This document shows positions 1 to 64,000 of a DNA stretch of 64,000 nt, in pieces. The DNA lies in the IMG/VR virus record IMGVR_UViG_3300037067_001811, positions 1 to 64,000 of that record. The stretch is one strand, 5' to 3'. The notes under the pieces are model-generated. The model saw only the letters and a program-made list of their open reading frames with translations. It was not told the origin of the DNA and did no database searches. A program made the position numbers and the translations under genes. How positions within the stretch are numbered: position 1 is the first letter of the stretch; each line of letters starts with the position of its first letter. Source of the DNA: a virus. Taxonomy: Duplodnaviria; Caudoviricetes.

Positions 1-720
1 TGGAAACTGACCAAAGAGTTCTCTCGTGGTGACGTGGTTCAAAAGATCAACGTCATTAATGGGGATCTTTCACCCTATGTTGGAACGGTAACTGCTGTCC
101 ACAAAGGCCTTGGTGTTCTCGATGTCCAGTGGCCATTTGGTAACGAACGGGTCTTCCCTGATGACGTGGTGCGTGTAGCTCCTCAGTTCATCAGGTACCT
201 CCCGCCACAGTTTGACCAGAGCTACGTCACGGTCGAGATAGAGAGGGCAAGGAAGGAAGCATCTTCTTCATCCCTCTGGAGGCAAGGATACTTCCAGCCT
301 GCCCTTTATCGAGACCTGGCGAAGCACTGGCATCGGGGTGCAAGTGAGATCATTGCCTATGATGACCTCTATCGAATCCTTGCCCCTAATGTAGATGATG
401 ATGCTCTTCGTGATGAGGTTTCGAAGTTCTACCGGTTCGCTAAGAATGCTGGTGAACTTCGAATCCAAAATCACATGGAGAAGTCAGCTGCTTACTGGGT
501 AGCTCAGAATCGTCAGTACCGAGCCACGGGGCAAGACATCAAGCTTGGAAAGCCTGCTTGCCCCAAGTGCTCCAATCGAATGAGATGGGCCACTTATAGG
601 ATGCAAGAGGGGGCCAAACACAAGGTCTTCGCCTGCCCTAAGTGCCTCTACCTTATTGATCCTGTGTCTGTACTCGGACCTACAGGTGATCCCCACAACT
701 GGCTTGGAGTGAGTCCCTAA
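1..720 (+). CDS. Hypothetical head-region protein with C-terminal Zn ribbon (probably 5'-truncated by the window edge)
   Basis: Frame is open from base 1 (WKLTKEFSRGDVVQK); CPKC...CPKC pair near the C-terminus; abuts the protease gene. Confidence 0.7.
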   Translation, partial: WKLTKEFSRGDVVQKINVINGDLSPYVGTVTAVHKGLGVLDVQWPFGNERVFPDDVVRVAPQFIRYLPPQFDQSYVTVEIERARKEASSSSLWRQGYFQPALYRDLAKHWHRGASEIIAYDDLYRILAPNVDDDALRDEVSKFYRFAKNAGELRIQNHMEKSAAYWVAQNRQYRATGQDIKLGKPACPKCSNRMRWATYRMQEGAKHKVFACPKCLYLIDPVSVLGPTGDPHNWLGVSP

Positions 721-722
721 TC

Positions 723-2378
723 ATGGGTTTCCCAAAGTACGCACGAGCTAGGGTCACTAACGCGACTGTCAACCAAGCTAATTGGGAGGACATTCGTGCG
801 AAGGCTTGCGTACCCTCACCCTCCTTTGAGCTTAGGAAAGCTTCTCAGGTTGTACTCCAGCAGTATGATCCTGGGCAGTACCTCCTCTCTCACTGCACCA
901 TCATCGCTTCGGTCGATAGTGAAGCTCCGACTGGGATGCCTACGGGCAAGCAGATGTTTGATGGTGTGCAGATTGACCGTAAGTACCCAGACTTCTACAT
1001 TACTACTGGGACCACCAAGTACATCAATAACAACAATGATGCTTGGGAGAGAAAGTTACTTCTCGCGTCTTTTCGCACGTTCATTGGTGGTGAGAACTAC
1101 GTTGAGCATATTCAAATCCCAGAGCTGTCTAAGGGCAAGATCATCGATGCCGCAGCTAGGGATATTGGAGATTCAGTTTACGTAGACATCCTGATTGCTA
1201 CCGACCGGAAGCACAAGGAGCTCATAGCTGCGATCTTAGATGGGACCCTCAGCACCCTCTCTATGGGGTGTCATGTTTCGTTCACAGTCTGTACTAAGTG
1301 CGGGAACGTAGCTGAGGATGAGACTCAACTCTGCCGTCACATTAAGTATGAGAAGGGTCAGTGGTTCGTTGATCCTTCTGGGGTGCGCCGGAAGATTGCT
1401 GAGCTGTGTGGCCACGTCAATGTAGAGCCCGGTTCAGTAAAGTTCATCGAGGGGTCTTGGGTAGCTAACCCAGCCTTCGTTGGAGCTGTCCTCAATAAGA
1501 TTCTGGACCCGAAGACTGCCCTATTAGCTGATGCAGCTAGGCAGAAGATTCAGGTTGCCTTCTCTCGTCCCATTGAAGTTTTTGACGTCAATGCGATGCA
1601 GAAGGCTGCACGGTTTGCCCCGAAGCCAGGTACTGGATACAAGGCTGTCCCAGGGGATCACCTAGCCTACCTCTATGATGGACCTTCCTTAGGGAGTCTC
1701 AAGGTGCCACCAGCTTTCTCTGGGAGTGAGAGAGCAGCTCAGGCTCTTGAGGATAGGCTTTCTCAGATTGATAGGACCTCTGAGGAAGACTTCCCGGGAG
1801 AGTCTGATCTAGCCCCTGCTCCAAGTGCAGCACCTGAGGAAAAGGATCACCCCTTTAAGAAGACCATCGATGACCTCTACAACTCGATAGTTCAAGAGGT
1901 TACTAAGAAGGTCAAGAAGGACTTAGAGGACGCAGGTAAGGATGGAGAGCAGTCCACATTAGACCCAAACAAGTCTAATGAGTCTCTCATCAAGTCTGCT
2001 CTACGGTACCCCAAGTGGGTGACTCAAGCTAAGGTAGTGACTGCTAATATCAAAGACACTAACATTGCAAAAAGTGTGTTAGCTGGCTTGATTCTACATG
2101 ACCTGGGTGGGTGGGAAGCAGTTGCTCAGGCAAAAAGATTTAGCGGACGTGAGATTCTTGTTATGTGTCGTCTTCTGGAGAGGGCAACTAAGAAGTCCTC
2201 TTCCGCAGGTGACACTCGGATGTACATGACCGTTATCGCAGTAGGCGGAACGGGACCATATCCAAATGTAGATGATTACCTTACTGCTTGTAGTGAGGTA
2301 ATGGGACGAACCCCAATAGTTTCCGAGAGAGCTCAACTGATCGAAAAAGGTAAGTTGTTCTCCCTCGGTACCCGATGA
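723..2378 (+). CDS. Prohead (capsid maturation) protease with Zn-binding insertion
   Basis: HK97-type protease pattern: NYVEH (His), TLSMGC (Ser), FIEGSWVANPA; CTKCG..LCRH; lies directly upstream of scaffold and capsid genes. Confidence 0.75.
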   Translation: MGFPKYARARVTNATVNQANWEDIRAKACVPSPSFELRKASQVVLQQYDPGQYLLSHCTIIASVDSEAPTGMPTGKQMFDGVQIDRKYPDFYITTGTTKYINNNNDAWERKLLLASFRTFIGGENYVEHIQIPELSKGKIIDAAARDIGDSVYVDILIATDRKHKELIAAILDGTLSTLSMGCHVSFTVCTKCGNVAEDETQLCRHIKYEKGQWFVDPSGVRRKIAELCGHVNVEPGSVKFIEGSWVANPAFVGAVLNKILDPKTALLADAARQKIQVAFSRPIEVFDVNAMQKAARFAPKPGTGYKAVPGDHLAYLYDGPSLGSLKVPPAFSGSERAAQALEDRLSQIDRTSEEDFPGESDLAPAPSAAPEEKDHPFKKTIDDLYNSIVQEVTKKVKKDLEDAGKDGEQSTLDPNKSNESLIKSALRYPKWVTQAKVVTANIKDTNIAKSVLAGLILHDLGGWEAVAQAKRFSGREILVMCRLLERATKKSSSAGDTRMYMTVIAVGGTGPYPNVDDYLTACSEVMGRTPIVSERAQLIEKGKLFSLGTR

Positions 2379-2387
2379 AGCTTTTAT
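2376..2387 (+). promoter_or_regulatory. Putative phage late promoter motif (TGAAGCTTTTAT)
   Basis: One of about 10 aligned copies upstream of genes (see findings). Confidence 0.5.
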
Positions 2388-2421
2388 ACGCCTACTCGAT
2401 AGCAAGAAAGGGATCACATCC

Positions 2422-3771
2422 ATGACCCGCGAGCGCAGTACCTGGAACATCAACCATATCGCCAAGCAGGCGGGTCTCAAGGTTGCCGACCCGTACACCA
2501 TGAACAACCCCGAACACGCTCAGCAGCAGCCCGCCGCTGATGCTTACGTGATCGGAGACCCTTCGGACTTCGCTGAGGACGTTCACCCCTCGGCTGGTAC
2601 TTGGGAGTCGGAGTACTCAGGTGGTCAAGTCAAGAGGAATGAGATCGGGATGCCGGAGATGAGGGGTGATACCTTCAACCATCCTGAGAAGACTGCCTCT
2701 AAAGAGGTTCTCACCAAGAAGGCTGCCCTCTGTGTAGCCATCGCCCGTGCCATCCTCCCCAAGACTGCTTCGAACGTTGACGTTGAAGAGCAGTCCATCT
2801 CTTTCATGCACCTCCCCGATTCCGAGGTCATGTCGACCTATACTCGCCTTGCTTCACAGCAAGAGGATCAGGGTCAGCAGGATGAAGGTCAGAAGCAAGC
2901 TCAGGATCAGCAAGCTCAGGCTCAGCAGGATCAGGAGAAGCAGGCTGGTAAGATCCCTCCTCAGTTCCTCGAGAACGTCAAGAAGAAGCAAGAGGAAGCC
3001 AAGGACGGCGACAAGGATCAGGGCAAGCAAGCTCAGGATCAACAGGAGCAGGATCAGGGCAAGCAGGATCAGGGCAAGCAAGCTCAAGATCAGCAGGATC
3101 AGCAGCAGGTTCAGGCTGCTCAGCAGGATCAGCAGGCTCAGGGCCAAGACGTTCAGGCAGCTATGCAGCAGCAACTGGCTCAGTTGATCCAGCAGGCTCA
3201 GCAACAGCTTCAGCAGTTGGCTGGTCAGCAGCAACAGGCTCCTCAGGTTCAGGTTGCTCAGATGCAGCAACAGAGTGCGGCTCAGCAGGTTGCTCAGGCA
3301 GTTCAGCAAGCCGTCGCTCAGGGTCAGGATCCAGTTGAGGCTTGTGCAAAAGCAATGGCACAGGGTCAGCAGATTCAGCAGCAGGGTAATGATGGTGAGC
3401 TCATCGATCAGATGTTGGCTCAGCAGACCCAGCAGCAGTCTCCAATGGCCAACATGGACATCGAACTCGACACTCCCACTATGGATGTCGGCGAAGTTCA
3501 ACTCGGGCCAGAGGACGACATGCTTCGTTCGCTGTTCGCTAATGATGAGACTCAGCAAGCTGAGCAGGCCCAAGATGGTGGCCAGCAGAAGCAAGCTCAC
3601 GCCGTCCGCACTGCCTCAACGAGGACAGTGGGTACGATTCCAACCCAGGGTGTCAGTCGTATCGGTGGAGGCTCAACAGCTTCTTCAACTGGTTCTGGTG
3701 ACAAACTGGCTTCCATCTGGAGTTCAGCTCCAGACGTAAGGGAAGCATTCGGCATCCCCACTAATCGTTGA
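2422..3771 (+). CDS. Capsid scaffolding protein, Q-rich
   Basis: Lies between protease and capsid genes; low-complexity Q/A/D-rich, helical; many KxA motifs; SD-like AAGGGA. Confidence 0.7.
   Translation: MTRERSTWNINHIAKQAGLKVADPYTMNNPEHAQQQPAADAYVIGDPSDFAEDVHPSAGTWESEYSGGQVKRNEIGMPEMRGDTFNHPEKTASKEVLTKKAALCVAIARAILPKTASNVDVEEQSISFMHLPDSEVMSTYTRLASQQEDQGQQDEGQKQAQDQQAQAQQDQEKQAGKIPPQFLENVKKKQEEAKDGDKDQGKQAQDQQEQDQGKQDQGKQAQDQQDQQQVQAAQQDQQAQGQDVQAAMQQQLAQLIQQAQQQLQQLAGQQQQAPQVQVAQMQQQSAAQQVAQAVQQAVAQGQDPVEACAKAMAQGQQIQQQGNDGELIDQMLAQQTQQQSPMANMDIELDTPTMDVGEVQLGPEDDMLRSLFANDETQQAEQAQDGGQQKQAHAVRTASTRTVGTIPTQGVSRIGGGSTASSTGSGDKLASIWSSAPDVREAFGIPTNR
2857..3440 (+). repeat. Low-complexity CAG-rich repeats (QDQGKQAQ units) in the scaffold
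   Basis: Repeated caggatcagggcaagcaagctcag units. Confidence 0.85.
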
Positions 3772-3906
3772 GTACGTTTTGGTAAGTGAGGGGTGAGCCC
3801 TAGTGACTCACTCCTCCTGCCGAACAAGCTCCTTCAGTCTCACGACTGCATAAATGTAGATGAAGATGAAGTTGACTCACTTTGACCCTTCAGGAGCAAG
3901 AATAAC

Positions 3907-4536
3907 ATGCCCATGTACGGACAAAGCTCGGGTGACTTCAGGGAAACTAGTGGTCGTGTTCAGTTGTTCCATGTTGTAACCCGCAATTCTGTGGGTGCCT
4001 TGGCAGCAGACGCTTTCACTCAGCTCAACCCTGCGCTCATCACAGCTGCAGCAGCAAAAAGCACGACCCTAGCCAGCATCACCAAGGTTGGTGTTCTCGG
4101 AGGATCGGTTGCTTTCACCCGACCCTCAGGCAACAACCTCATCGGTGGACCGCCTGGAACCCCGGGTGCGCACAACACCAACCTCACCAACCTCGTCACT
4201 GGTGCAAGGCCCCTCGGCATCTTCATCAATGACGCAGCTGGCAATGCCTACGAGAATACTCCCGGACCAGCTTCTGGTCGTGGACCGTACGTCTCGGGCT
4301 CAGGTTCCTGTGTGGGTGTGTCCATCTACGAAACTCAGAGCCAAGCCACGGATGCAAACCTGACTTGGGCTGTTGGAAACCTTGTGTACGCAAGTGCAAA
4401 CGGTCTCCTCACTAACCTCATCGCAGAGGCTTACGAGTACTTGGCGGGAAGTACTACAACCGTAACCGTGATCGGCGTTGTCAAGGCAGTTCCGAACTCC
4501 GACACCCCCATGCTCGTGATCGATCTTCGGATCTGA
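3907..4536 (+). CDS. Capsid decoration/cement protein
   Basis: Immediately upstream of the MCP; G/A/T-rich beta protein with GNLVYASANGLLT and VIGVV; SD AGGAG. Confidence 0.6.
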   Translation: MPMYGQSSGDFRETSGRVQLFHVVTRNSVGALAADAFTQLNPALITAAAAKSTTLASITKVGVLGGSVAFTRPSGNNLIGGPPGTPGAHNTNLTNLVTGARPLGIFINDAAGNAYENTPGPASGRGPYVSGSGSCVGVSIYETQSQATDANLTWAVGNLVYASANGLLTNLIAEAYEYLAGSTTTVTVIGVVKAVPNSDTPMLVIDLRI

Positions 4537-4562
4537 TCGAAGAAAGGACAAGGACCACGAAC

Positions 4563-5432
4563 ATGGTATCCAACGAAATTAAGCAGCAGATCATCAGTGA
4601 GTACATCAAGACCGCAGCTGGCCGAGCCAAGCTTGCAGCCTCGATGATTCAGCCTCTTCGTCTTCGAAGGGATTACACGGCTGTGGGTCGTAAGACCTTC
4701 CTCGTGGAGCAACTTCCCGACGGAGCACTCCCGATCTACGACAAGGATCCCGATGTCACCGCCTACGTGGTTGGTGAAGAGGGTGAAAACATCCTTGCCA
4801 TCCAGAAGCCCCGTAGGGTCATCTTCCCGTTGTTCGAGATTGCCTCGAACCCCGAGATCCCCCTCACCCAGATCAAGGAGCGTCGCTTCGATCTGATCGA
4901 GCGTGCTCAGGATTTGGCGAAGGCTCAGATCCAGGCTGCTGAGGACGAGCGTGTGTTTGCGGTTCTGGACAGCATTGCTGTCTCGGGCTTCGACACCCTC
5001 CCCCAGACGAACCCCGACATCAACGTGGTTGCTCCAATCAGCCCAAGCGTCCTAGCGGATGCCTTTGCTGAGGTGGAACGTCACGACCTCCGCGTTGCCA
5101 GGATCTACATGAATGCGACGGACTATGCGGATATCCGCAAGTTCGGTCGTGACATCCTGGACATCGAGAGCCAAGCCGTTCTACTCAAGACTGGTCTGCA
5201 AGCGAACCTCTGGGGCGCTCAGATCATCACGAGTCGTTTGGTTCCTGCTGGCTTCGTGTACATCGCGGCGGAGCCTGAGAACTTCGGTCGCTTCCCGGTC
5301 CGTACGGAGTTGACGGTGCTTTCGGCCGACGACCCTAAGGCGAGGACGATTGGGTTCAGCTGCTTTGAAAATGTCGGCATAGGCGCATTCAACCCACGTG
5401 GACTTACACGTCTGCTTGTTACTCGCGTCTAA
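4563..5432 (+). CDS. Major capsid protein (HK97 fold)
   Basis: GRAKLAASMIQPLR..DY..VGRKTFLVEQLPDGALPIYDKD N-terminus typical of large-myovirus MCPs; strong C-ending codon bias; followed by a terminator-like hairpin. Confidence 0.85.
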   Translation: MVSNEIKQQIISEYIKTAAGRAKLAASMIQPLRLRRDYTAVGRKTFLVEQLPDGALPIYDKDPDVTAYVVGEEGENILAIQKPRRVIFPLFEIASNPEIPLTQIKERRFDLIERAQDLAKAQIQAAEDERVFAVLDSIAVSGFDTLPQTNPDINVVAPISPSVLADAFAEVERHDLRVARIYMNATDYADIRKFGRDILDIESQAVLLKTGLQANLWGAQIITSRLVPAGFVYIAAEPENFGRFPVRTELTVLSADDPKARTIGFSCFENVGIGAFNPRGLTRLLVTRV

Positions 5433-5453
5433 GCCTAACTAGGCTAGATTGAT

Positions 5454-5494
5454 GAAGGCCGGGTTTCCGAAAGGACTCCCGGCCTTCTCGTATT
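5454..5494 (+). terminator. Probable intrinsic terminator after the MCP
   Basis: gaaggccggg...cccggccttc stem with GAAA-capped inner hairpin; weak U tract. Confidence 0.65.
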
Positions 5495-5518
5495 AAAGCT
5501 CCATTAGTACCCGGGTCA

Positions 5519-5546
5519 TTGACACCTCAAAACTTCATGGTACGGT
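5519..5546 (+). promoter_or_regulatory. sigma70-like promoter giving a leaderless mRNA
   Basis: TTGACA-16 nt-TACGGT with TG extension; ATG 5 nt downstream. Confidence 0.6.
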
Positions 5547-5551
5547 TTAGC

Positions 5552-6487
5552 ATGAAGCTCGTACCTTGTCCAATCTCTGAAGCTGAACTCCGAACTTTAT
5601 ACCTGGAGACCAAGCTTACAGATTCCGAAATCGCTACTCAGGTGGGTTGCCCTCTGAAACATATTCGTCGATGGCGACACCGTTGGGGAATTGAGACTAT
5701 CTGCCGTACTGAACGACACGAGGTATTGCCAATTGAGGGTCGACTTCGATCTGTTCTTGTGGGTTCAATGCTTGGGGATGGTAGGATCTCAAAGAGCACT
5801 CATGTTGCTCGTTACATGGAGAACCATGCTGAGGATCAGAGGGACTACTTGGAGTGGAAGAGTAAGGAATGGGGTTCTTGGGTTCAACTAGGGTTGAGGC
5901 CCGTAACCTGGACTCTTCAAGGTGAAGAGTATGATGGGTGGAGATTTGAGACTGTTTCTCATTCAATTATGCTCTCATGGCATGAGTTGTTCTACCCAGA
6001 TCCAGGACCAAAGCAGCTTCACCCTCAAGTGGTAGACCTAGTTGATACTCTCGCTCTTGCGATCTGGTTCATGGATGATGGGTCATCTGGGTGGTGGCCT
6101 CGCATTACCTTTGGTATGAGACCTGAGAGCCGGGAGGTAGCTATAGCTATTCTCCGTAAGTTTAATCTCAACCCTAAGTGGGACCTGAAGAAGGATCCAA
6201 CGGGAGAGTTCATCTTCGAGGGTGAGGATCAGGCTCACCTTTTCATATCTTTGGTGAAGCCACATATGCCTGAGTGTATGCTCCACAAGCTTAACTTCGG
6301 GTTTCAGGGTGAGCAGTATCAGATCCGTCAAGTCTTGACTGAAGGAGTACTGAGAGAGTTAGCTTCTAAGGGGGTACCCATCAAAAGGATGGCCAAGATG
6401 CTAGGGGAGTCTACTACTACTGTCGATCGTCACCTTAAGAAGCATGGGATCGAGCACCCGAGGAAAGTTGGGCGACCTTCGACTTGA
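5552..6487 (+). CDS. Free-standing LAGLIDADG homing endonuclease with N- and C-terminal HTH
   Basis: VLVGSMLGDG and LAIWFMDDG motifs; start moved from the ORF-track TTG (5519, which is the -35 box) to ATG 5552. Confidence 0.85.
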   Translation: MKLVPCPISEAELRTLYLETKLTDSEIATQVGCPLKHIRRWRHRWGIETICRTERHEVLPIEGRLRSVLVGSMLGDGRISKSTHVARYMENHAEDQRDYLEWKSKEWGSWVQLGLRPVTWTLQGEEYDGWRFETVSHSIMLSWHELFYPDPGPKQLHPQVVDLVDTLALAIWFMDDGSSGWWPRITFGMRPESREVAIAILRKFNLNPKWDLKKDPTGEFIFEGEDQAHLFISLVKPHMPECMLHKLNFGFQGEQYQIRQVLTEGVLRELASKGVPIKRMAKMLGESTTTVDRHLKKHGIEHPRKVGRPST

Positions 6488-6582
6488 AGCCAGTAGTTCT
6501 TAGTTTTGACTCATCGGTCATACCGGGAACCTACTGAAACTTTCTTCTACTGCCAAGTAAACGTTCCATGCTAACCTAGGGT

Positions 6583-8886
6583 ATGTCCGAACTTACGGAG
6601 CCTGAGCTTCGAAGGCTGTACCTTGAAGAGGGTCTACCTGAATCCAAGATTGGACTCCTCTACGGGTTGAGTCAGAGGCAAGTGAATCTTCGACGTTCGA
6701 AGTATCAGATCCCAACTATTCAGAAGGCAGATCGACTGAAACTTCCACCTCTAACACCTATACAGCGATCCCTACTTCTGGGTTCATTGTTAGGGGATGC
6801 GGGACTGACGTCTCGTAGTAATTGTACTTCCAGCCTTTGTGAGTATCACTCGGATAGTCAGCAAGAGTATCTCGAGTGGAAAGCTAGTCTTTGGGGCGCT
6901 CACCTTTGCTCGATTAAGCCAGCAAGATCAGTAAAGGGAGGGGTAGTTTATACAGGGTCTCGGATGACTACTCATAGTTCTCGGGACTTGTACACTTATT
7001 GGTTACAGGCTTACCCAGATAAGTCTGGGAATAAGTCATTCTCTGGGTTGGATCTATCTGACTTTGACGCCTTCTCACTAGCTGTATGGTTCTTAGATGA
7101 TGGATCAAAAACTTCTAATGGATATGTTCGCTTCTCCGTTTCACCAAGACCTGAGGACCAACAAGTCCAACTCTGCTTGTTGAGGAGGTTCGGACTTACT
7201 CCTGTAGTACACAAGAATCCAGACCCTGATATATGGCTTCATGACCGGGGAAGTGTCACTAAGTTCCTAGATCTAGTTGGTCCTCATATTCCAAGTTCCA
7301 TGGGTTACAAGTTAGAGTTGGTCCCTAGAACCCGAGGTTTGCTTCCTACTGAAGTCCTGGAAGCTAGGCTTAGTGAGTATGTTGAACAGGGGCGCAACCT
7401 AGAGTGGATCTCTCAAGCAACGGGATCCTCATTTGATTCCGTTCGTCGAATGGTCAAGAGGGACGGGTTGAGGGTCCAACCTTCAGTGTCCACACCTACT
7501 TGGGATGAAGCTAAGGACTTGGTTAGATCAGGAACTCAGGGTGAGGACTTGGTTGAGTTGCTAACCTCTATCGGGTTACCACCCTCTCCTTCAGAGTCAG
7601 ATGTTACTCGTGACTTTGACAACTTGTGCGCTCGAACCTTAGCTACCCTGACAGATGGTGTTATTGAAGGTGGGGGTAGAGTAGGGCTGACTGTCTGCCA
7701 GGCTGCTTTTCCTCACCGAATTGAAGCTACTAATGGCCAACAAGAATCCCTTGCAAGGGCTTGGTTCAACCCAGAGATGATTCGGAGGGCTATAGCTTTT
7801 CAAGTTAGGGTTGGGGACCCTCTTTACCCAATGAATGTGTTTAGGGCCCTTCGAGCCATAGTGATGACTCCTTCCAACTTTCGACCCGCAGTTGCCAAGA
7901 GGTTGGTTGAAGAGTTCTCTCCAGAGGGCGGGGTTATTTTGGACCCTTGTGCCGGTTACGGAGGCAGAGCTGTAGGGGTTCTTGCAGCTGGGCGTAGGTA
8001 CATTGGAGCAGATCCTCACCCCAAAGCTGAAGCTTCCTTCCAAATACTTCGCCAATCGTTGAATAGAGATCTGACTTTCTACAATCAACCGTTTGAGGAG
8101 GTTGATCTAGGCGATCTACAGGCTGATTTAGTACTTACTAGTCCGCCCTACTTTTCTGCTGAACGATACGCTAATGACCCTACTCAAAGTTGGGTTCGGT
8201 ATCCAACTTGGGACCTTTGGTTGAGTAGGTTTCTTTCAGTACTCCTGGCTAAGTCGTTCAATCATCTAGCCCCTGGGGGTAGGATGCTTCTCAATGTTGC
8301 GGATGTTCAAGTAGAGGGTAAGTCCTATCCCTTGGTTAGTGAGTCAATCAGGTTAGCTGAGTCTGTGGGTTTCCTTTATGGGGGATCCATCGCTATGAGG
8401 CTGGCTTCGTTTGGTAGTCGACGAAGAGAGGAGCCAATCCTAGTTTTCTTGAAGCCTGGGGGGTCATGTCAGATCCCTCGCTACATACTACCGAGGGCTC
8501 CTTTACCCTCTGAGGCATGTACTACGAAGATTTCTGGCCTGACAGAGGAGGCTCTTAGAGCCTTGTATGAGGTTGATCTTCTCACTGATGCAGAGATTGG
8601 TAAGCGGTTCGGAACTTCGGACGTACTGATCTCTCAACAACGAAAGCGATGGGGGATTACCACTCTCAGCTTCACTCAAAGGAGTGCCAGGGCATTCGGG
8701 AGCTTGTCCCTTGGGGACTTGACTAAAGACAAGCTTTCAGAGTTGTACCTGAAGAATAGTGATGACCAGATAGCTAGGTTGTACAGTGTTTCTAAGGTAG
8801 CGATTCGAAATCTTCGTCACAAGTGGGGGGTTGAGACAATCTCGAAGACCATCAGGGCTCAGAGTGGGTGCTATCGAAAGACCTGA
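6583..8886 (+). CDS. LAGLIDADG endonuclease fused to an amino (m6A/m4C) DNA methyltransferase, with HTH repeats
   Basis: LLGSLLGDA and LAVWFLDDG; then SNFRP, ILDPCAGYGGR (SAM motif I) and DLVLTSPPYF (motif IV); HTH-like repeats at both ends. Confidence 0.85.
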   Translation: MSELTEPELRRLYLEEGLPESKIGLLYGLSQRQVNLRRSKYQIPTIQKADRLKLPPLTPIQRSLLLGSLLGDAGLTSRSNCTSSLCEYHSDSQQEYLEWKASLWGAHLCSIKPARSVKGGVVYTGSRMTTHSSRDLYTYWLQAYPDKSGNKSFSGLDLSDFDAFSLAVWFLDDGSKTSNGYVRFSVSPRPEDQQVQLCLLRRFGLTPVVHKNPDPDIWLHDRGSVTKFLDLVGPHIPSSMGYKLELVPRTRGLLPTEVLEARLSEYVEQGRNLEWISQATGSSFDSVRRMVKRDGLRVQPSVSTPTWDEAKDLVRSGTQGEDLVELLTSIGLPPSPSESDVTRDFDNLCARTLATLTDGVIEGGGRVGLTVCQAAFPHRIEATNGQQESLARAWFNPEMIRRAIAFQVRVGDPLYPMNVFRALRAIVMTPSNFRPAVAKRLVEEFSPEGGVILDPCAGYGGRAVGVLAAGRRYIGADPHPKAEASFQILRQSLNRDLTFYNQPFEEVDLGDLQADLVLTSPPYFSAERYANDPTQSWVRYPTWDLWLSRFLSVLLAKSFNHLAPGGRMLLNVADVQVEGKSYPLVSESIRLAESVGFLYGGSIAMRLASFGSRRREEPILVFLKPGGSCQIPRYILPRAPLPSEACTTKISGLTEEALRALYEVDLLTDAEIGKRFGTSDVLISQQRKRWGITTLSFTQRSARAFGSLSLGDLTKDKLSELYLKNSDDQIARLYSVSKVAIRNLRHKWGVETISKTIRAQSGCYRKT

Positions 8887-8924
8887 TCCGGCGCCACTCC
8901 GACCTTTTGACCGAGTGTTTCCAG

Positions 8925-8964
8925 AAGTTCCCTGGAGGGCCAAGCTCCTCTAGGGAACTTTTTT
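8925..8964 (+). terminator. Intrinsic terminator
   Basis: aagttccctggagg...cctctagggaactt followed by a T run. Confidence 0.8.
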
Positions 8965-9021
8965 CGTTCAAAACGATCTGAGTCAAGAAAAAAGGACCTG
9001 CTCCCGGTGTACTTCGAGGGC

Positions 9022-9444
9022 ATGAGTGCTTTCAACTCTCTGGCTTCAGCTCTCCACCTACTTGGGAAGTCGATTGATCCTAATTCGATTACCAAAGTGG
9101 TCATGACCTTCGAACATGTCCCTTCGGACTTGATTGGAGTGTTGGAAGGTGAGTGGCACCTTCAGGTAATACTGACGGGTACCAAGGGCCTGAGTGAAGA
9201 GGGTGTTCAATTAGGGTACACAAGAGAGTTTGGTGGCTCTGGTATGACAGAAGAGGTTGCCTTCAAAGAGGTCGCTAATCTTGTCAAGGGAGAAATCAAA
9301 AACTTCTTGCACCTTAGAGAAGAAGAGACTAAGTTTGCGGAGCAGGCGATGATGACGGTTTGCAGTGAGCAAAATCCAGACCTCGCCTCTATGTGGCCCA
9401 GTACTGATGCCAGTGGGACTGTGGAACCTAGCTCAGAGACCTAA
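9022..9444 (+). CDS. Hypothetical protein
   Basis: ORF; ATG 9022 lies 10 nt after a GGTGTA motif. Confidence 0.6.
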   Translation: MSAFNSLASALHLLGKSIDPNSITKVVMTFEHVPSDLIGVLEGEWHLQVILTGTKGLSEEGVQLGYTREFGGSGMTEEVAFKEVANLVKGEIKNFLHLREEETKFAEQAMMTVCSEQNPDLASMWPSTDASGTVEPSSET

Positions 9445-9564
9445 ACAAGGCTCTGTTTTAGGGACTATTAGCCAACTTGTGTAGTTACTTGGGTAAACTA
9501 AGGCACCACGTAGAGTGTGCCTTCAGATCCTAATAAATCAGAATCAGAAGGAAGTCGTATTACC

Positions 9565-9921
9565 ATGACCAAGACTCAGCTCATCAATGCCGTCGCCGCC
9601 GAGATGGAAAACACCACCAAGACTCACGTCCGAGCCTTCCTCGAGGCAGTGACTACGGTTGCAGGTAAGACCCTCAAGAAGGAGGGCAAGTTTGTCCTTC
9701 CTGGTGTGGTCAAGTTCGTGTTGGTTAAGGTTCCGCCGAAGGCTGCTCGTACAGCTAGGAATCCTGCCACTGGTGCTGCCATGACGGTTCCTGCAAAGCC
9801 CGCTTCGAAGAAGCTCAAGGCTCGTTTCCTCAAGGCCATCAAGGTCGATACTGGCGTGATCATTCCTGAGAGTAAGCCCGCCGTCGCCAAGAAGGCCTCG
9901 AAGAAGGCTGCGAAGGAGTAA
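9565..9921 (+). CDS. hup: HU family DNA-binding protein with K/A-rich tail
   Basis: MTKTQLINAVA...ARTARNPATG...VPAK; SD AAGGA upstream of ATG 9565. Confidence 0.9.
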   Translation: MTKTQLINAVAAEMENTTKTHVRAFLEAVTTVAGKTLKKEGKFVLPGVVKFVLVKVPPKAARTARNPATGAAMTVPAKPASKKLKARFLKAIKVDTGVIIPESKPAVAKKASKKAAKE

Positions 9922-9943
9922 CCTAGTCCTAAGGGACGGTACT

Positions 9944-9988
9944 GAATGCCGTGAGTCGAGTGTATCTCGATTCACGGCATTCTAGTTT
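9944..9988 (+). terminator. Long hairpin, probable terminator after HU
   Basis: gaatgccgtgagtcgag/ctcgattcacggcattc stem. Confidence 0.6.
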
Positions 9989-10120
9989 AATCCAGGCGCC
10001 GCTTCTTAGCTGAGGTCGTCTACCAATTCTGTAGGACCCTCACGGAGCCTTCAGGGAGATAAATTGTTTATAGGGGGCCTATAGATAGTGCTGGGTCAGC
10101 ACCTTCTGTAGGAGACAAAG

Positions 10121-11410
10121 ATGTCAATTGATCAGATTAGATTCGTGCCAGGTAAGATGGATCGATACATAACCACTAAGAGCTTTGAGCTGGGGGCTTC
10201 GGGACAAAGAGTCTTAGACGGGATGGAGATTCTGTTCGATGGTACTACTGTCGAGATGAATGGCACTCGCTTCGTACTACCTACCCTGAGGGGTGCAGTT
10301 AAGTTGGGTTGGCTTGTTCCTGCAGATCAGTACGATCCTGATGCAGCGCCGGCAGCTAACCTATCGGCTAACATTGGGATGCGCCCAGCCAACGACCTAG
10401 GTCAGAATCCACTTGCTCCGGCAAAGAGGGTTGCAGCAGCTATCGTTGAGTCTGATGAGCGGGTAGTCATGAGTCGCGGAGAGCGAACCCAAGCAGCTAA
10501 CCAGAGAACCATTGAAGCTCGGTCCAACCAAGGTAGGGCAGGAGCAGGGGTAGTTCGAGGTAATGCTCCTGATGTTGGGGGGTCTGAGTTCGGAGTTCCA
10601 GTCCAACGAATCCTTCAGACTCCTGCTAAGTCCTCTCTGCAGGTGACTCCTAATTCAGTGGGTGCCGCCATCAACCAGGCGAACCAAGTAAAGATTCAAC
10701 CTGGGGTGGGGATCACAGAGGAAGAGCTCCTATCTCAGATGACTGATGAGGAGAGGGAAGCCCATCAATCATCCAAGGAGTCAAGGAAAGCGGATGTGAT
10801 GACTCGGACGGTAGGGTATGTCCCACCTCCGGCGCAGACTACCAACTTGGCTACCAACAACCAGACTTCAAGTAAGCGCCAGGAGGCCCCTAGGACCATG
10901 GTAGCTTCCTCTGATGTTCGTCAGGTGGCTAGGATAGCTCCTACTAAGAACACCTCCTCTGAGGGGTTCAGTGTCACTACGACCACTGGTGGTGGAACAG
11001 AGATATTTGACGCTTCTGGGTCAGAGGGTCCTGCCCAGCAGACTATGGTTTCTGCTGAGGGGATCAAGTTCACTAATACCAATGGACCGAAGAAGGCCTT
11101 TGGTGGGGTGACTCAGGTATCCCCACCGGCTCAGAGGTCTGCTCCAGCCCCAGAGGTGGAACCCCAAGATGACCCTCAGTCTCGTATTGAGAGAGATGGG
11201 ACCGCGGACGCTCGGAGGCGAGTTGCCAAGACTCTTTGCAGGGACTTCCCGGATGACTACGACTTTAATGACCACTGGAAGCGTAGATTAGCGATGATTC
11301 GCTTGAACTACGAGAATAAGCATGACGTCATTCGTGCCATCTTCGCGGCAGAGAGTGATGATTTCAAGCGGTTCCTGTTGGATGAGTTCCCAGAGGCCTT
11401 CCAGTCCTAG
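10121..11410 (+). CDS. Hypothetical late protein
   Basis: SD AGGAG; late-promoter-like motif at 10060; folded termini with a low-complexity middle. Confidence 0.7.
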   Translation: MSIDQIRFVPGKMDRYITTKSFELGASGQRVLDGMEILFDGTTVEMNGTRFVLPTLRGAVKLGWLVPADQYDPDAAPAANLSANIGMRPANDLGQNPLAPAKRVAAAIVESDERVVMSRGERTQAANQRTIEARSNQGRAGAGVVRGNAPDVGGSEFGVPVQRILQTPAKSSLQVTPNSVGAAINQANQVKIQPGVGITEEELLSQMTDEEREAHQSSKESRKADVMTRTVGYVPPPAQTTNLATNNQTSSKRQEAPRTMVASSDVRQVARIAPTKNTSSEGFSVTTTTGGGTEIFDASGSEGPAQQTMVSAEGIKFTNTNGPKKAFGGVTQVSPPAQRSAPAPEVEPQDDPQSRIERDGTADARRRVAKTLCRDFPDDYDFNDHWKRRLAMIRLNYENKHDVIRAIFAAESDDFKRFLLDEFPEAFQS

Positions 11411-11424
11411 GTTTGAGGTTCTAA

Positions 11425-12165
11425 TTGGCTATCGGTTACATCTACTTGATTACTAACACCCTAAATGGGAAGAAGTATGTTGGGCAGACTAGCGTCTCCA
11501 TCACTCAACGTTGGAGGCAACACCGAAGTGCATCTAAGAAGGAAAGCACTCATCCACTTTACCGGGCCATTAAGAAGTATGGACCTGATCGATTTACGGT
11601 AGAGTGCTTAGAGGTTGTAGCTGGATCTCGTGCAGAATTGGTAACTGCTGAGATCCGGCTCATAGCCGCTCATGGTTGTATAACTCCTAATGGTTACAAC
11701 CTGAGTAAGGGAGGTGAGGGTTATGACTCATCTCAACCTCGTATACGAGCTAACCATGATGCTGCAGTTCGTAAATCGTCAACTACTGCCTCGTGGAGGT
11801 CAGCTCAGTTTGAAGGTGCTAAGAAAAGACTAGCTGATCCTGAGTGGGTAGCTAATAATCGTGACCAACTCAAGCGTATGCATAACAGTCCTGAGTGGAA
11901 AGAAAAGAACTCAGGTACCCTTAGGGCTCTCCATCAAGATCCAAGATTTCAGCAGAAACTTGCTGATGGTATAACTAGACGGTCTTCAAATTCAGGTTGG
12001 AGATCCAGTAATGCACTTGGTTTGAGTAAGAGCAGGTTGATCCAAGCTGCTAAAGTATTGGAGCGGGACTCCTTACGGACACCAGAGGAAGTTTTGCGTA
12101 GGGTTCGTCAGCGTGAGGCTACAAAAGGGTGGAAGTCTAAACAGGTTAAATCTGAAGTCACTTGA
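11425..12165 (+). CDS. GIY-YIG homing endonuclease
   Basis: GYIYLITN..NGKKYVGQT...RW..H, NGYN; basic helical repeats in the C-terminal half. Confidence 0.9.
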   Translation: MAIGYIYLITNTLNGKKYVGQTSVSITQRWRQHRSASKKESTHPLYRAIKKYGPDRFTVECLEVVAGSRAELVTAEIRLIAAHGCITPNGYNLSKGGEGYDSSQPRIRANHDAAVRKSSTTASWRSAQFEGAKKRLADPEWVANNRDQLKRMHNSPEWKEKNSGTLRALHQDPRFQQKLADGITRRSSNSGWRSSNALGLSKSRLIQAAKVLERDSLRTPEEVLRRVRQREATKGWKSKQVKSEVT

Positions 12166-12197
12166 GTCGTTAGTCCTCTTGTAACTTCTGCTGTTCG

Positions 12198-13082
12198 ATG
12201 GACACTGCTAAGCCTATCGCTACTAACCACAAGGAAGGTGGGGCCCTCATTTACATAATGGAGGAACTCACTGATGCCCGCCTTCGTTGCGAGCAGTTGA
12301 AGAAGTTTGTGTCTCAAGCTGTGAGGTTGATTGGTCAATCCTCACACAGAGACCACTTCTACGAGGTTGCAGGGGATACCATCTATGGGATCCCTGATGC
12401 TCTATTTAAGTTGGACAAGGCGCTTGCTGCTACAGCACTTGCCGCCTCTCGTTTGGATTATGAGGAATTGAAGGCTCAACTTAAGCCGGAGAAGGTTGAG
12501 GAACTAGAGGATGTTCTCCGAGATACCCGGATTCGACAGATTGATCGTCGAGCTCCCTATATCCAACCGAGACCTGAGCAGAAGACTGCTACTGCTCTGA
12601 GTATTCAGGATCTGAATAAGATTGAGACTAGCTTGGAGGGTATTATCCTAGAGGCTCTCAAGCTTCGGAAGGACCTTCCCCGAGACTCTCGAGTTGATGA
12701 GATTGAAGAGGAAGCCAAAGAGGCCCTCAAGAAACTCAGGCGTGTATCGTTTACTATTGCATCGAAACAAGGGAAAAGTCACATGTTCAAAGCTGCCTCT
12801 ACTTCACACGTTGCCGGAGCTCTTCGTCGGATTGCTGCTGATGTTGAAGCAGCTCGAATCTCTCCTAAGGAAGCTAGCCGTCGCCTCAGTATGGTGAGGA
12901 TGGCTCTTTCTCAGACGGCTCAGGAAGCTGTTCAGGCAATGGGTGATATTCAAGCCACCACTCGTCAGGACGTTATTGATGGCTTCAAGAAGTCCAATCC
13001 TGCTCTAAGTAAGGAACAGCTTGAGGAGATTGCCGACCATTGGGAAGAGAATAAGGACGTCGTAAAGGACAAGCATCAGTAG
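12198..13082 (+). CDS. Hypothetical helical protein (possible internal head protein)
   Basis: ORF after a late-promoter-like motif; KTA/KAA/RIA/KEA motifs. Confidence 0.65.
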   Translation: MDTAKPIATNHKEGGALIYIMEELTDARLRCEQLKKFVSQAVRLIGQSSHRDHFYEVAGDTIYGIPDALFKLDKALAATALAASRLDYEELKAQLKPEKVEELEDVLRDTRIRQIDRRAPYIQPRPEQKTATALSIQDLNKIETSLEGIILEALKLRKDLPRDSRVDEIEEEAKEALKKLRRVSFTIASKQGKSHMFKAASTSHVAGALRRIAADVEAARISPKEASRRLSMVRMALSQTAQEAVQAMGDIQATTRQDVIDGFKKSNPALSKEQLEEIADHWEENKDVVKDKHQ

Positions 13083-13119
13083 TCCCTCGAGACTCTAATC
13101 CCCACTCCAGGTAGATCTC

Positions 13120-13488
13120 ATGACAAATCCACTCCAAGAGTATCAGGACACCCTTCTTGTGCAACGTGTTGCAGCCAAGGGTGCTGCCCCTAAGTGGGAC
13201 CGATCTAAGGTCAGGGGGTGGATGACCAAAGAGGTAGTTAATCATGTTGATCGTAAGACCGACGAGGTGAATACTACTTCTTTGGCGGAGGCAGCAGCTT
13301 CTGAGTTCAACGTCTACGAGGACACTAGGGACTACAAGATCCCTGATGACTTGTTTGACCTGTCGACTCAGGTTGGGGAAGCATGGGAGAAGAAGAACAA
13401 GAGGGCTGCTACTGGTGATCAAGAGGCAGCTTACTATGTTCGGTTGGCGATGATGGGGAAGGTACCCACCCCTAGTGGGGATGAATGA
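13120..13488 (+). CDS. Hypothetical protein (possible internal head protein)
   Basis: LVQRVAA N-terminal motif; SD AGGT. Confidence 0.6.
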   Translation: MTNPLQEYQDTLLVQRVAAKGAAPKWDRSKVRGWMTKEVVNHVDRKTDEVNTTSLAEAAASEFNVYEDTRDYKIPDDLFDLSTQVGEAWEKKNKRAATGDQEAAYYVRLAMMGKVPTPSGDE

Positions 13489-14330
13489 GACAGCCCTTAG
13501 TTTCCCGTCCTCCGTATGCTGCTGGGGGTTCCCCAGTTGCGGAGTCAGGGCTCCCAGGGACGGGGCCTTCGGATAGAGGTGTAGCCCTTAACTCGGATAT
13601 CCCTGGGACCTCTACCTTTGCTAAGCCTCCAGGTGAAGGACCTCGAGAGCCTAATGTGGAGGACAAGTCCATCTACAAGGTGGATGGACCTGATGACCTT
13701 CTGAAGGATCAGACGAGACAGGATGACATTGACCACTCTGAGGCTAAGCCTACCTTCAGGCGACCAGGGCCTCATGTGGACGACAACAAGACCAAGTACC
13801 CCTATAGGGATAAGATCCCTAATCGGCACAATGCAGCTTTGGTTGAAGATGTTGTCCAACTGTACCTCCTGCGTACAGCTCATGAGGTTACGGTAGAGCT
13901 CGAAGCCCCTGTTCGAGTAGCCACTAAGATCTCAGACATTGAGAATGGTCTCAATCCGAAGGTTCTGGACAGATCTCAGACCTGCACGGTAGAGACCAAG
14001 AGAGCGGATCCAAAGAACCTTCGATGGATCTTTACGGTCAATTGTGGGAACGGACCTAAGATGGTTCGACTCAAGGCAGAGCGTAAGGGGAATGTGACGG
14101 CCCTCTCAAAGATGGATGTCACCTTTTCCTGTTCGTGTAAGGCCTGGAGGTGGTTGGGTTCGGAGTACCATGCAAAGCAGGACCAGTATCTAGATGGTAA
14201 GCCAACAGGTACCGCTTCGACTCCAGATATCAAAGATCCGGCTCGAGTCAATCGTGTTTGTAAGCATGTAGCCGCTGTCATCGGTCAATCGAGAAAGTGG
14301 TCTATCCCTCTTCACCGAAGGGGTAAATGA
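13485..14330 (+). CDS. SWIM-type zinc finger protein
   Basis: FSCSC...VCKHVAAV (CxC-xn-CxH). Confidence 0.7.
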   Translation: MRQPLVSRPPYAAGGSPVAESGLPGTGPSDRGVALNSDIPGTSTFAKPPGEGPREPNVEDKSIYKVDGPDDLLKDQTRQDDIDHSEAKPTFRRPGPHVDDNKTKYPYRDKIPNRHNAALVEDVVQLYLLRTAHEVTVELEAPVRVATKISDIENGLNPKVLDRSQTCTVETKRADPKNLRWIFTVNCGNGPKMVRLKAERKGNVTALSKMDVTFSCSCKAWRWLGSEYHAKQDQYLDGKPTGTASTPDIKDPARVNRVCKHVAAVIGQSRKWSIPLHRRGK

Positions 14331-14343
14331 AAATGAGGATCAG

Positions 14344-14757
14344 ATGCCAACCTATTCTGTAGAGTGTCACGAATGTGGGAGTACGAGGGATCAACGTCTC
14401 TCCTATTCCGAGTATGACTTAGTGAAAGCTGGGTCAAAGGAAGTTCTCTGCTCTAATTGTGGACTCCCCGCTCAGATCGGATTTGCCCCGGGAAACCTAG
14501 GGTTTATTTTGAAGGAGGGTGAGTCAGGTGGGTGGGCTACAAAGTCCATTAAAGAGAATGCCTACCGAAAGCAGAGAAGAATAGATGTTGGTAAGAAGGA
14601 GAAGGATCACGTCTTCAAGGCTCAGTTACAACCAAACTTCGACGGGGTAGAGACTGGTACTTGGAGAGAGGCTCAGGAGCTAGCTCGAAAAGAGAAGGGG
14701 GATGCTTCCGCGTCTACCTATGCTCCTTTAGTAAAGCAAGGTAACGTAGGAACATGA
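14344..14757 (+). CDS. FmdB-like zinc-ribbon protein
   Basis: MPTYSVECHECG...CSNCG. Confidence 0.75.
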   Translation: MPTYSVECHECGSTRDQRLSYSEYDLVKAGSKEVLCSNCGLPAQIGFAPGNLGFILKEGESGGWATKSIKENAYRKQRRIDVGKKEKDHVFKAQLQPNFDGVETGTWREAQELARKEKGDASASTYAPLVKQGNVGT

Positions 14758-15404
14758 CAACCCGACTATTCTCCATTCTAAGGCGCAAGCCTGGTTTGAT
14801 TGATCTCATCACTCCAATCCAGCCACCTGCCTCAGGAGTGGTTGGCTACCGGTTGAAGACAGATACCGCTGTGAACGGGTCTTTTTCTACAACGATCCTT
14901 GAATCTACCCTCTATGGGTTTACAGATCCTTCTGTAGCAGGACCTCAGAACGTCATTCAACCTGGGGAGCATGTGAGGATCATTTTCCGACCTCAGGATC
15001 ACTCCCTCACTGATGGAGCTTTTTGGCTCAAGTTGGTTTACGTGGACGCTGGAAATGCGGAGATGACCTCTCCTGCTCCAAGTGCAGTAACCCTAGTCCT
15101 TCCTCCATTTGTGGGTAATGAGCAGTCTGGGTTCAATGGGACTGCCCCGAGTGGGGCGACTATTGCTAACTCCCTACGTATTGACTTGCCTCGTCAGATG
15201 TCGAACTTCAGAATCCGAAATCTGAGTACAACGATTCTTCTCTATGTAGCTTTCCAGGAGGAAGGTCCTGAGATCATTGTTCCTGGTCAGAGTGTAAGTC
15301 AAGAGAGCGTAGGTTTTGACGGCCTAGTTTCCTCTATCTGGGTTCGAGGTGCTTCAGGGACTGCGGCGTTCTCAGCTCAATATACATACGCAAACCCCCG
15401 CTGA
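14754..15404 (+). CDS. Hypothetical virion beta-sandwich protein
   Basis: Translationally coupled ORF; beta-rich composition. Confidence 0.6.
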   Translation: MTTRLFSILRRKPGLIDLITPIQPPASGVVGYRLKTDTAVNGSFSTTILESTLYGFTDPSVAGPQNVIQPGEHVRIIFRPQDHSLTDGAFWLKLVYVDAGNAEMTSPAPSAVTLVLPPFVGNEQSGFNGTAPSGATIANSLRIDLPRQMSNFRIRNLSTTILLYVAFQEEGPEIIVPGQSVSQESVGFDGLVSSIWVRGASGTAAFSAQYTYANPR

Positions 15405-15438
15405 ACCCAGGTAAGCTTCATCCCGGCGGGAGACGTGA

Positions 15439-15756
15439 GTGTACCTTGTCAACTACCTAAACCTTCAGACCGCTCAACAGCTATTTATAGCTGTTGGTCG
15501 GTATCGAACTGGGTGCGGGCTAGTAGGGGTTCAAGATGGGGTAAACTGAATCTTCACTCTTCCGAGTGGAGAGAGGTTTGCCCATAACCTCCCCTACCTG
15601 ACGATATCCGTTTATGTGAATGGTCTTCGTCAAGCTTTGGTAGATGATTACACTATCTCAGAAAGCGGGGGTATAGGGTCTGGTTACGATACGGTAACCT
15701 TGACTTCTGCTCCTTACTCGGATGATCACCTAACCTCTGACTACGTTCTGGCATAG
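15439..15756 (+). pseudogene. Small virion-type gene interrupted by an in-frame TGA (15547-15549)
   Basis: SD GGGAGA plus GTG start; MYLVNY...GVQDGVN*IFTLP...VYVNGLRQ..DDY...DYVLA is continuous in one frame; missed by the ORF track. Confidence 0.7.
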
Positions 15757-15769
15757 GAGTTGAACCAGA

Positions 15770-16384
15770 ATGGGTGAGTCTAAGATCAGGTATCGAGTAG
15801 TCAGGGTCGCCGATAAGACGGACGACCAGAAGACTGCTATTGAGATCCTCAATTCCTTAGCTACCTCTGTTACTCAAGAGGACCTCCAAGAGTTCATCCT
15901 CAGTCAGATTAAGAGGATCATTCACGGGGATAATCCCGGCACTTGGAGAGACAACTTCGAGGAAACTGAGATCCTGAGTCTCCAAGAGTTGACTCAGTTA
16001 GTCACAGAAGAGGGAGTAGCTGTTTCTGCTACTTGTCAATCAACTGACGCAGTAGGTGATCTCGTTTACATTTCTGGGGGTAGTACCGCTGGGATTATTC
16101 AGGTGACTAAGGTGGACATCCTGAATTACCTAAAGATGCCGGCAGTAGGGGTTATTGTAAGTAAGAGCTCTAGTACCTCTTGCAAGATCCTTCGATACGG
16201 CCTGCTAAGTATGTCTGGACTTGTACCAGGCAAAACCTACTTCGTTGACTTTGATAGTACCCCTACTGATGTTCGCCCCGTACCGTCTTCAGGTTCTGTT
16301 TTCGTTCAAGTCATAGGGGTAGCAATGGATTCGTCGAGGCTACTCCTCAATCCGTCCTTTAATATGACCAAAGTGATCGTATGA
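15770..16384 (+). CDS. Virion protein with cement/decoration-like C-terminal domain
   Basis: AVGDLVYISG...AVGV...GLVPGKTY...VQVIGVA, resembling the C-terminus of 16864..18750. Confidence 0.55.
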   Translation: MGESKIRYRVVRVADKTDDQKTAIEILNSLATSVTQEDLQEFILSQIKRIIHGDNPGTWRDNFEETEILSLQELTQLVTEEGVAVSATCQSTDAVGDLVYISGGSTAGIIQVTKVDILNYLKMPAVGVIVSKSSSTSCKILRYGLLSMSGLVPGKTYFVDFDSTPTDVRPVPSSGSVFVQVIGVAMDSSRLLLNPSFNMTKVIV

Positions 16385-16842
16385 CAACTAAGACCAAATC
16401 CAAATTAGATGTAGTCAAGTCCAATGGGAGTAGTACCCGAAAGAGTCCAGCTGGGGCCGCTAAGGTAGTCCCGACTAAGGTTGCTCAAGAGGAGGCTCAA
16501 CACCCCATTGACCACATTGAGAAGATCACTGAGCTTGAGGTTATGACTTTTCGAGCACTCGATGCTGAGATTAGGAACCTCGAGTTATCTGGTAGGTCTT
16601 TAGCCCTAGAGATGCAAAACGCTCAGAACGAAATGGAGAAGACTATAGCTGCTTTCAAAAGGCAGCAGGACGCAAGGCAGGCGGCAATAGATCAAGCTCA
16701 ACACGGTGTAGCTGAGCTGAAACCTCGATACATACAAGTAGTTACCGAGATCGCAACCAAGTACCACTTAGACCCAAGTTACATGGCCATTGACCCGGAG
16801 GCACGAACAGTTCGTGATCTACGGGGCGAAGCCACCACCTAG
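16381..16842 (+). CDS. Coiled-coil hypothetical protein
   Basis: Coupled ORF with heptad-like composition. Confidence 0.6.
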   Translation: MTTKTKSKLDVVKSNGSSTRKSPAGAAKVVPTKVAQEEAQHPIDHIEKITELEVMTFRALDAEIRNLELSGRSLALEMQNAQNEMEKTIAAFKRQQDARQAAIDQAQHGVAELKPRYIQVVTEIATKYHLDPSYMAIDPEARTVRDLRGEATT

Positions 16843-16863
16843 TAGACATTAAGGAATTTCCCC

Positions 16864-18750
16864 ATGGCAGCAGAACGCAAACCACTATTCATGGCAGCAG
16901 AGGGCTACCATGAAGAGGTAGCTACTACCGATTATCTTACTATCTCCAAGTTGACCATCCCCGTGTCTGGGAGTGGTGGAGTTGGTATCGTGATGGGTGG
17001 GAACAAGATCACAGGGGCAGGCCCAGCCACTGTATCAGGTGATGTTCTAGTCTGGGGTCAAAATGGGGCTCAGCTCGGGTCAACAGGGTTCACTTCCAAC
17101 GTTGACATGGGCAACAACCTCATCAACAACTTGGGGACTCCAAGCGCACCTGATGATGCGGTCAACAAGGCCTACGTGGACGCTCTGTCCCAAGGCCTCG
17201 ACCCGCACTCTTCATGTATCGTTAAGGTAGTAAGTGGTCTTGGTACTAGGGCAAGCAAGGCGGGGGCTACTGGGGCCGGCGGCTTCCCAATGGCTGGCGA
17301 GACTTTCGACATTCAGCTTCATGATCCCTATGGGACTACGGTAACGGTAACGTTCACCACTGAAGCCAACTTGACAGCAGTGGCCACTACCATCAATAGT
17401 GCTATCCAGGCTGCCTACGGGGTAAGTTACACGGTAGCTTATGTCAATGGTGCCAACATTGACCTAAAGGATCCGTGGACTGGTAGTAAGTCTAGGGTTA
17501 CTGTCTCCAATGTCAGTGGTCCAACTCTGACATCTAAGACGGGTATCTCTGCTGGATCCGCCCTGGGTACTGGCTTCACTGCGGCTGGTACAGGCGTAGG
17601 TAAGACTCTGACTGCTCCGACTGATGCAGTCACCTACAATACCATCGACGGGTACACCTTTGCTGCCACAGGGGCTTCTCAGCGTGTGTTGGTGGCTAGC
17701 GAGAATGGAGACGAGTCCACTCCGGCCATTGATAACGGCATCTATACGGTAACCACCCTTGGTGATGGTGCTGGAGCTAGTTTCACGCTAACTCGAGCTA
17801 CGGACTGTGATCAGACCAGTTCGACTGAATTCCATCAGGGTGTGTACACCTTCATCACTAGTGGTACTGCCTTCATCGATACCGGTTGGGATTGTGTCAC
17901 AGTTGACCCAATCTCAGTGGATGTTACGGCGAATGCATGGTCTCAGTTCGCTGGTGCCCCGACTTACACCTACGATCAAGGCCTGATCAAGATTGTCAGC
18001 TCTATCCAGGTAGAGTTGGAGACTGGTGCCAGTGAGGCAGGTACTGGAGCAGCCGGTGGGTCTTCAGGCTTGGAGTTCGACGTAAATACTGCAAGTGGTA
18101 AGCTTCGAGCAAAGGTTGACCCAGCTAAGGGCATCCGACGCTTCGCTAACGGCTTGGGTATCAAGTTGGACGGGAGCACAGCTGCTCTAGATGTTGGTGG
18201 GGCAGGTACCGGTCTCAGTGTGGCTGGTGTCCCCAATTTGTTCACGGTTGGCGGTACTGCAACTAGCCAGACTCCTGGTACTGGTCAAGTAACTGCTACC
18301 AACTTGAATACTTTGACCGCTGGTGCTGTCAGTAATGCTGACTCCCTGCATACTCATACGGCCCTCGCTTCAACATCCGCCCCAATCCTCCAGACGATCA
18401 TGGATGGAACGGGTGGATCCATAGCGGTCAAGGATCCGGTCTACATCACGGGTACGAACAATATCATCGCCAAGGCAGTAGCTTCAGTAGATGCGAGTGC
18501 AAGGGTCATTGGTGTTGCTCAAGCTAATCCGTCTGGTAACAACTTCACGGTTGTATTCGCGGGTAAGGCTGCAGGAGTTGTTTCTGGTCTTTCTGGGGTA
18601 GGGGCTGGTGTCCCTGTCTACCTTGCTGCTGCTGGTGGACTCTCTACCACCCTACCCGGTGGAGGTAATCGTGTTATTCAGGTTGGAATCTGCTTGAATG
18701 TCGATGATTTGTTCGTTCGAATCACGGACTATGGTAAGAAAGCTGCCTAA
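16864..18750 (+). CDS. Fibre/whisker-like virion protein
   Basis: NLGTPSAPDDAVNKAYVD fibre motif; DNGIY...LTRATD; G/T/A-rich. Confidence 0.7.
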   Translation: MAAERKPLFMAAEGYHEEVATTDYLTISKLTIPVSGSGGVGIVMGGNKITGAGPATVSGDVLVWGQNGAQLGSTGFTSNVDMGNNLINNLGTPSAPDDAVNKAYVDALSQGLDPHSSCIVKVVSGLGTRASKAGATGAGGFPMAGETFDIQLHDPYGTTVTVTFTTEANLTAVATTINSAIQAAYGVSYTVAYVNGANIDLKDPWTGSKSRVTVSNVSGPTLTSKTGISAGSALGTGFTAAGTGVGKTLTAPTDAVTYNTIDGYTFAATGASQRVLVASENGDESTPAIDNGIYTVTTLGDGAGASFTLTRATDCDQTSSTEFHQGVYTFITSGTAFIDTGWDCVTVDPISVDVTANAWSQFAGAPTYTYDQGLIKIVSSIQVELETGASEAGTGAAGGSSGLEFDVNTASGKLRAKVDPAKGIRRFANGLGIKLDGSTAALDVGGAGTGLSVAGVPNLFTVGGTATSQTPGTGQVTATNLNTLTAGAVSNADSLHTHTALASTSAPILQTIMDGTGGSIAVKDPVYITGTNNIIAKAVASVDASARVIGVAQANPSGNNFTVVFAGKAAGVVSGLSGVGAGVPVYLAAAGGLSTTLPGGGNRVIQVGICLNVDDLFVRITDYGKKAA

Positions 18751-18763
18751 TAGCATAATTTAG

Positions 18764-18791
18764 TTGCGTAATCATTAGGGTTTGTTATAGT
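18764..18791 (+). promoter_or_regulatory. sigma70-like promoter giving a leaderless mRNA
   Basis: TTGCGT-16 nt-TATAGT with TGn extension; ATG 6 nt downstream. Confidence 0.6.
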
Positions 18792-18797
18792 GGGGTC

Positions 18798-19718
18798 ATG
18801 AGCAATCATGGCCCCACTCCGCGTTTAGGGCAGAACCTAATCAAACCTCCTACAAAATATGGTCCAAAACCAAAACCCTTAGCTGAGCGTTTTTGGGGGA
18901 AGGTTTTGAAGGGAGGGGGCCCTGATTCTTGCTGGTTGTGGACCGGGCATGTGAATGGTAAGTGTGGTTATGGGCTGATCTATGATATGGATGTAGGTGA
19001 CAAGATGCTTGCGCATCGAGTGGCTTGGAAATTATCATTTGGAAGCTACCCCTCTGGAGTAGTTCGTCACACTTGTGACAATCCTTCTTGTGTCCGTATT
19101 GACCACCTGGTTGAGGGTACTCAGGCCGAGAATATGTTAGATATGGTTAGTCACGGGCGTCATAGAAATCAATGTGGGGAAGAGAAGCTTTCATTTGAGC
19201 AGGCAGGGGAGATTCGTGATCTGTATCAGGGTGGTAACCTAAGTCAGAGTGAGTTAGCTAGCTTGTATGGGGTACATCAGGCCACTATCTCTAGGGTTAC
19301 CTTAGGTAAGACCTTTAGAATACCTCGTATTACCCAGGAGTTGCAGTCCCCTAGAATAGAGAGGATAAGGGCGCCTCGACGTTCAATAGAAGAACGCTTC
19401 TGGGAGAAGGTGAATAAGGAGGGTCCTGCACCTGTTTCACAGCCTGAGTTAGAGTTCTGCTGGTTGTGGACAGCGAGTACTATCAACAAGGTGAGCCCGA
19501 GAGGGAGCTTCCGAAGAACGCATCTACGTGCTGAGCTTGCTCATCGTGTTGCCTGGGAGTTGACTTACGGCCCAATACCAGAGGGGTTTGTTGTGTGCCA
19601 TCGTTGTGATGTAGGGCTCTGCGTCCGCCCTACTCACTTGTTCTTGGGTACTCAGGCTGAAAACTTGGCTGACATGCGTTCTAAGGGTAGAGCAAAGTTT
19701 TGGGACAACCCTGGTTGA
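18798..19718 (+). CDS. HNH homing endonuclease with two HNH domains and a central HTH
   Basis: Two copies of RFW.KV...CWLWT...AHRVAW...H.CD...CVR..HL..GTQAEN. Confidence 0.9.
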   Translation: MSNHGPTPRLGQNLIKPPTKYGPKPKPLAERFWGKVLKGGGPDSCWLWTGHVNGKCGYGLIYDMDVGDKMLAHRVAWKLSFGSYPSGVVRHTCDNPSCVRIDHLVEGTQAENMLDMVSHGRHRNQCGEEKLSFEQAGEIRDLYQGGNLSQSELASLYGVHQATISRVTLGKTFRIPRITQELQSPRIERIRAPRRSIEERFWEKVNKEGPAPVSQPELEFCWLWTASTINKVSPRGSFRRTHLRAELAHRVAWELTYGPIPEGFVVCHRCDVGLCVRPTHLFLGTQAENLADMRSKGRAKFWDNPG

Positions 19719-19740
19719 GCTGATCTGAGTCGAAGCAATT

Positions 19741-19782
19741 AACTCGAGTCTAGGGTAACCTTAGACTCGAGTTTTTCGTTTT
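19741..19782 (+). terminator. Intrinsic terminator
   Basis: aactcgagtctagg/cttagactcgagtt stem plus T tract. Confidence 0.8.
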
Positions 19783-19810
19783 ATTGCCTACCTCTTAAGA
19801 AGAGGACCTC

Positions 19811-20350
19811 TTGGCTATAGATCGAGTCCACCCCCTAAAGCTCGAAGACCCTACTACAGGCGGGGACGATATTGACCAATTCCCTACTGAGCTTGACCCT
19901 CAAGAGGACCACATTGAGTGTGCTGGACTTGTAATAGACGACGCTGATAATCGTGACGAAGCAGTTCGGATTTACCGTACTGGCGACGACATGATGTTCA
20001 TGGACGTCAACAACCCTACTCCCTCCACGCTTTCAGATTTGTTGGCTGGTGGGGGCGGAGGCCTAACTGAGGAGCAGCATCGACTACTCCCTCAGAGTAC
20101 TCATTGGATTGACCAAACTAGTTACGATGAGGTCACTAGATCTGGAGGGAAGGTAACCTCAGTTGTGACCTGGGAGAGCCCCTCGAAGGTGAGGAAGATC
20201 AGAGAGGAGCTTATTACTAGGGTTAGTGGTTATGTGTCTCAGTTAGTCACATTAAATTATGACGGTTCAGGGGTCCTTCACGAAACACTGACTGAAGTCT
20301 TTACCCGAACTAGCGGTAGAGTGGTTAGCATAGCAAGAACCAGGGTTTGA
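19811..20350 (+). CDS. Hypothetical virion protein
   Basis: TTG start with SD GAGGA; C-terminal TRSG/TRVSG/TRTSG beta repeats. Confidence 0.6.
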   Translation: MAIDRVHPLKLEDPTTGGDDIDQFPTELDPQEDHIECAGLVIDDADNRDEAVRIYRTGDDMMFMDVNNPTPSTLSDLLAGGGGGLTEEQHRLLPQSTHWIDQTSYDEVTRSGGKVTSVVTWESPSKVRKIREELITRVSGYVSQLVTLNYDGSGVLHETLTEVFTRTSGRVVSIARTRV

Positions 20351-20429
20351 TGCTGGGTGCTGCTACAAGGCCCTATCCCACGGTAGGCATTGATAAAGCT
20401 GCTCTCAAGTTTACTCATTGAGGTAACTC

Positions 20430-23400
20430 ATGCCTTACGTGATTGGCGAAGTAGAAGTCACCAACGAAGTAACATTAGCTCCAAATGCGGTCATCTATGA
20501 TGGGGCCATCGTTGCAGATGGGGACTTATCCGTCAAGGTTAATGGATTCTATTACAATCTGGACGGGGACTATGGTCGATACGTTGGGTCTTCAGCTAAT
20601 GTTGTTGCAGACAACAGTGTCAACTATGTCTACTTGAATATCCTTGGTATCCTCACAATCAATGCCACGGGGTACCCAATAGGTTCTTACATCCAACTTG
20701 GACGTGTAGTAACTTCTGGCGGGTTCATTGTCAGGGTCATCTTAGAGCGACCTCTGTTGAGCGCTACCTTACCCTCGGGTGGGTTCGTACCAAACACTCT
20801 AACCCTTACAGCAGGGGCAGGGCTTACCGGAGGTGGGGATCTCTCTGCAAGTAGGACTTTTGATGTAGTAGCCAATGCTGATGGCTCCATTATCGTCAAT
20901 ACTAATGACATTCAAGTTGGGATCTTAGCTTCTGACACCCAACACGGAAGTCTAGGTGGAGGTAGTACTCACTCAGCAGCTACAACCTCAGTCAACGGGT
21001 TCATGTCCTCTTCGGACAAGACTAAGTTGGACGGAGTAGCCTCAGGAGCTACTAATACCCCACTGACCGCCACAGCCCCAGTAGATGTCACAAAGTCTAC
21101 AGCTGCAGTCGGTGTGGCAACTGATGCAGCTCGGGCTGATCACAAGCATAACATAACAACAGCTACTCCTGGGGCTACTACGCCCGGGGATAGTGCTGCT
21201 GAGGGAACGGCTACATCCCTTGCTCGGAGTGATCATCAGCATAGCCTTCCTTCGTTTGGGACAACCTCAACAACCTTCTGTGTCGGTAATGATTCTCGAC
21301 TGAGTGATGATCGAACAGCTTCTGGGATCCGAACGGCTACTACGGTAGTGGTAGTTTCAGGGGCAACAGCTCCTACCAACGGACAAGTCCTCACAGCCAC
21401 CTCAGGGACAGCCGCTGCTTGGTCAACCCCTGCATCGGGTGTTACTCTTGCATCAACAGCTCCCGCTGATGTTACGAAGGCAGCAGCAGCAGTAGGGGTA
21501 GGTACAACGGCGGCTAGGGATGACCATAAGCACAATGTGGTCACTAATACAGCCTCTACTATTACAGTAGGTGGATCTAACTCCGAGGGGACCGCAACGT
21601 CCCTTGCTCGTTCGGACCATACTCACCAGCTCCCTGCTTTTGGAACAGGCTCAGGAACATTCTGTCAGGGGAATGACTCTCGACTCTCGGATGATCGAAC
21701 AGCTACAGGTCTTCGAACTGCCACTACGGTGGTCTCGGTTTCAGCGGCCACAGCCCCTACTTCAGGTCAAGTCCTCACTGCTACCTCAGGGTCCGTTGCA
21801 ACTTGGCAGACCCCTGCATCGGGGGTAGTCTTAGCTTCAACTACTCCAGCTACGATTGATGCTACCTCCGGCGCAGTAGGAGTAGGTACTACAGCAGCTA
21901 GAAGTGATCACACTCATCAGGTCAATACCGGAACCCCCTCTACGATTGGTACCTCCAACGCTACAGGTAGTGCAGCTACTCTTGTCAGATCAGATCATGT
22001 TCACGCTCATGGGGATCAGACATCCGGGTCACTACATGCAGTAGTCAGTTCGTCCGGACATGGGTTCCAGCCTCAATCGAACCAAGCAGCTACTGTAGAC
22101 CCAGCTGTTGGGAACGATAACACTCAAGGCTACTTAGCAGGATCCAATTGGCTTAATACCACAGCCCAAACGAGGTGGACTGCCATAAGTGTGGCTACTG
22201 GAGCTGCTGTCTGGAAAAAGTACCTATTTGCTGGATCGGAGACTTACTCTAATGGAGGTGAGGCAGGGACTGCTAACCGAACATTAGGTAACACTGATGC
22301 CTATTCATTGTCCTTCATTACTAGTAATCTATCTAGGTTTACTGTCAATGCGGATGGCTCAGTTGTAATAACTCCAAGTACTTCATCGGCAGTAGCCTTT
22401 GCGGTTAAAGCTACTGCAAGTCAAACAGGCCCCCTTCTGGAGATGCAGGATAGTGCAGGCGACCCTATTTCGGCCTTCGACTATCGAGGTTGGTTTAACG
22501 TTAGTCCAGGTACTGCTGCATTCCCTCAAGCCCCTATATCTATCTCGGTAGGTCCCGCTAACAGCTATATTCAACTTGTTGTTCAAAACACCAATGCGGG
22601 TGATGCTTCAAGTTCGGATTTGGTTGCCACTGCGGATAATGGGGATAACAGCACCTACTATGTAGATCTTGGGATCAACGGTTCAACTTATGCTGATCCC
22701 ACCTACAGTATCACAGGGGCGAATGACTCCTACCTCTTCAATTATGACGGTCACCTTGTCATAGCCTCGGCTAGCACGGGGAAGGTCATTAAGTTCGGTA
22801 CTGGAGGTACAACTTCTTCAAACTTGAGGATGACCCTCAGTGATAGTGGATTGGCAATGGCTACGTTGCCAATCAGTGGTGTGGTGGATCCCACTAATCC
22901 CCAGGATGTAGCTACAAAGAACTATGTGGACTCAGGTGTACAGCTCCACCCAGCCTGTCGAGTCGCTACTACGGCAAGTATAACCCTATCGGGAACTCCC
23001 AGTATCGATGGGATCTCAGTTGTAGCTGGGGATCGAGTTCTCTGTAAAGACCAGTCCACTGCTGCTGATCGAGGGATCTACATTGTTGCAGCAGGGGTTT
23101 GGTCAAGAGCACTTGACTTTGCTACCTCTACTCAAGCCAATACTGGGCTAGTAGTTTACATCCGAACTGGTAATGCGAATGGGAATACCTTCTGGTCGTT
23201 GACCACTCAACCAGTGATCAACCTAGGGGTAACCTCACTTACTTTCTCCAGGGCGGACCTGGATGCAACCTCCCCTGTCAATGTCACTAAGGTAGCTGCC
23301 TCTGCTGGGACCTCCAACTACGTAGCTAGGGTAGATCACAAGCACGATATCACGACGGCAGCAGCTTCAACTCTCTCTGTAGGAGGTTCCAACGCTGAAG

Positions 23401-25064
23401 GGACAGCCACTTCGATTGCTCGAAGTGATCACACTCATGCTCTCCCCGCATTTGGGACAACTTCAGGGACATTCTGTCAAGGGAATGATTCTCGACTTTC
23501 GGATGATCGAACAGCTTCTGGGTTGAGGACAGCTACTACAGTAGTTGTCATCTCAGCGGCAACAGCCCCTTCAGCTGGTCAGGTACTTACAGCATCTTCA
23601 ACTACCCTCGCTACTTGGGTTACTCCTCTTGCTTTGGCATCAGCAGCTCCGGCGAACGTTACCAAGGCCACTGCGGCCGTAGGTACAGGGACAACTGCTG
23701 CAAGAAATGATCACAAGCACGACATCACTACAGCAGCAGCTTCAACTCTCTCTGTAGGGGGTTCTAATGCTGAAGGGACAGCCACCTCGATCGCTCGAAG
23801 TGATCACACTCATGCTCTCCCCGCATTTGGGACAACTTCAGGGACATTCTGTCAAGGGAATGATTCTCGACTTTCGGATGATCGAACAGCTTCTGGGTTG
23901 AGGACAGCTACTACAGTAGTTGTCATCTCAGCGGCAACAGCCCCTTCAGCTGGTCAAGCCCTAGTAGCTTCCTCAAGCACTCTTGCTACATGGCAGACAG
24001 TAGCTACTCTTACTTCGAGTGCCCCGGCGAACGTTACCAAGGCAACCGCGGCAGTAGGTGTAGGGACAGCAGCCGCAAGGGATGATCACAAGCACGACAT
24101 CACTACAGCAGCCCCCTCAACCCTAGCAGCAGGAGGGTCTAACACAGAAGGGACAGCAACTTCGATCGCTCGAAGTGACCATGTCCATGCTCTTCCGGCC
24201 TACGGAACAACCTCAGGTACATTCTGTCAGGGGAATGATTCTCGACTGAGTGATGATCGAACAGCTTCAGGGTTGAGGTCAGCAACTACGGTAGTCTCGG
24301 TTTCGGCAGCAACAGCCCCTTCAGCTGGTCAAGCCCTAGTAGCCACCTCTTCAACGGCAGCAACATGGCAGGCAGTAGCCACTCTTACTTCGAGTGCCCC
24401 GGCGAACGTTACTAAGGCAGCAGCGGCAGTAGGGGTAGGGACAGCAGCCGCAAGGGATGATCACAAGCACGACATCACAACGGCAGTTGTAGTGGCTATC
24501 GGTTCGGCTAATGCTGAGGGAAGCTCTACATCTCTCTCAAGAGCTGATCATGTTCATGCTCATGGGCATGCCTTGCTTCAGCAAATGATGTTTGCTCCAG
24601 ATTTTGATGACCCCAGTACAGAGTGGTCTATTTCTATCGCTGCTGCACTTGCAGCAGATACTGTAAACCCAGCGGTATTGATTCGTAGGTTTGATGATAC
24701 CACTCAAGAAGGGGTTGGTTGGAGCGTCCATATTCCGACAGGGGTTACTCAGGTCACCTTTACTTTTATGGCAAAGGCCCTCACTTCACCTGCCGCTACT
24801 CGAACAGTTGGTTTGGCTTTGAAGAAGCGTGAGGTTCCGCATAATACGTCTCTGGGTGCTTGGTCCTCTTCAACTCTGACTGATCTGTCTTTCCCGACCA
24901 ACGTGACATTTCAAAGTTCGAATCAGACCGTAACTTTGGCGACTTTGGGTCTAACTGCCGGTAGTATATATCAATTGGAAATGGTACGTCAAAACCCATC
25001 TGCCGGCACAAATCTTACTGGAGACTTGGGTCTTTTCATGCTCAAGGCAGAATGGTTGCCGTGA
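20430..25064 (+). CDS. Long tail fibre with 125-128 aa repeats and HxH motifs
   Basis: 1544 aa, T/A/S/G-rich; 14 DHxH motifs; DPTNPQDVATKNYVD; GNDSRLSD repeats. Confidence 0.85.
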   Translation: MPYVIGEVEVTNEVTLAPNAVIYDGAIVADGDLSVKVNGFYYNLDGDYGRYVGSSANVVADNSVNYVYLNILGILTINATGYPIGSYIQLGRVVTSGGFIVRVILERPLLSATLPSGGFVPNTLTLTAGAGLTGGGDLSASRTFDVVANADGSIIVNTNDIQVGILASDTQHGSLGGGSTHSAATTSVNGFMSSSDKTKLDGVASGATNTPLTATAPVDVTKSTAAVGVATDAARADHKHNITTATPGATTPGDSAAEGTATSLARSDHQHSLPSFGTTSTTFCVGNDSRLSDDRTASGIRTATTVVVVSGATAPTNGQVLTATSGTAAAWSTPASGVTLASTAPADVTKAAAAVGVGTTAARDDHKHNVVTNTASTITVGGSNSEGTATSLARSDHTHQLPAFGTGSGTFCQGNDSRLSDDRTATGLRTATTVVSVSAATAPTSGQVLTATSGSVATWQTPASGVVLASTTPATIDATSGAVGVGTTAARSDHTHQVNTGTPSTIGTSNATGSAATLVRSDHVHAHGDQTSGSLHAVVSSSGHGFQPQSNQAATVDPAVGNDNTQGYLAGSNWLNTTAQTRWTAISVATGAAVWKKYLFAGSETYSNGGEAGTANRTLGNTDAYSLSFITSNLSRFTVNADGSVVITPSTSSAVAFAVKATASQTGPLLEMQDSAGDPISAFDYRGWFNVSPGTAAFPQAPISISVGPANSYIQLVVQNTNAGDASSSDLVATADNGDNSTYYVDLGINGSTYADPTYSITGANDSYLFNYDGHLVIASASTGKVIKFGTGGTTSSNLRMTLSDSGLAMATLPISGVVDPTNPQDVATKNYVDSGVQLHPACRVATTASITLSGTPSIDGISVVAGDRVLCKDQSTAADRGIYIVAAGVWSRALDFATSTQANTGLVVYIRTGNANGNTFWSLTTQPVINLGVTSLTFSRADLDATSPVNVTKVAASAGTSNYVARVDHKHDITTAAASTLSVGGSNAEGTATSIARSDHTHALPAFGTTSGTFCQGNDSRLSDDRTASGLRTATTVVVISAATAPSAGQVLTASSTTLATWVTPLALASAAPANVTKATAAVGTGTTAARNDHKHDITTAAASTLSVGGSNAEGTATSIARSDHTHALPAFGTTSGTFCQGNDSRLSDDRTASGLRTATTVVVISAATAPSAGQALVASSSTLATWQTVATLTSSAPANVTKATAAVGVGTAAARDDHKHDITTAAPSTLAAGGSNTEGTATSIARSDHVHALPAYGTTSGTFCQGNDSRLSDDRTASGLRSATTVVSVSAATAPSAGQALVATSSTAATWQAVATLTSSAPANVTKAAAAVGVGTAAARDDHKHDITTAVVVAIGSANAEGSSTSLSRADHVHAHGHALLQQMMFAPDFDDPSTEWSISIAAALAADTVNPAVLIRRFDDTTQEGVGWSVHIPTGVTQVTFTFMAKALTSPAATRTVGLALKKREVPHNTSLGAWSSSTLTDLSFPTNVTFQSSNQTVTLATLGLTAGSIYQLEMVRQNPSAGTNLTGDLGLFMLKAEWLP
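21050..22010 (+). repeat. Tail-fibre repeat block 1 (384 bp period)
   Basis: Equivalent DHxH codons at 21138, 21522 and 21906. Confidence 0.8.
23260..24565 (+). repeat. Tail-fibre repeat block 2 (375 bp period, near-identical DNA)
   Basis: gatcacaagcacga at 23334, 23709, 24084 and 24459. Confidence 0.9.
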
Positions 25065-25071
25065 GGTACTT

Positions 25072-25779
25072 ATGGCAATGAACTTCGTTGGATCTAGTTC
25101 GCAGCGGTTAACTCTAAGTAGTTCTCTGTCAACGTTCCGAAACGTGACAGGGGGTACCTGCATGTGCTGGGTGAATCTGCAAGGTACTCTCCCGACTACT
25201 GAAACTATTATCATGTACTTTTCTACAGGTACAACCACTACGAGTATTAGGTTTGGGGTGTCCTTTCGCGGGCAGATTACTAGATTCAGAGCAGCGGCTC
25301 GAAGACTTGATGCTAACTCTGTTTCAACTGTAGATGGAACAACAGCACCAGTCTCTGGTACTCTTTATCATGTATGTGCGGTGGCTGCATTCAATAGTAC
25401 TGCTTTGCGGATATATGTTAATGGAGTACAAGAGAACTCCATTACTATTGCTGGGTGGACAGGTGCTACCTCGAACACTGCCTCTTTATCAGCTTATATT
25501 GCCTCAAATAATACAGGTTCTTATTTCACTGGCATCATAACTGATGCCCGGACCTACAATAGAGCTCTGAGTGCTCAGGAGGTTCTTAACATCTATGGGG
25601 CTCGAGGTCGTGATTCCGTTGTAGATGGGATGCAGGACCGATGGAAGATGGTCGATAACCCGCCAGGGTACAACGGGACTCCTCAATCCATAGGGTTACT
25701 ACAGGCTTGGCCATCGCAGACAAATAACCCCTTGTTTGCTGAGAACATGGGGATCACATCCCGAAGTAAGGGTATGTGA
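25072..25779 (+). CDS. LamG/concanavalin A-like lectin domain protein (possible receptor binding)
   Basis: LYHVCAV...RIYVNGV...FTGIITDARTYNRALSAQEV. Confidence 0.85.
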   Translation: MAMNFVGSSSQRLTLSSSLSTFRNVTGGTCMCWVNLQGTLPTTETIIMYFSTGTTTTSIRFGVSFRGQITRFRAAARRLDANSVSTVDGTTAPVSGTLYHVCAVAAFNSTALRIYVNGVQENSITIAGWTGATSNTASLSAYIASNNTGSYFTGIITDARTYNRALSAQEVLNIYGARGRDSVVDGMQDRWKMVDNPPGYNGTPQSIGLLQAWPSQTNNPLFAENMGITSRSKGM

Positions 25780-25791
25780 GTTAGGTACATA

Positions 25792-26391
25792 ATGGCAAAT
25801 GTGATCAATAAGACTACGATGGAAGTACGGCTAAGTGTCAATACTCCCGACTTCCCTGAGACCGAGTGGGCAATCAACACGGACATCTCTCTTCTTGGTA
25901 CCACGTCACAGAACAGGCTTAAGTTTGACTCTAATTTCAATCTGATTCTGAAGTCTGCAGAAGAGATAGTTATCACTGAGGCAGCAGAGCTTACTCAAAT
26001 CAAGCTTGATTACCTTTCAATTGTTAATGACGCAGGAGAGGCTTATATCGTTAAGGGTCCGGGGGTAGAGTACCCCCCTGGATCTGGGATGCACCTCTCC
26101 GTCAGTCAGAATGCTCAACTTAAGTGGATGGGGTTGGCTGCGATTGCAGATCAATGGGAAGCTATGGGGCGCACCTGGCCGATACGAGTTAGGACGATTG
26201 ATGATGCCTACTACGTTGACGTACCTGATGCGGATTCAGTTAGAACAGTTTTCGCAATGATGGCCAATTTCATTAATCAAGTACTTGACGGGTCCGAGTT
26301 GGTTAAAGTTGTGATCAACCTAGCGACTACCAAAGAGGAAGTCATTGCGGCTACTGATGCCTACTTGGCTACGGTACCCGTGAGGCAATAA
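25792..26391 (+). CDS. Tail fibre-associated/assembly protein
   Basis: Follows the fibre genes; C-terminal INLATTKEEV motif typical of fibre-associated proteins. Confidence 0.5.
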   Translation: MANVINKTTMEVRLSVNTPDFPETEWAINTDISLLGTTSQNRLKFDSNFNLILKSAEEIVITEAAELTQIKLDYLSIVNDAGEAYIVKGPGVEYPPGSGMHLSVSQNAQLKWMGLAAIADQWEAMGRTWPIRVRTIDDAYYVDVPDADSVRTVFAMMANFINQVLDGSELVKVVINLATTKEEVIAATDAYLATVPVRQ

Positions 26392-26496
26392 ACGTTTGGT
26401 CCAAAGGATCTAGTACCAAGGTTGCCTTAGCTTCCAAGTTTAGGGTTACCTGGAGAGACGTTTCTAAGTATCGAACTTGGAAGGAAGTAGGCTGAG

Positions 26497-27357
26497 ATGC
26501 GATGCCTTTGCTTATCAGGAGGAGGCGACAAAGGTGCCTACCAAGTGGGAGCCCTTAAGAAGTGGATGGTTGAGGATTCAATTGAATATGACGCTTTTTG
26601 CGGCGTATCAGTTGGAAGTATCAACAGTGCCTTCTTAGCTCAGTTTCCTGCTGGGGACCCTCAGAAGGCTTGGGCTGAACTTAAGAGGGTCTGGGATAGG
26701 GTCAACTCCAAGAACGTCAAGAAGAGCTGGTTCCCCTTCGGAGTCCTCTCAGCGGCTTGGAAGACGTCCATCTACAACTCAAAACCTCTCCAGAAGTGGA
26801 TCTTGTCAGAGTTAGACCAAGCTAAGGTAGTGAGCTCTGGGAAGAAACTTCGGGTGGTCTCTGTCTCCTGGGATACCGCCAAGTCTCATGTGGCAACTGA
26901 AGCTGATCCTAAGATCGCTAGTAGGGTTCTAGCTAGCGCTTCATTCCCAGTGATGTTGAACCCTATTGGTATTGATGGGGAGCAATGGTCTGACGGTGGA
27001 CTAAGAAGTGTTACTCCTCTTGGGGAGGCTATTCGATTGGGCGCTGATGAGATCGATGTCATTATGTGCTCAAATCCGGACCTATTCCCTTCTTTCAATA
27101 CAAAGTCTGGTGCAGTACCCGGTCATCTCATGAGAGCTCTGGATATCCTATCCTCTCAGATTGAGGTAGCCGACCTGAAAATCTGTGGTTACAAAAATGA
27201 CTTGGCGGAGCTCAAACCTGAGTACCGAAAAATCAAGATCCGCCTGCTTCAACCGAGTGTGATTCTCACTGAAGATTCCCTCTCCTTCGATCCAAAAGAC
27301 ATCCAGAGAATGATGACTACAGGCTATGAGGATGCCTGCAAGTTAGGTTCTGGTTGA
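26497..27357 (+). CDS. Patatin-like phospholipase
   Basis: LSGGGDKG, GVSVG (catalytic Ser), ASASFP, DGG (catalytic Asp). Confidence 0.92.
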   Translation: MRCLCLSGGGDKGAYQVGALKKWMVEDSIEYDAFCGVSVGSINSAFLAQFPAGDPQKAWAELKRVWDRVNSKNVKKSWFPFGVLSAAWKTSIYNSKPLQKWILSELDQAKVVSSGKKLRVVSVSWDTAKSHVATEADPKIASRVLASASFPVMLNPIGIDGEQWSDGGLRSVTPLGEAIRLGADEIDVIMCSNPDLFPSFNTKSGAVPGHLMRALDILSSQIEVADLKICGYKNDLAELKPEYRKIKIRLLQPSVILTEDSLSFDPKDIQRMMTTGYEDACKLGSG

Positions 27358-27438
27358 TCTTCTTATACGCCTTGATCCAGTGAACCCTGTTTACTGGAGC
27401 TTGGTCCACTACCCCAAGACCTCACTAGGAGTCTCGAG

Positions 27439-28362
27439 ATGCTAAGGTTAGCCCATACACATGCTTCGACTGGTGTCATCCTAATCAATGACATTGACGA
27501 TGGACTCCCTAATAAGACAGCGAAACGGGGAGTTGGAGACAAGAACACTTACCAAAGGGACGGTAACTCCCTAGGTGGCACGGACCGGAGCCGTGCTACT
27601 GACATCAACAACCCCAAGCAGAAGTGCTATGTCCCCTACTGGAAAGCCGGTAGCAACGATAGTATTCCTGGGTACATTGACTTGAAGGAGTCGGACAGGG
27701 TTCTTCTCAGTCAAGATCACGGAGTTATCTACGGATTGGCGCACAAGAGCCCCTCTCCGCTCATCACAGTGACTTCGTTCTCCCCGAGTGACTTGGCGAC
27801 CCCAACGATCACGGCTGCTAACGTCGCTGCTGGTGGTACTTACCTTCTGACTATCACTGGGACTAAGTTCCTCTCTTTGGCTCCCGACCTATCGACGGTG
27901 ACCATCGGTACGACGGTTATCACCTCTGCTCAGATCCTTGCAGGGGTTGGAGGCGTCTTCACCGATACCTCCATCGTGGTTCCGGAAGCTCTAATTCCAA
28001 CCAGCATGATTGTTGGTACGACATTGGTCTACGTGACGGCGGATAACCAGAACGTAAGTCACGCAATTGCAGTGACCAACTCGGCACCTGTCCTGGGTGT
28101 TGGTGGTGCAGTTCTCTCCACAGACCTGACCCTAACGGGTACTGGGTTCCGTTCGATCCTACCGAACCTCACTTCAGTGATCATCACTGGGGACGGAGCT
28201 GTGACTCTAACCGCAGCTCAGATTCTTGCGGTAGCTCCAGGGGCTATCACAGATACCACCATTGTGATCGATTCCACTCTGATCCCAGGCGTGGTTACAA
28301 CCACTTCATCGGCTCAGGTTTCGGCTAACGCCCTAACTTCGGCAGTCCAAGCTATCGTCTGA
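27439..28362 (+). CDS. Virion protein with two Ig/IPT-like domains
   Basis: Internal duplication L.TGT.F.S..P.L..V...T.AQILA...TDT.IV; SD AGGAG; late motif at 27355. Confidence 0.65.
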   Translation: MLRLAHTHASTGVILINDIDDGLPNKTAKRGVGDKNTYQRDGNSLGGTDRSRATDINNPKQKCYVPYWKAGSNDSIPGYIDLKESDRVLLSQDHGVIYGLAHKSPSPLITVTSFSPSDLATPTITAANVAAGGTYLLTITGTKFLSLAPDLSTVTIGTTVITSAQILAGVGGVFTDTSIVVPEALIPTSMIVGTTLVYVTADNQNVSHAIAVTNSAPVLGVGGAVLSTDLTLTGTGFRSILPNLTSVIITGDGAVTLTAAQILAVAPGAITDTTIVIDSTLIPGVVTTTSSAQVSANALTSAVQAIV

Positions 28363-28495
28363 GCCTAACGTGGAGAGTCAACCTAGCCTAATTCACGTTT
28401 TGGACAGGGAAGCTGACTCTTTCCGACGACTGGACAATTTCTGGAGGCCAAAAAACCTCTTCCTCCAGATCCAAACCCAAGAACTAATGAGGGAC

Positions 28496-28735
28496 ATGAA
28501 CCATCGATATGCAGAACTGAAGGCTGGTGAGGGAGAGCTAATGAAGCTTGAACGAGCCAGTACCTATCAGAAGCAGCTTCGGCGGTTAGAGTTCATCATC
28601 AGACGTGCAAAGTTCGTTCGCCTGTCCAATCAATTAGCTTTTGGGCAGGCGGTTTCAGACTTTTACACGGTATATGGGAAGATGCTCAGATTTCTGAAGT
28701 TTGATCAGGCAAGAGGTAAGTTACAATCCGCGTAG
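28496..28735 (+). CDS. Small basic hypothetical protein
   Basis: ATG 28496 with SD GAGGGA; the upstream part of the ORF-track call looks like a structured leader. Confidence 0.5.
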   Translation: MNHRYAELKAGEGELMKLERASTYQKQLRRLEFIIRRAKFVRLSNQLAFGQAVSDFYTVYGKMLRFLKFDQARGKLQSA

Positions 28736-28755
28736 TTTTGCAGGAGGACTCTTTT

Positions 28756-29577
28756 ATGTTCATCGCAGTCATTCGTCGGGATCTCAACAAGTCGATCTTT
28801 CTTGCAGATGTTGAGCCTAAATCCATTGCAAATGCTTCAACCGAATCCCCACGAGGACAGGCTCGATATCTATCACCTCCTGACCCGGTGGCGATCCAAG
28901 CCTATCTCACAGCTCAGAGCCTTACAGGGACCGCTGCAGCATTGATTGCGGCTACAGTACCCACCTATACGGGTGGGGCGATTACTCTGAGCAACTACAA
29001 CATCTCCAAGACCCAGATTGAAACGGTCACTGGTGCGACTACCACCACTCAGGCAGCTGCCATTCAGAACCTTCTTGCCAAGCACTTCGTTGAGACGGAT
29101 GTGGTCAAGAAGAGCTTCTTGAACGGCAACATCAAGGGGTACTTGTCCCCTTACGTCGCTTCACCTCTAAGCGGATTCAATCCGGATCCCCATCGAGATC
29201 CAGCTCTCACTCCAGGTCAAGCCATTGTCTGTTTAGCTGATGATGGTTCTACCCAGTTTGCAGTGCTGACTCCGATTGTCACAGGTGCTGCTACTGACAC
29301 TCCCGGAGCAGGGGCTCTGAGGATTACTGGTTCTTCTGGTGGCTTGTCTGGGTACGGTCTCTATGAGACTGCCGTGATCCTTCTAGGGCAAGGGGCAAAG
29401 AAAATTACTCAGCAGCAGATCTTGGCTGGTGGCGGGACAATCACCGACACTCAGATTGACATCCCAGCAGCAGTTGTCCTAGGGGTGGGTAATACGGCTG
29501 GTGCCATCGCTGCAACCCTCACTCAGGTTCGAGTGGTGGTCAACGACATGGTATCTCCTGTGTTCGTCTGCACCTGA
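28756..29577 (+). CDS. Virion protein with C-terminal Ig/IPT-like domain (paralog of 27439..28362)
   Basis: ITQQQILAGGGTITDTQIDIP matches the repeats of 27439..28362; SD AGGAGG before ATG 28756. Confidence 0.65.
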   Translation: MFIAVIRRDLNKSIFLADVEPKSIANASTESPRGQARYLSPPDPVAIQAYLTAQSLTGTAAALIAATVPTYTGGAITLSNYNISKTQIETVTGATTTTQAAAIQNLLAKHFVETDVVKKSFLNGNIKGYLSPYVASPLSGFNPDPHRDPALTPGQAIVCLADDGSTQFAVLTPIVTGAATDTPGAGALRITGSSGGLSGYGLYETAVILLGQGAKKITQQQILAGGGTITDTQIDIPAAVVLGVGNTAGAIAATLTQVRVVVNDMVSPVFVCT

Positions 29578-29685
29578 GTCTAGTCGGTAAGCTTCGGCCC
29601 CCTATAAAGGGGGCCGCCTAGATGTAAAACTGAACCCAAATCACACTGTACTTCTTGACTACACCCAGATTTAGATGAGGATTGA

Positions 29686-29940
29686 ATGACAACTAAAGGA
29701 AACCCTGGTAAGGAGTTCCGAACTCCTGATTTGTACTTCGCTGCATACCTCCAGACGGCTGGAGTGGAGATGTTGCGTCCGGACAGAGAGAACAACCGAG
29801 TGTTCTTTGTCTTCGACACCTCCATAGCGAACATAGAAGAGTTGAAGGCTGGGTGGTTCAACAATACCGCCAAGGTCCCAGCTCAACCTTACGCGAACAA
29901 TATCAAAAGCCTCAAGTCAGTGTGTCATATGCAGGGGTGA
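29686..29940 (+). CDS. DUF5659-like small protein
   Basis: DLYFAAYL..AG.......RVFFVF pattern; SD GAGGA. Confidence 0.65.
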   Translation: MTTKGNPGKEFRTPDLYFAAYLQTAGVEMLRPDRENNRVFFVFDTSIANIEELKAGWFNNTAKVPAQPYANNIKSLKSVCHMQG

Positions 29941-30029
29941 TTACCATCCCTTCTACTTCGACAATTCATTGATTCCTTGCTCTAGGTGAGTGTGCCTAGA
30001 GCATTGAACTCTTGAGTTGGGAGTAGGTT

Positions 30030-30443
30030 ATGGCAGACGTTGATATTGCTGCAACACTAGATGGGGACTCCTCTGTAACTGCTGGTCTTATGGCTCAGTA
30101 TGCTCTGCATACTGCCCTATCTGGATCTTCCCTTCTAATGGGTACTCTGACCATCCTGGATACAGATACAATCAGCTTCTCAGGTGATTCAGGTATTAGT
30201 GCTCAAGCCTCAATGAGGTATGGGTTGGCATCAGGCCTTCTAGGGGAGTCTCTAGTTGATGCTTTTCCAACCTGGGTAGGAGCTCCAAGACCCTCCCCAA
30301 CAACCCCTTCTTCTAACTCAGCGGCTACCCTCCAACAATTCATTGATGCGCTGGGGAATGGTAGGTCTGCGTCGAAGACTCAGACACGTCAATCAATGGC
30401 GGTGGATAAGAAGCCACCAACTAAGCCCTTCGTACCACGGTAA
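30030..30443 (+). CDS. Hypothetical virion protein with L.GDS repeats
   Basis: N-terminus paralogous to 30927..31583. Confidence 0.6.
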   Translation: MADVDIAATLDGDSSVTAGLMAQYALHTALSGSSLLMGTLTILDTDTISFSGDSGISAQASMRYGLASGLLGESLVDAFPTWVGAPRPSPTTPSSNSAATLQQFIDALGNGRSASKTQTRQSMAVDKKPPTKPFVPR

Positions 30444-30464
30444 TTGAAAAGGAGACACTAAGTC

Positions 30465-30878
30465 ATGGCCGCAAAGACTACATTCCTGGCTGCTAGGGTT
30501 CTGGACAATACCCTCAAGAACGGTGCTGAGTTCTCATACACGTTCCCAGCCACTGTTTACGCCGCTCTCTTCACCTCGGATCCGACAGTAGCCGGACTCT
30601 TCACGGGTGAGGTTACGACTGTTGCCACTTTGTACGCCCGTCAACCCATTACCTGGGGTACTATCGGAGCCGGGAACTCGGTAGCAAACTCGGCAGCAAT
30701 CACATATGCCACAGCCGGAGCTTCCTACGGCTCACCTATTGGCTGGGTTGGTATCTGTGACACGGTTGCTACGGCATCCGGTATGCTCTACCAAGGGCCT
30801 CTGAGTACCCCTAAGACTGTTGGGGTGGGTGATCAGGTCTCGTTCGCAATTGGAGCCTTGGTCGTCACTGAGTCCTGA
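30465..30878 (+). CDS. Phage tail-associated structural protein
   Basis: YAALFTSDPT...YARQPITW...NSAAITY...PKTVGVGD.VSF..GAL, a widespread phage virion pattern. Confidence 0.7.
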   Translation: MAAKTTFLAARVLDNTLKNGAEFSYTFPATVYAALFTSDPTVAGLFTGEVTTVATLYARQPITWGTIGAGNSVANSAAITYATAGASYGSPIGWVGICDTVATASGMLYQGPLSTPKTVGVGDQVSFAIGALVVTES

Positions 30879-30926
30879 TCTCTAGTTACCAGCTAATACT
30901 AGTAACTCTAGTAGGGATCAGATAAC

Positions 30927-31583
30927 GTGGCCGATATTGATGTTGATGCAGTTCTGTCCGGTGACTCTTCGGTTACAGCCGAGGTAGGGGTCAGCTACGC
31001 CATTGCTGCCTCTCTTCCTGCTGATTCAACTTTGGTAGGAGGCTTGTCTGCCTCCTACCAAGTATCGGCTAGCCTGGTAGCAAACTCAAACCTCTCAGGT
31101 AACCTACTCTACAATGTAGCAGCTAGGTTGAACGGCAGCTCTTCTATCGCTGCTGCGGCAACTCTTGAGGTAGGGGGCTATGCAGCACCGATTCGGTATC
31201 AACCTCCTTCTCGGATTGTTACCTCGGGTCGATTGATCTTAGAAAACGTAGACTTGTTCATAGGGGACGGGAAGACAAGAGTCACAGAGGTCCCAGTAGC
31301 TGATTTGCAGCTCAAGATCTTCTGTAATAATGACCTAGTTTCTTGGCCTCTTGTGTCTGGAGCTGGGATCCCGGATGTTCGGGTTACTGCCGGTAAGGTC
31401 TATTGGACCGAAGGTGCTGATGGTTTCTACAGCATCCGATTCTACCCAAGTGTTATTGGTATGTGGAGGGTACTCCTCACCTACCAGGCCTATGATCAGG
31501 CAATCTCTCTGACCTACGACGTGGTCCCTAAGGTTTCAATGAACCCTTCTACTGGGATCAGGACCTCCTTCATTCGAAAGTGA
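30927..31583 (+). CDS. Virion protein (L.GDS repeats plus Ig-like domain)
   Basis: N-terminus resembles 30030; C-terminus resembles 32256. Confidence 0.65.
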   Translation: MADIDVDAVLSGDSSVTAEVGVSYAIAASLPADSTLVGGLSASYQVSASLVANSNLSGNLLYNVAARLNGSSSIAAAATLEVGGYAAPIRYQPPSRIVTSGRLILENVDLFIGDGKTRVTEVPVADLQLKIFCNNDLVSWPLVSGAGIPDVRVTAGKVYWTEGADGFYSIRFYPSVIGMWRVLLTYQAYDQAISLTYDVVPKVSMNPSTGIRTSFIRK

Positions 31584-31587
31584 TCCC

Positions 31588-32229
31588 ATGTCCTCTCTAC
31601 TTCGTGAATTTGAAGATGCCTTGATTGTTCGCAACGTGGTTGCAAGGGTGACTACCTCAATGGAGCACTCCTCACCTGAAGAGATGAAGGAGTATCTCCA
31701 TGACCACCCTAATGCAGACCCCAAGGACCATCGAGTAGAAAAGGGTAAGAGTAAGGGAAAGAGTGCTCCTGATGGGAAGCCTCCAATCAAGACCTTGGTT
31801 CAGAACACCAAGCGCCTTTCAGATAGTGTGACCAAGGATAGTGCCCAGCTTGCTAAGCTGCAAAAGTCTTTTGATTCTGCAGCAAGTGATAGGAACGGCA
31901 ACGAACGGTCCAAGGCAATTGCTGGTAAAATCAATAACGCATATGATAGTGCTATCTCCAGTTCAGAGACAGCCTTCATCCATGCTCAGAGTGCTATCAA
32001 CCTTGCTCGGAAGAGTGGGGCTAGTGAAGATGAGATCAGTCGAGTTGAGTCTCAACTCGAGGACGCGAAGAAGGCTATCAAGGAAGCCAAAGAGGACGGC
32101 AAGGACAAGCCCATCGAGGGTAAGTTTGCTGAGAAGCTCATGGTTGGTTACAAGGTAGAGAGCATTGCTGAGGTTGATCAACAAGTTGGGGCTCTCCATC
32201 AGGCTATCCAACTTCTGTCAAATGGTTAA
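31588..32229 (+). CDS. Hypothetical helical protein (possible internal head protein)
   Basis: IVRNVVARV leader; YLHDHPNADP motif; K/E/A-rich. Confidence 0.6.
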   Translation: MSSLLREFEDALIVRNVVARVTTSMEHSSPEEMKEYLHDHPNADPKDHRVEKGKSKGKSAPDGKPPIKTLVQNTKRLSDSVTKDSAQLAKLQKSFDSAASDRNGNERSKAIAGKINNAYDSAISSSETAFIHAQSAINLARKSGASEDEISRVESQLEDAKKAIKEAKEDGKDKPIEGKFAEKLMVGYKVESIAEVDQQVGALHQAIQLLSNG

Positions 32230-32255
32230 CGCCAGTAGGCGGGAGAGGATGATGG

Positions 32256-32669
32256 ATGCCCACGACTCGAGGCCGGCTTGTATTCAATAATCTGGTCGTG
32301 TACGACCAAGCCGACTTCTTTGGGTTGGACGGTTACTCACGTGTTCCTGGGTTGACTCCCTCTCAACTTGTCTTGCAGGTGTACCATGACAACACCTTGC
32401 AGACGTGGACTCTGATCTCAGGGGCAGGGGTGAGTGAGGGGCAGGTTGCTTCAGGTCACGTGTACTTTGACACGCTTACCGGGGGAGCCTATGGGGTCAG
32501 GTGGAGACCTAATGCTATTGGGTATTGGAGGATCCTCCTTATTTACTCAGTAGGGGCTCAGATCCTAGCTCAAGACTACGACGTTGGATCGGGTACTGGA
32601 GTGGTGCCCCCTGGTGGCGGCCTGAAGGTTTCATTTGTAGGTGCGGGAGGTAAGACCAGTGATTGCTAA
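32256..32669 (+). CDS. Virion Ig-like protein (paralog of the 30927 C-terminus)
   Basis: DG..RV...L.L.......W.L.SGAG.....V..G.VY...G.WR.LL.Y shared. Confidence 0.65.
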   Translation: MPTTRGRLVFNNLVVYDQADFFGLDGYSRVPGLTPSQLVLQVYHDNTLQTWTLISGAGVSEGQVASGHVYFDTLTGGAYGVRWRPNAIGYWRILLIYSVGAQILAQDYDVGSGTGVVPPGGGLKVSFVGAGGKTSDC

Positions 32670-33129
32670 GTCTTCAAGTCCAGGCGTCTTCAAATGGGGG
32701 CACACGTTCCAGCGTGGGGATCTTCCAATCTACGTTGCAGATTCCGTTGGGAGCCCTTTCAGCCCCTACGCTATCAGGTACACTCTGTTATTCCAGAGTA
32801 AGTGCTCAACTTGCATCACCAAGGTATGGCCTTGCGGACGGATGCCAGTCCAGGCTGACATTGGGGAGTACTATGGGACAGGTTGCGCCGGTGAAGGGGG
32901 GCAACCTGGTCAGTGGTTTATCGAGTGGACTCTTCAGGAGTACTTCGATGGGCCTCTCATGACAGATAGATTTGGGTTTGAGGTCTTCAATACGGCAGAT
33001 TTCTGCCCTCAACCTCATCAGTACTCAGGGGCTCCAGTTCCACCTCCGGTATGGGGGGAGGGTTGTAACTCTGGGCATGCGAACCAGAAGCATAGTAATT
33101 GTCGTTGTGGTGGTAGGAGATGGTGGTAA
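32659..33129 (+). CDS. Virion protein (paralog of the neck protein N-terminal domain)
   Basis: SD GGAGG plus GTG 32659; DL......G.P...PV.A..GEY...W shared with 33133. Confidence 0.6.
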   Translation: MIAKSSSPGVFKWGHTFQRGDLPIYVADSVGSPFSPYAIRYTLLFQSKCSTCITKVWPCGRMPVQADIGEYYGTGCAGEGGQPGQWFIEWTLQEYFDGPLMTDRFGFEVFNTADFCPQPHQYSGAPVPPPVWGEGCNSGHANQKHSNCRCGGRRWW

Positions 33130-33132
33130 CCC

Positions 33133-34023
33133 ATGGGAACTCTATTCTTTCGTGGGCAGCAACTTGGCAGGAATGACTTGAATGTCTTCCTGACTAATGC
33201 ATCGGGTCACCCAATCAACGCGGCAGAGATCTCCTTTGCCCTCTACGACAATACTACTGGACTCGAAGTTCTAGTCGGACCTCAGCGTAGGATTCCGGTT
33301 AATGCTTCGGTGGGTGAGTACTTCGCCAACATCATTGTCCCCCTGGATGCTAATATTGGGGAGTACAGGGCTCGTTGGACCATCCGAGAGATGCTAGGGG
33401 GGCCTATCCAAACAGCCCTCCAAGAGTTCAATGTGCAGGACAGAGAGGTATCCATGCCTAGCTGTCATACTGCTATCCAGCTGGAGCTCGCCCGAAGGAT
33501 GAGGATCCTTCTTCGGGACAACAACCCAGACAAGAACTACAAGTTCCGGCCACCGGCGCATGAGGGTACCGTAGACCAGTTCAGTCGAGTGTTCGGTTAC
33601 ATCTGGGAAGATGAGGAGCTCATCGAGTGCTTGGATGAGGCTCTCGATATGATCATTGCGGCTCCACCTCGAACGTACTTCCAGGACATTGACCAAATGG
33701 TCATGTACAAGAGTGAGTGGAAAACCCTACTCATCACTGGAGCTATGCAGTGGGCACTGCAAATGCTTCAGATTAACTGGGTCGCAGATGAGTTCGATTA
33801 CTCAATCGGCGGGGTAAGCCTTAATCTTGAGAAGTCCAGCAAGTATGAATCTCTCAAGTCTAGCCTTGGTGAGCAATTCACTGCCCAGCTGGAACGAGCC
33901 AAGTCTACTGTCAAGGTAATCAGAGGGTTGCAGCAACCTAAGTACGGGGCAGGTATCCGCAGCAGCTTTGGACCCTACAGTGGTAGAGGGGTCTTAGCAC
34001 CCTCAAAGTTTTTATCCATGTAG
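33133..34023 (+). CDS. Head-tail adaptor/neck protein
   Basis: Helical C-terminal domain with W.DEEL and F.YSIGGVSL..EKSSKY; position in the morphogenesis cluster. Confidence 0.6.
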   Translation: MGTLFFRGQQLGRNDLNVFLTNASGHPINAAEISFALYDNTTGLEVLVGPQRRIPVNASVGEYFANIIVPLDANIGEYRARWTIREMLGGPIQTALQEFNVQDREVSMPSCHTAIQLELARRMRILLRDNNPDKNYKFRPPAHEGTVDQFSRVFGYIWEDEELIECLDEALDMIIAAPPRTYFQDIDQMVMYKSEWKTLLITGAMQWALQMLQINWVADEFDYSIGGVSLNLEKSSKYESLKSSLGEQFTAQLERAKSTVKVIRGLQQPKYGAGIRSSFGPYSGRGVLAPSKFLSM

Positions 34024-34036
34024 TTTTTTGTAACTG

Positions 34037-34069
34037 CTTGACTTTACTACACTTGGTAGTAAAGTCAAG
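34037..34069 (+). promoter_or_regulatory. Perfect 14-bp inverted repeat overlapping a sigma70-like promoter
   Basis: cttgactttactac-acttg-gtagtaaagtcaag; TTGACT-16 nt-TAAAGT, with ATG 7 nt later. Confidence 0.65.
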
Positions 34070-34072
34070 TTC

Positions 34073-35590
34073 ATGGCCACTACTTGTCCGCATTGCGGTA
34101 CCCACTTTCCCAAATCTGATTCTATCAATTCTCGGCACAAGGCTACTTGTGCCGGCTGGGTTGCTGAGGGGGTTTCAAGTAAGCCACTTCCTTGCCTCTG
34201 CGGGCATGAATCGACCTCCCTGACTCAGATGAAGAGGCACAGATCTCAGTGCTCTACTTGGAAGAATCGAGACCGTGGTGAGATTCAGATGGCCAGGTTG
34301 GCTGATACCCTTCAGAAGAATCATGGGCCTGGGTTTACTCACCCGATGGACGTTCCAGGAGTAGAGGCTAAGCGAACAGCCACCTTGTTGGATAGATATG
34401 GAGCTGAGAATGTTTTCTGTCGTGGATCCTCAATCTTTGAAAAGGTTCAAGCCTCTATTGACGGGAAGAGACCAATCCTTAGGGGGTCGGACAATCCATT
34501 TGCGTGGACTGAGGTTCAAGAGAAGATCCGTAGGGTAAATCTTGAACGTTATGGATCTGAGAACCCTCAGCAGGTACCAGAGATTCGAGAGAGAACTCGG
34601 ACTACAAATCTCAGTAGGTACGGGGGGGAGCTTTTAGCTTCGCCTACTATTCGAGAGAAGAGTAAGTCAACTAACTTAGTTCGCTATGGATCTGAGAACC
34701 CTGCTTGCTCTCCCGAGGTAACTGAGAGGGCTCGTCAAACCAACCTAGTTCGTTGGGGTGTTGAGTGGACGAGTCAGCATCCGGATGTTCAGGCTCGTCA
34801 GGCGAAGACTCATCTGGAGACATATGGGAGCTACTACTTCGCTTCTGAAGAGGGGCGTGCAGCTATCAGAGAGACACTCCTTCAGAAATATGGGGTGGAT
34901 CACCCTGCTAAGATTGAGGGTTTCTGGGTTAGGGTCGTAGAGACTTTCTACCGTAGATATGGGGTTAGTCATCCTTTTCTACTGGAAGAGTTCCTTGAGA
35001 AGAGGCGAGTTACTTGCCAGGCTCGGTATGGGGTTGACAATCCACTTCAAAGTCCTGAGGTTTATTCTAAGCTTGTTGCTACAGTTCAGCGTCAATATGG
35101 GGTTGACTGTGTTTTTCAAGCTGAAGAAGTAAAGGAGAAGGGTCGTCAGACCAATATTGCCAACTACGGCTTCCCACATCCGATGATGAATCAAGAGTAT
35201 GCTCGGGCACAACTAGAGAAGATCCGTAGGCCAGGGCCAAACCTACCTGAACGAATTCTGCAGTCTCTTGCTCCTGAGCTTTTGTACACAGGTGCTGGTG
35301 ACTTCTGGAGGTGGCTTCCGCTCCTTGGTCACCACAAGAACCCGGACTTCATTCTTCCAGGGCCAGATCCTGAGCACCCCAAGAAGGATGTCACCAAAGT
35401 GGTTGAGTTGTTTGGTGATTTTTGGCACTCACGTATGTTTACGGGCAAAGCCAACTTCGAGCACGAGTCTGAGCTAGTAGCAGCCTTTGCTGAGGTAGGG
35501 ATTGAGTGTTTAGTCGTTTGGGAGTCAGAGGTGAAGAAGTCTCCCTTGGAGACTCAGATGAGGGTTCATCAGTTTCTTCATTCGACCTAA
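34073..35590 (+). CDS. Putative homing-type endonuclease: Zn knuckles, ~22-aa 'T.L.RYG' repeats and a Vsr/PD-(D/E)XK-like domain
   Basis: CPHC and CLCG at the N-terminus; about 12 repeats; NPDF...VVELFGDFWH...LVVWESE. Confidence 0.75.
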   Translation: MATTCPHCGTHFPKSDSINSRHKATCAGWVAEGVSSKPLPCLCGHESTSLTQMKRHRSQCSTWKNRDRGEIQMARLADTLQKNHGPGFTHPMDVPGVEAKRTATLLDRYGAENVFCRGSSIFEKVQASIDGKRPILRGSDNPFAWTEVQEKIRRVNLERYGSENPQQVPEIRERTRTTNLSRYGGELLASPTIREKSKSTNLVRYGSENPACSPEVTERARQTNLVRWGVEWTSQHPDVQARQAKTHLETYGSYYFASEEGRAAIRETLLQKYGVDHPAKIEGFWVRVVETFYRRYGVSHPFLLEEFLEKRRVTCQARYGVDNPLQSPEVYSKLVATVQRQYGVDCVFQAEEVKEKGRQTNIANYGFPHPMMNQEYARAQLEKIRRPGPNLPERILQSLAPELLYTGAGDFWRWLPLLGHHKNPDFILPGPDPEHPKKDVTKVVELFGDFWHSRMFTGKANFEHESELVAAFAEVGIECLVVWESEVKKSPLETQMRVHQFLHST

Positions 35591-35613
35591 GCTACTTTGG
35601 TGTAACCCCATGG

Positions 35614-35829
35614 GTGTTTGGAGTACCCTTCGAGTGCAATGAGGTTCTGTCCCAAGACGACATGGGCAAGTGCCTTACTGCGATCACCGAGGGGTCAGAT
35701 ACCTTCAGTAGGAGGGGGGCAAAGGTCATCAAGGCCAGTTTTTCCAATGGGATGCTCCACCTCATACCTGACAGTGGTCCGTCCCTCTCTTATGTAATTC
35801 GACGGGGCTGCTCAGGTTGCCCTGATTGA
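35614..35829 (+). CDS. Small hypothetical protein
   Basis: GTG 35614 lies 9 nt after GGTGTA; this start avoids overlap with the upstream gene. Confidence 0.45.
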   Translation: MFGVPFECNEVLSQDDMGKCLTAITEGSDTFSRRGAKVIKASFSNGMLHLIPDSGPSLSYVIRRGCSGCPD

Positions 35830-35885
35830 TCCTTTTATCGCCAGGGCCTAGTGCAAGTAGTTCAGCTTTCGTGGAGACATTCCAA

Positions 35886-36263
35886 ATGACTGACCAGAAC
35901 GAATCAAATCAGCCCCAATTGACCCTATCCGATCCGATTGACCCCGATACCATCAAGAGGTTCCAGCAGTTGCAATCCTCAAGGTTGCAGATTGCGGATC
36001 ATCTTCTCGGGATGGAGCAGGAAAAGGTCCGGCTTCTTCGAGCGGCTCAGAACGTTGAAGCAGAGCGTCAGAGGCTCTTTGAAGGTGTCCTTCTAGCTCG
36101 AGGGCTCCCTCCGAACTTCCCTGTGGAGATTGACGCCCTGACGGGAGTCATTAAGCCAATTGAGGAGGCAATGGAAGCCTTCAATCGACAGGCCTCTGCT
36201 CAGGCAATGGCTGTAACACAGGCTAACCAAGCCGAAGTTGCACCTGAGACTCCCGTCAACTGA
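35886..36263 (+). CDS. Coiled-coil hypothetical protein
   Basis: SD GGAGA before ATG 35886; late motif at 35827. Confidence 0.65.
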   Translation: MTDQNESNQPQLTLSDPIDPDTIKRFQQLQSSRLQIADHLLGMEQEKVRLLRAAQNVEAERQRLFEGVLLARGLPPNFPVEIDALTGVIKPIEEAMEAFNRQASAQAMAVTQANQAEVAPETPVN

Positions 36264-36307
36264 AGGGGGTTGATCCCTTTATTGGCAGCCTCTTATGAGG
36301 ACTTGCC

Positions 36308-38929
36308 ATGGCGGACGTAAGCAATAGGGATAGGAACCCACAGCTTGTCGAGATGACAAAGCTACCGTGGCCAGCCCCTCCTTTGAACTTGTTCATGTTA
36401 GACGGGACTAGAGGGGTCATTGACCTTCGTTGGGATGACCCCTCTTACCTAACCCTGAATAGTCGGTTCAAGATCCTTGGGGTCAACGTCTATCGAAGCT
36501 TCGATTCAGAGTTTGGCCCCTACCATCGGATCACAGAACTACCTGTAGGGTCCACCTTCTGGAGAGATCAGACCGATAATGAGTTGATCCCAGAGGAGGA
36601 TGTTACTAACCAGTTCATCATGTCTGGTACCGCCGGCACTGGGATGGATGGTCCTAGGTATGTCTTCAAGACTCTGCACTTCCCAATTGTAGGGGAGGAG
36701 TCCAGAGGGATTCCAACAAAGATTCCAACTGATGTCCTTGTCTTTGTTGATGGGGTTCAAGCTCGGGTCATGGCTGTTAATGGTCAGACCGGGGAGGTTG
36801 AGCTAGATGCTAATATCTACACAGATACAGTGCGTCAACAGAGGATTCTACCTGTATTACCTACCAATGGTAGTCGGGTAACTTGTGCTTACAGGTATTG
36901 CAGAGACTTCCTAAAGACGGATCTCTCTCAGAGGATCTTCTACCGGGTGACTACAGTAGGGATCCCTGCCAGTCATACTTGGGAGGAAGTAAACCCCAAC
37001 AACCTAGTTGAGACTCCTCTTGAGGCGGCCGCGGCAACCAACACCTTTGAGATTGAAAAGCTCGATTACATTTGGAGAGAGGCCATCCGAAGGAATCGAT
37101 GGATCTTAGAACAAGGTGGGGAGCGAGTCAGGGTGTACCTGAGGAAGGTAGTAGGACTTCCTTGTATGTGCGTAGACCAAACTCACAAACAACCAATCTC
37201 TGATTGTCTCTACTGTTTTGCACCTGGAAATCTAATCAGAACCTCAAGCGGTTACTTACCTATTGAGCAAATTAGAGTAGGCGACCGAGTTTTAACCTCT
37301 GACGGATCTTACCAGTTAGTACTGGAGACTATGAGAAGTCCATTTGAGGGCAACCTTATCTCTATCTTTCCCTCAGTTAGTTCTAACCCTATTTTAGTTA
37401 CTCCAGACCACCCATTTCTTAGTTTAGTTGGTAAGCATGAGGTCCCTGTTGATTGTGGCCCTCACTGTGATAGTGGTTTGGATACTGGGGATACTAACTT
37501 AAAATCAACGGGTAGCCTACGTCAACTACCTAGTGGTCGGTGGTGGGCGAGGATTCAAATGGGAGGTAGGCGAGGGTTTGGTCGTAAGTCTTTGGGTACC
37601 TTTCCTACAGAAGCTGAAGCCTCATTTGCAATATCTAATTACAGGAGTGAGCACTCAACTTTTCGTCATAACTTAGAGTGGGTTGATGCTAGTACAATCA
37701 CTTCTAAGTCTTGGTTGACTTCTAAGTGGCCAAGTGAGGTTGTTGATGTTGAGGGTATCTCTATCCCTGACAGGCATTTGAAGACTTCAGTGTATGGGCC
37801 TAGTCGAATAGGTCCAACTAAGTTTCGAGTGGATTCTGAGTTTTTGTGGGTGATTGGTCTTTATCTGGCAGAGGGTAGTTGCGCTAAAAGATCTTTATCC
37901 TTCTCATTGCACTCAAAAGAGGTTGAGTTTCAAGATAGGTTAAGATCATACTTTGAGCCCAAGGGCTTTACCGTTAGCTTATCTCCAGGTCCGGGTCTCG
38001 GAGTTTCAGTGCTGGTCCACAGTGCTAACCTAGCTTCTTGGTTTCCTACTTGGTTGGGTAGGGGTTGTTCTAATAAGCATATACCTGAAGAACTTATGTA
38101 CTTACCTGTAGATAAGATCTGGTCACTTTTACAGGGTATTCATGACGGTGACGGATCTAAGTCTGCTAGAGAAATAACTCAGACATCTGAGCTGTTAGCT
38201 ATCCAGATAATGGAGTTACTTCACAGAGTAGGTGAGCAGCCTTTATTGAGGAGGCAGCGGTCTAATAAGTTGACTCCTAAGGGAAATAAGAGAAAGTTAG
38301 CTTATTGTACTAGTTGGGGGGAGGATACTCTAACCCATACTAATCGAAAAGGTAGGTGGAAAGTTAAGGGTGAGATCTTATCCAGAGTTAGGAGTGTTAC
38401 TTCAGTCCCTTACTCTGGTTGGGTATACAACCTTAGAGTAGCGGAGAATCCCACTTATGTAGTAAATGGGATTGTGGTTCATAATTGCTTTGGGACTGGG
38501 ATCTTAGGGGGTTATGAGGGACCTTATGGGATCATCATTGGACCTGATGACTCTGAGGTGAAGTTGTCTCAACGAGACACTGGTAGGACGACAGAGCATA
38601 GCTATGAGGTATGGACAGGGCCCCAACCACTCTTGAGTCACAAAGACTTCGTGATGAAGATCAATGGGGACCGGTACAGTATTGGTCCGGTAAGAATGCC
38701 GACCAATCGAGGAGTGTTACTTCAGCAGCACTTCACTATTGGGTCTTTTGATGACAAGGACATTCGGTACAAAGTTCCGGTTACCGAGCCTATCAAGTTT
38801 GTTGCTTCTCAGTTCGTCGCAAGTGGTCCAGAGGGTGAGGCTGATTGGGGTATCACTGAGAGGTCCAACATTCCAGATGAGCGTCAGCTTCGAGGTCGGT
38901 CTAAGGCGTGGTCTAACTCTTCCTACTGA
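36308..38929 (+). CDS. Neck/head-closure-type virion protein interrupted by an intein
   Basis: FN3-like N-terminus; spliced extein reads CMC...CLYCFGTGILGGY; position among neck genes. Confidence 0.65.
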   Translation: MADVSNRDRNPQLVEMTKLPWPAPPLNLFMLDGTRGVIDLRWDDPSYLTLNSRFKILGVNVYRSFDSEFGPYHRITELPVGSTFWRDQTDNELIPEEDVTNQFIMSGTAGTGMDGPRYVFKTLHFPIVGEESRGIPTKIPTDVLVFVDGVQARVMAVNGQTGEVELDANIYTDTVRQQRILPVLPTNGSRVTCAYRYCRDFLKTDLSQRIFYRVTTVGIPASHTWEEVNPNNLVETPLEAAAATNTFEIEKLDYIWREAIRRNRWILEQGGERVRVYLRKVVGLPCMCVDQTHKQPISDCLYCFAPGNLIRTSSGYLPIEQIRVGDRVLTSDGSYQLVLETMRSPFEGNLISIFPSVSSNPILVTPDHPFLSLVGKHEVPVDCGPHCDSGLDTGDTNLKSTGSLRQLPSGRWWARIQMGGRRGFGRKSLGTFPTEAEASFAISNYRSEHSTFRHNLEWVDASTITSKSWLTSKWPSEVVDVEGISIPDRHLKTSVYGPSRIGPTKFRVDSEFLWVIGLYLAEGSCAKRSLSFSLHSKEVEFQDRLRSYFEPKGFTVSLSPGPGLGVSVLVHSANLASWFPTWLGRGCSNKHIPEELMYLPVDKIWSLLQGIHDGDGSKSAREITQTSELLAIQIMELLHRVGEQPLLRRQRSNKLTPKGNKRKLAYCTSWGEDTLTHTNRKGRWKVKGEILSRVRSVTSVPYSGWVYNLRVAENPTYVVNGIVVHNCFGTGILGGYEGPYGIIIGPDDSEVKLSQRDTGRTTEHSYEVWTGPQPLLSHKDFVMKINGDRYSIGPVRMPTNRGVLLQQHFTIGSFDDKDIRYKVPVTEPIKFVASQFVASGPEGEADWGITERSNIPDERQLRGRSKAWSNSSY
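37214..38485 (+). mobile_element. Intein (424 aa) with LAGLIDADG endonuclease and AP2-like insertion
   Basis: Starts CFAPG..I.T..G..PIEQIRVGD.V; TPDHPF; IGLYLAEG and LQGIHDGDG; ends VYNL.V....YVVNGIVVHN, +1 Cys. Confidence 0.93.
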
Positions 38930-38937
38930 GGTTCACT

Positions 38938-39444
38938 ATGGATCGTCTTGGAACCATATATGGTAAGCCTCTCATCAAAGGACTCGAGGCGAGTCCAGAC
39001 TTAGCTCTTAAGCGAGTCAAATTCAGTGTCCTCAGTAGGCTCCGAACTAAGTTAGTACAGTCAGCTTTCTCTGATAGGGCTAAGAAAGCACTAGCAAAGT
39101 CACTTCGAGTGGAGATCGGTGAATCATCTCTCACGATATTCTCTAGTCACCCAGCTTTCATTCATTTGATGCGTGGGCAGAAGAAGGGGCAGATGACCTG
39201 GCTCGCTAGGGCTAAGGCTCCTATCCCGATCATCACTGAGAGTGGTGAGTTGATCTTTCGTACTGCTTCTATCAAATCAATGAAGGACGGGAAGTGGGTC
39301 CATCCCGGCAGGGAGCCTCAAGACTTTGTAGAGAAGGCGAAGAAGGAAGCTAAGACTCAAATCCGAAAAGCTATCGTGAATGAAGTACGATTGATGGCTG
39401 CTAGTGTAGCTAAAGAAGCTAAGCGCTCAGCAAAGAGAGTATGA
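38938..39444 (+). CDS. Basic neck/tail-completion-type protein
   Basis: WVHPG..PQDF motif resembling HK97 gp10-like proteins; gene context. Confidence 0.5.
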   Translation: MDRLGTIYGKPLIKGLEASPDLALKRVKFSVLSRLRTKLVQSAFSDRAKKALAKSLRVEIGESSLTIFSSHPAFIHLMRGQKKGQMTWLARAKAPIPIITESGELIFRTASIKSMKDGKWVHPGREPQDFVEKAKKEAKTQIRKAIVNEVRLMAASVAKEAKRSAKRV

Positions 39445-40130
39445 AAATGAATCCAGGAGATGTACAAGTAAGTGGGGTTTCTGGTTGCGTTGTAGTGGAG
39501 GATATTGGGTATACTGTCCCAAATGGGGTGATTACCACGATCCCAGGGAATATCGCTTGTGTATCAAAGAACCTCTGGGAGTATATAGGTCAAGGTAAGA
39601 TCTTCAAGCACAGTCAGCTGCCTGCCAAGCCTCCAGCAGTAGAACCAGACCCTGTATTTGAAGTTCAATCGGTAGAGCCGGTTCGAGTGGAGTCAGCTTC
39701 GGATGGCTTGGCAGATCTACAGAGGACCAACGCTCACTTACAAACTGAGTTGAGCAGGGTGCATACTGAGGCGAGTAGAGCTCGGTTGGAGCTTGAGGCT
39801 GAGGTAGGTCGACTTCAAGCTGAGAGTGCTAAGTTGAAGGCGGAGGCTGCAGCGAAGAAATCCTCTGAGGGGGATGCTCTGTCCCTCATCTTAGATAAAC
39901 TAGACAAGCTTCCGACTCAAACTCTTCAGATCTCAAATCAAGGTTCAACTCCAACCCCTGTTTCAGTAGATGAAGTGCCTGTGTTTGAGGTGCCTGTGTT
40001 CGTCCCGTCTAGGGTTAATTCGAAGCAATCTGATCCAGGGAGGATTACCTTGAAGCAAACCACGATAGACGGGGCTTCAGTGACTGATGCGGTTAAGGCC
40101 CTAAGGGAAGTCCGGAAGAAGAATCGTTAA
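39441..40130 (+). CDS. Coiled-coil hypothetical protein
   Basis: Coupled ORF. Confidence 0.6.
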   Translation: MKMNPGDVQVSGVSGCVVVEDIGYTVPNGVITTIPGNIACVSKNLWEYIGQGKIFKHSQLPAKPPAVEPDPVFEVQSVEPVRVESASDGLADLQRTNAHLQTELSRVHTEASRARLELEAEVGRLQAESAKLKAEAAAKKSSEGDALSLILDKLDKLPTQTLQISNQGSTPTPVSVDEVPVFEVPVFVPSRVNSKQSDPGRITLKQTTIDGASVTDAVKALREVRKKNR

Positions 40131-40173
40131 AGTTCTTTCGATCTTACCAGTTACGGAGAGGTAGAAGTTCCAC

Positions 40174-41637
40174 ATGATCGACCCCAAGCAAGCCCTACTA
40201 GCCCGCGTCACTTCCCTCGTAGAGAGGACCTCAGCTACAATCCTCTGGAAGTACACGGACGAGGATGGGAAGGACTTCTACCTGTCCGAGAAAAAGGTAG
40301 GGACTATCAAGTCACCCTACACTGGGAAGTCTTTCTCGGCGAAACCTGAGAGGTCGTCTCTTACTGACGTGAGTAAGGAACTGAAGGAGGATGAGGCCAA
40401 GGTGAAGGGATCCCTCTGGAAGTACACAGACGGGGACAACAAGACCTTCTACCTCCCGGAGCGGGTCACAGGAACCCTCAAGTCACCCTACACAGGGCAA
40501 TCATTCACCCCCAAGGCTGACAAGATGAACTTTGGGGAGATTAACAAGGCAGAGAAGACCGCCTCTGCTGCTCCAGTTCTTTGGAAGTACGTTGGTGATG
40601 GTGGTGAGACCTTCTACCTCCCAGAGAAGAAGATGGGGATGGTTCGTAGCCCCTTGTTCGGGGATATCATCCCTGCAAAGCCAACCCGAGCACCCTTGTC
40701 AAGTATTGCCAAGGATCTCAGGATGAGTGGGAACCCTTCTACAGTGATTTGGGAGTATACTGATAAGGACGGGAAGAAGTTCTACTTGGATGCTCGCAGA
40801 AGGGGGACTCTCAAGTCACCTTATACGGGTCAGTCTTTCCAGGCAGAGGCTGTTCGGCTTCCACTTGGAGAGGTAGGTCAGCCTGTAAGTGACCCAACAG
40901 CTGTTGACCCAGCAGCTGCTGAGCTTGAGGAGCTTCAAGACCTACTTCAGTCTCGAGGGTATAACCCAGCGGATGCTGCTATCTTCCAATCGGAGGGCAT
41001 GGGGCCAACGGAGCTTGAAGAGCGACTCGATGATGAAGGTAGTCTTGAGCGATCACACGGTATTGTAAAGTTAGCAGGTCAGATCCAGGAACCTCCAGTT
41101 GAGAAGGAAGAAAAGGAGGAGGGTCAGGACAAAACAGCTGCTCTGAAGGACTCTGACAAGAAGGTAGTTGATGCCTTCTATGAGAAGAAGCCTGCTGAGG
41201 GTAAAGTGCTTACCACTGACGGTAAGACTCTAGAGAAGAATGGCATGGGGGGTCATAACTTTGCCAAGTGGGAAGGTGACAAGATCGTGATCGATCCCAC
41301 TCGACCCCAAGTAAAGAATGACGAAGAGATCCTTCGCTATATGAAGAAGTCCATCCCCTCAGGTAGTCTAGCTCCTCACTCCTTCTTTGGTAAGTCAGCT
41401 AAGGTTGCTGAGGAGTTCATCACTAGGGGTCCGAACCATCCGGCTATTCTTGCACTGAAGAAGGCCTTTGATGAGGTAGTTGCATCTCTTAGTGAGGCAC
41501 GAGTGGGTACGGATGGGCTCAAGAACGCCTCTACTCAAGGCCCTGAGATCCTTATGGCTAAGGTGCAGCCTCAGGTGCAGAAGCTTGCTGAGGTATCGGC
41601 TCTTGTCGCTAAGCAGATGGAAGAGCGATTGACATGA
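40174..41637 (+). CDS. Multidomain repeat protein (4x W.Y...DG..FYL...SP..G)
   Basis: Four ~50-aa repeats, then domains flanked by KTA/KLA/KSA/KVA. Confidence 0.75.
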   Translation: MIDPKQALLARVTSLVERTSATILWKYTDEDGKDFYLSEKKVGTIKSPYTGKSFSAKPERSSLTDVSKELKEDEAKVKGSLWKYTDGDNKTFYLPERVTGTLKSPYTGQSFTPKADKMNFGEINKAEKTASAAPVLWKYVGDGGETFYLPEKKMGMVRSPLFGDIIPAKPTRAPLSSIAKDLRMSGNPSTVIWEYTDKDGKKFYLDARRRGTLKSPYTGQSFQAEAVRLPLGEVGQPVSDPTAVDPAAAELEELQDLLQSRGYNPADAAIFQSEGMGPTELEERLDDEGSLERSHGIVKLAGQIQEPPVEKEEKEEGQDKTAALKDSDKKVVDAFYEKKPAEGKVLTTDGKTLEKNGMGGHNFAKWEGDKIVIDPTRPQVKNDEEILRYMKKSIPSGSLAPHSFFGKSAKVAEEFITRGPNHPAILALKKAFDEVVASLSEARVGTDGLKNASTQGPEILMAKVQPQVQKLAEVSALVAKQMEERLT

Positions 41638-42326
41638 GCTCACCTTTTGACTTGGACCCGGAACACCCCGGGGTTAGTTCCTCCGCTACTCCTCCAGATG
41701 ACGCAACTTTTGTCATCTGGCAGGATCCTTCATCATACAACCCACTTTTTCACGGGCCTCCTTACTTGCCCGGAATGAAGGTTCGCATGGACAAGGCAGC
41801 TTCACTCAAGACCGCAGGAACAATAGCTTCGAAGTTAGCACATGGGTCTGGAACGGGTTTACCCACAGCTCTTGTATTCCTTCGAGCTCTGACGATGATC
41901 CATCAGGGTCATCATTGGTTGACTTTTGGTGAATCCTACTACGCCGATCACCTCCTCTTTGAGCGTCTCTACGATGAGACCTTAGAGGAGGTTGATGCAG
42001 TAGCGGAGAAGGCTATTGGGGTTGGTTGTCCTAAGGACAAGATTCACCCTGGGTTGCAGGCCACCTTTATTACCAAGGTAGTCCAACTCTTCTGCGGTGA
42101 CGGTCAGAACGAGAGTATGGCAGGCGACCCCAAGAGTTACCTCGAAGCAAGCTTGAAAGCTGAGGAGCTCCTACTCTCTAGTCTAGCCGCTATCGCCGCT
42201 GAGATGAAGGAGAATGGGGAGTTGACACGAGGAGTGGACAATCTCCTTGCAGGGATTGAAGACAAGCATGAGGGGCATGTGTACCTCCTCAAGCAGAGAC
42301 TAACGCCAGACCCTTGGAAGGTCTGA
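41634..42326 (+). CDS. Dps/ferritin-like protein with N-terminal extension
   Basis: HQGHHW..FG..YYADHLLFERLY....EEVDAVAEK...HE.HVYLL. Confidence 0.75.
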   Translation: MSSPFDLDPEHPGVSSSATPPDDATFVIWQDPSSYNPLFHGPPYLPGMKVRMDKAASLKTAGTIASKLAHGSGTGLPTALVFLRALTMIHQGHHWLTFGESYYADHLLFERLYDETLEEVDAVAEKAIGVGCPKDKIHPGLQATFITKVVQLFCGDGQNESMAGDPKSYLEASLKAEELLLSSLAAIAAEMKENGELTRGVDNLLAGIEDKHEGHVYLLKQRLTPDPWKV

Positions 42327-42364
42327 GTCACAGATCAGAACAAACCAGATGAAAAGGTAGACAT

Positions 42365-43399
42365 ATGTCAAACGAATCAGAAAACTTGGGTGTAGGCCTC
42401 GATGTTGGTACCATGAACTTTGTCTGTGCAAGACAAAACGGGAATGATACTAAGTTCCATTCAGTACGAGATGCCTTCTTAGACTTGGAGCTTGAGTCAA
42501 AGAAGACCCTGAAGATGAGTCAAGTTGACTATCAAGAGATTGGTGGGCAACTCTACGTCTTTGGGGATAAAGCACTACAGATGGCCAACCTCTTCAAGAG
42601 AGATATTCGCCGTCCCTTATCTCGTGGGTTAGTGTCCCCTGGGGAACTGAAGTCTCATGAGATACTAGAGAGCCTCATCAGCAAGGTTCTGGATCTTACA
42701 GACCGACCAGTACCCAATGGCACTGAGCACTGCTTCTATAGTGTCCCAGCAGAGCCTATCGATCTACCAGGTCATGACGTGGTCTTCCACACTGAAACCT
42801 TCCGTAAGATCCTTGAGACTCAAGGGTACATTGCTCATCCGATGAATGAAGCGATGGCTATCATCTATTCGGAGTGTGCTTCCTCTGGGTTCTCGGGGTT
42901 GGCCCTGTCCTTTGGTGCTGGTTTGTGTAACATCGCTCTATCCTTCCAGGCTATGATGGGAATGAGCTTCTCTCTTGCTCAAGGCGGGGGGGACTGGGTT
43001 GATACTCACTCAGCTAAGGCTGTTGGGTCGACTGCCTCTCGTATGTGCGCCATCAAGGAGAGGGGTGACTTCAGTCTGAATGATCCACCTGAAGGCAACC
43101 AAGAGGCTGAGGCTATTGCCCTCTATGTGAGGTCTCTGATTCGGAACTGCTTGACCGAAATCGCCAAGAAGGTTCGTAAGGATCAGAGTGGGGCTGACGT
43201 TCTAGATCCCATTCCAATGGTTGTCTCTGGGGGCACAACTCTAGCCAAGGGCTTCATGGAGGTCTTTCAGGATGAGTTCAACAAGGTGAGGGAGAAGGGG
43301 TTCCCGATTAAGATCTCAGAGATCCGACGGGTAGCAAACCCCTTGGAGGCTGTAGCCAAGGGTCTCTTGGTTCTTGCTCAGCAAGAACACACGGACTAA
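42365..43399 (+). CDS. Actin-like ATPase (MreB/MamK-like fold)
   Basis: GLDVGT (phosphate 1), NEAMA (connect 1), SFGAG (phosphate 2), VSGGT (adenosine), AVAKG (connect 2). Confidence 0.8.
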   Translation: MSNESENLGVGLDVGTMNFVCARQNGNDTKFHSVRDAFLDLELESKKTLKMSQVDYQEIGGQLYVFGDKALQMANLFKRDIRRPLSRGLVSPGELKSHEILESLISKVLDLTDRPVPNGTEHCFYSVPAEPIDLPGHDVVFHTETFRKILETQGYIAHPMNEAMAIIYSECASSGFSGLALSFGAGLCNIALSFQAMMGMSFSLAQGGGDWVDTHSAKAVGSTASRMCAIKERGDFSLNDPPEGNQEAEAIALYVRSLIRNCLTEIAKKVRKDQSGADVLDPIPMVVSGGTTLAKGFMEVFQDEFNKVREKGFPIKISEIRRVANPLEAVAKGLLVLAQQEHTD

Positions 43400-43403
43400 T
43401 AGT

Positions 43404-44039
43404 ATGAAGCCTTGTAAAAAGTGTGATACTACTGCAAGGGACGCTAGTGGTCACTGTCGTGAGTGTGAGAGGCTTCGATCTATTAATAGGCGTGCTAGTC
43501 AAAGTAAGGAACAGAGGGATAGGGGTAGGCAATGCTGTCTAGTCCGAAGAAAGCGTCAATCTGGGGGTACCCTACTTCATCCTTGTACTAAGTGTGGTAA
43601 CTCTAAGCGGAATGCCTCAGGTGGGTGTGATTACTGTGCTAAGGAATACCAGAAAAAGTGGTACCAGAGGAACAAGGCAGTCTCAGTTGAGTGTAAGAAG
43701 AAGTGGCTTGCTGATAACCCTGAGAAGTCACAAGAGTTTGATTTGAGGGTTCGAGTGAGAAGGTACGGTCTTACTGTTGAAGATTTCCATAGGTTGTTCA
43801 CTAATCAGGGCGGTTTATGCGCTATCTGTGGTAGAGGCCTTGGTCGTACAGACATCGATCATGACCATAACCTTGGGTTTGTTAGAGGGCTCTTATGTCA
43901 CTCATGTAATATTGGATTAGGGGCTTTTCAGGATAACCCTGCAATCCTATCTAAGGCTATTCAGTACTTATTAGCTCCAAGGTCTGATTCACAGATAGAG
44001 TTACCTGTCGATAAGGGCGTCGTATGTACTACTACTTGA
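43404..44039 (+). CDS. Endonuclease VII-type homing endonuclease with Zn fingers
   Basis: RYGLT...Q.G.CAIC...DHDH..GFVRGLLC.SCN.GLG.F.DNP. Confidence 0.9.
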   Translation: MKPCKKCDTTARDASGHCRECERLRSINRRASQSKEQRDRGRQCCLVRRKRQSGGTLLHPCTKCGNSKRNASGGCDYCAKEYQKKWYQRNKAVSVECKKKWLADNPEKSQEFDLRVRVRRYGLTVEDFHRLFTNQGGLCAICGRGLGRTDIDHDHNLGFVRGLLCHSCNIGLGAFQDNPAILSKAIQYLLAPRSDSQIELPVDKGVVCTTT

Positions 44040-45190
44040 TGTCCTCATTGAAGAGAAGGCTCATTCTCGAGCTCCAGGATAGCTTCTCTAGGCATCCTGT
44101 TTATGAGAAGGTAGTGCCATTCATCCAAGCAAAGTATGCCTTTGATGAACGTCCTCAGTTCGGCATAGTGATAAAAGGTGCCTCTGCTAACAACCTGAAG
44201 CTCTCGGCTCAAAACCTGTTAGGTACGGTTGAGAGTCATGTGATGTTGTCCTATTTGGACACGCCTTCTTATCTTTTGGAGTGGGTAAAGGAAGATTTCA
44301 ATACTGTCAGGGAAAGTGGTGGAAGGATGCCTATCCCTGCTGGGGTCTATTATATTGAGTGCCTTGATGCTCCGACCAACCCTAATGAGGTCGGGCACTT
44401 CATCATAGACCCTCTCCTGACGGTGACGGATGAGCCTCTACTTCAGGTTGTGTCTGGGGTTGAGACTCGGGCTAAGCTACAGAATCCTCCTGTACCTGGG
44501 ACACTTCGTATCTGGATTAACCGAAAGCTACCCTTCTATGAGGGGACTGACTACACCATAGATTACGCCTCTGGTGAGGTATCCCTCATCACCAATATGC
44601 TTCCAGGTCAGATCCTAACCGCTGACTATCGCTACCCGATTGACTCAATTGGGCCTATTGAGTGGAAGTGGAACACGGCGGATTGGACTACGCTTCCCGG
44701 AGCCATCTTGGCCTTTGGGAAGCGTGGTAGGAAGGGGGATAAGGTTGTAGTAGTGATCTACGAAGACCGAGTAGACACTGCAACAGCTTATGGAGGGAAG
44801 TTTGAAGCTTCCTTTGACTTTGACGTCATAGCTCAAGATCCCATGCAGATGGAGGAGATGGCGGACTATACTCTCATGTCTCTGTGGCATGAGAAGAGAC
44901 CTAACCTTTCTTTTGAGGGGTTAGAGATCACGGATGTCTCAATTGGCGGTGAAGCAGAGGAAGCCTATGATGAGGTAGGAGATACCTACTACTATACGGC
45001 TTCAATGAGTGTTCAGATTCAGTCTGATTGGGAGGTCCATCTACCGCTTCCCTACACACTTAGTGGTGCTTCCGCCGCTACTAAGCCGGATGGTACGTCT
45101 ACAGTACAGCCGATACCTCAGACGGAGCTCTTCTTCTCAACTGTGCCTATCATTGTTGGGAGGAATGCAAACTACGAACGAATTACATGA
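44024..45190 (+). CDS. Tail completion/terminator-like protein
   Basis: Upstream of the sheath; acidic, with alternating beta pattern (FDFDVIAQD, SVQIQSDW). Confidence 0.5.
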   Translation: MYYYLMSSLKRRLILELQDSFSRHPVYEKVVPFIQAKYAFDERPQFGIVIKGASANNLKLSAQNLLGTVESHVMLSYLDTPSYLLEWVKEDFNTVRESGGRMPIPAGVYYIECLDAPTNPNEVGHFIIDPLLTVTDEPLLQVVSGVETRAKLQNPPVPGTLRIWINRKLPFYEGTDYTIDYASGEVSLITNMLPGQILTADYRYPIDSIGPIEWKWNTADWTTLPGAILAFGKRGRKGDKVVVVIYEDRVDTATAYGGKFEASFDFDVIAQDPMQMEEMADYTLMSLWHEKRPNLSFEGLEITDVSIGGEAEEAYDEVGDTYYYTASMSVQIQSDWEVHLPLPYTLSGASAATKPDGTSTVQPIPQTELFFSTVPIIVGRNANYERIT

Positions 45191-45201
45191 AATGAGACCA
45201 A

Positions 45202-45636
45202 ATGCCCAAATATGAATTTGAGTGCCAGTGCTGCCACGCCAGATTTGATCGAGTCCTGAAGATCGGTAACCACCCGACCCATGAGTGCCCCTCCTGTGGA
45301 GATGAGGCCCCCAGATTGTTTGATGGGAATGGGTTTGGATTTGGTTTTGCAGCGGGTGGATCAGCTCCTGCTAACTCTGGTGTCCACGAACAAGATTACC
45401 CTACGGCTGATAAGGTTATTGGCCGAAGTGCGGAGGAACGTTGGGGCACCTATAAGAAGCGAGACAAGGTTAAGAACGAAGTACGTCGAGTCGGTGGGGA
45501 TCAAGCTCTATCCAGAGTGGATGGGGAGGGTTACGTGGACTACATGGCCATGAATCCTGCCGAGAGGGAAGCCCGAGGGAAGCTTGTTGATTACGCGGTG
45601 ACTATGGAGAAGCAACCTGAAGTAAAAGCAGGGTAA
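45202..45636 (+). CDS. FmdB-like zinc-ribbon protein
   Basis: MPKYEFECQCC...ECPSCG. Confidence 0.75.
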   Translation: MPKYEFECQCCHARFDRVLKIGNHPTHECPSCGDEAPRLFDGNGFGFGFAAGGSAPANSGVHEQDYPTADKVIGRSAEERWGTYKKRDKVKNEVRRVGGDQALSRVDGEGYVDYMAMNPAEREARGKLVDYAVTMEKQPEVKAG

Positions 45637-45653
45637 TCTCCGCCTCTAGTAAA

Positions 45654-45898
45654 GAAGAGGTGGTTTGGCTTTCTAAGCTTTAGGGTTGTTCAATACTTCA
45701 CTTGTACCTTCACTAAAGCCAAAGACTCGAAAGAGTTGACCGCCACCTCTTCGGAGTGGGACAGCAACAATAGGCCCAGACTGATAGATCAAATTGGAAG
45801 TAGAACCTGAGACCTAGATCAGACTGCTAAGACCCATATTAGATACAGATCAGACCAGATCATAGATGTAGATCGTCCACGAAGTCAGGAGATTTATC
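45654..45898 (+). promoter_or_regulatory. Structured 5' leader of the sheath gene with AGATC repeats
   Basis: gaagaggtgg/ccacctcttc closing stem, inner stems, then a periodic AGAT tract and SD AGGAG. Confidence 0.55.
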
Positions 45899-48800
45899 AT
45901 GAGTATGGGCCCTTTTGCAACTTATGTCCAACCAGGTGTCTACTCTCGAACGTTGACCGAAGCGAATGTGGCCGCTCTTGTAGCAGGTCTGCGCATTCCG
46001 TTCATCATCGGAGTTGGTCAAGAAGAACTCGAGCAAGATGACCTCGAGATGGTTCGCGGTTCCTCATCCACCTTGGATGAGCAGATCATCAACGAGGACA
46101 TTAGTTCTCGCTGGGTTGTTGATTCAACTAACCCTACTAGTCTAGTCCTAGGGGTCCAAGATGGAACCCGAGTTCAGTTCCAGGTTAGGAATTACCCTGT
46201 TGTTGATGGGCAGGGGTTTGGTCGCATCTCGAATGATGTTCGGACCATCACAGTTACGGTCAATGGGGCTCCCGTTGCTCTTGGGGCTCTCGTTGGCAGC
46301 ACTGGCGTAGTAACTCTCCAGGTTCCGACTCAGCCTTCAGACACGGTCCGAGTCACCTACTTCTTCCATCGTGGTGATACCGCGTTCCAGGATGACGTCT
46401 CAAAGCAGGTTAGTACCTCTCCTGCTCAGATCGTTACCCCAGGGTATGCTCCCTTCACTATTAATGCTGGTTCCAATGACACCTTGAGGGTTACTCTCGA
46501 CGGTGGAGTTGAGAAGACTATGGTCTTCTTGCCGGCGGCAGCTGCTACGGCCGCTAACCTCAAGACTCAGATCGATGCAGCCCTCGGGGTTGGTATTGCA
46601 GGGGTTTTCACTGACAACCTTGGTCAGGACCACCTGACGTTCACCTCTCCTTCGTCAGTCCTGATTGGTACCGGAAGTGTCAATGGCATTCTCGGTCTCG
46701 CCAATGGGCAATCGGCAAGTGGGAATACTCAGTTCAGGGTCTTTCAGATCCCGGTTGTAGATGGTTCTTCGGGTGGAGTAACGACAACTGACACTTCGAA
46801 GGTAGTCGTCAAGGTCAATGGGACTCAGGTCATCCCAACGGCCCTCGATGGTACCAACGGCATTGTGACCTTGGCGATTGCACCGCCTCCAAGTTCGACG
46901 GTGACGGTTCAGTACTACGCCAATACGTGCCAGGATACCTTCGACTACCTCCCCAACCCGTTGGTGACTAACGTCATTCGTTCGGGTATCAGCCCCGGTA
47001 GGTCGGATTACATCCAGGGCCAAGACTTCGTGATCATGAATCCGAGTCCGGATGTATCCATCGTTCACTGGGGGACCAGCTACTCGGTATCCTCAACTCT
47101 CAATACCCCTGGAGCAGAGCCCTTCGATAGCTCACAGGTCATCCCAACCTTGGTGGATGATCGGTTGTACTTAGTTCCTTGCACGAACTTCATCGATACC
47201 TCGGTGGTTCCAGCTTCGGTTAGCAGTACGGTGTTCCTGCTTCCAGCAGTACCTACGACCGGTAACGGCCGCAATACTGTCCTTGGGCAGACGGACTTCA
47301 ACGCTGTTGCCAATGGTCGCCAGGACCTCGTTACTAACCGACCTGACTTGGTGATTGCTCGGGTAGGTAGGACTCTTGGGGACGCCCTCATTCGTCCTGA
47401 GGCTAAGGTTCTCGCAGTTGACGGTCCTAATCGGAAGATCACCCTTAGGGATCCGATTCCGGCTGACTGGAACGTCTATGCGACCTTCTACTACAGCCGA
47501 ATCACCGATGATACTTACATCCTGACCAATCAGGTTGCAGGGCCCATCGGTACGGGGCAGTACACGGTCTTCTCCTCACTCACGAACACGAACCTCTACC
47601 AGGTTCGCTTCATGGGCAAGGGTGGTCTATCTCAGATCGTTCAGTGGCCGCGTGGAGTCGAGCAGGTTCCAGACGCTATGTACACGGGTGCGGGAACTCC
47701 GGTTTCCGAGACCGTTACAGTTACCTTCGGAACAGCTGCAGCTCGTGGAGCCGTCTATACGAACGAAGGGGCCGCTCCTTACTCGTTCTACAATACAGCC
47801 TCGGCTACTTGGAGAACTCTAGTCAATAGTGTGACGGTTTCTACGAACCTGAGCACTGCTGCAGGGGCTTACTTGGTAGGTCAGTCAGTGGCTATCCCTG
47901 GTGGGAACATCACTGTCCCTGCTTCGCCAAATAACGTTCTGAATCTGGTCATTGATGGGCAGGCTGTTACTGCAACCCTGACTGCTGGTGCTCAGACTCC
48001 AGCGGCCATTGCTGCTACAGTCAATGCGGCCATCGATGCTGTCCTAACAGGTACGAATAACCTGTTCACTCCGATCCCAGGGCCAACTGGCTACACCAAC
48101 TTCGTGATCCGAAGCCTCACCGCTCCGGCAGCACTTCCTGGTGGGTTCGATGCAGTGAGCTCGGTACTTGTAGGTCAGGGTACAGTTGAAAACCTCTTGG
48201 GCTTCACTACCTTCCAGAGTGCAGTGGGTACCGCAGGTGCCATCAACAAGCCGGCAACCCTGTTGGGGTCCATTCCTGAGACCTTTGTGATCACCGCTGG
48301 TGTGAACGATAGCCTCAAGTTGAGGATTAACGGGATCGACTTTGCGGTCACCTTGAATACCTCCTCAACAACAGCGGCCAACATCGTCACTGACATCAAC
48401 GGGGTAATCTCCTCACAGGGTACGGCAACGGCTGGGACCTTGGCGAATGTTGGTAAGGTCAGGATCACCAGCAACGTCAACACCTCGGCTTCCTCAATCC
48501 TCATCTTGGATGGTAGTGCAAATGACACCCTTGGCTTCAGTCAAGGTGACTTTGCGAGCCAAACCCTCGTTGGAGCTCAAGAGGTTACTGATGCTCTGAT
48601 GGGTACAGTTGGGTTTGCAGTGTCATCTTGGACACCCCCAACACCTATTGCCGGTGCGGTTGCCTACCCAACAACGGTCAATGGTCAGACTTATGTCACC
48701 ATTGCATCGCTGACCACTGGTATTGCTACTAGCAGTGTAGGGTTCGTCACAGGAAGCAACTCGGCCTTCAATGTTACCACTGGAACTGGGATCCTTCCTG

Positions 48801-50173
48801 GAACCTCAGGTGATGTTGGTGAGGATGCAACCAGTAACTTCGCGGTCACTTCCACCAACCCACTTGGGTCGGCTGGTACAGGGACCCCGGGACAGACCTA
48901 CACGGATGCCCGTACCGGTCTGAGGTTCACGGTTCTACCTTCCACTACTGGGACCTATGATCCTGCTGGGTACTTCACTCTTCAGGCTACTTCGACCCAC
49001 TATGTCAACTCGGGGATCCCGTACTACACGATCCCAGGGCTCGAGACCCTTGTTACCAACACGGTCAACGTTGGAGTGAACGACACGGCCAACGTTCAGA
49101 CTTTCAACCCGTCCGGGTTGGAGCCTGCCAACGGGGACTTCTACTTCATCAGCTACCGCTTCATGAAGCAGGACTACTCGACTAGGTTGTACTCCCAGTT
49201 CAAGACCATTGAGGCCACCTACGGTGCTCTTAGTGCCTCGAATCGAGTAACCCTGGGTGCCTACCTTGCCATCATCAATGGTGCTGTCCTGGTCGGTATC
49301 AAGCAGGTCCAGAAGGTTCCGAATACCAATCAAGCATCGGCTCAGTCGTTCATTACGGCCATCCAGGGCTTGGCAACTCCGCTACCTGGTAACGTCAAGC
49401 CGGACATTCTCATCCCTCTCAGCACTGACACTCAGGTATACTCGTACTTGACTCAGCATTGTGAGGTGATGAGTAACATCCGTAACCAGTCGGAGAGAAT
49501 GGGCTTCATCGGCTTTGCCAGTGGGACAACTCCCACTACGGTTCAGACGATTGCCAAGTCTCTCTTCAGTCAGAGGATCGTTGCCCTCTACCCGGATTCA
49601 GCAGTTGTTACCTTCACAAACGAGTTGGGTAGCACCTTCGAGTCTCTAGTAGATGGTACGTTCTTCGCAGCTGCAGTAGCTGGTGCAGTGTGCTCCCCAG
49701 CGGTTGACGTTGCTACTCCTTACACCCGTCGCCAAATCCAAGGGTTCACCCGAATCCCGAGGATCATGGACCCGGTGGAGGCTAACCAGACCGCAGTGGC
49801 TGGTGTCACCATCCTGGAAGATCTGCAGCCCATCATTCGAATTCGTCAGGGTCTCACGACCAACATGACTTCGATTCTCACCAGGCTGCCCACGGTAACT
49901 CAGATTGCGGACTATGTTTCGATCAGCTCGAGGTCCGTCCTGGATGCGTACGTAGGTACCAAGTTCCTGTCGAGTCGTACCAATGAAGTTGAGGTTTCTA
50001 TGACCTCTCTCTTCAAGCAGTTGATTCAGCAGGAGATCGTTGCCGCCTTCACTGGCATTGCCGCTACGGTGGACGCCAATGACCCGACAATATTGAACGC
50101 CGAAGCCTACTATCAGCCAGTATTTCCACTTTTATTTATTGTTTTGACGTTCAACCTCAGGGCGAGGATCTAG
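45899..50173 (+). CDS. Contractile tail sheath protein with large insertion domains
   Basis: N-terminal YVQPGVYSRT; C-terminal sheath core (ERMGFIG, IRQGLTT, TQIADYV, YQPVFPLLFI). Confidence 0.9.
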   Translation: MSMGPFATYVQPGVYSRTLTEANVAALVAGLRIPFIIGVGQEELEQDDLEMVRGSSSTLDEQIINEDISSRWVVDSTNPTSLVLGVQDGTRVQFQVRNYPVVDGQGFGRISNDVRTITVTVNGAPVALGALVGSTGVVTLQVPTQPSDTVRVTYFFHRGDTAFQDDVSKQVSTSPAQIVTPGYAPFTINAGSNDTLRVTLDGGVEKTMVFLPAAAATAANLKTQIDAALGVGIAGVFTDNLGQDHLTFTSPSSVLIGTGSVNGILGLANGQSASGNTQFRVFQIPVVDGSSGGVTTTDTSKVVVKVNGTQVIPTALDGTNGIVTLAIAPPPSSTVTVQYYANTCQDTFDYLPNPLVTNVIRSGISPGRSDYIQGQDFVIMNPSPDVSIVHWGTSYSVSSTLNTPGAEPFDSSQVIPTLVDDRLYLVPCTNFIDTSVVPASVSSTVFLLPAVPTTGNGRNTVLGQTDFNAVANGRQDLVTNRPDLVIARVGRTLGDALIRPEAKVLAVDGPNRKITLRDPIPADWNVYATFYYSRITDDTYILTNQVAGPIGTGQYTVFSSLTNTNLYQVRFMGKGGLSQIVQWPRGVEQVPDAMYTGAGTPVSETVTVTFGTAAARGAVYTNEGAAPYSFYNTASATWRTLVNSVTVSTNLSTAAGAYLVGQSVAIPGGNITVPASPNNVLNLVIDGQAVTATLTAGAQTPAAIAATVNAAIDAVLTGTNNLFTPIPGPTGYTNFVIRSLTAPAALPGGFDAVSSVLVGQGTVENLLGFTTFQSAVGTAGAINKPATLLGSIPETFVITAGVNDSLKLRINGIDFAVTLNTSSTTAANIVTDINGVISSQGTATAGTLANVGKVRITSNVNTSASSILILDGSANDTLGFSQGDFASQTLVGAQEVTDALMGTVGFAVSSWTPPTPIAGAVAYPTTVNGQTYVTIASLTTGIATSSVGFVTGSNSAFNVTTGTGILPGTSGDVGEDATSNFAVTSTNPLGSAGTGTPGQTYTDARTGLRFTVLPSTTGTYDPAGYFTLQATSTHYVNSGIPYYTIPGLETLVTNTVNVGVNDTANVQTFNPSGLEPANGDFYFISYRFMKQDYSTRLYSQFKTIEATYGALSASNRVTLGAYLAIINGAVLVGIKQVQKVPNTNQASAQSFITAIQGLATPLPGNVKPDILIPLSTDTQVYSYLTQHCEVMSNIRNQSERMGFIGFASGTTPTTVQTIAKSLFSQRIVALYPDSAVVTFTNELGSTFESLVDGTFFAAAVAGAVCSPAVDVATPYTRRQIQGFTRIPRIMDPVEANQTAVAGVTILEDLQPIIRIRQGLTTNMTSILTRLPTVTQIADYVSISSRSVLDAYVGTKFLSSRTNEVEVSMTSLFKQLIQQEIVAAFTGIAATVDANDPTILNAEAYYQPVFPLLFIVLTFNLRARI

Positions 50174-50276
50174 GTCCCAATTATCTGTTGTAAAATCAAC
50201 ACTTTACAGCAAGATTCGAACTTAGTAATTGACAGGGCCCACTTTGGTAGTATCCATACCGAAGTGGGCCCTTGTC

Positions 50277-52187
50277 ATGCCAAGAAGAAATAACAGCGCA
50301 ACCCCAGAGGATACCTACGAGTCTTTTGCCACAGCTGAACCATTTAAGGTTCTGGCAAAGAGATACCTCGTTAGCCCAAATACTTTACGATCTTGGTGGG
50401 TTGCAAAGTTTGGAAAGGAAGCCTTTGATGCACGAGGCAAGCGAATTCAATCTCAAGCCGCAGTGGCTTTTGGGGCCTCTCGTAAAGGAACCTCCCACAC
50501 GATAGGCTTGGTCACAGAGCCTTGTGCAAAGTGTGGAGTAGTGGTTGAATTGAACCTTCTTCAGAAGGTTCGATCAAAGCAAGTTTTATGTCCTACTTGT
50601 GCTGACTCTGAGCGTGGGGTTGATCGGTCTTGCTCGGTTTGCGGGATCGGTTGTGTAGGGGTGAAGGGCCTAGCTATGCATTTAGCTCAGGTTGAGGATC
50701 AGGCTCATACCAAGCACCTCCAAACTGAATTGAACCTTAGGTGGGAGAGTCAGGTTGAAAACAGGGACTATGTGTCATGTCTATTGTGTGGGCATAAGGC
50801 TGTAACTCTAGCTAGGCATTTACTAGCAGAGCATAAAATCACGGCTGAACAGTATAAGATGCAGTTTCCGGGCACCCTTATCCGGTCTGAGAGCTTGACA
50901 GCCTCTCGAACTAAGGCTGCAAAACACTCACATGAGGCAAGTCCACGTAGGGGACTAACTAAGACCATTCTGTGTTCAACTTGTGACAGAGAGTTTGATG
51001 TCTCTACCTTCTTCGCCTACTCAACTCATGACTCTAGGTGCCCTGAGTGCAAGCAGGCTGACCTTGATGCCGCAGATCTATCCAAGTGGAAGGGGAAGTC
51101 AGAACCAGAGGACTATGTTACTTGTCAGGTATGCGGGCATCGAGCAGAGAGTCTGACTTCTCATATTAGTAGTGAGCACCAAACCCTTGTTGGGCGTTAT
51201 GAAGCCATTCATCCTAATTTCAAACTCATAGCTCTATCTTCTAAACTTCATGGTCCTTCAGTCCTTAGGGGGCGAACCTTGTCGGATGAGGTTAGGGCCA
51301 AGATGTCAGGAAATGCCGGAAGGTGGAATCAAGGTCTGACTAAGAACACTGATGTTCGAGTCGCTAGTGCTGCTGAGGCGATGAAGGGGCGAACTCCTTG
51401 GAATGAGGGTCTTACAAAGGAGGATCATTCGAGTCTTCAGAGTACGTCAGAGAAGCTGTCGGCCCTTAAGTTAGGTGTTCCTAATGATGCTACAAGGCTA
51501 GACCTTTCCCTGATCGACTTCACTCCCTACCTTGATGAGGTAGGTGCTGTAGATCTCAAGATCATGGCGGAGGAACTGGATATTTGTGACCTAACTTTGA
51601 GAAAGTACATGAGTTCTCTTGGGCTCCGGAGTTCAACCAAGTACATTGAAGCTAGGGCGGAGCGGCAGATCATTAGGTTGGAGAAAGATGACCTACTGCC
51701 ATTTAGGTTGAAGAATGGCAAGGTAGTCGTAGCTTCAGCTATGGTTGGGCTCAAGAAAGACTACAAGGTCATAAAGCGAGAGTGCCTTCGACATGACTTG
51801 GAAACCTTTACTCACGGTATCCGTCAAACCATTTGCCTAGATGCTATATCTAAGACTCTCGGGAGTGCTACTTTTGAACAAGAGTGGAAGTCATGGAGGT
51901 TTGTGAACCCTCTCTCTGGTCATCGTTTTCGTTTTGATGGATACTTCCCCTCTCACGACTTGGTAGTAGAGTTCCATGGGTGGCAGCACTGGGTGTTCCC
52001 CTCTGTGTATATTAAGAAGGAAGAGCTGTTCTTCGCACTTCAAGAGCGTGACCGGATTAAAGAGAACCTGATTCACTCTGATCCAACCCTTCGGTACTTC
52101 CTAGTCCGAGAGGATGAGCCCTATGCGGACCTTGAGTATCTTCGTGGAAGGTTGATTGACGAAGGGATCTTAGATCCAGGCAAGTAG
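50277..52187 (+). CDS. Zn-finger-rich homing-type endonuclease (NUMOD-like repeats plus PD-(D/E)XK-like domain)
   Basis: Multiple CxxC/C2H2 motifs; two WN.GLTK; FRFDGYF...VVEFHG.QH; ATG 50277. Confidence 0.75.
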   Translation: MPRRNNSATPEDTYESFATAEPFKVLAKRYLVSPNTLRSWWVAKFGKEAFDARGKRIQSQAAVAFGASRKGTSHTIGLVTEPCAKCGVVVELNLLQKVRSKQVLCPTCADSERGVDRSCSVCGIGCVGVKGLAMHLAQVEDQAHTKHLQTELNLRWESQVENRDYVSCLLCGHKAVTLARHLLAEHKITAEQYKMQFPGTLIRSESLTASRTKAAKHSHEASPRRGLTKTILCSTCDREFDVSTFFAYSTHDSRCPECKQADLDAADLSKWKGKSEPEDYVTCQVCGHRAESLTSHISSEHQTLVGRYEAIHPNFKLIALSSKLHGPSVLRGRTLSDEVRAKMSGNAGRWNQGLTKNTDVRVASAAEAMKGRTPWNEGLTKEDHSSLQSTSEKLSALKLGVPNDATRLDLSLIDFTPYLDEVGAVDLKIMAEELDICDLTLRKYMSSLGLRSSTKYIEARAERQIIRLEKDDLLPFRLKNGKVVVASAMVGLKKDYKVIKRECLRHDLETFTHGIRQTICLDAISKTLGSATFEQEWKSWRFVNPLSGHRFRFDGYFPSHDLVVEFHGWQHWVFPSVYIKKEELFFALQERDRIKENLIHSDPTLRYFLVREDEPYADLEYLRGRLIDEGILDPGK

Positions 52188-52240
52188 CCGCTAAATCTCT
52201 TGTAGGCTCACTAGGGGTGTACGTAGTACTAGGAAGTCCC

Positions 52241-55200
52241 ATGTTGACTAAGAACACTCCTCGAGTAGCGGTAGACGAAGCTGATGACGTAGAGGTTGGG
52301 GAGTTTCAGGTAGCGGAGTATATCATCTTCCTACTTGCTCTGGATACCTACGAGCGGTACGCAGAAGAGTCTTCTGGTGTTGATGATACCGAAGATGTTC
52401 TGATTAAGAAGGGCCTTCGGATCCTTCGAATGGCAGATTCTCAGATTGATGCCTACCGGGAGTTCCTGGAGAGTCATCTGACTAAGCCTGGTCAGATAGC
52501 GATGCTCCGCAAGGCGATGAACTTGAAGGTGTTCAATCCGGCGGGTGCAGCCCGGAGGGCCTTGCACTTCAGGACTATCCTTACTCGAGGTGGGACTGCA
52601 ACGGTCAAGGGGATCTTAGCCAACCCGAAGTATGTCAGGCAAGTGAAGCAGGCCATAGCCGCTTCCATGTTGGATGATGCGGACAAGGCTCTTGATGTGT
52701 TTGCAGCTATCCCGCTGCTCAACATCCGAATGCGTGACTGGATTGATGATGCTGCAAAGCAAGCTGGGTCGGGTGAATCTGCCCCCTTACCTGTGGACAA
52801 TGCTTCTAATGAAATAGGAGCTTCTGATGAGATCACTAAGGCGGGCATCCAAGAGGTTGCAGCTGTTGGATCAGAGGCGATTCAAGACGAGCAGAACTCC
52901 CGGTCTTTGATGCTTGCTAAGGTTGAAGAAAATGCAACCAAGGCAGCTGTGAAGTCTTTGGAGATCAACAAGAAGACGGACGCCCCTCCGAAGAAGTCTG
53001 AGGTTGTAGGTATTGCTACGGCCGCCGCAGTGGCCGCCATTAGTGACCCCACCCTCTTACAGAACATCCCAGTACCTCTCCAGGGACTAGATGCAGAGCA
53101 ACGAGCAGCTGCTCTTACAGGGGGTCGAGTTCGAGTGGCTGCTGGTGCTGGTAGCGGTAAATCCACTACCTTGATAGCTCGCATTGAGTACCTCATCAAA
53201 GACTTGAAGGTCAATCCAGCTCGGATTATGGCTTGCTCTTTCAATAAGAAGGCAGCCGACGAGTTGAAGGAGAAGATTGCAGGGAAGGTTGGGAGTGACG
53301 GATCTTCAGGGGTTCAAGTGGGCACTATGCACGCCCTCTTTGCCAAGTTAATTGTTGGCACAAGGGACACCCCTGGATTCGGTAATCAAGAAGAGCAGGC
53401 AATGCTCCGACCTCCTAGGTTGATTGCTCCGCCTAAGAAGGGGTACAGGTCAATCAGTCCTGTAAGCCTTTCTCAGACTATCAGGAATATGTGGGTTGAG
53501 TGTGGGGCAGATGCAATAGCCTCTAGGTATGGGTACAGTAAAGAGTGGGTCGCAGAACCTCCGAAGGCTAAGAAAGCAGGACTTCTTCTTAATGCGTGGA
53601 GGGGTAACGATATCTCTCTAGATGAGGCCAAGAAGTCTGTAACCTCTAAGGCAGAAGCTCAAGCTGCGGTTTGGTACGACATGTACTTAGGGCTCAAGGG
53701 GGACACTCCAGGGTGGAAACCTCCTTGTTCAAGCTCCAAGCCCTACAGCAACTTCATGTTCAAGAATCGTAAGGGCAATGAGCGCCTAGGTGATCTTGAT
53801 GACATGCTCAAGATCATTCGAGACATCCTGAAGAGGGATCCGAAGGCTAAGCAAGTTATCCAAGGGATGTTTGACCACATTCTTGTTGATGAGGCTCAGG
53901 ATCTCAATACGGTTCAGCACCAAGTGTTTGGGATGCTCTCAGAACATATCCCTCAGGACTCCAAGGATAAGTCCATTTGGATGGTTGGTGATGAGAAACA
54001 AGCCATCTATCAGTTCCGAGGTGCTAAACCCGAACTCTTCCAGGGTTTAGATGAGGGTTGGACTGTTAGGAATATCCGAACCAACTATCGTTGTCAGCCT
54101 GAGATCGTGGAAGCTGCCAATAATCTCATTGACCATGATAGTGACGGGACCGTTGTAGCTTCCCAATCGGATCCACGAAAGGATAGAGGGAGAGCATCTA
54201 TCCAAGTCAACCTTCCCGAGTCCAATGTTGAGGCTGCTATCGATACCATTGGTCGATACAGTAAGGACATTGACGAGGGTGCTGCGACAGAGAACTTTGC
54301 GGTCCTAGCTCGAACTAATGCTGAGTTGAACGACTTCGAGACAGCTTGTATCATCAATGAGATCCCTTATGTTCGTAGGGGTGGTAAAGGGTTCCTTGAG
54401 GCTCCAGAGTCTCGAGCTCTACTGGGGTACATCGACCTAGCGATGGGTAATGACTACGAGAAGATGAAGGGATCTCTCGTAGCTATTCTGACAAAGCCAG
54501 ATCGTGGTCTATTCCTAGGGCATGAAGCGGTGGAAGAGGCAGTGAGTGAGGCTCTTGATACCTTAGCTCGTCGTGAGAGAGTTGATGTCAAGAGCGTTCG
54601 CCCCGATACTCTACTGGAACCTCGTTATCTGCCTATGTTGGCTGATTGCCTTAAGAGGTCACATCGTCTCAAGATCATCGATTCAGCTAAAGGTGATACT
54701 CGCAAGGGTGAGTACATATACCAAAAGAAGGTTGAGGAATTGGGGGCTAATCTTCGAGGGATAGCTCCTAGTCTTCGAGATCTCAGGGCTTACATTGAAG
54801 AGGGTCACCCGACGGAGGATCTTCTCAATCACGTACTGGACTCCATGACTTCTACAGTCGCCAGTTGGGACTTTGGCTCTAAGTCAACGGTGATGACCAC
54901 GACTACACTTCGTGAGCAGATCACCAATGACATCTCTATCTTTGCAGATGATGATGACGATGAGGAAGATGAAGAGACTAAGGAAGCCCCAGTTGAGGGG
55001 GAGGAAGGCTTGGCGCCTGCTCCAGAGAAGCCCAAGGAACCTAAGGGCTTAGGTGCAGTTCAATTCCTCTTTGAGTTATCGAAGCCTAATCAGCATGATC
55101 AGGAGAACGCAACGGATCCATCCACCTCTCAGGGTTATGTTAAGAAGCTCGCTCGCTACTCGAAGCTAGCGGACACACTTAGGATCGATCCCGACAAGTG

Positions 55201-56479
55201 GGCTAAGAAGCAACTTGAGTTCCCTGAGGGTCAACGTAAGGAGAAGCCTCCTGCTATCACTCTATCGACTGTTCACTGCTCTCCCCCTGATGAGTTGATT
55301 CTAACTACAGATGGGTGGTTTCCAATTGGGAAATTGGACCCCAATAAGCATCGATTAGCTTCTTACCAGAAGAGTTGTAATCAACTCTTCTGGGGGAAGG
55401 GTACTTCTGGGTATGGTTTCAAGATAGGGCACCGTCCGTATAATGGTACTATCCTTACTCTAATTACAGATCAGAGTAAGACAAGGGTAACCCCAGACCA
55501 TAGGGTTATTGCACAGTTCTCAGACACTTTCTTTGAGAAGTATGTTGTCTACCTTATGAGGAGGGGCAGTTGGTGGAGAGTTGGTCACTGTGTCTCGGGT
55601 CATAAGCCATACAAGTCAGGTGGGGTGTCAGGTAGATTAGGTACTGAACAAGCTGACTCAGGGTGGATTCTGAAGGTTTGTGAGACAAAAGAAGAAGCAA
55701 TACAAGCTGAAGCTGTGATTCAAGGCACCTATGGGATCTTAGGGGTAACTTTTGAGGCAGCTAAGAGTAGAACCCTGACTTCAACTCAACTTCATCAGAT
55801 ACACAATTCAGTACGGGATGTTGTGTACCCGAGGGTACTAAGGTTACTTGCGGACTTTGGTTTAGATGAGAACTCCCCACTTTACATAAGGGATAACCAA
55901 GGAGAGCCCCGTAGTACCCTTCAGGGGATGTTTGTAACCAAAGCAAGTAACTTATTGTCTGATTATATGCTTGTTCCGGCCCCTAGCGCTGACTTTATTC
56001 AGCGTAAGGGTTCAGCTGAGCAGAATAGGAAGCCCAACTTACTACCTGTTAAAGTCTCTAGGGAGCCTTACAGGGGTGAAGTATACTCGCTAGATGTACA
56101 GCCTCATCACTTCTATGTTAGCGGTGGGATTGTAGTACATAATTCCGTCAAGGGTGCTCAGTGGAAGAATGTAACTGTGGTGATGCCTAAGGGGTTGTTC
56201 CCGATGGAGCGAAAACCAAGGCCGGATGAGCCACCTCCGGATCCAATCATGGTTGCAGCTCAAATGAAGGCCGAGAGGAATCTGGCTTACGTAGCTTTGA
56301 CGAGAGCTGCTGTGAATCTGGAGATCACTTGTCCAAAGGGTATCAGTCCATTTGTGTTTGAAGCAGGATTGATGATCGGTGAGAACGTACCAAAGCCTGG
56401 TATGGACCAGCAAGAAGAGATCAAGGAGGCCTCTACTCTCTTAGGAGAGTGGGAGATGGCCTACCCGGAGGAGTTCTAA
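52241..56479 (+). CDS. uvrD: UvrD/PcrA-family SF1 helicase with N-terminal extension and intein
   Basis: AGAGSGKS, ILVDEAQD, VGDEKQAIYQFRGA, NYRC, VLARTN, STVH/SVKG, ERNLAYVALTRA. Confidence 0.92.
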   Translation: MLTKNTPRVAVDEADDVEVGEFQVAEYIIFLLALDTYERYAEESSGVDDTEDVLIKKGLRILRMADSQIDAYREFLESHLTKPGQIAMLRKAMNLKVFNPAGAARRALHFRTILTRGGTATVKGILANPKYVRQVKQAIAASMLDDADKALDVFAAIPLLNIRMRDWIDDAAKQAGSGESAPLPVDNASNEIGASDEITKAGIQEVAAVGSEAIQDEQNSRSLMLAKVEENATKAAVKSLEINKKTDAPPKKSEVVGIATAAAVAAISDPTLLQNIPVPLQGLDAEQRAAALTGGRVRVAAGAGSGKSTTLIARIEYLIKDLKVNPARIMACSFNKKAADELKEKIAGKVGSDGSSGVQVGTMHALFAKLIVGTRDTPGFGNQEEQAMLRPPRLIAPPKKGYRSISPVSLSQTIRNMWVECGADAIASRYGYSKEWVAEPPKAKKAGLLLNAWRGNDISLDEAKKSVTSKAEAQAAVWYDMYLGLKGDTPGWKPPCSSSKPYSNFMFKNRKGNERLGDLDDMLKIIRDILKRDPKAKQVIQGMFDHILVDEAQDLNTVQHQVFGMLSEHIPQDSKDKSIWMVGDEKQAIYQFRGAKPELFQGLDEGWTVRNIRTNYRCQPEIVEAANNLIDHDSDGTVVASQSDPRKDRGRASIQVNLPESNVEAAIDTIGRYSKDIDEGAATENFAVLARTNAELNDFETACIINEIPYVRRGGKGFLEAPESRALLGYIDLAMGNDYEKMKGSLVAILTKPDRGLFLGHEAVEEAVSEALDTLARRERVDVKSVRPDTLLEPRYLPMLADCLKRSHRLKIIDSAKGDTRKGEYIYQKKVEELGANLRGIAPSLRDLRAYIEEGHPTEDLLNHVLDSMTSTVASWDFGSKSTVMTTTTLREQITNDISIFADDDDDEEDEETKEAPVEGEEGLAPAPEKPKEPKGLGAVQFLFELSKPNQHDQENATDPSTSQGYVKKLARYSKLADTLRIDPDKWAKKQLEFPEGQRKEKPPAITLSTVHCSPPDELILTTDGWFPIGKLDPNKHRLASYQKSCNQLFWGKGTSGYGFKIGHRPYNGTILTLITDQSKTRVTPDHRVIAQFSDTFFEKYVVYLMRRGSWWRVGHCVSGHKPYKSGGVSGRLGTEQADSGWILKVCETKEEAIQAEAVIQGTYGILGVTFEAAKSRTLTSTQLHQIHNSVRDVVYPRVLRLLADFGLDENSPLYIRDNQGEPRSTLQGMFVTKASNLLSDYMLVPAPSADFIQRKGSAEQNRKPNLLPVKVSREPYRGEVYSLDVQPHHFYVSGGIVVHNSVKGAQWKNVTVVMPKGLFPMERKPRPDEPPPDPIMVAAQMKAERNLAYVALTRAAVNLEITCPKGISPFVFEAGLMIGENVPKPGMDQQEEIKEASTLLGEWEMAYPEEF
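55277..56143 (+). mobile_element. Intein (289 aa) in helicase motif V
   Basis: CSPPDE.ILT.DGW.PI; VTPDH; VYSLDV...HFYVSGGIVVHN, +1 Ser; splicing restores STVHSVKG. Confidence 0.93.
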
Positions 56480-56482
56480 GTC

Positions 56483-57391
56483 ATGGCCGCTACCTATACT
56501 GAGGTGACTCTACCTGAAATGGAGACCTTCCTCAAGAGAGGGTTCCGAGCTCTTCGCCCCAAGCAAGGGTTATACAAAGGGGAGATCTGCTTTGATCTCT
56601 TAGTGAGCCCTACTGTTAGCATCAAAGTACTCACCTCTATTAGACGAAGTGGGGCCCCTACTGGGGTTGGAGAGGATGCCATCAGGGTAATGTTCTGGGG
56701 GGTTAAGGTCGATCGGACGTTAGTTGCTGGGAAAGCACCTATTGTGAAGCGGACTCAGAACTGGAGGAACTCCCTTCAGGACAAGATTGAAGACTACCTT
56801 GAGCTCTATGAGGAGAAGTCTGAGTACTGGGATGTTCGAGGTGCTCAAGAGCCCGGTTCTAAGGGCCCCCCTTGCACCGAAAAACAGGTTAACTTCATCC
56901 TAGGGATGGCTTCTCGAGCTTCAGAAGATCTCTGGGAGAGCACTGAGCTCTCATGGCCCCCGGATAGGGAAGAGGTTGCAAGACTAACCTCTAAGGAAGC
57001 CAGTAAGGTCATTGAGGTCCTACTGGCAGCAGGGTTAGGACGCAGGTACGCTACTGTGGCAATAACTGAGCTCCCAAGCTTCGAAGTAGCGACTGCTAGT
57101 ACAATAGATGAGCTAGCTAGTCAGTTGGAGAATGATCTTCGAGGGAACAAGGATGCTCATGATATAGTGGTCGGGAGGGAAGAGGCCTTATACCGAGCTC
57201 ACGTTCAAGCAGTCCTCAAGTACGGTTGTGAGGGTGGTTGTGAGGGTGGTTGTGAGGGTGGTTGTGAGGGTGGTTGTGAGGGTGGTTGTGATAAGACCGA
57301 GAGTAAGTGTGAGGGTACTTGCGGAGGTACTTGTGATTGCAAGAAGGCAGAGGCAGAAACGTATAGCTACGACTTTACTGGGCCGGTGTAG
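56483..57391 (+). CDS. Mosaic hypothetical protein with chaperone-like segment and Cys-rich tail
   Basis: TEKQVNFI motif; ELASQLE.DLRG.KD.HD segment; CEGG repeats. Confidence 0.7.
   Translation: MAATYTEVTLPEMETFLKRGFRALRPKQGLYKGEICFDLLVSPTVSIKVLTSIRRSGAPTGVGEDAIRVMFWGVKVDRTLVAGKAPIVKRTQNWRNSLQDKIEDYLELYEEKSEYWDVRGAQEPGSKGPPCTEKQVNFILGMASRASEDLWESTELSWPPDREEVARLTSKEASKVIEVLLAAGLGRRYATVAITELPSFEVATASTIDELASQLENDLRGNKDAHDIVVGREEALYRAHVQAVLKYGCEGGCEGGCEGGCEGGCEGGCDKTESKCEGTCGGTCDCKKAEAETYSYDFTGPV
57224..57291 (+). repeat. 12-bp tandem repeat (ggttgtgagggt) x5.7
   Basis: Perfect tandem copies encoding GCEG. Confidence 0.95.
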
Positions 57392-57400
57392 TCTTCCTCG

Positions 57401-58246
57401 ATGAGTGAGCTTCAGTTTCAGGTTACCGTTGACCCTGGTCACCCTTCAGTGGTCGATAGTGCCATCTGCTTTGAGACTGGAGCCCGAGTAGACCAATTGG
57501 TGCCAGGGGTCTATGAGCACCATGGGGTGGGCTTTGACGCTAGCTCACCTGGTGCGCTGCCTAAGTTCTTTGAGGATCTGATCTGTGGTACTCCTTTCCC
57601 TCTGAACTTTGCTACGCATGGGGTTCGAGGTCCCGATACGGTTTTAGCTATCACCTTGTTCATGCATCGAGATCTCGCATTGAACCCGGCGACCCTTGGT
57701 CTCGTGTATGGAGTGGACCTAGTGCATAGGCTAGGACCTTCTATGTTATCACACTTGGACCCCACAATATCTGGGTTCTTGAGGTCTTTCAATAGGTTCT
57801 TCCCAGAGAAGCTGTCTAAGCTTGAGCGTGGGGAGCGTATTGCAACCGCGGTTCAATGGATCAGGGAGTATCTAGTTGACGGGAGAATACCAAGCCTAGG
57901 GGGGCAGCTCCCTGATGTTCGAGTGATAGACATAGGGACCAATGGGTTTGTACTTGCGGAGACGCTCAATCCCTCTGTTGAGGCTTGGGAGGTCCTATAC
58001 CGGAGAGGTTTCCTCCGAGGGTTACTCATAGGACCCGAGGTGGATGGATCACGACCTGTTTTGGCGTCACGAAAGAATGTTCGAGCATGGTCGACCCTCC
58101 CTCAGTGTATTCCGTTCTTAAATGATCTTGACTCTATTTCCGGGGGTGATCCGGAATGGCGTCAAGAAGGGGATAATCTGAGATCACCCTCTGTAGGCAC
58201 TAAGATCCTAGTATCCCACCTGTTAGAAGTGTTTTTGAGATTCTAA
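57401..58246 (+). CDS. Hypothetical protein, possibly DHH-phosphoesterase-like
   Basis: YEHHG and GPDT motifs; no SD; GGTGTA 10 nt upstream. Confidence 0.55.
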   Translation: MSELQFQVTVDPGHPSVVDSAICFETGARVDQLVPGVYEHHGVGFDASSPGALPKFFEDLICGTPFPLNFATHGVRGPDTVLAITLFMHRDLALNPATLGLVYGVDLVHRLGPSMLSHLDPTISGFLRSFNRFFPEKLSKLERGERIATAVQWIREYLVDGRIPSLGGQLPDVRVIDIGTNGFVLAETLNPSVEAWEVLYRRGFLRGLLIGPEVDGSRPVLASRKNVRAWSTLPQCIPFLNDLDSISGGDPEWRQEGDNLRSPSVGTKILVSHLLEVFLRF

Positions 58247-58252
58247 CTAGTT

Positions 58253-58423
58253 GTGAACTCACTGTTGGTACGCACCCTCCCTGTTGACACCCTAGTAGAC
58301 TTGGAAGACCCTGATATCCCTCGGTCACCTCCAATGCCTAACTTCCAACGGGAGAGGGATACCATCCCCTGTCCACCACCTTCTCATGTGGAGGGGTACC
58401 TGGAAGAGGATTCGCTATCGTGA
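58253..58423 (+). CDS. Small Pro-rich acidic peptide (56 aa)
   Basis: Fills the intergenic gap: MNSLLVRTLPVDTLVDLEDP...RDTIPCPPP. Confidence 0.35.
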   Translation: MNSLLVRTLPVDTLVDLEDPDIPRSPPMPNFQRERDTIPCPPPSHVEGYLEEDSLS

Positions 58424-58451
58424 ATCTTGTTGTAGGCCTTCTTCTTAGTAG

Positions 58452-59636
58452 ATGGCTAAGCTGGTCACGGTCGCAACCGATGGATTTCGAGACTACGTTT
58501 CCCTTCCAGGGGGGCGTCAGATCAATCTCGGATCAATATCGGTATTGAAGTTGGTCACCTCCTTAGTGAAGGGGGTCAACCCTTGTCGACGAGCTTTGAA
58601 CGCCTTCCTAAAAAATAGGCAAGTAGTCATCTCGGTGGACCTAGAGGAATTGGAAGACCTACTGAAGCCGAAGAGGTCTCGATGGGCCTGCCATGATGAT
58701 CTGTTTATCCCAAATGGTTTTCGTCAACTTGTTAGAGGCACTAGCATGAACCCAGAGACATCCCAAGCTGAAGCGATCAACCAGAAGATTGCAGCAATCG
58801 AAGAGGGGTTAGACCTTCTTGATAAAGCTGCAACTGAACATGCTAGTGAGGGTGAGGTTGCTGGCTTAGTTGCCTCCTTATCTAGTTTGGTCTCCGATTT
58901 AGGCAGTGATTCTATTGAGAAGACTGCTGCTGTTGATAAGGACTTGATGCAGGAGTTGCTCCTTTTCATGGAGAATGAAGACTCCATCTTCAACCAGAAG
59001 GAAAGCATCATCAAGAACATCATGCGCAAGAAGAAGCGTGGTGTTTATGATCCTTCCCTTGCCCCCAAGCTTTGGCTGTACTGGGTTGATAACGGAGCGG
59101 TAGCTTACGTTAAGAAGGGGGGCATCAATACCCCGGGGAAGAAGTACTTCCCTATTGAACTCCGTAGGGCATTGGCAGAGCAGATTGCCAAGAGTGAAGA
59201 GAAGATGATTGAGGATGGTGATTACAGCTCAATCAAGGTAGCTGGGGATGAGCAGGATCAGGGTCAAGTTGATCAGGTCCAGGGAAAAGAAGCTGGTGAG
59301 GACAAGGATGAAGGCGAGGACAAGAAGAAGTCCCTACCCCCTTGGTTAGAGAAGAAGGAAGCTTCTACCCCTGTTTACTACAAGCTCGCTGCTGCGGATG
59401 TACCTGTTATCAACGAAGCCCTTGCCCATTCGGTCATGGCTAAGATCGATCTAGCTCTTGGAGTGGTAGATACCAGCACCAAGAAGAACGCTCATCTGGC
59501 TAAGAGTGACCTGAATAAGATTAGCAGCCAGCTTTCAACGCTTATTACAGGTGCGGATCTTGGAGACCCGACTCTCTGTACTCCTCTCAAGGAGTTGGCC
59601 GTGATGGCCGATAAGATTCACACACATTTCAGCTGA
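58452..59636 (+). CDS. Multidomain protein with KxA-flanked modules (possible head-cargo polyprotein)
   Basis: EKTAA-[ELLLFMEN...YD..LAPKLW]-IKVAG; KEAG, KEAS, KLAA; LPPWLEKK. Confidence 0.7.
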   Translation: MAKLVTVATDGFRDYVSLPGGRQINLGSISVLKLVTSLVKGVNPCRRALNAFLKNRQVVISVDLEELEDLLKPKRSRWACHDDLFIPNGFRQLVRGTSMNPETSQAEAINQKIAAIEEGLDLLDKAATEHASEGEVAGLVASLSSLVSDLGSDSIEKTAAVDKDLMQELLLFMENEDSIFNQKESIIKNIMRKKKRGVYDPSLAPKLWLYWVDNGAVAYVKKGGINTPGKKYFPIELRRALAEQIAKSEEKMIEDGDYSSIKVAGDEQDQGQVDQVQGKEAGEDKDEGEDKKKSLPPWLEKKEASTPVYYKLAAADVPVINEALAHSVMAKIDLALGVVDTSTKKNAHLAKSDLNKISSQLSTLITGADLGDPTLCTPLKELAVMADKIHTHFS

Positions 59637-59674
59637 CCTGTGCAGTAATTGGAAACTAAGGACGGAGTTTAACA

Positions 59675-60400
59675 ATGGGATCTCCTCGAGAACTTGACAC
59701 TTTCATCTACCGCATGGGTACTGCTCCTAACACTAGGGTTGCAGTTTCGCAAAAAAACAAGGTATTTTCTTACATGGTAGGCAAAAACAAGTTCCAACAG
59801 ATCGGTGTGGTCTCGGAATTTGGATTTGATGAGTCCAGGACCATTGATCCGGTGCGTGGGGTTGGTTTTGGTGACATGGTGGCCGAATTGGTCCCTGGTG
59901 TCACTGAGCCGATGACTCTCACGCTTAACAGGACCCTCCTGTACACCGTGAACATCTTCCAGACGTTGGGTTACAAGGGTGGCGTGGAGGGCCTAGTCAG
60001 GTCTCTTCGACACCACAGGTGGCCCTTTGACATCAAGCAAGAGCTGGTCTTCAGTGAGATCAGTTCCAAGGAGGATATCAGTGGTGTGCCACTGGCTCCG
60101 AAGAAGGCCACTACTCAGCCGCAGGGTGTCAACAACATCTACGCCTCTGAGATCAAAGCCCTCTTCACCTTCTTTGAGGGTTGCTGGTTGAACAGCTACT
60201 CCGCTTCGTTCACCTCGGATTCAGCTATCGTAGCAGAGAACAGCTCTGTAACTGTAACTGACATCATTGATGGTGTTTCGAATTACGGAGAGTTCATTGA
60301 CTCCGGTCTATCTCCTGCTGGTGGTGGTTCTGCTGGTGCTGGTTACTCACTCCGCTTTGCGGGTGGTACTCAGCCGGCTACCAACGTCACTGGAGCGTAG
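59675..60400 (+). CDS. Tail tube protein
   Basis: IG.V..F...ESR.....RG.G.GD...ELVPG; WPFDI; FEGCW..SYS; lies upstream of chaperones and tape measure. Confidence 0.8.
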   Translation: MGSPRELDTFIYRMGTAPNTRVAVSQKNKVFSYMVGKNKFQQIGVVSEFGFDESRTIDPVRGVGFGDMVAELVPGVTEPMTLTLNRTLLYTVNIFQTLGYKGGVEGLVRSLRHHRWPFDIKQELVFSEISSKEDISGVPLAPKKATTQPQGVNNIYASEIKALFTFFEGCWLNSYSASFTSDSAIVAENSSVTVTDIIDGVSNYGEFIDSGLSPAGGGSAGAGYSLRFAGGTQPATNVTGA

Positions 60401-60621
60401 TGTAGAGGAGGCCCCCTAATCAACGGGGGCCTCAGATGAGATTGGACAAGCGGCATCGGATGTAAATGAAGATCACTTAGATCAGATCCAGATTATTTCC
60501 CCTCGGACTCCCTCACCGGAGCAAAGATTAGAACACCGAGACGGAATGTAGATGTACACTCACTGCTCTGCCGTACCCGCGAAGTCCTTCTCACACCATA
60601 TTTCTGTTGAAAGGGTGCGAG

Positions 60622-61719
60622 ATGGCAAAGAGATTACAAGCGAAGAAGATCACAGAAGCGCTCCAGAAAGCTCAGAGGGTTGGTGAGGTTGAAGAGCGTT
60701 TTTCTATATCAGGGTGTGAGGTTGTACTTAGAAGCCTCACCCCTGAGGAGTTTGAGTCGGTAATCACAGAGACTGAGGATCTTGACGAGGGTTTACCGTA
60801 CATTAATTCATTCAAGAAGGGTCACATCTGTCGGTCCTTGGTTGAGGTGAATGGGGAAAGCCTTCGTGAGTATGACTTTGTTGATGTAGAGGTTGAGTCT
60901 ACCGACATAGCTACCAAGCAAGTCACTCAGAAGGTTGTAGCCCTAGAGCGGCATAGGTTTGTGCTGGAGTACATCCTAGCAACTTGGTCTCGTGAGGCTA
61001 TTGACGTATCCTACCGTAAGTTCCTGGACCTAACCTCCAAGTCAGAGGCTGAGGCAGCGAAGGGGGTAGAGTTTACGCTTCCCGATGAGACCCCAGAGGA
61101 GAAATACCGTCGTCTGCTAATAGAGACGAAGGAGATTGAAGCCCAAATCCCCATAGAGTTAGCAACTCGCATCCTAGATGAAGTTGGTTATATGACCAAG
61201 TCTTCCAAGGAGGAGTTGGATCACGTAGATCAGGTACTCTCAAAGGTGGCAGAGGACACCTCTGATGAGCTCCAGGAAGAGCTTCAGAGGGAGCCTGTTC
61301 CAGTGGAGGCTCCTGCCTCAAGCACGGACCTGAGGTCTATGCTGCAGAGTAGGGTGCCTTTGAATCAGAGGTCGGTAGCTATCCCTGTACCAGTACCTCA
61401 ACCGGTGATGACTCAAACACCAGATCCTCAACCAGCACCTCGAGTGGTTTCTGGGCCAGCGCTTCCGATCACCCCAGAGGTGAGAAGGAGGGCTCAGGAG
61501 ATTAGTGCTCTTGAGTTCGGGATGGGTCTCGACTCGATGGACCCTGGGCCAGCTCTTCAGGGAGGTACCAGCTACACAGTACCCCCTCACCTTTCAGAGG
61601 GAGCTCAATTGCTTTCCGAGCCGGCGGTTAGGGTTGACCCTAACGGAGTCAATACTATTCTGGACCAACCTCCAGCAGTAGGGATAAACCCACGGTACAA
61701 GCCCCAACCTAAGTACTGA
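60622..61719 (+). CDS. Tail assembly chaperone
   Basis: Between tube and tape measure; VVLRSLT.EE pattern; acidic. Confidence 0.6.
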   Translation: MAKRLQAKKITEALQKAQRVGEVEERFSISGCEVVLRSLTPEEFESVITETEDLDEGLPYINSFKKGHICRSLVEVNGESLREYDFVDVEVESTDIATKQVTQKVVALERHRFVLEYILATWSREAIDVSYRKFLDLTSKSEAEAAKGVEFTLPDETPEEKYRRLLIETKEIEAQIPIELATRILDEVGYMTKSSKEELDHVDQVLSKVAEDTSDELQEELQREPVPVEAPASSTDLRSMLQSRVPLNQRSVAIPVPVPQPVMTQTPDPQPAPRVVSGPALPITPEVRRRAQEISALEFGMGLDSMDPGPALQGGTSYTVPPHLSEGAQLLSEPAVRVDPNGVNTILDQPPAVGINPRYKPQPKY

Positions 61720-61724
61720 AGGGT

Positions 61725-63029
61725 ATGGCAAGCCCGACCCTCAATGACCGAATCAATCAGATTGTAGAGGGTACCGAGGAAGACCTCGCCTCTCTTGAAG
61801 TGGATCCGGAAGACATCCGGATCTCAACTCCGAGGGAGCCCGAGGTCAACCCTGAGATCTATAGGGACGTAGAGAGTCTTCTCTTCAGAGGCTTTCTGAT
61901 CCTCCCGGCTACAATCAATGGTGCGCAGTTCATCTTTAAGTCGATGAACCACCATGAGTTTGAGTACTTGAGTTGGGTCTCTGGTGGCACAGCTACTGGT
62001 AAGACCATCGATAGGTACTACAGTTCATTCATCTCTTACGGGGTGTTCATGATTGACGGTCAGAACATTCTGCCTAACCGAGAGCAATGGATACCTCAAA
62101 TTGAGGAAGCTTTTGAAAGCTTCTCTCCTCAGGTGAAATCCAAGATCATTCGGTACTTGTCCGAAGTGAATCAGAAAGCCTCTAATGCGATATCTCTGAC
62201 GGAGGCTTTCTGTATTGAGCAAGTGTCTCGGTTCAAGTGGGCTCAGTACAAGAACTTGGATCTCATGCGGTCTTCTTGTACTGGGGTTGAGGGTAGCGAG
62301 AAGCTAGGGCTTAATTATGCTCAATTAGTATGGAGAGCCCTGAATCACTATGAAGACCTTAGGGATACTGCGGAGAGGGAGTGGGATAACGCTAAGTTCA
62401 TTGGGTCATGCTTCGCAGGAAAAGAGATCAAGAAGGTCTATAGTCAGGATAAGGACCGACGTCAGAAAGAGCGTGAGGAGAAGCTGAAGAGAAGAGACCA
62501 ACTTATCCGTCAGGTAGTCCTCAGGGAGAAGCCAGGGGAAGCTGAGAATAAGGGTCGTTACAGCATGACGGTGGCTAGGACTACAGAAGAGCTAGCTAGT
62601 CAGCTTGAGAAGGATCTTCGTGGTGAGAAAGACTGGCATGACCAGATAGTTGCAGCTGAGGAAGCCAGGATTAAGGCTCAGATCAAAGATCGTCAAGTAA
62701 AGCTCCAGACTCTCATGAAGGATAAGAACCAAGAAGGCGTTCTTCCTTACATGGCTTCCACTAGTTTGGAAGGTCTTTCCCACGAGGAAGTGCAAGAACG
62801 GATCACTAGGAAGAAGCAACTTCAAGCTCAGCAATCAGCATCTCGTATGGTTTTCCCGGAGATGCAGGATGAGAGGTTTGAGGGTTTTCTTCAGAAGTAT
62901 GTGGATCCTGACGACACTACTTATCAGGGGACTGGAGTGAGGTCTACACTTGGTGTGACCGACCGTGACGCCTCAGAGATTCAACCTCTGCCTCCGCCGA
63001 GACCTAGAGCAACCCCATTTCGAAAGTAA
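61725..63029 (+). CDS. Second tail assembly chaperone-like protein
   Basis: Directly precedes the tape measure; FKSMN..E, Q.VW..LN..ED. Confidence 0.55.
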   Translation: MASPTLNDRINQIVEGTEEDLASLEVDPEDIRISTPREPEVNPEIYRDVESLLFRGFLILPATINGAQFIFKSMNHHEFEYLSWVSGGTATGKTIDRYYSSFISYGVFMIDGQNILPNREQWIPQIEEAFESFSPQVKSKIIRYLSEVNQKASNAISLTEAFCIEQVSRFKWAQYKNLDLMRSSCTGVEGSEKLGLNYAQLVWRALNHYEDLRDTAEREWDNAKFIGSCFAGKEIKKVYSQDKDRRQKEREEKLKRRDQLIRQVVLREKPGEAENKGRYSMTVARTTEELASQLEKDLRGEKDWHDQIVAAEEARIKAQIKDRQVKLQTLMKDKNQEGVLPYMASTSLEGLSHEEVQERITRKKQLQAQQSASRMVFPEMQDERFEGFLQKYVDPDDTTYQGTGVRSTLGVTDRDASEIQPLPPPRPRATPFRK

Positions 63030-63032
63030 GCC

Positions 63033-64000
63033 ATGCCAGCCAACAAGGAAGAACTTGAGCTAGCGTTCAAGATTGAGATGGAGACCAAAGAGGCTCTTAA
63101 GGGCGTTGCTGGGATTGACAAGGCCCTTAGAGGGATAGTCAACCGCAAGATCAACCTTAAGGGGTTTGATTCCAAGGGGCTTAGGGATTTTAGGAAAGAG
63201 GCGGTTGCGACTGCTAAGGGTATTAACGAGGTTGTTATGTCCATGTCTCCTAAGAATAGGGGAAAGTTGGATAAGGACATCAAGGACGTTGAGCACTCTT
63301 ACAAGGAATTGCTAAAAGTTACCCGTAAGGAGAGGCAGAAGGTTGCTAAAGTCGAGAAGACTATCAGTAATTCATCCTCTAAGGAGGAGGAGAAGTCAGC
63401 TAGGGAGGAGTTAATTCGTGTCAAGAAGACTGGTGCAAAGCTTGTTAGTGAGCACAAGAGAAGCTTCCTGAAGTCACGGAGATCTCTCTCGACTCGGATG
63501 GCTAACGTTGGAGCTCCTGCTGATATTCAGAAGAGAACTGAGAGTGCAAAGAATACTCGAGATTGGGTAGCTCGGGATAAGAGTCAGCAGTCCAAAAAAG
63601 ATAAGGATGCACAGGCGTTTGTTGAGGGTATTAAGGGTGGTAACCTTGGTAAGGATATGGCTGAGGGGTTTGGCGATGCCCTGAGTGCTATGAAGGGGAA
63701 GGATATATTTGGTCTTGCCAAGGCGGGTTACAAGGTCTCAGCTGGCCTCATGAAGGGTGGTGCCCGGGTTTCGATGAGGCATGGGGAGGGTTTGGAGTCT
63801 AGGGGTGTTGCTCGAGCAGGTAAGGGTGGGATAGGGAACAAGGCTATGGGTGGTGCCATGAAGGGCATCGGCAAGGCCATGCAGTCGATTGGACCACTCC
63901 TTAATTCCTTATCTAAGATCCTACCAATTCTTGGTATGGTTGGCGGAGCTATCTTCAGTTTGGTGAAGCTTTTCCTTGATGCTGATGCTGCTGTCAAGGA
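63033..64000 (+). CDS. Tape measure protein (5' part, runs off the window)
   Basis: ATG 63033 (MPANKEELELAFKIE), apparently open to the window end; K/A/G-rich helical with amphipathic GAMKGIGKAM..ILPILGMVGGA; absent from the ORF track because it has no stop. Confidence 0.8.
   Translation, partial: MPANKEELELAFKIEMETKEALKGVAGIDKALRGIVNRKINLKGFDSKGLRDFRKEAVATAKGINEVVMSMSPKNRGKLDKDIKDVEHSYKELLKVTRKERQKVAKVEKTISNSSSKEEEKSAREELIRVKKTGAKLVSEHKRSFLKSRRSLSTRMANVGAPADIQKRTESAKNTRDWVARDKSQQSKKDKDAQAFVEGIKGGNLGKDMAEGFGDALSAMKGKDIFGLAKAGYKVSAGLMKGGARVSMRHGEGLESRGVARAGKGGIGNKAMGGAMKGIGKAMQSIGPLLNSLSKILPILGMVGGAIFSLVKLFLDADAAVK

Follow-up and report, generated by a model that had tools for sequence, protein, structure and literature searches.

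The prohead proteases T4 gp21 and phiKZ gp175/SPN3US gp245 share a fold and a P3-x-P1 code with Glu at P1, by which the scaffold is cut, the protease trims itself and, in the giant phages, internal head proteins are processed. In SPN3US, A-x-E precedes 14 sites in nine proteins (PMC10052503). The same fold is found in the herpesvirus assemblins (pseudorabies virus, PrV, pUL26N; HSV VP24). For PrV, the sites YLQA-T and VQA-S were predicted by aligning its protease with those of other herpesviruses (PMC4498786). Phages and conjugative elements encode polyvalent proteins, which consist of several modules and have been proposed to be packaged and then split into units by proteolysis (Iyer et al. 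2017, PMC5512222); they usually carry their own peptidase, a zincin-like MPTase, and have modules that can be recognised as enzymes (PMC5512222).

The window analysed here, 64,000 nucleotides in length, is the initial 64 kb of a 92-kb contig, which is the head–tail module of a huge phage belonging to the phage G lineage (a relative of Bacillus phage G). The major capsid protein (MCP) is 38.5% identical to phage G gp27, 48% to that of Tunturi_5 and about 29% to that of Catera. The host of Tunturi_5 is Tunturiibacter, and Catera is a Bxz1-type mycobacteriophage. The head region contains the following features:

1..720, plus strand: ORF1, 5′-truncated, 239 aa, directly upstream of the protease, with a beta-rich N-terminal domain, a helical middle and a C-terminal Cys4 ribbon
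253..264: ORF1 candidate site K85 KEAS
334..345: ORF1 candidate site R112 RGAS
442..453: ORF1 candidate site K148 KNAG
481..492: ORF1 candidate site K161 KSAA
723..2378, plus strand: prohead (capsid maturation) serine protease, 551 aa (phrog_18299 'head maturation protease', E 3e-12), with an N-terminal flank (residues 1–49), a disordered linker after the catalytic domain and a conserved helical C-terminal domain (residues ~415–551)
735..743: protease candidate self-cleavage site K5-Y-A
834..845: protease candidate self-cleavage site R38-K-A-S
870..1571: protease catalytic domain, residues ~50–283
1107..1109: invariant His129
1260..1262: invariant Ser180, in the SMGC motif, which is followed by a Cys-rich insert (C190/C193/C204)
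1602..1610: protease candidate self-cleavage site K294-A-A
2422..3771, plus strand: Gln-rich scaffolding protein, 449 aa
2689..2700: scaffold site K90 KTAS
2761..2772: scaffold site K114 KTAS
2845..2856: scaffold site R142 RLAS
3607..3618: scaffold site R396 RTAS
3703..3714: scaffold site K428 KLAS
3907..4536, plus strand: probable decoration protein, by synteny with phage G gp26 'capsid decoration'
4563..5432, plus strand: HK97-fold MCP, 289 aa (PF05065, E 1.7e-6; phrog_2522, E 4e-52)
4608..4619: MCP N-terminal motif K16 KTAA
4629..4640: MCP N-terminal motif K23 KLAA

The original prediction held that the prohead protease cuts at a short motif, K/R-x-A, recurring in the scaffold and other late proteins. 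Every tripeptide that it listed was found in the translation of the respective ORF, and the observation of the motif is confirmed. Expected counts of [KR].A were taken from 2000 composition-matched shuffles per ORF. A sharper motif, [KR]-x-A-[SAG], partly shaped on the same proteins in which it was counted, is found 39 times in the ten ORFs named in the prediction, where 12.5 copies are expected (3.1x, z 8.3, a pooled value inflated by the fact that these ORFs were picked by eye for holding the motif). Its counts are at chance in the endonuclease ORFs (6 vs 5.9), the tail, sheath and fibre ORFs (24 vs 26.2) and the remaining ORFs (14 vs 15.2). The alternative spacings [KR]A and [KR]..A and the reversed motif show no enrichment, and the excess remains after local shuffling in 10-residue windows (30 vs 6.8, z 9.4); it is thus spacing-specific and not an effect of composition. 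An unbiased scan of residue pairs one apart ranks K.A first among the high-count pairs of the scaffold (12 vs 2.7, z 6.4), and K.A is missing from the top list for all non-scaffold ORFs pooled. Enrichment in the scaffold, ORF1 and 58452 holds after correction for 57 ORFs. Orthologues at 30–60% identity show the same pattern; homologues are statistically dependent, so their large z values overstate significance. In the HU-like protein 9517, the motif copies come from an Ala/Lys/Pro-rich tail.

The scaffold gene sits between the protease and the decoration/MCP genes in the window and in all relatives. Its product contains 15 [KR].A sites against 4.3 expected (z 5.7), a number that 0 of 2000 shuffles reach; besides those listed, they include K15 KQAG, K20 KVA, K99 KKAA, four KQA in the Gln-rich middle, K390 KQA and R440 REA. 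About eight alignment columns retain the motif across nine scaffold homologues, with variation at the middle residue and around the motif. Among 62 non-redundant homologues the motif occurs 381 times against 77.5 expected, other spacings being at 1.0x. In 76 scaffolds, the motif begins at 31% of K/R residues (12% expected), and KQA is found 204 times vs 57 cases of KQ with a residue other than Ala, so that 78% of KQ dipeptides precede Ala. The form [KR].AP is rarer than expected (0.55x). Glu codes are not enriched in the 76 scaffolds ([LI].E 0.68x, [ASG].E 0.97x), which agrees with the predicted difference in specificity from Glu-cleaving systems.

Pfam and PDB sequence searches with the protease gave no match, and its sequence similarity to the T4, phiKZ and SPN3US enzymes is undetectable. 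An AF2 model built from 82 sequences has a pLDDT of 77.6, and its top Foldseek matches are the herpesvirus protease and T4 gp21 families. In VIA-align, model residues 51–283 match 35 herpesvirus protease and T4 gp21 entries with Z of 9.9–7.0 (T4 gp21, 5jbl, Z 8.8), the next unrelated fold having Z 5.5. According to the model, the product has the T4 gp21/HK97/herpesvirus-assemblin fold. The whole protease is not enriched (8 [KR].A vs 6.9 expected). Across 74 homologues, however, the motif is enriched in the N-flank (73 vs 16.4) and the C-part (186 vs 63.3) and depleted in the catalytic domain (16 vs 27.3). The three candidate self-cleavage sites are found on either side of the confident domain, where pLDDT drops below 50; the site at residues 5–7 is kept in 80 of 82 homologues and that at residues 294–296 in 71 of 82. 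The residue after the former, KYA, is Arg, Asn, Lys or Asp, not Ser/Gly/Ala, so this copy may be structural or serve another purpose.

Phage G (gp19–gp21), Tunturi_5 (gp331–gp332) and Catera (gp93–gp94) have a homologous protease with SMGC and the Cys-rich insert; as in the window, K-x-A-[SA] flanks the catalytic domain and fills neighbouring scaffold-like proteins. Phage G gp19 has KTAA and KIAP before the catalytic domain and KVAS and KIAS after it. Motif counts are 20 vs 7.7 in the Tunturi_5 scaffold gp332, 25 vs 13.1 in its gp328, and 12 vs 4.8 and 11 vs 4.1 in Catera gp94 and gp93. Unlike the window enzyme, the proteases of these cultured relatives are small, at 300 and 287 aa, or, in Catera, continue into a C-part of ~1100 residues. 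The papers that could be examined contain no cleavage data on the three prohead protease modules. A 25%-identical Erwinia jumbo-phage protease module, used as a negative control, shows no motif excess.

ORF1 contains 8 [KR].A against 2.8 expected (z 3.5) and 4 [KR].A[SAG] against 0.5 (z 4.8; four orthologues, z 4.7, 1.8, 4.4 and 3.3). Two sites are kept in 5 of 5 sequences with a variable middle residue (RGAS/KGAS/RQAS/KKAS/RKAS), and 27 non-redundant family members have 75 motifs against 20.8 expected. The decoration protein, a negative control, has no site in the window and a family total of 2 vs 9.7 expected. The N-terminal copies of the MCP are present in all loci examined (KSAA/KLAA in Tunturi_5), with the first lost and the second being RVAL in phage G. 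They may mark a trimming site or be purely structural.

Four further late proteins carry candidate sites:

12198..13082, plus strand: modular head-region protein, 294 aa; sites K129 KTAT, K198 KAAS, R211 RIAA and K224 KEAS
13120..13488, plus strand: small protein, 122 aa; sites R16 RVAA, K20 KGAA and K94/R95 KRAAT
40174..41637, plus strand: modular protein, 487 aa, with four ~55-residue units (LWKYTDxDGxxFYLP...KSPYTGxSF) followed by further modules; sites K5 KQA, K128 KTAS, K299 KLAG, K320 KTAA, K407/K410 KSAKVA and K450 KNAS
58452..59636, plus strand: modular protein, 394 aa, just upstream of the tube-like gene 59675; sites K112, K125, K279 KEAG, K302 KEAS and K311 KLAA, and the two below
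58920..58931: 58452 site K157 KTAA
59235..59246: 58452 site K262 KVAG

Domain and phrog profile searches found no peptidase or known enzyme domain in 58452, 40174 or 12198. The 58452 protein is enriched ([KR].A 11 vs 4.9, z 3.1; [KR].A[SAG] across orthologues, z 5.1, 5.0, 5.4 and 3.6). For 40174, [KR].A is found 10 times vs 6.2 (z 1.7) and [KR].A[SAG] has z 2.3 (orthologues, z 3.1, 4.7 and 2.2). The 12198 protein of the window is not enriched ([KR].A 7 vs 6.1; [KR].A[SAG] z 1.5); its orthologues of 295, 428 and 848 aa have z 2.8, 3.7 and 3.4. The 13120 protein (5 vs 1.95, z 2.5; sharper motif 3 vs 0.4, z 4.4) has no orthologue among the relatives compared, so its evidence comes from the window only.

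The original prediction proposed checking whether domain gains and losses in homologues map to the motif. In the relatives, blocks are shuffled, duplicated or terminated, with the ends marked by the motif. Of the 12 ends of homology blocks, ten are no more than 6.5 residues away from a site (combined p 0.003). In relative G1, a duplicated 12198 module ends with KQAS/KQAA exactly where the window protein stops (...KDKHQ*), and homology of 12198 to the 848-aa protein of relative G3 is bounded by KTAS at its start and KQAA at its end. Block 245–299 of 40174 reappears in a G3 chimera between KSAG and KTAS. Block 155–267 of 58452 (KTAA to KVAG) is likewise present in a G3 chimera, beside a 40174 block. 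The 58452 orthologue of relative G2 has three tandem inserts, each after a site (KTAG, KEAG and KEAG).

Taken as sequence comparison, these data support K/R-x-A as a short linear motif under selection in the head module. It behaves like a cleavage site in its variable middle residue, disordered flanks, depletion in the catalytic domain, punctuation of the scaffold and position at module ends. K/R-x-A-S/G/A is probably the signal by which the prohead protease cleaves the scaffold, its own flanks and the modular head proteins, and the interpretation first proposed is partly supported to this extent. ORF1, the scaffold, 12198, 13120, 40174, 58452 and the Dps-like protein are well-supported candidate substrates. 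The last of these and two weak candidates are as follows:

41634..42326, plus strand: Dps/ferritin-like protein, 230 aa (PF00210, 24.4 bits, cut-off 24.5; matches to phrog_3636 and phrog_858), with a conserved N-terminal piece (IWQDPxxY...HGPPYLP), then sites, then a four-helix domain
41793..41804: Dps-like site K54 KAAS
41808..41819: Dps-like site K59 KTAG
13485..14330, plus strand: SWIM-type Cys/His protein, 281 aa, with 140 Pro/Gly-rich N-terminal residues
13914..13925: SWIM protein conserved site R144 RVAT, preceded by LRTAH
52217..56479, plus strand: UvrD-type helicase with an intein (phrog_1967 DNA helicase, E 1e-73) and an N-terminal extension of ~290 residues; R-V-A near residue 15
52757..52768: UvrD extension site K181 KQAG

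The SWIM protein and UvrD are weak candidates because each has one or two conserved sites, and the proposal that they are cargo bounded by the motif is not supported. There is a considerable chance, somewhat short of even, that the code is real and serves the assembly machinery only (protease flanks, scaffold, ORF1 and the repetitive modular proteins), while UvrD, the SWIM protein and perhaps Dps are cytoplasmic late proteins in a structural operon, neither packaged nor ejected. UvrD has 24 [KR].A against 17.4 expected (z 1.8), and its sharper motif (z 2.2 in the window, 2.0 in the 69%-identical G2 protein) is not enriched in orthologues below 40% identity (z 0.0 in G1, 1.1 in G4); several copies also fall within conserved helicase motifs such as EQRAAAL and RVRVAAG. 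The SWIM protein is at expectation (3 vs 3.2), and, unlike in T4, the contig has no shared N-terminal leader that could serve for loading (a site in the first 12 residues in 3 ORFs vs 6.0 expected). Against this, AAKQAGS/AAKAAGS is kept in the UvrD extension in three of four orthologues (window, G2 and G1). In each of the four SWIM orthologues, a retained site (RVAT/RVAT/RVAA/KVAA) marks where the low-complexity N-part meets the conserved domain, and three of the four keep a second site, also N-terminal to the domain. The Dps-like protein as a whole is not enriched in [KR].A (3 vs 1.8); its sharper motif has z 2.4, 0.8, 3.1 and 3.0 across orthologues. In four of four orthologues, the N-piece is separated from the ferritin fold by a stretch with one to three sites, in shifting rather than identical columns. 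Proteomics of phage G particles found a ferritin-like and an HU/IHF-like protein, in a preparation that also contained many replication proteins (PMC12484599).

It is unlikely that the motif is left uncleaved, as a docking peptide (for scaffold, portal or shell interior) or a Lys-modification site marking head-interior proteins. A binding motif would equally produce the conservation and positions described, and the near-invariant KYA of the protease and the MCP copies, which sit in an invariant N-terminal stretch, fit such a role. A docking motif is nevertheless unexpected at about 12 copies per scaffold, in every repeat unit, at natural protein ends or at the borders of duplicated and shuffled modules; its depletion specifically inside the protease's own folded domain would be unexpected as well, and the P3-x-P1 form parallels the codes of same-fold enzymes, A-x-E in SPN3US (PMC10052503) and x-A|S/T in herpesviruses. 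A functionless excess, amplified by slippage in low-complexity or tandem Gln/Lys/Ala-rich repeats, could account for the four scaffold KQA in short Gln-rich repeats (GKQAQDQ twice, QKQAQDQ, EKQAGK) and the 9517 tail, but is very improbable and largely refuted, since the excess persists in local shuffles and once repeat-derived copies are removed, is absent for other spacings and extends to the non-repetitive protease flanks of 82 diverse homologues, while most of the conserved scaffold sites lie outside repeats and KQA is retained though repeat units differ between lineages.

On the preferred reading, cleavage at K/R-x-A-S/G/A by the prohead protease, the scissile bond most likely lies between Ala and the next residue. 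The signal would comprise Lys/Arg at P3, any residue at P2 (often Thr, Gln or Leu), Ala at P1 and Ser/Gly/Ala at P1′. Cleavage after Ala is best read as resembling the herpesvirus A|S, unlike the Glu codes of T4 and phiKZ. Common to both are a small P1 Ala with Ser/Thr at P1′ in the predicted PrV sites (PMC4498786), a fold matching over the catalytic domain with Z up to 9.9, a site that immediately follows the catalytic domain and precedes a linker and another domain, and conserved sites close to the scaffold C-terminus. The window system differs in P3 (Lys/Arg, not the Leu/Val of PrV), in about 15 sites per scaffold instead of one or two, in the Cys-rich insert and in a protease separate from the scaffold (Catera gp94 is fused to a long C-part); two putative catalytic residues, His129 and Ser180, are assigned from their invariance. 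The P1′ preference and the likeness to assemblin sites were both absent from the original prediction. As with polyvalent proteins, multi-module proteins are encoded beside virion genes; in contrast to them, the cutting would be done in trans by the prohead protease.

Maturation would begin in the prohead, where the protease would release its catalytic domain through cuts near residues 7, 40 and 296 in the disordered flanks. The Gln-rich scaffold would then be chopped at about 15 sites, and a conserved cluster of sites 10–60 residues from its C-terminus may release it from the shell. ORF1, 12198, 13120, 40174 and 58452 would be cut next at the joints between modules. Finally, the Dps-like protein would lose its N-terminal piece, and the same may happen to the SWIM protein and, within its N-terminal extension, to UvrD; these proteins would presumably lie in the capsid interior and might be ejected into the host.

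The window covers the first 64 kb of one contig of 92,305 bases, and all its sizeable ORFs lie on the + strand. The whole contig is syntenic with two complete relatives of 435 kb and 512 kb, both with terminal repeats. The major capsid protein (MCP), which matches PF05065 and phrog_2522, shares 84% identity with its counterpart in a 485-kb uncultured phage, 48% with that of Tunturiibacter phage Tunturi_5, 38.5% with gp27 of Bacillus phage G and about 29% with those of Bxz1-type mycobacteriophages. These identities and the synteny indicate that the window is the head–tail module of a huge phage from the lineage of phage G. A megablast search of the head module against phage records gave no match, and Pfam returned nothing for the protease, the scaffold, ORF1 and the ORFs starting at 12198, 13485 and 58452. 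The head gene cluster comprises the following genes:

1–720, + strand, ORF1, first gene of the head cluster
723–2378, + strand, protease (phrog_18299)
2422–3771, + strand, Gln-rich scaffold, between the protease and the decoration-like gene
3907–4536, + strand, decoration-like protein, before the MCP
4563–5432, + strand, MCP (PF05065, phrog_2522)

The window and all related loci have this gene order. In the relatives, a portal-sized gene is located upstream, which places the protease between a putative portal gene and the scaffold and MCP genes.

The original prediction had proposed that the protease cuts head proteins at the motif Lys/Arg-x-Ala ([KR].A), and all the tripeptides it listed are present in the window ORFs. 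Motif counts were compared with composition-matched shuffles of each ORF; apart from the ORFs listed below, no individual enrichment was found in the protease, in 12198, in 13485 (the SWIM protein, 13485–14330) or in the Dps-like protein (Dps, 41634–42326).

Counts of [KR].A in single ORFs against composition-matched shuffles
Scaffold: 15 observed, 4.3 expected, z 5.7
ORF1: 8 observed, 2.8 expected, z 3.5
58452: 11 observed, 4.9 expected, z 3.1
13120: 5 observed, 1.95 expected, z 2.5
UvrD (52217–56479): 24 observed, 17.4 expected, z 1.8
40174: 10 observed, 6.2 expected, z 1.7

An unbiased scan of all residue pairs separated by one position placed K.A first among the high-count pairs of the scaffold (12 against 2.7). 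When the other ORFs were pooled, K.A ranked far from the top. The top pair of the non-scaffold ORFs is H.H (25 against 7.8), which relates to a 1544-aa fibre-like protein (20430–25064) with about eight tandem repeats of about 100 residues containing paired His motifs (DHKH..., SDHTH...).

Since the sites have a common fourth position, the motif sharpens to [KR].A[SAG]. Seven free-standing ORFs of homing-endonuclease type, dispersed in the late operon (5519–8886, 11425–12165, 18798–19718, 34073–35590, 43374–44039, 50229–52187), served as negative controls; they include LAGLIDADG (one fused to a methyltransferase), GIY-YIG, HNH and other types, and several are missing from the relatives.

Counts of [KR].A[SAG] in groups of window ORFs
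Ten ORFs named in the original prediction: 39 observed, 12.5 expected
Endonuclease ORFs: 6 observed, 5.9 expected
Tail, sheath and fibre ORFs: 24 observed, 26.2 expected
All remaining ORFs: 14 observed, 15.2 expected

Tail and endonuclease ORFs were the controls that the original prediction had called for, and both groups are at expectation. The excess is specific to the spacing, as [KR]A, [KR]..A, [KR]...A and the reversed motif all occur at expectation. Local richness in Lys and Ala does not explain it, since it survives shuffling within 10-residue windows, both in the window (30 against 6.8, z 9.4) and in the related loci G1 (35 against 8.4) and G3 and G4 together (41 against 9.6).

Nine scaffold homologues keep the motif at about eight columns, with varying middle residues and neighbours, and in their fast-evolving Gln-rich middle Lys occurs nearly always as KQA. 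A wider set from eighty further loci yielded 62 scaffolds below 70% identity; these contain 381 motif copies against 77.5 expected, with other spacings at 1.0 times expectation. Among 76 scaffolds there are 12.4 copies each, 31% of all Lys and Arg residues begin a motif, and KQ is followed by Ala 204 times and by another residue 57 times. In the motif logo, the first position is Lys (73%) or Arg (26%), the second Thr, Gln, Lys or Leu and the third Ala, with Ser, Ala or Gly in fourth place; Leu and Ile are mildly favoured two residues before Lys, and Pro is avoided after Ala. In ORF1, two sites are present in all five orthologues with a free middle residue (RGAS, KGAS, RQAS, KKAS, RKAS), and the family total is 75 against 20.8. 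The decoration protein is depleted of the motif (2 against 9.7). Enrichment is consistent across the orthologues of ORF1, the scaffold, 12198, 40174, Dps and 58452; no such consistency is seen in the protease over its whole length, the SWIM protein, the body of the MCP or the tail proteins, and for UvrD the sequences leave it doubtful.

A profile search with the protease found 1658 representative clusters in metagenomes, 355 of them at E < 1e-30; many homologues contain inteins, with lengths of 900–1900 aa and two to five matched stretches. Inteins interrupt late genes at 36308–38929 and 52217–56479 (UvrD) in the window and at 1920–4703 in the related locus L008, where the protease is split right after SMGC. 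The 873-aa product of 36308 has an insert of about 420 aa (Cys...HN-Cys, with an HNH match) that is missing from its 449-aa orthologues, and UvrD has a Hint-type insert (C...VVHNS).

An AF2 model of the protease built from 82 sequences (pLDDT 77.6) has a confident domain at residues 50–283, mostly above 88. VIA-align matched it to 35 herpesvirus protease and T4 gp21 entries (Z 9.9–7.0, RMSD 3.2–4.1 Å over 119–147 residues), with the next unrelated fold at Z 5.5; the top 16 Foldseek hits were T4 gp21 and herpesvirus proteases, with weak E-values of 0.05–0.24. Searching PDB sequences with a profile of the aligned proteases gave no hit at E up to 10. Judging by the model, the protein shares the catalytic-domain fold of assemblin-like prohead serine proteases (T4 gp21, HK97 gp4, herpesvirus). 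His129 (VEH), Ser180 (SMG, in an SMGC motif), His57 and Ser63 are invariant in the 82 homologues, and His164 and His231 nearly so; His129 and Ser180, with His before Ser in the sequence, are the putative catalytic residues.

Among 82 diverse full-length homologues, [KR].A is found at residues 5–7 in 80 and at 294–296, immediately after the catalytic domain, in 71; within residues 20–42 it takes one of two alternative columns. All three conserved sites lie within segments of pLDDT below 50. In 74 homologues the refined motif is enriched in the N-terminal flank (73 against 16.4) and in the C-terminal part (186 against 63.3) and depleted in the catalytic domain (16 against 27.3). Avoidance in the folded domain and retention in disordered flanks is the pattern expected from self-processing. 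The C-terminal part has no similarity to the scaffold, so a nested protease–scaffold relation is not visible in the window.

Glu-specific prohead codes are known: L/I-x-E in T4 and S/A/G-x-E in phiKZ and SPN3US, where the scaffold and internal proteins carry such motifs. Herpesvirus-type cleavage follows hydrophobic-x-Ala|Ser/Thr. The scaffolds studied here differ from the former, as neither [LI].E (132 against 193.6) nor [ASG].E (617 against 636.2) is enriched in the 76 homologues and [KR].A is (953 against 370.5). The part of the original prediction that sets this specificity apart from Glu-cleaving systems therefore holds at the level of motifs; the cutting would follow by analogy. SPN3US gp245 cuts after A-x-E (PMC10052503), and for pseudorabies virus assemblin, aligning it with other herpesvirus proteases predicts the sites YLQA-T and VQA-S (PMC4498786). 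Given these layouts in proteases of the same fold, the motif may be read as P3-P2-P1, with the cut between Ala and a following Ser, Gly or Ala; cleavage and its exact bond, and likewise the packaging and ejection of substrates, are what we infer. Ser is the residue most enriched after the motif Ala (3.9 times in window-clade candidates, 4.3 times in the 76 scaffolds), and [KR].A[ST] reaches 6.4 times expectation, which would resemble the P1 Ala and P1′ Ser/Thr of herpesvirus sites if the bond is placed correctly. At P3, the two pseudorabies virus sites have Leu or Val, whereas Lys or Arg stands here by definition of the motif; [VLI].A, at 0.94 times expectation, gives no hydrophobic-P3 code.

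A further check proposed in the original prediction was whether domain gains and losses in homologues map to the motif: of 12 ends of homology blocks, 10 are no more than 6.5 residues away from a site (combined p 0.003). In G3, a chimeric protein combines the central part of 58452 (window residues 155–267, KTAA to KVAG) with a block of 40174 (245–299, ending in KLAG) and has KTAS, KVAA, KSAG and KTAS at the block boundaries. In G1, a module of 12198 is duplicated and ends in KQAS/KQAA at the exact stop position of the window protein; the G2 orthologue of 58452 contains three tandem inserts, each preceded by a site (KTAG, KEAG, KEAG). Searches with 58452, 40174 and 12198 gave neither a credible Pfam domain nor an annotated PHROG; 40174 has only weak matches (a sub-cut-off Rhodopsin_N and two unannotated PHROGs at E about 0.004–0.005), and an Atlas look-up of 58452 gave no usable hit. 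Polyvalent proteins (Iyer et al. 2017) combine several enzymatic or DNA-binding domains with a peptidase domain of their own, and these three proteins differ from them in giving no credible match to such domains.

Residues 20–240, approximately, of 40174 contain four copies of a unit of about 55 residues (LWKYTDxDGxxFYLPxKxxGxxKSPYTGxSF), which could be a head-interior binding unit; the conserved N-terminal piece of Dps (IWQDPxxY...HGPPYLP, residues about 30–55) looks like a degenerate copy. A D-P-W-K-like tag (DPWKA, DDWKV, SDQWKAG, SHWKAE) occurs in the relatives' proteins G1_27237, G3_42519, G4_30637 and G4_30963, just after motif sites and at the C-termini of head-region proteins. The DPWK form, commoner in the relatives, is found once in the window, at the Dps C-terminus (PDPWKV, 42300–42326); looser D-H-W forms are present in 10121 (DHWK) and 12198 (DHWE).

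Dps scores 24.4 bits against PF00210 (E 3e-5), just below the cut-off of 24.5, and matches phrog_3636 'DNA binding protein' (1.5e-8) and phrog_858 (2.9e-6). Its orthologues have one to three sites, in shifting columns, between the conserved N-terminal piece and the ferritin fold. In the SWIM protein, RVAT, RVAA or KVAA marks the border between the low-complexity N-terminal part and the conserved domain in all four orthologues. Of the proposed ejected cargo, Dps is motif-marked across orthologues; neither UvrD nor the SWIM protein shows enrichment, the latter keeping its one border site. Phage G particle proteomics listed a ferritin-like and an HU/IHF-like protein alongside many replication enzymes (PMC12484599), and the presence of those enzymes makes it weak support for packaging. 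A counterpart of the T4 capsid targeting sequence, a short leader that several proteins have in common at the N-terminus and that the protease removes, was not found among the 69 window ORFs: [KR].A occurs in the first 12 residues of three of them against 6.0 expected, and N-termini are alike only in the protease (MGFPKYARARV) and 40174 (MIDPKQALLARV).

The window also encodes an HU/IHF-like DNA-binding protein (9517–9921, phrog_379) between the MCP region and the genes of the head-region modular proteins; the motif copies KPAS, KKAS and KKAA in its low-complexity, Ala/Lys/Pro-rich tail may be compositional. An actin/ParM-like ATPase gene (42365–43399) is located inside the structural module directly after Dps; its position is kept in G1, G2 and G4, and the motif is not enriched. 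The 302-aa product of 56483–57391 has six CEGG repeats (GCEGGCEGGCEGGCEGGCEGGCEGGC) near the C-terminus, followed by more Cys-rich sequence.

The pattern extends to cultured phages. In phage G gp19, KTAA and KIAP precede the catalytic domain and KVAS and KIAS follow it; the Tunturi_5 protease has KTAN and KTAA before and KVAS after. In Tunturi_5, the motif is enriched in scaffold-like gp332 (20 against 7.7) and in gp328, annotated as a DNA ejection protein (25 against 13.1), which precedes the homologue of the ORF at 59675, the position of 58452 in the window. In mycobacteriophage Catera, gp93 has 11 copies against 4.1, and gp94, the protease fused to about 1100 further residues, has 12 against 4.8. 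This 1369-aa protein of Bxz1-type mycobacteriophages (6872–10981 of the Catera locus, annotated only as gp94 or hypothetical) has the protease in its N-terminal 220 residues or so, with a KTAG site right after the catalytic domain, and resembles a herpesvirus-like protease-plus-scaffold fusion. The protease module of an Erwinia jumbo phage (25% identical) has no motif excess, so the code belongs to this clade and not to the whole superfamily.

Processing of the scaffold and internal proteins by a prohead protease is known; the specificity and the cassette-like use would, on these sequences, be new. The literature search, outside which phage G virion mass spectrometry lay, found no description of a Lys/Arg-x-Ala prohead code. 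Tentatively, and with less than even likelihood, Lys/Arg-x-Ala|Ser may be a general joint for building, duplicating and swapping cassettes of internal head proteins (Dps-like, SWIM, perhaps UvrD) in phage-G-type huge phages and Bxz1-type mycobacteriophages. The proteins would be packed as precursors and separated within the capsid by an assemblin-type protease whose P1-Ala specificity would be like that of herpesviruses, and they would reach the host together with the DNA.

To our knowledge, the proteolytic maturation of giant-phage heads is understood in two lineages only (T4 and phiKZ/SPN3US), both Glu-specific. If the proposed code is real, the phage G lineage would add a third specificity class, Ala-specific and predictable from sequence, and phage prohead proteases would be brought closer to herpesvirus assemblins, not in fold alone but also in the substrates they choose. 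The code is open to testing now, since phage G, Tunturi_5 and Bxz1-type mycobacteriophages are in culture and share the pattern. The boundaries of mature proteins and the proteins of the head interior would then be predictable from the metagenomic sequence of uncultured huge phages.

Follow-up and report, generated by a model that had tools for sequence, protein, structure and literature searches.

TRAP, a protein not known outside Bacillus and its relatives, binds sites in RNA, some of which overlap the Shine-Dalgarno sequence, blocking translation. These sites consist of 11 GAG/UAG triplets with 2-3 spacer bases, i.e. a period of 5-6 nt, and are wrapped around an 11-subunit ring (PMC3913778). 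In the mRNA of T4 gene 32, a folded 5' element is followed by more than 40 nt of less structured sequence that includes the ribosome-binding site and carries several short repeats (UUAAA/UAAA), along which the fold nucleates cooperative binding of the single-strand-binding protein (PMC535899). These two would seem to be the closest analogues of the leaders described here, which are sense-strand runs of a short AGAT-like unit, repeated every 5-6 bases and adjoining hairpins. As in gene 32, a hairpin is followed by an array of units and then by the Shine-Dalgarno sequence. Yet, the units are RRAY(C) instead of being made of U and A alone, a plain covarying hairpin takes the place of the T4 pseudoknot, and the element precedes five different genes, none of them an SSB, so there is no single autogenous loop; nor was any SSB-family gene detected in these phages. 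The likeness to the trp-related leaders of Bacillus lies in the period, the purine-purine-A-pyrimidine core, the mostly pyrimidine spacers and the overlap of some units with the Shine-Dalgarno sequence. Unlike in TRAP sites, the best-kept base is the A after AG, G reaching only 0.7 in an EM matrix of the unit; AAAT and GAAT units are common, and contiguous runs (at least three units) comprise 3-6 units, within leaders of up to 13 that are split by hairpins. The phages searched have no gene of the TrpBP family.

The first-pass annotation of the window (the whole stretch of 64,000 nucleotides analysed here) had placed such leaders before seven genes. The tracts and hairpins it quoted are all present where it put them, and the observation is real but narrower than was claimed. 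Data from relatives uphold five members, i.e. the leaders of the tail sheath, of a 370-aa tail-region gene (g60607), of the head decoration/capsid gene, of an actin-like gene of the Volactin family and of a small DUF5659 gene (Table 1). The HU leader is weak: its hairpin and AGATCC are kept in G006 and partly in G007, with only 1-3 units in these two relatives. The seventh fails. The run AGATCC AAACCC AAGAAC at 28466..28484 (+) is not a leader, since it is coding sequence of the gene at 28370-28735. The frame of this gene begins at 28370, and its N-terminal part is maintained at the protein level, a relative having 78% identity over 121 aa. The element is carried by this megaphage fragment and by dozens of uncultured relatives with genomes of up to ~400-500 kb. 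These relatives have been binned into MAGs of seven unrelated lineages.

Table 1. Positions of the leaders and associated features in the window.
Feature	Position	Strand	Remarks
Decoration/capsid leader, small hairpin CAGTC..GACTG	3835..3848	+	3 nt before array
Decoration/capsid array AAATGT AGATGA AGATGA AGTTGA	3852..3875	+	55 nt before ATG
HU leader, hairpin and AGATCC..AAATC AGAATC	9500..9551	+	weak, possible member
DUF5659 leader, 9-bp GC-rich hairpin, no U tract	29595..29616	+	folding and covariation
CCT-AGATGTA, then GAACC / AAATC units	29617..29645	+	GATGTA invariant in relatives
CAGATTT AGATGAGGA, units running into Shine-Dalgarno	29666..29685	+	DUF5659 ATG at 29686
DUF5659 gene, 84 aa	29686..29940	+	single copy in every tract-bearing genome tested
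Actin-like leader CAGATC AGAAC AAACC AGATGA-AAAGG	42331..42357	+	reaches Shine-Dalgarno
Terminator-like hairpin with T-rich tail	45640..45673	+	3' of upstream gene
Sheath leader array	45777..45874	+	~13 units (AGATC, AGACC, AAATT, AGATGT...) at 5-6 nt; ends 12 nt before Shine-Dalgarno
Sheath ribosome-binding region AGGAGAT..ATG	45887..45901	+	Shine-Dalgarno overlaps one further AGAT unit
g60607 leader, GC hairpin GAGGCCCCC..GGGGGCCTC, then directly AGATGAGATTGG	60408..60433	+	dG -20.3
Invariant block AGATGAGATTGGACAAGCGG	60434..60453	+	RNAalifold on 7 leaders
Array block A (GGATGT AAATGA AGATCA..TAGATC AGATCC AGATT)	60457..60494	+	chain scan, relatives
Array block B (AAGATT AGAAC .. GGAATGTAGATGTACAC)	60523..60559	+	conserved in relatives
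Proposed closing helix, 3' strand (CCGC..GTCC..TCTC), then CTCACACC pairing GGTGCGAG	60577..60624	+	RNA folding

Across leaders the unit has the consensus (Y)RRAY(C), e.g. AGATC, AGATGT, AAATC or AGACC, with A at 0.95 in position 3, two purines before it and a pyrimidine after. There are 3-13 units per leader, and the proposed periodicity holds up well: successive units are 5 nt apart 51 times and 6 nt apart 35 times, rarely 7-9 nt. In the window, AGAT is the top intergenic 4-mer (31 copies, 2.1 times the coding density) and the only strict chains of at least four AGAT are at 45841-45873 and 60470-60493, against 0.08 predicted by shuffles. When each leader interval was compared alone with composition-matched shuffles, only that of the sheath was clearly non-random within the window (14 RRAY units against 7.2 expected, P 0.0005; chain of 6, P 0.0015). 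The DUF5659 interval was marginal (chain of 4, P 0.017) and that of g60607 weak (unit count, P 0.045); the actin-like (P 0.06) and decoration (P 0.07) intervals fell short of significance, and HU (P 0.2-0.4) and 28440-28500 (P 0.4-0.5) were not significant.

Comparison with relatives revealed a strand-specific family of tracts before the same small set of virion-module genes. The Y-R-R-A-Y-C unit is common to the sense strands of 34 non-redundant sheath leaders, from phages whose sheath proteins are 55-78% identical and whose GC content ranges from 49 to 67%. AGAT is their top 4-mer, with 112 copies to 17 of its reverse complement; for AGATC the two counts are 54 and 2, although such leader counts overstate independence because the relatives are phylogenetically linked. 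Genome-wide, there are few clusters of units, each of them on the coding strand, where a Markov model predicts about zero. We ranked leaders in six related genomes, two of them complete (512 and 407 kb). Five were positive (G000, G001, G002, G006 and G007): the sheath and g60607 leaders took ranks 1-3 among 37-407 leaders, that of the sheath being first or second in five of the six. The AGAT-repeat leaders very probably are a conserved and undescribed control signal before a few virion-module genes.

The hairpins, of which each leader has one or more, are kept in structure and not in sequence. That of the DUF5659 leader shows compensatory changes at 8 of 9 pairs among 16 relatives, and the stem GGCCCCC..GGGGGCC is indeed shared by 29595-29616 and 60408-60433, as the annotation had noted, though in relatives the stems are free to covary. 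The hairpin stops 3 nt short of AGATGTA in 11 of the 21 leaders of DUF5659 that were tested, and in 19 of 59 when leaders of all genes are counted. A covariance model trained solely on DUF5659 leaders (R1) scores 46 bits at 29617-29645; over 1.29 Mb it picks out decoration leaders, those of three relatives, and no further sites. It thereby recovers the decoration hairpins of relatives independently (E 0.002-0.08). Decoration, DUF5659 and actin-like leaders of relatives retain either the hairpin with CYT-AGATGTA or the AGATGA-Shine-Dalgarno form. Near the decoration gene, AGATGTAGATG(A/T) is kept 54-55 nt from the start in four relatives and lost in more distant ones. The actin-like tract fills its 38-nt intercistronic gap up to the Shine-Dalgarno sequence, and CAGATGA followed by a purine-rich Shine-Dalgarno is found in the majority of the 23 non-redundant relatives shown. 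Units also overlap this sequence in the DUF5659 leader (AGATGAGGA; RRATG..GG form in 20 of 39 leaders of relatives) and in that of the sheath (GGAGA followed by T or C in 21 of the 28 leaders of relatives having GGAG).

We think there is about an even chance that the tracts are an RNA-level operator, i.e. a hairpin and a single-stranded periodic array read by a cooperative or ring-type RNA-binding factor. We infer all three of its parts: action in RNA, reading by a protein and sign of the effect. The annotation had already suggested a post-transcriptional regulon. The covarying hairpin 3 nt before AGATGTA, the overlap of units with the Shine-Dalgarno sequence and a sequestering helix before g60607 (see below) fit a role in RNA, as does the somewhat lower pairing of unit cores compared with other leader positions (0.48 vs 0.55, P 8.5e-6), a small difference; two of the seven members are weak or failing, and a role as late promoters in DNA keeps some likelihood. 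Under this alternative, which we regard as unlikely, AGATGTAGAT-type units would act as late promoters or be bound by a late activator or a phage sigma factor, the hairpins before them would terminate transcription coming from upstream, and the array would amount to repeated -10-like or activator sites. The phages do encode sigma70 region-2-like proteins, and AGATGTAG resembles an abundant early-region motif, GGTGTAG, found 14-17 nt before start codons, GATGTAG being one base away from it; hence a promoter role is possible for part of the element. RRATGTARA is enriched 5-8 times between genes, and in four genomes it stands ahead of the genes for decoration, DUF5659, sheath and g60607. Phages normally have only a few late promoters each (four in P2 and in Mu). 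The annotation described the hairpins as devoid of U tracts, which is true in general but not of the one at 45640-45673, which is terminator-like; therefore a new transcript should start between it and the sheath array, and a promoter must be nearby. The T4-type late promoter is likewise an 8-bp element (TATAAATA, no -35 box), and here the 8-mer TAGATGTA recurs before a few late genes of phages with sigma-like genes. Yet, unlike the T4 element, it is repeated many times, tied to an RNA hairpin and variable in place: the ATGTA-type unit comes first in the arrays of some relatives and last in those of others, 24 to 180 nt from the ATG. There is no conserved -35-like partner, the upstream DNA being a freely covarying hairpin, and a consensus sigma-70 scan gave no match on the sense strand. 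Arrays extend up to and into the Shine-Dalgarno sequence. Finally, a 5-6 bp period with drifting unit number loses helical phase; the drift in number and placement of units between relatives fits a flexible single-stranded ligand and not helically phased DNA sites.

The g60607 leader also bears on translation. Its hairpin at 60408-60433 is kept in relatives with altered stems and weakly matches R1. The block that follows (60434-60453) contains three short stretches complementary to 60577-60592 in RNAalifold predictions on 7 leaders; we propose that they form a long-range closing helix, for which no covariation is available. The block was considered as a small conserved ORF and rejected, because it is conserved across a 1-nt indel in relatives that shifts the frame. 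Directly before the ATG at 60622, the conserved CTCACACC/GGTGCGAG helix is predicted to sequester the Shine-Dalgarno and start region, and in a second class of relatives CATCCTC pairs with GAGGATG at the same place, so the start region is paired in two sequence classes. A start locked in a conserved helix is the classic situation for ribosome standby, reportedly described by de Smit and van Duin and known from the tisB system. Long, A-rich strands that pair poorly and lie between hairpins might let the 30S subunit wait, via S1, by structured starts and raise the translation of abundant proteins independently of any factor. We find this rather improbable, even if the tracts (41% A, 18% G) are flanked by stable hairpins, resembling in the g60607 leader the single-stranded tracts of standby sites upstream of a sequestered start, and the phage genomes searched yielded no dedicated binding protein. 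Standby sites lack a set repeat unit and a period, and absence of structure alone leaves unexplained a unit so well defined at GC contents of 49-67%, the sharp 5/6-nt spacing and the invariant CYT-AGATGTA beside the hairpin.

It is more doubtful still that the units (R-N-A-U-Y) serve as RNase E-type entry or cleavage sites in long late transcripts, with hairpins protecting 3' or 5' ends and giving selected cistrons their own half-life, as for papA in the pap operon. Salmonella cleavage maps are said to show a loose RNase E preference for R-N/W-U, which the units fit; hairpins without U tracts directly follow upstream stop codons, and the gaps before the decoration, DUF5659, actin-like and g60607 genes leave little room for promoters. 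However, RNase E sites need no period and prefer U at +3, where the units have C, and arrays entering the Shine-Dalgarno sequence would ruin the very message that follows them. That the tracts are an accident of composition, or microsatellite-like, picked up by eye is hardly credible. Five of the seven intervals are individually not significant in the window, and many unrelated viral contigs have exact (AGATC)3-type runs (75 of 84 inside open reading frames), but the near-zero Markov expectation and the comparative data contradict such an accident: relatives with as little as 55% sheath identity still share the unit, its strand, its period and its association with the same genes, even as stems and the sequence between units turn over.

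What might read the RNA-level operator? Homologues of TRAP (TrpBP family), Hfq, CsrA, RRM, S1, CSD and SSB were searched for in the phage genomes and none was found. Leaders and sponge RNAs bound by CsrA/RsmA also carry several short unpaired motifs, many of them within or next to hairpins, and one such motif overlaps the Shine-Dalgarno sequence, but CsrA needs GGA cores, and GGAT is a small minority here (GGATC, 11 of 364 units). The annotation had proposed the DUF5659 protein as an autoregulated factor. This is a guess. All that speaks for it is that the gene has a stereotyped leader, is highly conserved and is missing from two outgroup phages in which there are no tracts either, a co-absence that is confounded by phylogeny. 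Its structural model (pLDDT 84) had no significant match among solved folds. The reader may come from the host, or it may be a phage protein of a new kind.

With an operator in RNA, the element would be a clade-specific cis-regulatory part of the mRNA of a few late genes, those of the virion module, whose products would presumably all be abundant. The array may act as a multivalent landing site for a single-stranded-RNA-binding protein, which would bind either as a ring, each subunit taking up one unit in the manner of TRAP, or cooperatively, starting from a folded nucleation site like T4 gp32 on its own mRNA. Once bound, the protein would set the use of the ribosome-binding site, and perhaps also the life-time of the mRNA, acting either as a repressor by occlusion or as an activator by opening the g60607 helix.

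Five, perhaps six, late-gene leaders of this phage share an element that is real and conserved and seems not to have been described. The first-pass annotation had proposed seven leaders in which AGAT-like units (given here as RRAY(C)) recur each 5-6 nt, and every leader string that it quoted was indeed found in its place. AGAT is the commonest intergenic tetramer of the window (31 copies, 2.1 times the coding density), and strict chains of at least four AGAT occur only in the leader of the sheath gene and in that of g60607, the gene of a 370-aa tail-region protein, against 0.08 such chains expected. When the claimed intervals were tested singly against shuffles of their own composition, the sheath leader alone was clearly non-random, with 14 RRAY units against 7.2 expected (P 0.0005) and a chain of six units spaced 5-7 nt (P 0.0015). 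The DUF5659 leader was marginal (P 0.017), the g60607 leader weak (P 0.045), and the decoration, actin-like, HU and 28496 intervals showed no significance. On the evidence of the window by itself, most of the claimed family would fall. It was upheld, in its reduced form, using relatives. The tract before 28496 (AGATCC AAACCC AAGAAC) was rejected as a leader, since it lies inside a reading frame whose N-terminus is protein-conserved across relatives, and the HU leader is weak, retaining in relatives just the hairpin and 1-3 units.

We fetched 52 relatives of the sheath gene (55-78% identical, GC 49-67%), nearly all of which have the same tract type at most 150 nt before the start codon. The AGAT periodicity is thus conserved in related phages, both before sheath genes and in the orthologous leaders of other virion genes. 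AGAT heads the tetramer count in 34 non-redundant sheath leaders (112 copies vs 17 of its reverse complement), AGATC is found 54 times and its reverse complement GATCT twice, and TAGAT is enriched 32-fold relative to sheath coding sequence. The unit found by an EM motif search is (C/T)-A(0.84)-G(0.73)-A(about 0.95)-T(0.71)/C(0.25)-C(0.63), with ~7 sites per leader. Successive units are spaced by 5 nt in 51 cases and by 6 nt in 35, distances of 7-9 nt being almost absent, and the spacers are C, CC, GT or T-rich. Contiguous runs mostly count 3-6 units, and the most frequent units in all leader families are AGATC, AGATG, AAATC, AGACC and AGATT. This strand bias, and the fact that merely 27% of units hold GATC, led us to reject a Dam/SeqA-type GATC cluster.

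Which other genes carry the element was assessed by scanning whole four further relatives and two complete genomes, each leader being scored by its sense-strand matrix hits. The sheath and g60607 leaders rank 1-3 in the relatives G000, G001 and G002 and in the complete genomes G006 (407 leaders) and G007 (271 leaders). Naturally, the sheath rank is circular, because the matrix was trained on sheath leaders, whereas that of g60607 is not. The DUF5659 leader comes second in G001 and fifth in G006, and the actin-like leader third or fourth in G002 and G000. Strict unit clusters in the complete genomes are very few and on the coding strand only; a Markov model would predict close to none. RRATGTARA, a longer variant of the unit that typically reads AGATGTAGAT, is present in the decoration, DUF5659, sheath and g60607 leaders of G000, G001, G006 and G007 and is over-represented 5-8 times in intergenic DNA. 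Neither Tunturi_5 nor LR745208 has tracts 5' of its sheath gene, and in decoration leaders the tracts fade as capsid identity drops to about 82-91%. Hence, the element is confined to one clade. A more distant DUF5659 gene (L243, G012:C21:120890-123563) has a leader hairpin followed by GGATAGATAGGGAG, where units with a 4-nt period extend into the Shine-Dalgarno site, which is the same idea as in the arrays. A breadth scan of IMG/VR for exact AGATCAGATCAGAYC returned many matches in unrelated contigs, 75 of 84 lying inside long open frames; the nine non-coding matches resemble unrelated simple repeats.

The window is the opening 64 kb of a 92,305-bp viral contig with nearly all genes on the + strand. 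Among these are genes for an HK97-type capsid protein, a tail sheath of 1,424 aa, an HU homologue, an actin-like protein of the Volactin family, LAGLIDADG endonucleases and a DUF5659 protein. Completeness is rated at 18-23% for related contigs of 88-111 kb, and the complete relatives with terminal repeats measure 512,571 bp (G006) and 407,078 bp (G007), so the source phage most likely has a genome several hundred kilobases long. By capsid identity, the closest isolates are Tunturiibacter phage Tunturi_5 (48%) and Bacillus phage G (38%). Capsid relatives sit in MAGs of seven unrelated lineages, e.g. Actinomycetota, Altiarchaeales, Legionellales, Methylobacter, Anaerolineaceae and Nitrospirae, a spread that is plainly a binning artefact and does not point to a host. 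Contigs of the clade among GTDB genome contigs (L230-L237, one of 127 kb) likewise lie inside MAGs labelled Lysinibacter, Altiarchaeales, Legionellales, Methylobacter, Anaerolineaceae and Nitrospirae, and the presence of phage contigs in unrelated public MAGs is likely binning contamination. Between the source phage and G001, G006 and G007, identity of the capsid protein is 97.6-99.7%, although the same genomes have diverged far more in the sheath (69-73%), in the decoration protein (65-79%) and in the g60607 protein (46-55%). A near-identical capsid amid diverged neighbours suggests that its gene is under extreme purifying selection or was recently exchanged. Directly after the sheath gene, a 652-aa protein carries a ROS/MucR zinc-finger DNA-binding domain (E 2.8e-13) and a zinc ribbon, an unusual finding within a virion module. 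Directly upstream of the actin-like gene lies a ferritin/Dps-like protein gene, whose final codons form a hairpin, AGACC..GGTCT, just 5' of the actin-like leader tract.

Coordinates in the window of the leaders (+ strand) and of neighbouring features, with the form seen in orthologous leaders
Feature	Position	Form in orthologous leaders
Decoration/capsid leader	3788-3906	Small hairpin, CYT, then AGATGTAGATG(A/T)AGATG, 54-55 nt from ATG
Decoration leader hairpin	3835-3848	
Capsid protein gene	4563-5432	
HU leader	9500-9564	
HU leader hairpin	9500-9523	
Tract before 28496 (rejected)	28466-28484	
DUF5659 leader	29595-29685	Strong GC hairpin, CYT-AGATGTA, more units, AGATGAGGA at Shine-Dalgarno site
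DUF5659 leader hairpin	29595-29616	
Ferritin/Dps-like gene	41634-42326	
Actin-like leader	42327-42364	CAGATGA, then purine-rich Shine-Dalgarno site; intercistronic gap 25-38 nt
Terminator-like hairpin	45640-45673	
Box upstream of sheath	45691-45708	
Sheath leader	45777-45874	
Strict AGAT chain, sheath	45841-45873	
652-aa protein gene	50229-52187	
g60607 leader	60408-60621	
g60607 GC hairpin	60408-60433	
g60607 first invariant block	60434-60453	
AGATGTAR start-stop pairs and short ORFs, e.g. a 9-codon ORF from 60436	60434-60462	
Strict AGAT chain, g60607	60470-60493	
g60607 second invariant block	60577-60592	

The hairpins stood up to a covariation check, with compensatory changes at 8 of the 9 predicted pairs in 16 DUF5659 leaders, and the leader hairpins are under structural selection. 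Exactly 3 nt separate the end of the stem from AGATGTA in 11 of the 21 tested DUF5659 leaders, and in 19 of 59 when all leaders are counted. A covariance model built from DUF5659 leaders only finds the decoration leaders of G007, G001 and G006 (E 0.002-0.08) and weakly matches the g60607 hairpins, with no matches beyond these in 1.29 Mb. In Rfam, the window has no match at gathering score, and the sheath and g60607 leaders have none at E <= 1. The earlier remark that the hairpins lack U tracts was borne out: those of the DUF5659, g60607, decoration and HU leaders precede CYTAGATG-type sequence and not T runs. We rejected them as intrinsic terminators for want of this tract, which only the terminator-like hairpin upstream of the sheath leader possesses. 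Sheath leaders run from a first hairpin (often CCGG..CCGG) through array A, one or two sequence-unrelated hairpins and array B to the Shine-Dalgarno site. In partition-function folds, unit cores are slightly less paired than the remaining leader (0.48 vs 0.55, P 8.5e-6). Units extend to the Shine-Dalgarno site in DUF5659, actin-like and sheath leaders, and a unit touches the ribosome-binding site as GGAGA(T/C) in 21 of 28 GGAG-bearing sheath leaders and as RRATG..GG in 20 of 39 DUF5659 leaders. Some 150-200 nt upstream of the sheath start, in the window and in the relatives' sheath leaders, there is also a conserved box, CAATAAAG..CTTGT or CAATACTTCACTTGT, which in the window is downstream of the terminator-like hairpin. 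This box, noticed by eye in relatives, is a candidate promoter or RNA element.

The leader of g60607 is the most elaborate, with a GC hairpin, an invariant block, two array blocks and a second invariant block. Three short stretches of the second invariant block are complementary to the first, and a long-range helix between them stays a mere proposal because both blocks are without variation. After the second block, CTCACACC pairs with GGTGCGAG directly 5' of the ATG, in a helix that joins 60590-60597 to 60614-60621, and in a second class of relatives CATCCTC pairs with GAGGATG at the equivalent position. Since different sequences pair at one place, occlusion of the Shine-Dalgarno site and start is conserved. 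The invariant 5' block survives a 1-nt indel that shifts any reading frame, and is thus not a peptide. AGATGTAR units yield ATG-TAA/TAG start-stop pairs and short ORFs, e.g. one of 9 codons within this leader; small ORFs were rejected as a functional element of the leaders, their frame not being preserved between relatives.

The reading that we favour, at about even chances, is that the arrays are an RNA-level operator, in which a hairpin, periodic units and a protein control access to the ribosome-binding site. The hairpin would mark a boundary or nucleate binding, a ring-shaped or cooperatively binding protein would occupy the periodic single-stranded units, and unit occupancy would set the access of the ribosome. 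We put this forward because the period, the drifting number and position of units, the covarying hairpin, the overlap with the Shine-Dalgarno site and the sequestered g60607 start all fit. The effect could have either sign: repression in view of the units that lie over the Shine-Dalgarno site, activation or standby in view of the locked g60607 start.

One might speculate that the arrays act instead in DNA, as late-promoter or activator sites, given that the phages encode sigma-like proteins and that GATGTAG is one base off the early-region motif GGTGTAG. This is rather unlikely, as the ATGTA unit has neither fixed position or distance nor a -35 partner, and the arrays continue into the Shine-Dalgarno site. 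No sigma-70-type promoter (-35/-10 hexamers, 16-18 nt spacing) was found on the + strand of 45500-46000 or 60300-60700, in a scan that covered the sigma-70 consensus and not the promoters of phage sigma factors. The early motif, (Y)GGTGTA(N)T, has 128 intergenic sites in non-structural regions of G006 (L077-L102) and G007 (L103-L123). Many of them lie 14-17 nt before an ATG, and many form an inverted pair (TACACC..GGTGTA). The late structural block nearly lacks the motif, which in the source genome occurs only near contig position 90843, beyond the window. It is probably an early promoter, giving perhaps leaderless or very-short-leader mRNAs.

A factor-free ribosome standby or enhancer tract would agree with the A-rich composition and flanking hairpins of the arrays, but it leaves their defined unit and period unexplained, and we regard it as unlikely. 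For an RNase E-type processing module the unit is a loose match to R-N/W-U, yet the periodicity and the C at +3 do not match, making this very unlikely. That the arrays arose by chance is hardly credible, the comparative data contradicting it. Several other candidates were rejected. GAUCC could pair with GGAUC of the universal 16S rRNA 3' tail, and only about a quarter of units hold GATC. Against a Rho loading site, the tracts are rich in A and hold about as much C as G, and their period is too short. An antisense partner would require complementary-unit clusters, of which there are none on transcribed strands.

Of the known systems, those nearest to the arrays are TRAP sites and the operator of T4 gene 32. 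The arrays would work alike but belong to neither: the units differ, the controlled genes are neither SSB nor trp genes, and the phages searched have no TrpBP, SSB, CsrA, Hfq, RRM, S1 or CSD gene. In the gene 32 operator, a folded element is followed by UUAAA/UAAA repeats including the ribosome-binding site, and nucleation by cooperative binding (PMC535899). The leaders here share this arrangement, with a covarying hairpin 3 nt before the array, but their units are RRAY(C). Gene 32 control is also autogenous, acting on a single-strand-binding gene, whereas the genes downstream of the arrays encode sheath, decoration, actin-like, DUF5659 and 370-aa proteins, and no SSB-family gene was found. 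TRAP sites comprise 11 GAG/UAG triplets, set 2-3 nt apart, which wrap an 11-subunit ring (PMC3913778). The arrays have the same 5-6 nt period, but TRAP needs 9-11 (G/U)AG triplets with 2-3 non-conserved spacer bases, whereas the array unit is (C/T)-A/G-G/A-A-T/C, with G at only about 0.7 and the next A at about 0.95, in runs of mostly 3-6. CsrA/Rsm targets, with GGA cores, one of them at the Shine-Dalgarno site, and a CsrA protein, are not matched and were rejected: GGAT-type units are rare and the phages searched have no CsrA gene.

What might read the arrays? CsrA, RRM, TRAP, Hfq, S1, CSD and SSB were all missing from the two complete and three partial genomes searched, a search that covered phages and not their host. 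TrpBP (PF02081) likewise had no match in the phage genomes G000, G006, G007, G008 and G009, with the control matched in Bacillus subtilis. That the arrays are operators of a new phage-encoded post-transcriptional regulon, read by an unrecognised small RNA-binding protein for which the DUF5659 protein is the best candidate, we hold to be quite unlikely. Starting at the hairpin, such a protein would assemble along the RRAY units, either cooperatively or as a ring, and might gate how the main virion genes are translated, thereby tying the output of virion protein to infection state. The DUF5659 protein (84 aa) is ~90% identical between phages whose sheaths are ~70% identical, its gene is single-copy in all five tract-bearing genomes tested and absent from Tunturi_5 and LR745208, both without tracts before the sheath gene, and its own leader bears the most stereotyped copy of the element. 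Its model, from an alignment of 36 relatives, is a beta-alpha-beta-beta-alpha-alpha fold (pLDDT 84) with no significant structural neighbours (Foldseek E >= 0.6, VIA-align Z <= 3.8). We found no PDB sequence match and no literature for this protein, whose family has no functional name. As judged from these patterns of sequence and occurrence, the DUF5659 protein is no more than a lead as possible reader of the arrays.

Phages with genomes of hundreds of kilobases are, to our knowledge, known almost only via metagenomes, and we know of no description of how their late gene expression is controlled. Here, one plain sequence signal tags the same few virion-module genes over dozens of uncultured genomes of very different base composition, providing a testable handle on the late regulon. 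Baits such as (AGAUC)n plus hairpin, or hairpin-CUUAGAUGUA, could serve to capture the reader protein. Within the clade, the arrays are a simple annotation marker for late, highly controlled genes, and, after TRAP and gp32, they may be a second natural case in which a protein reads an RNA array with a 5-6-nt period.
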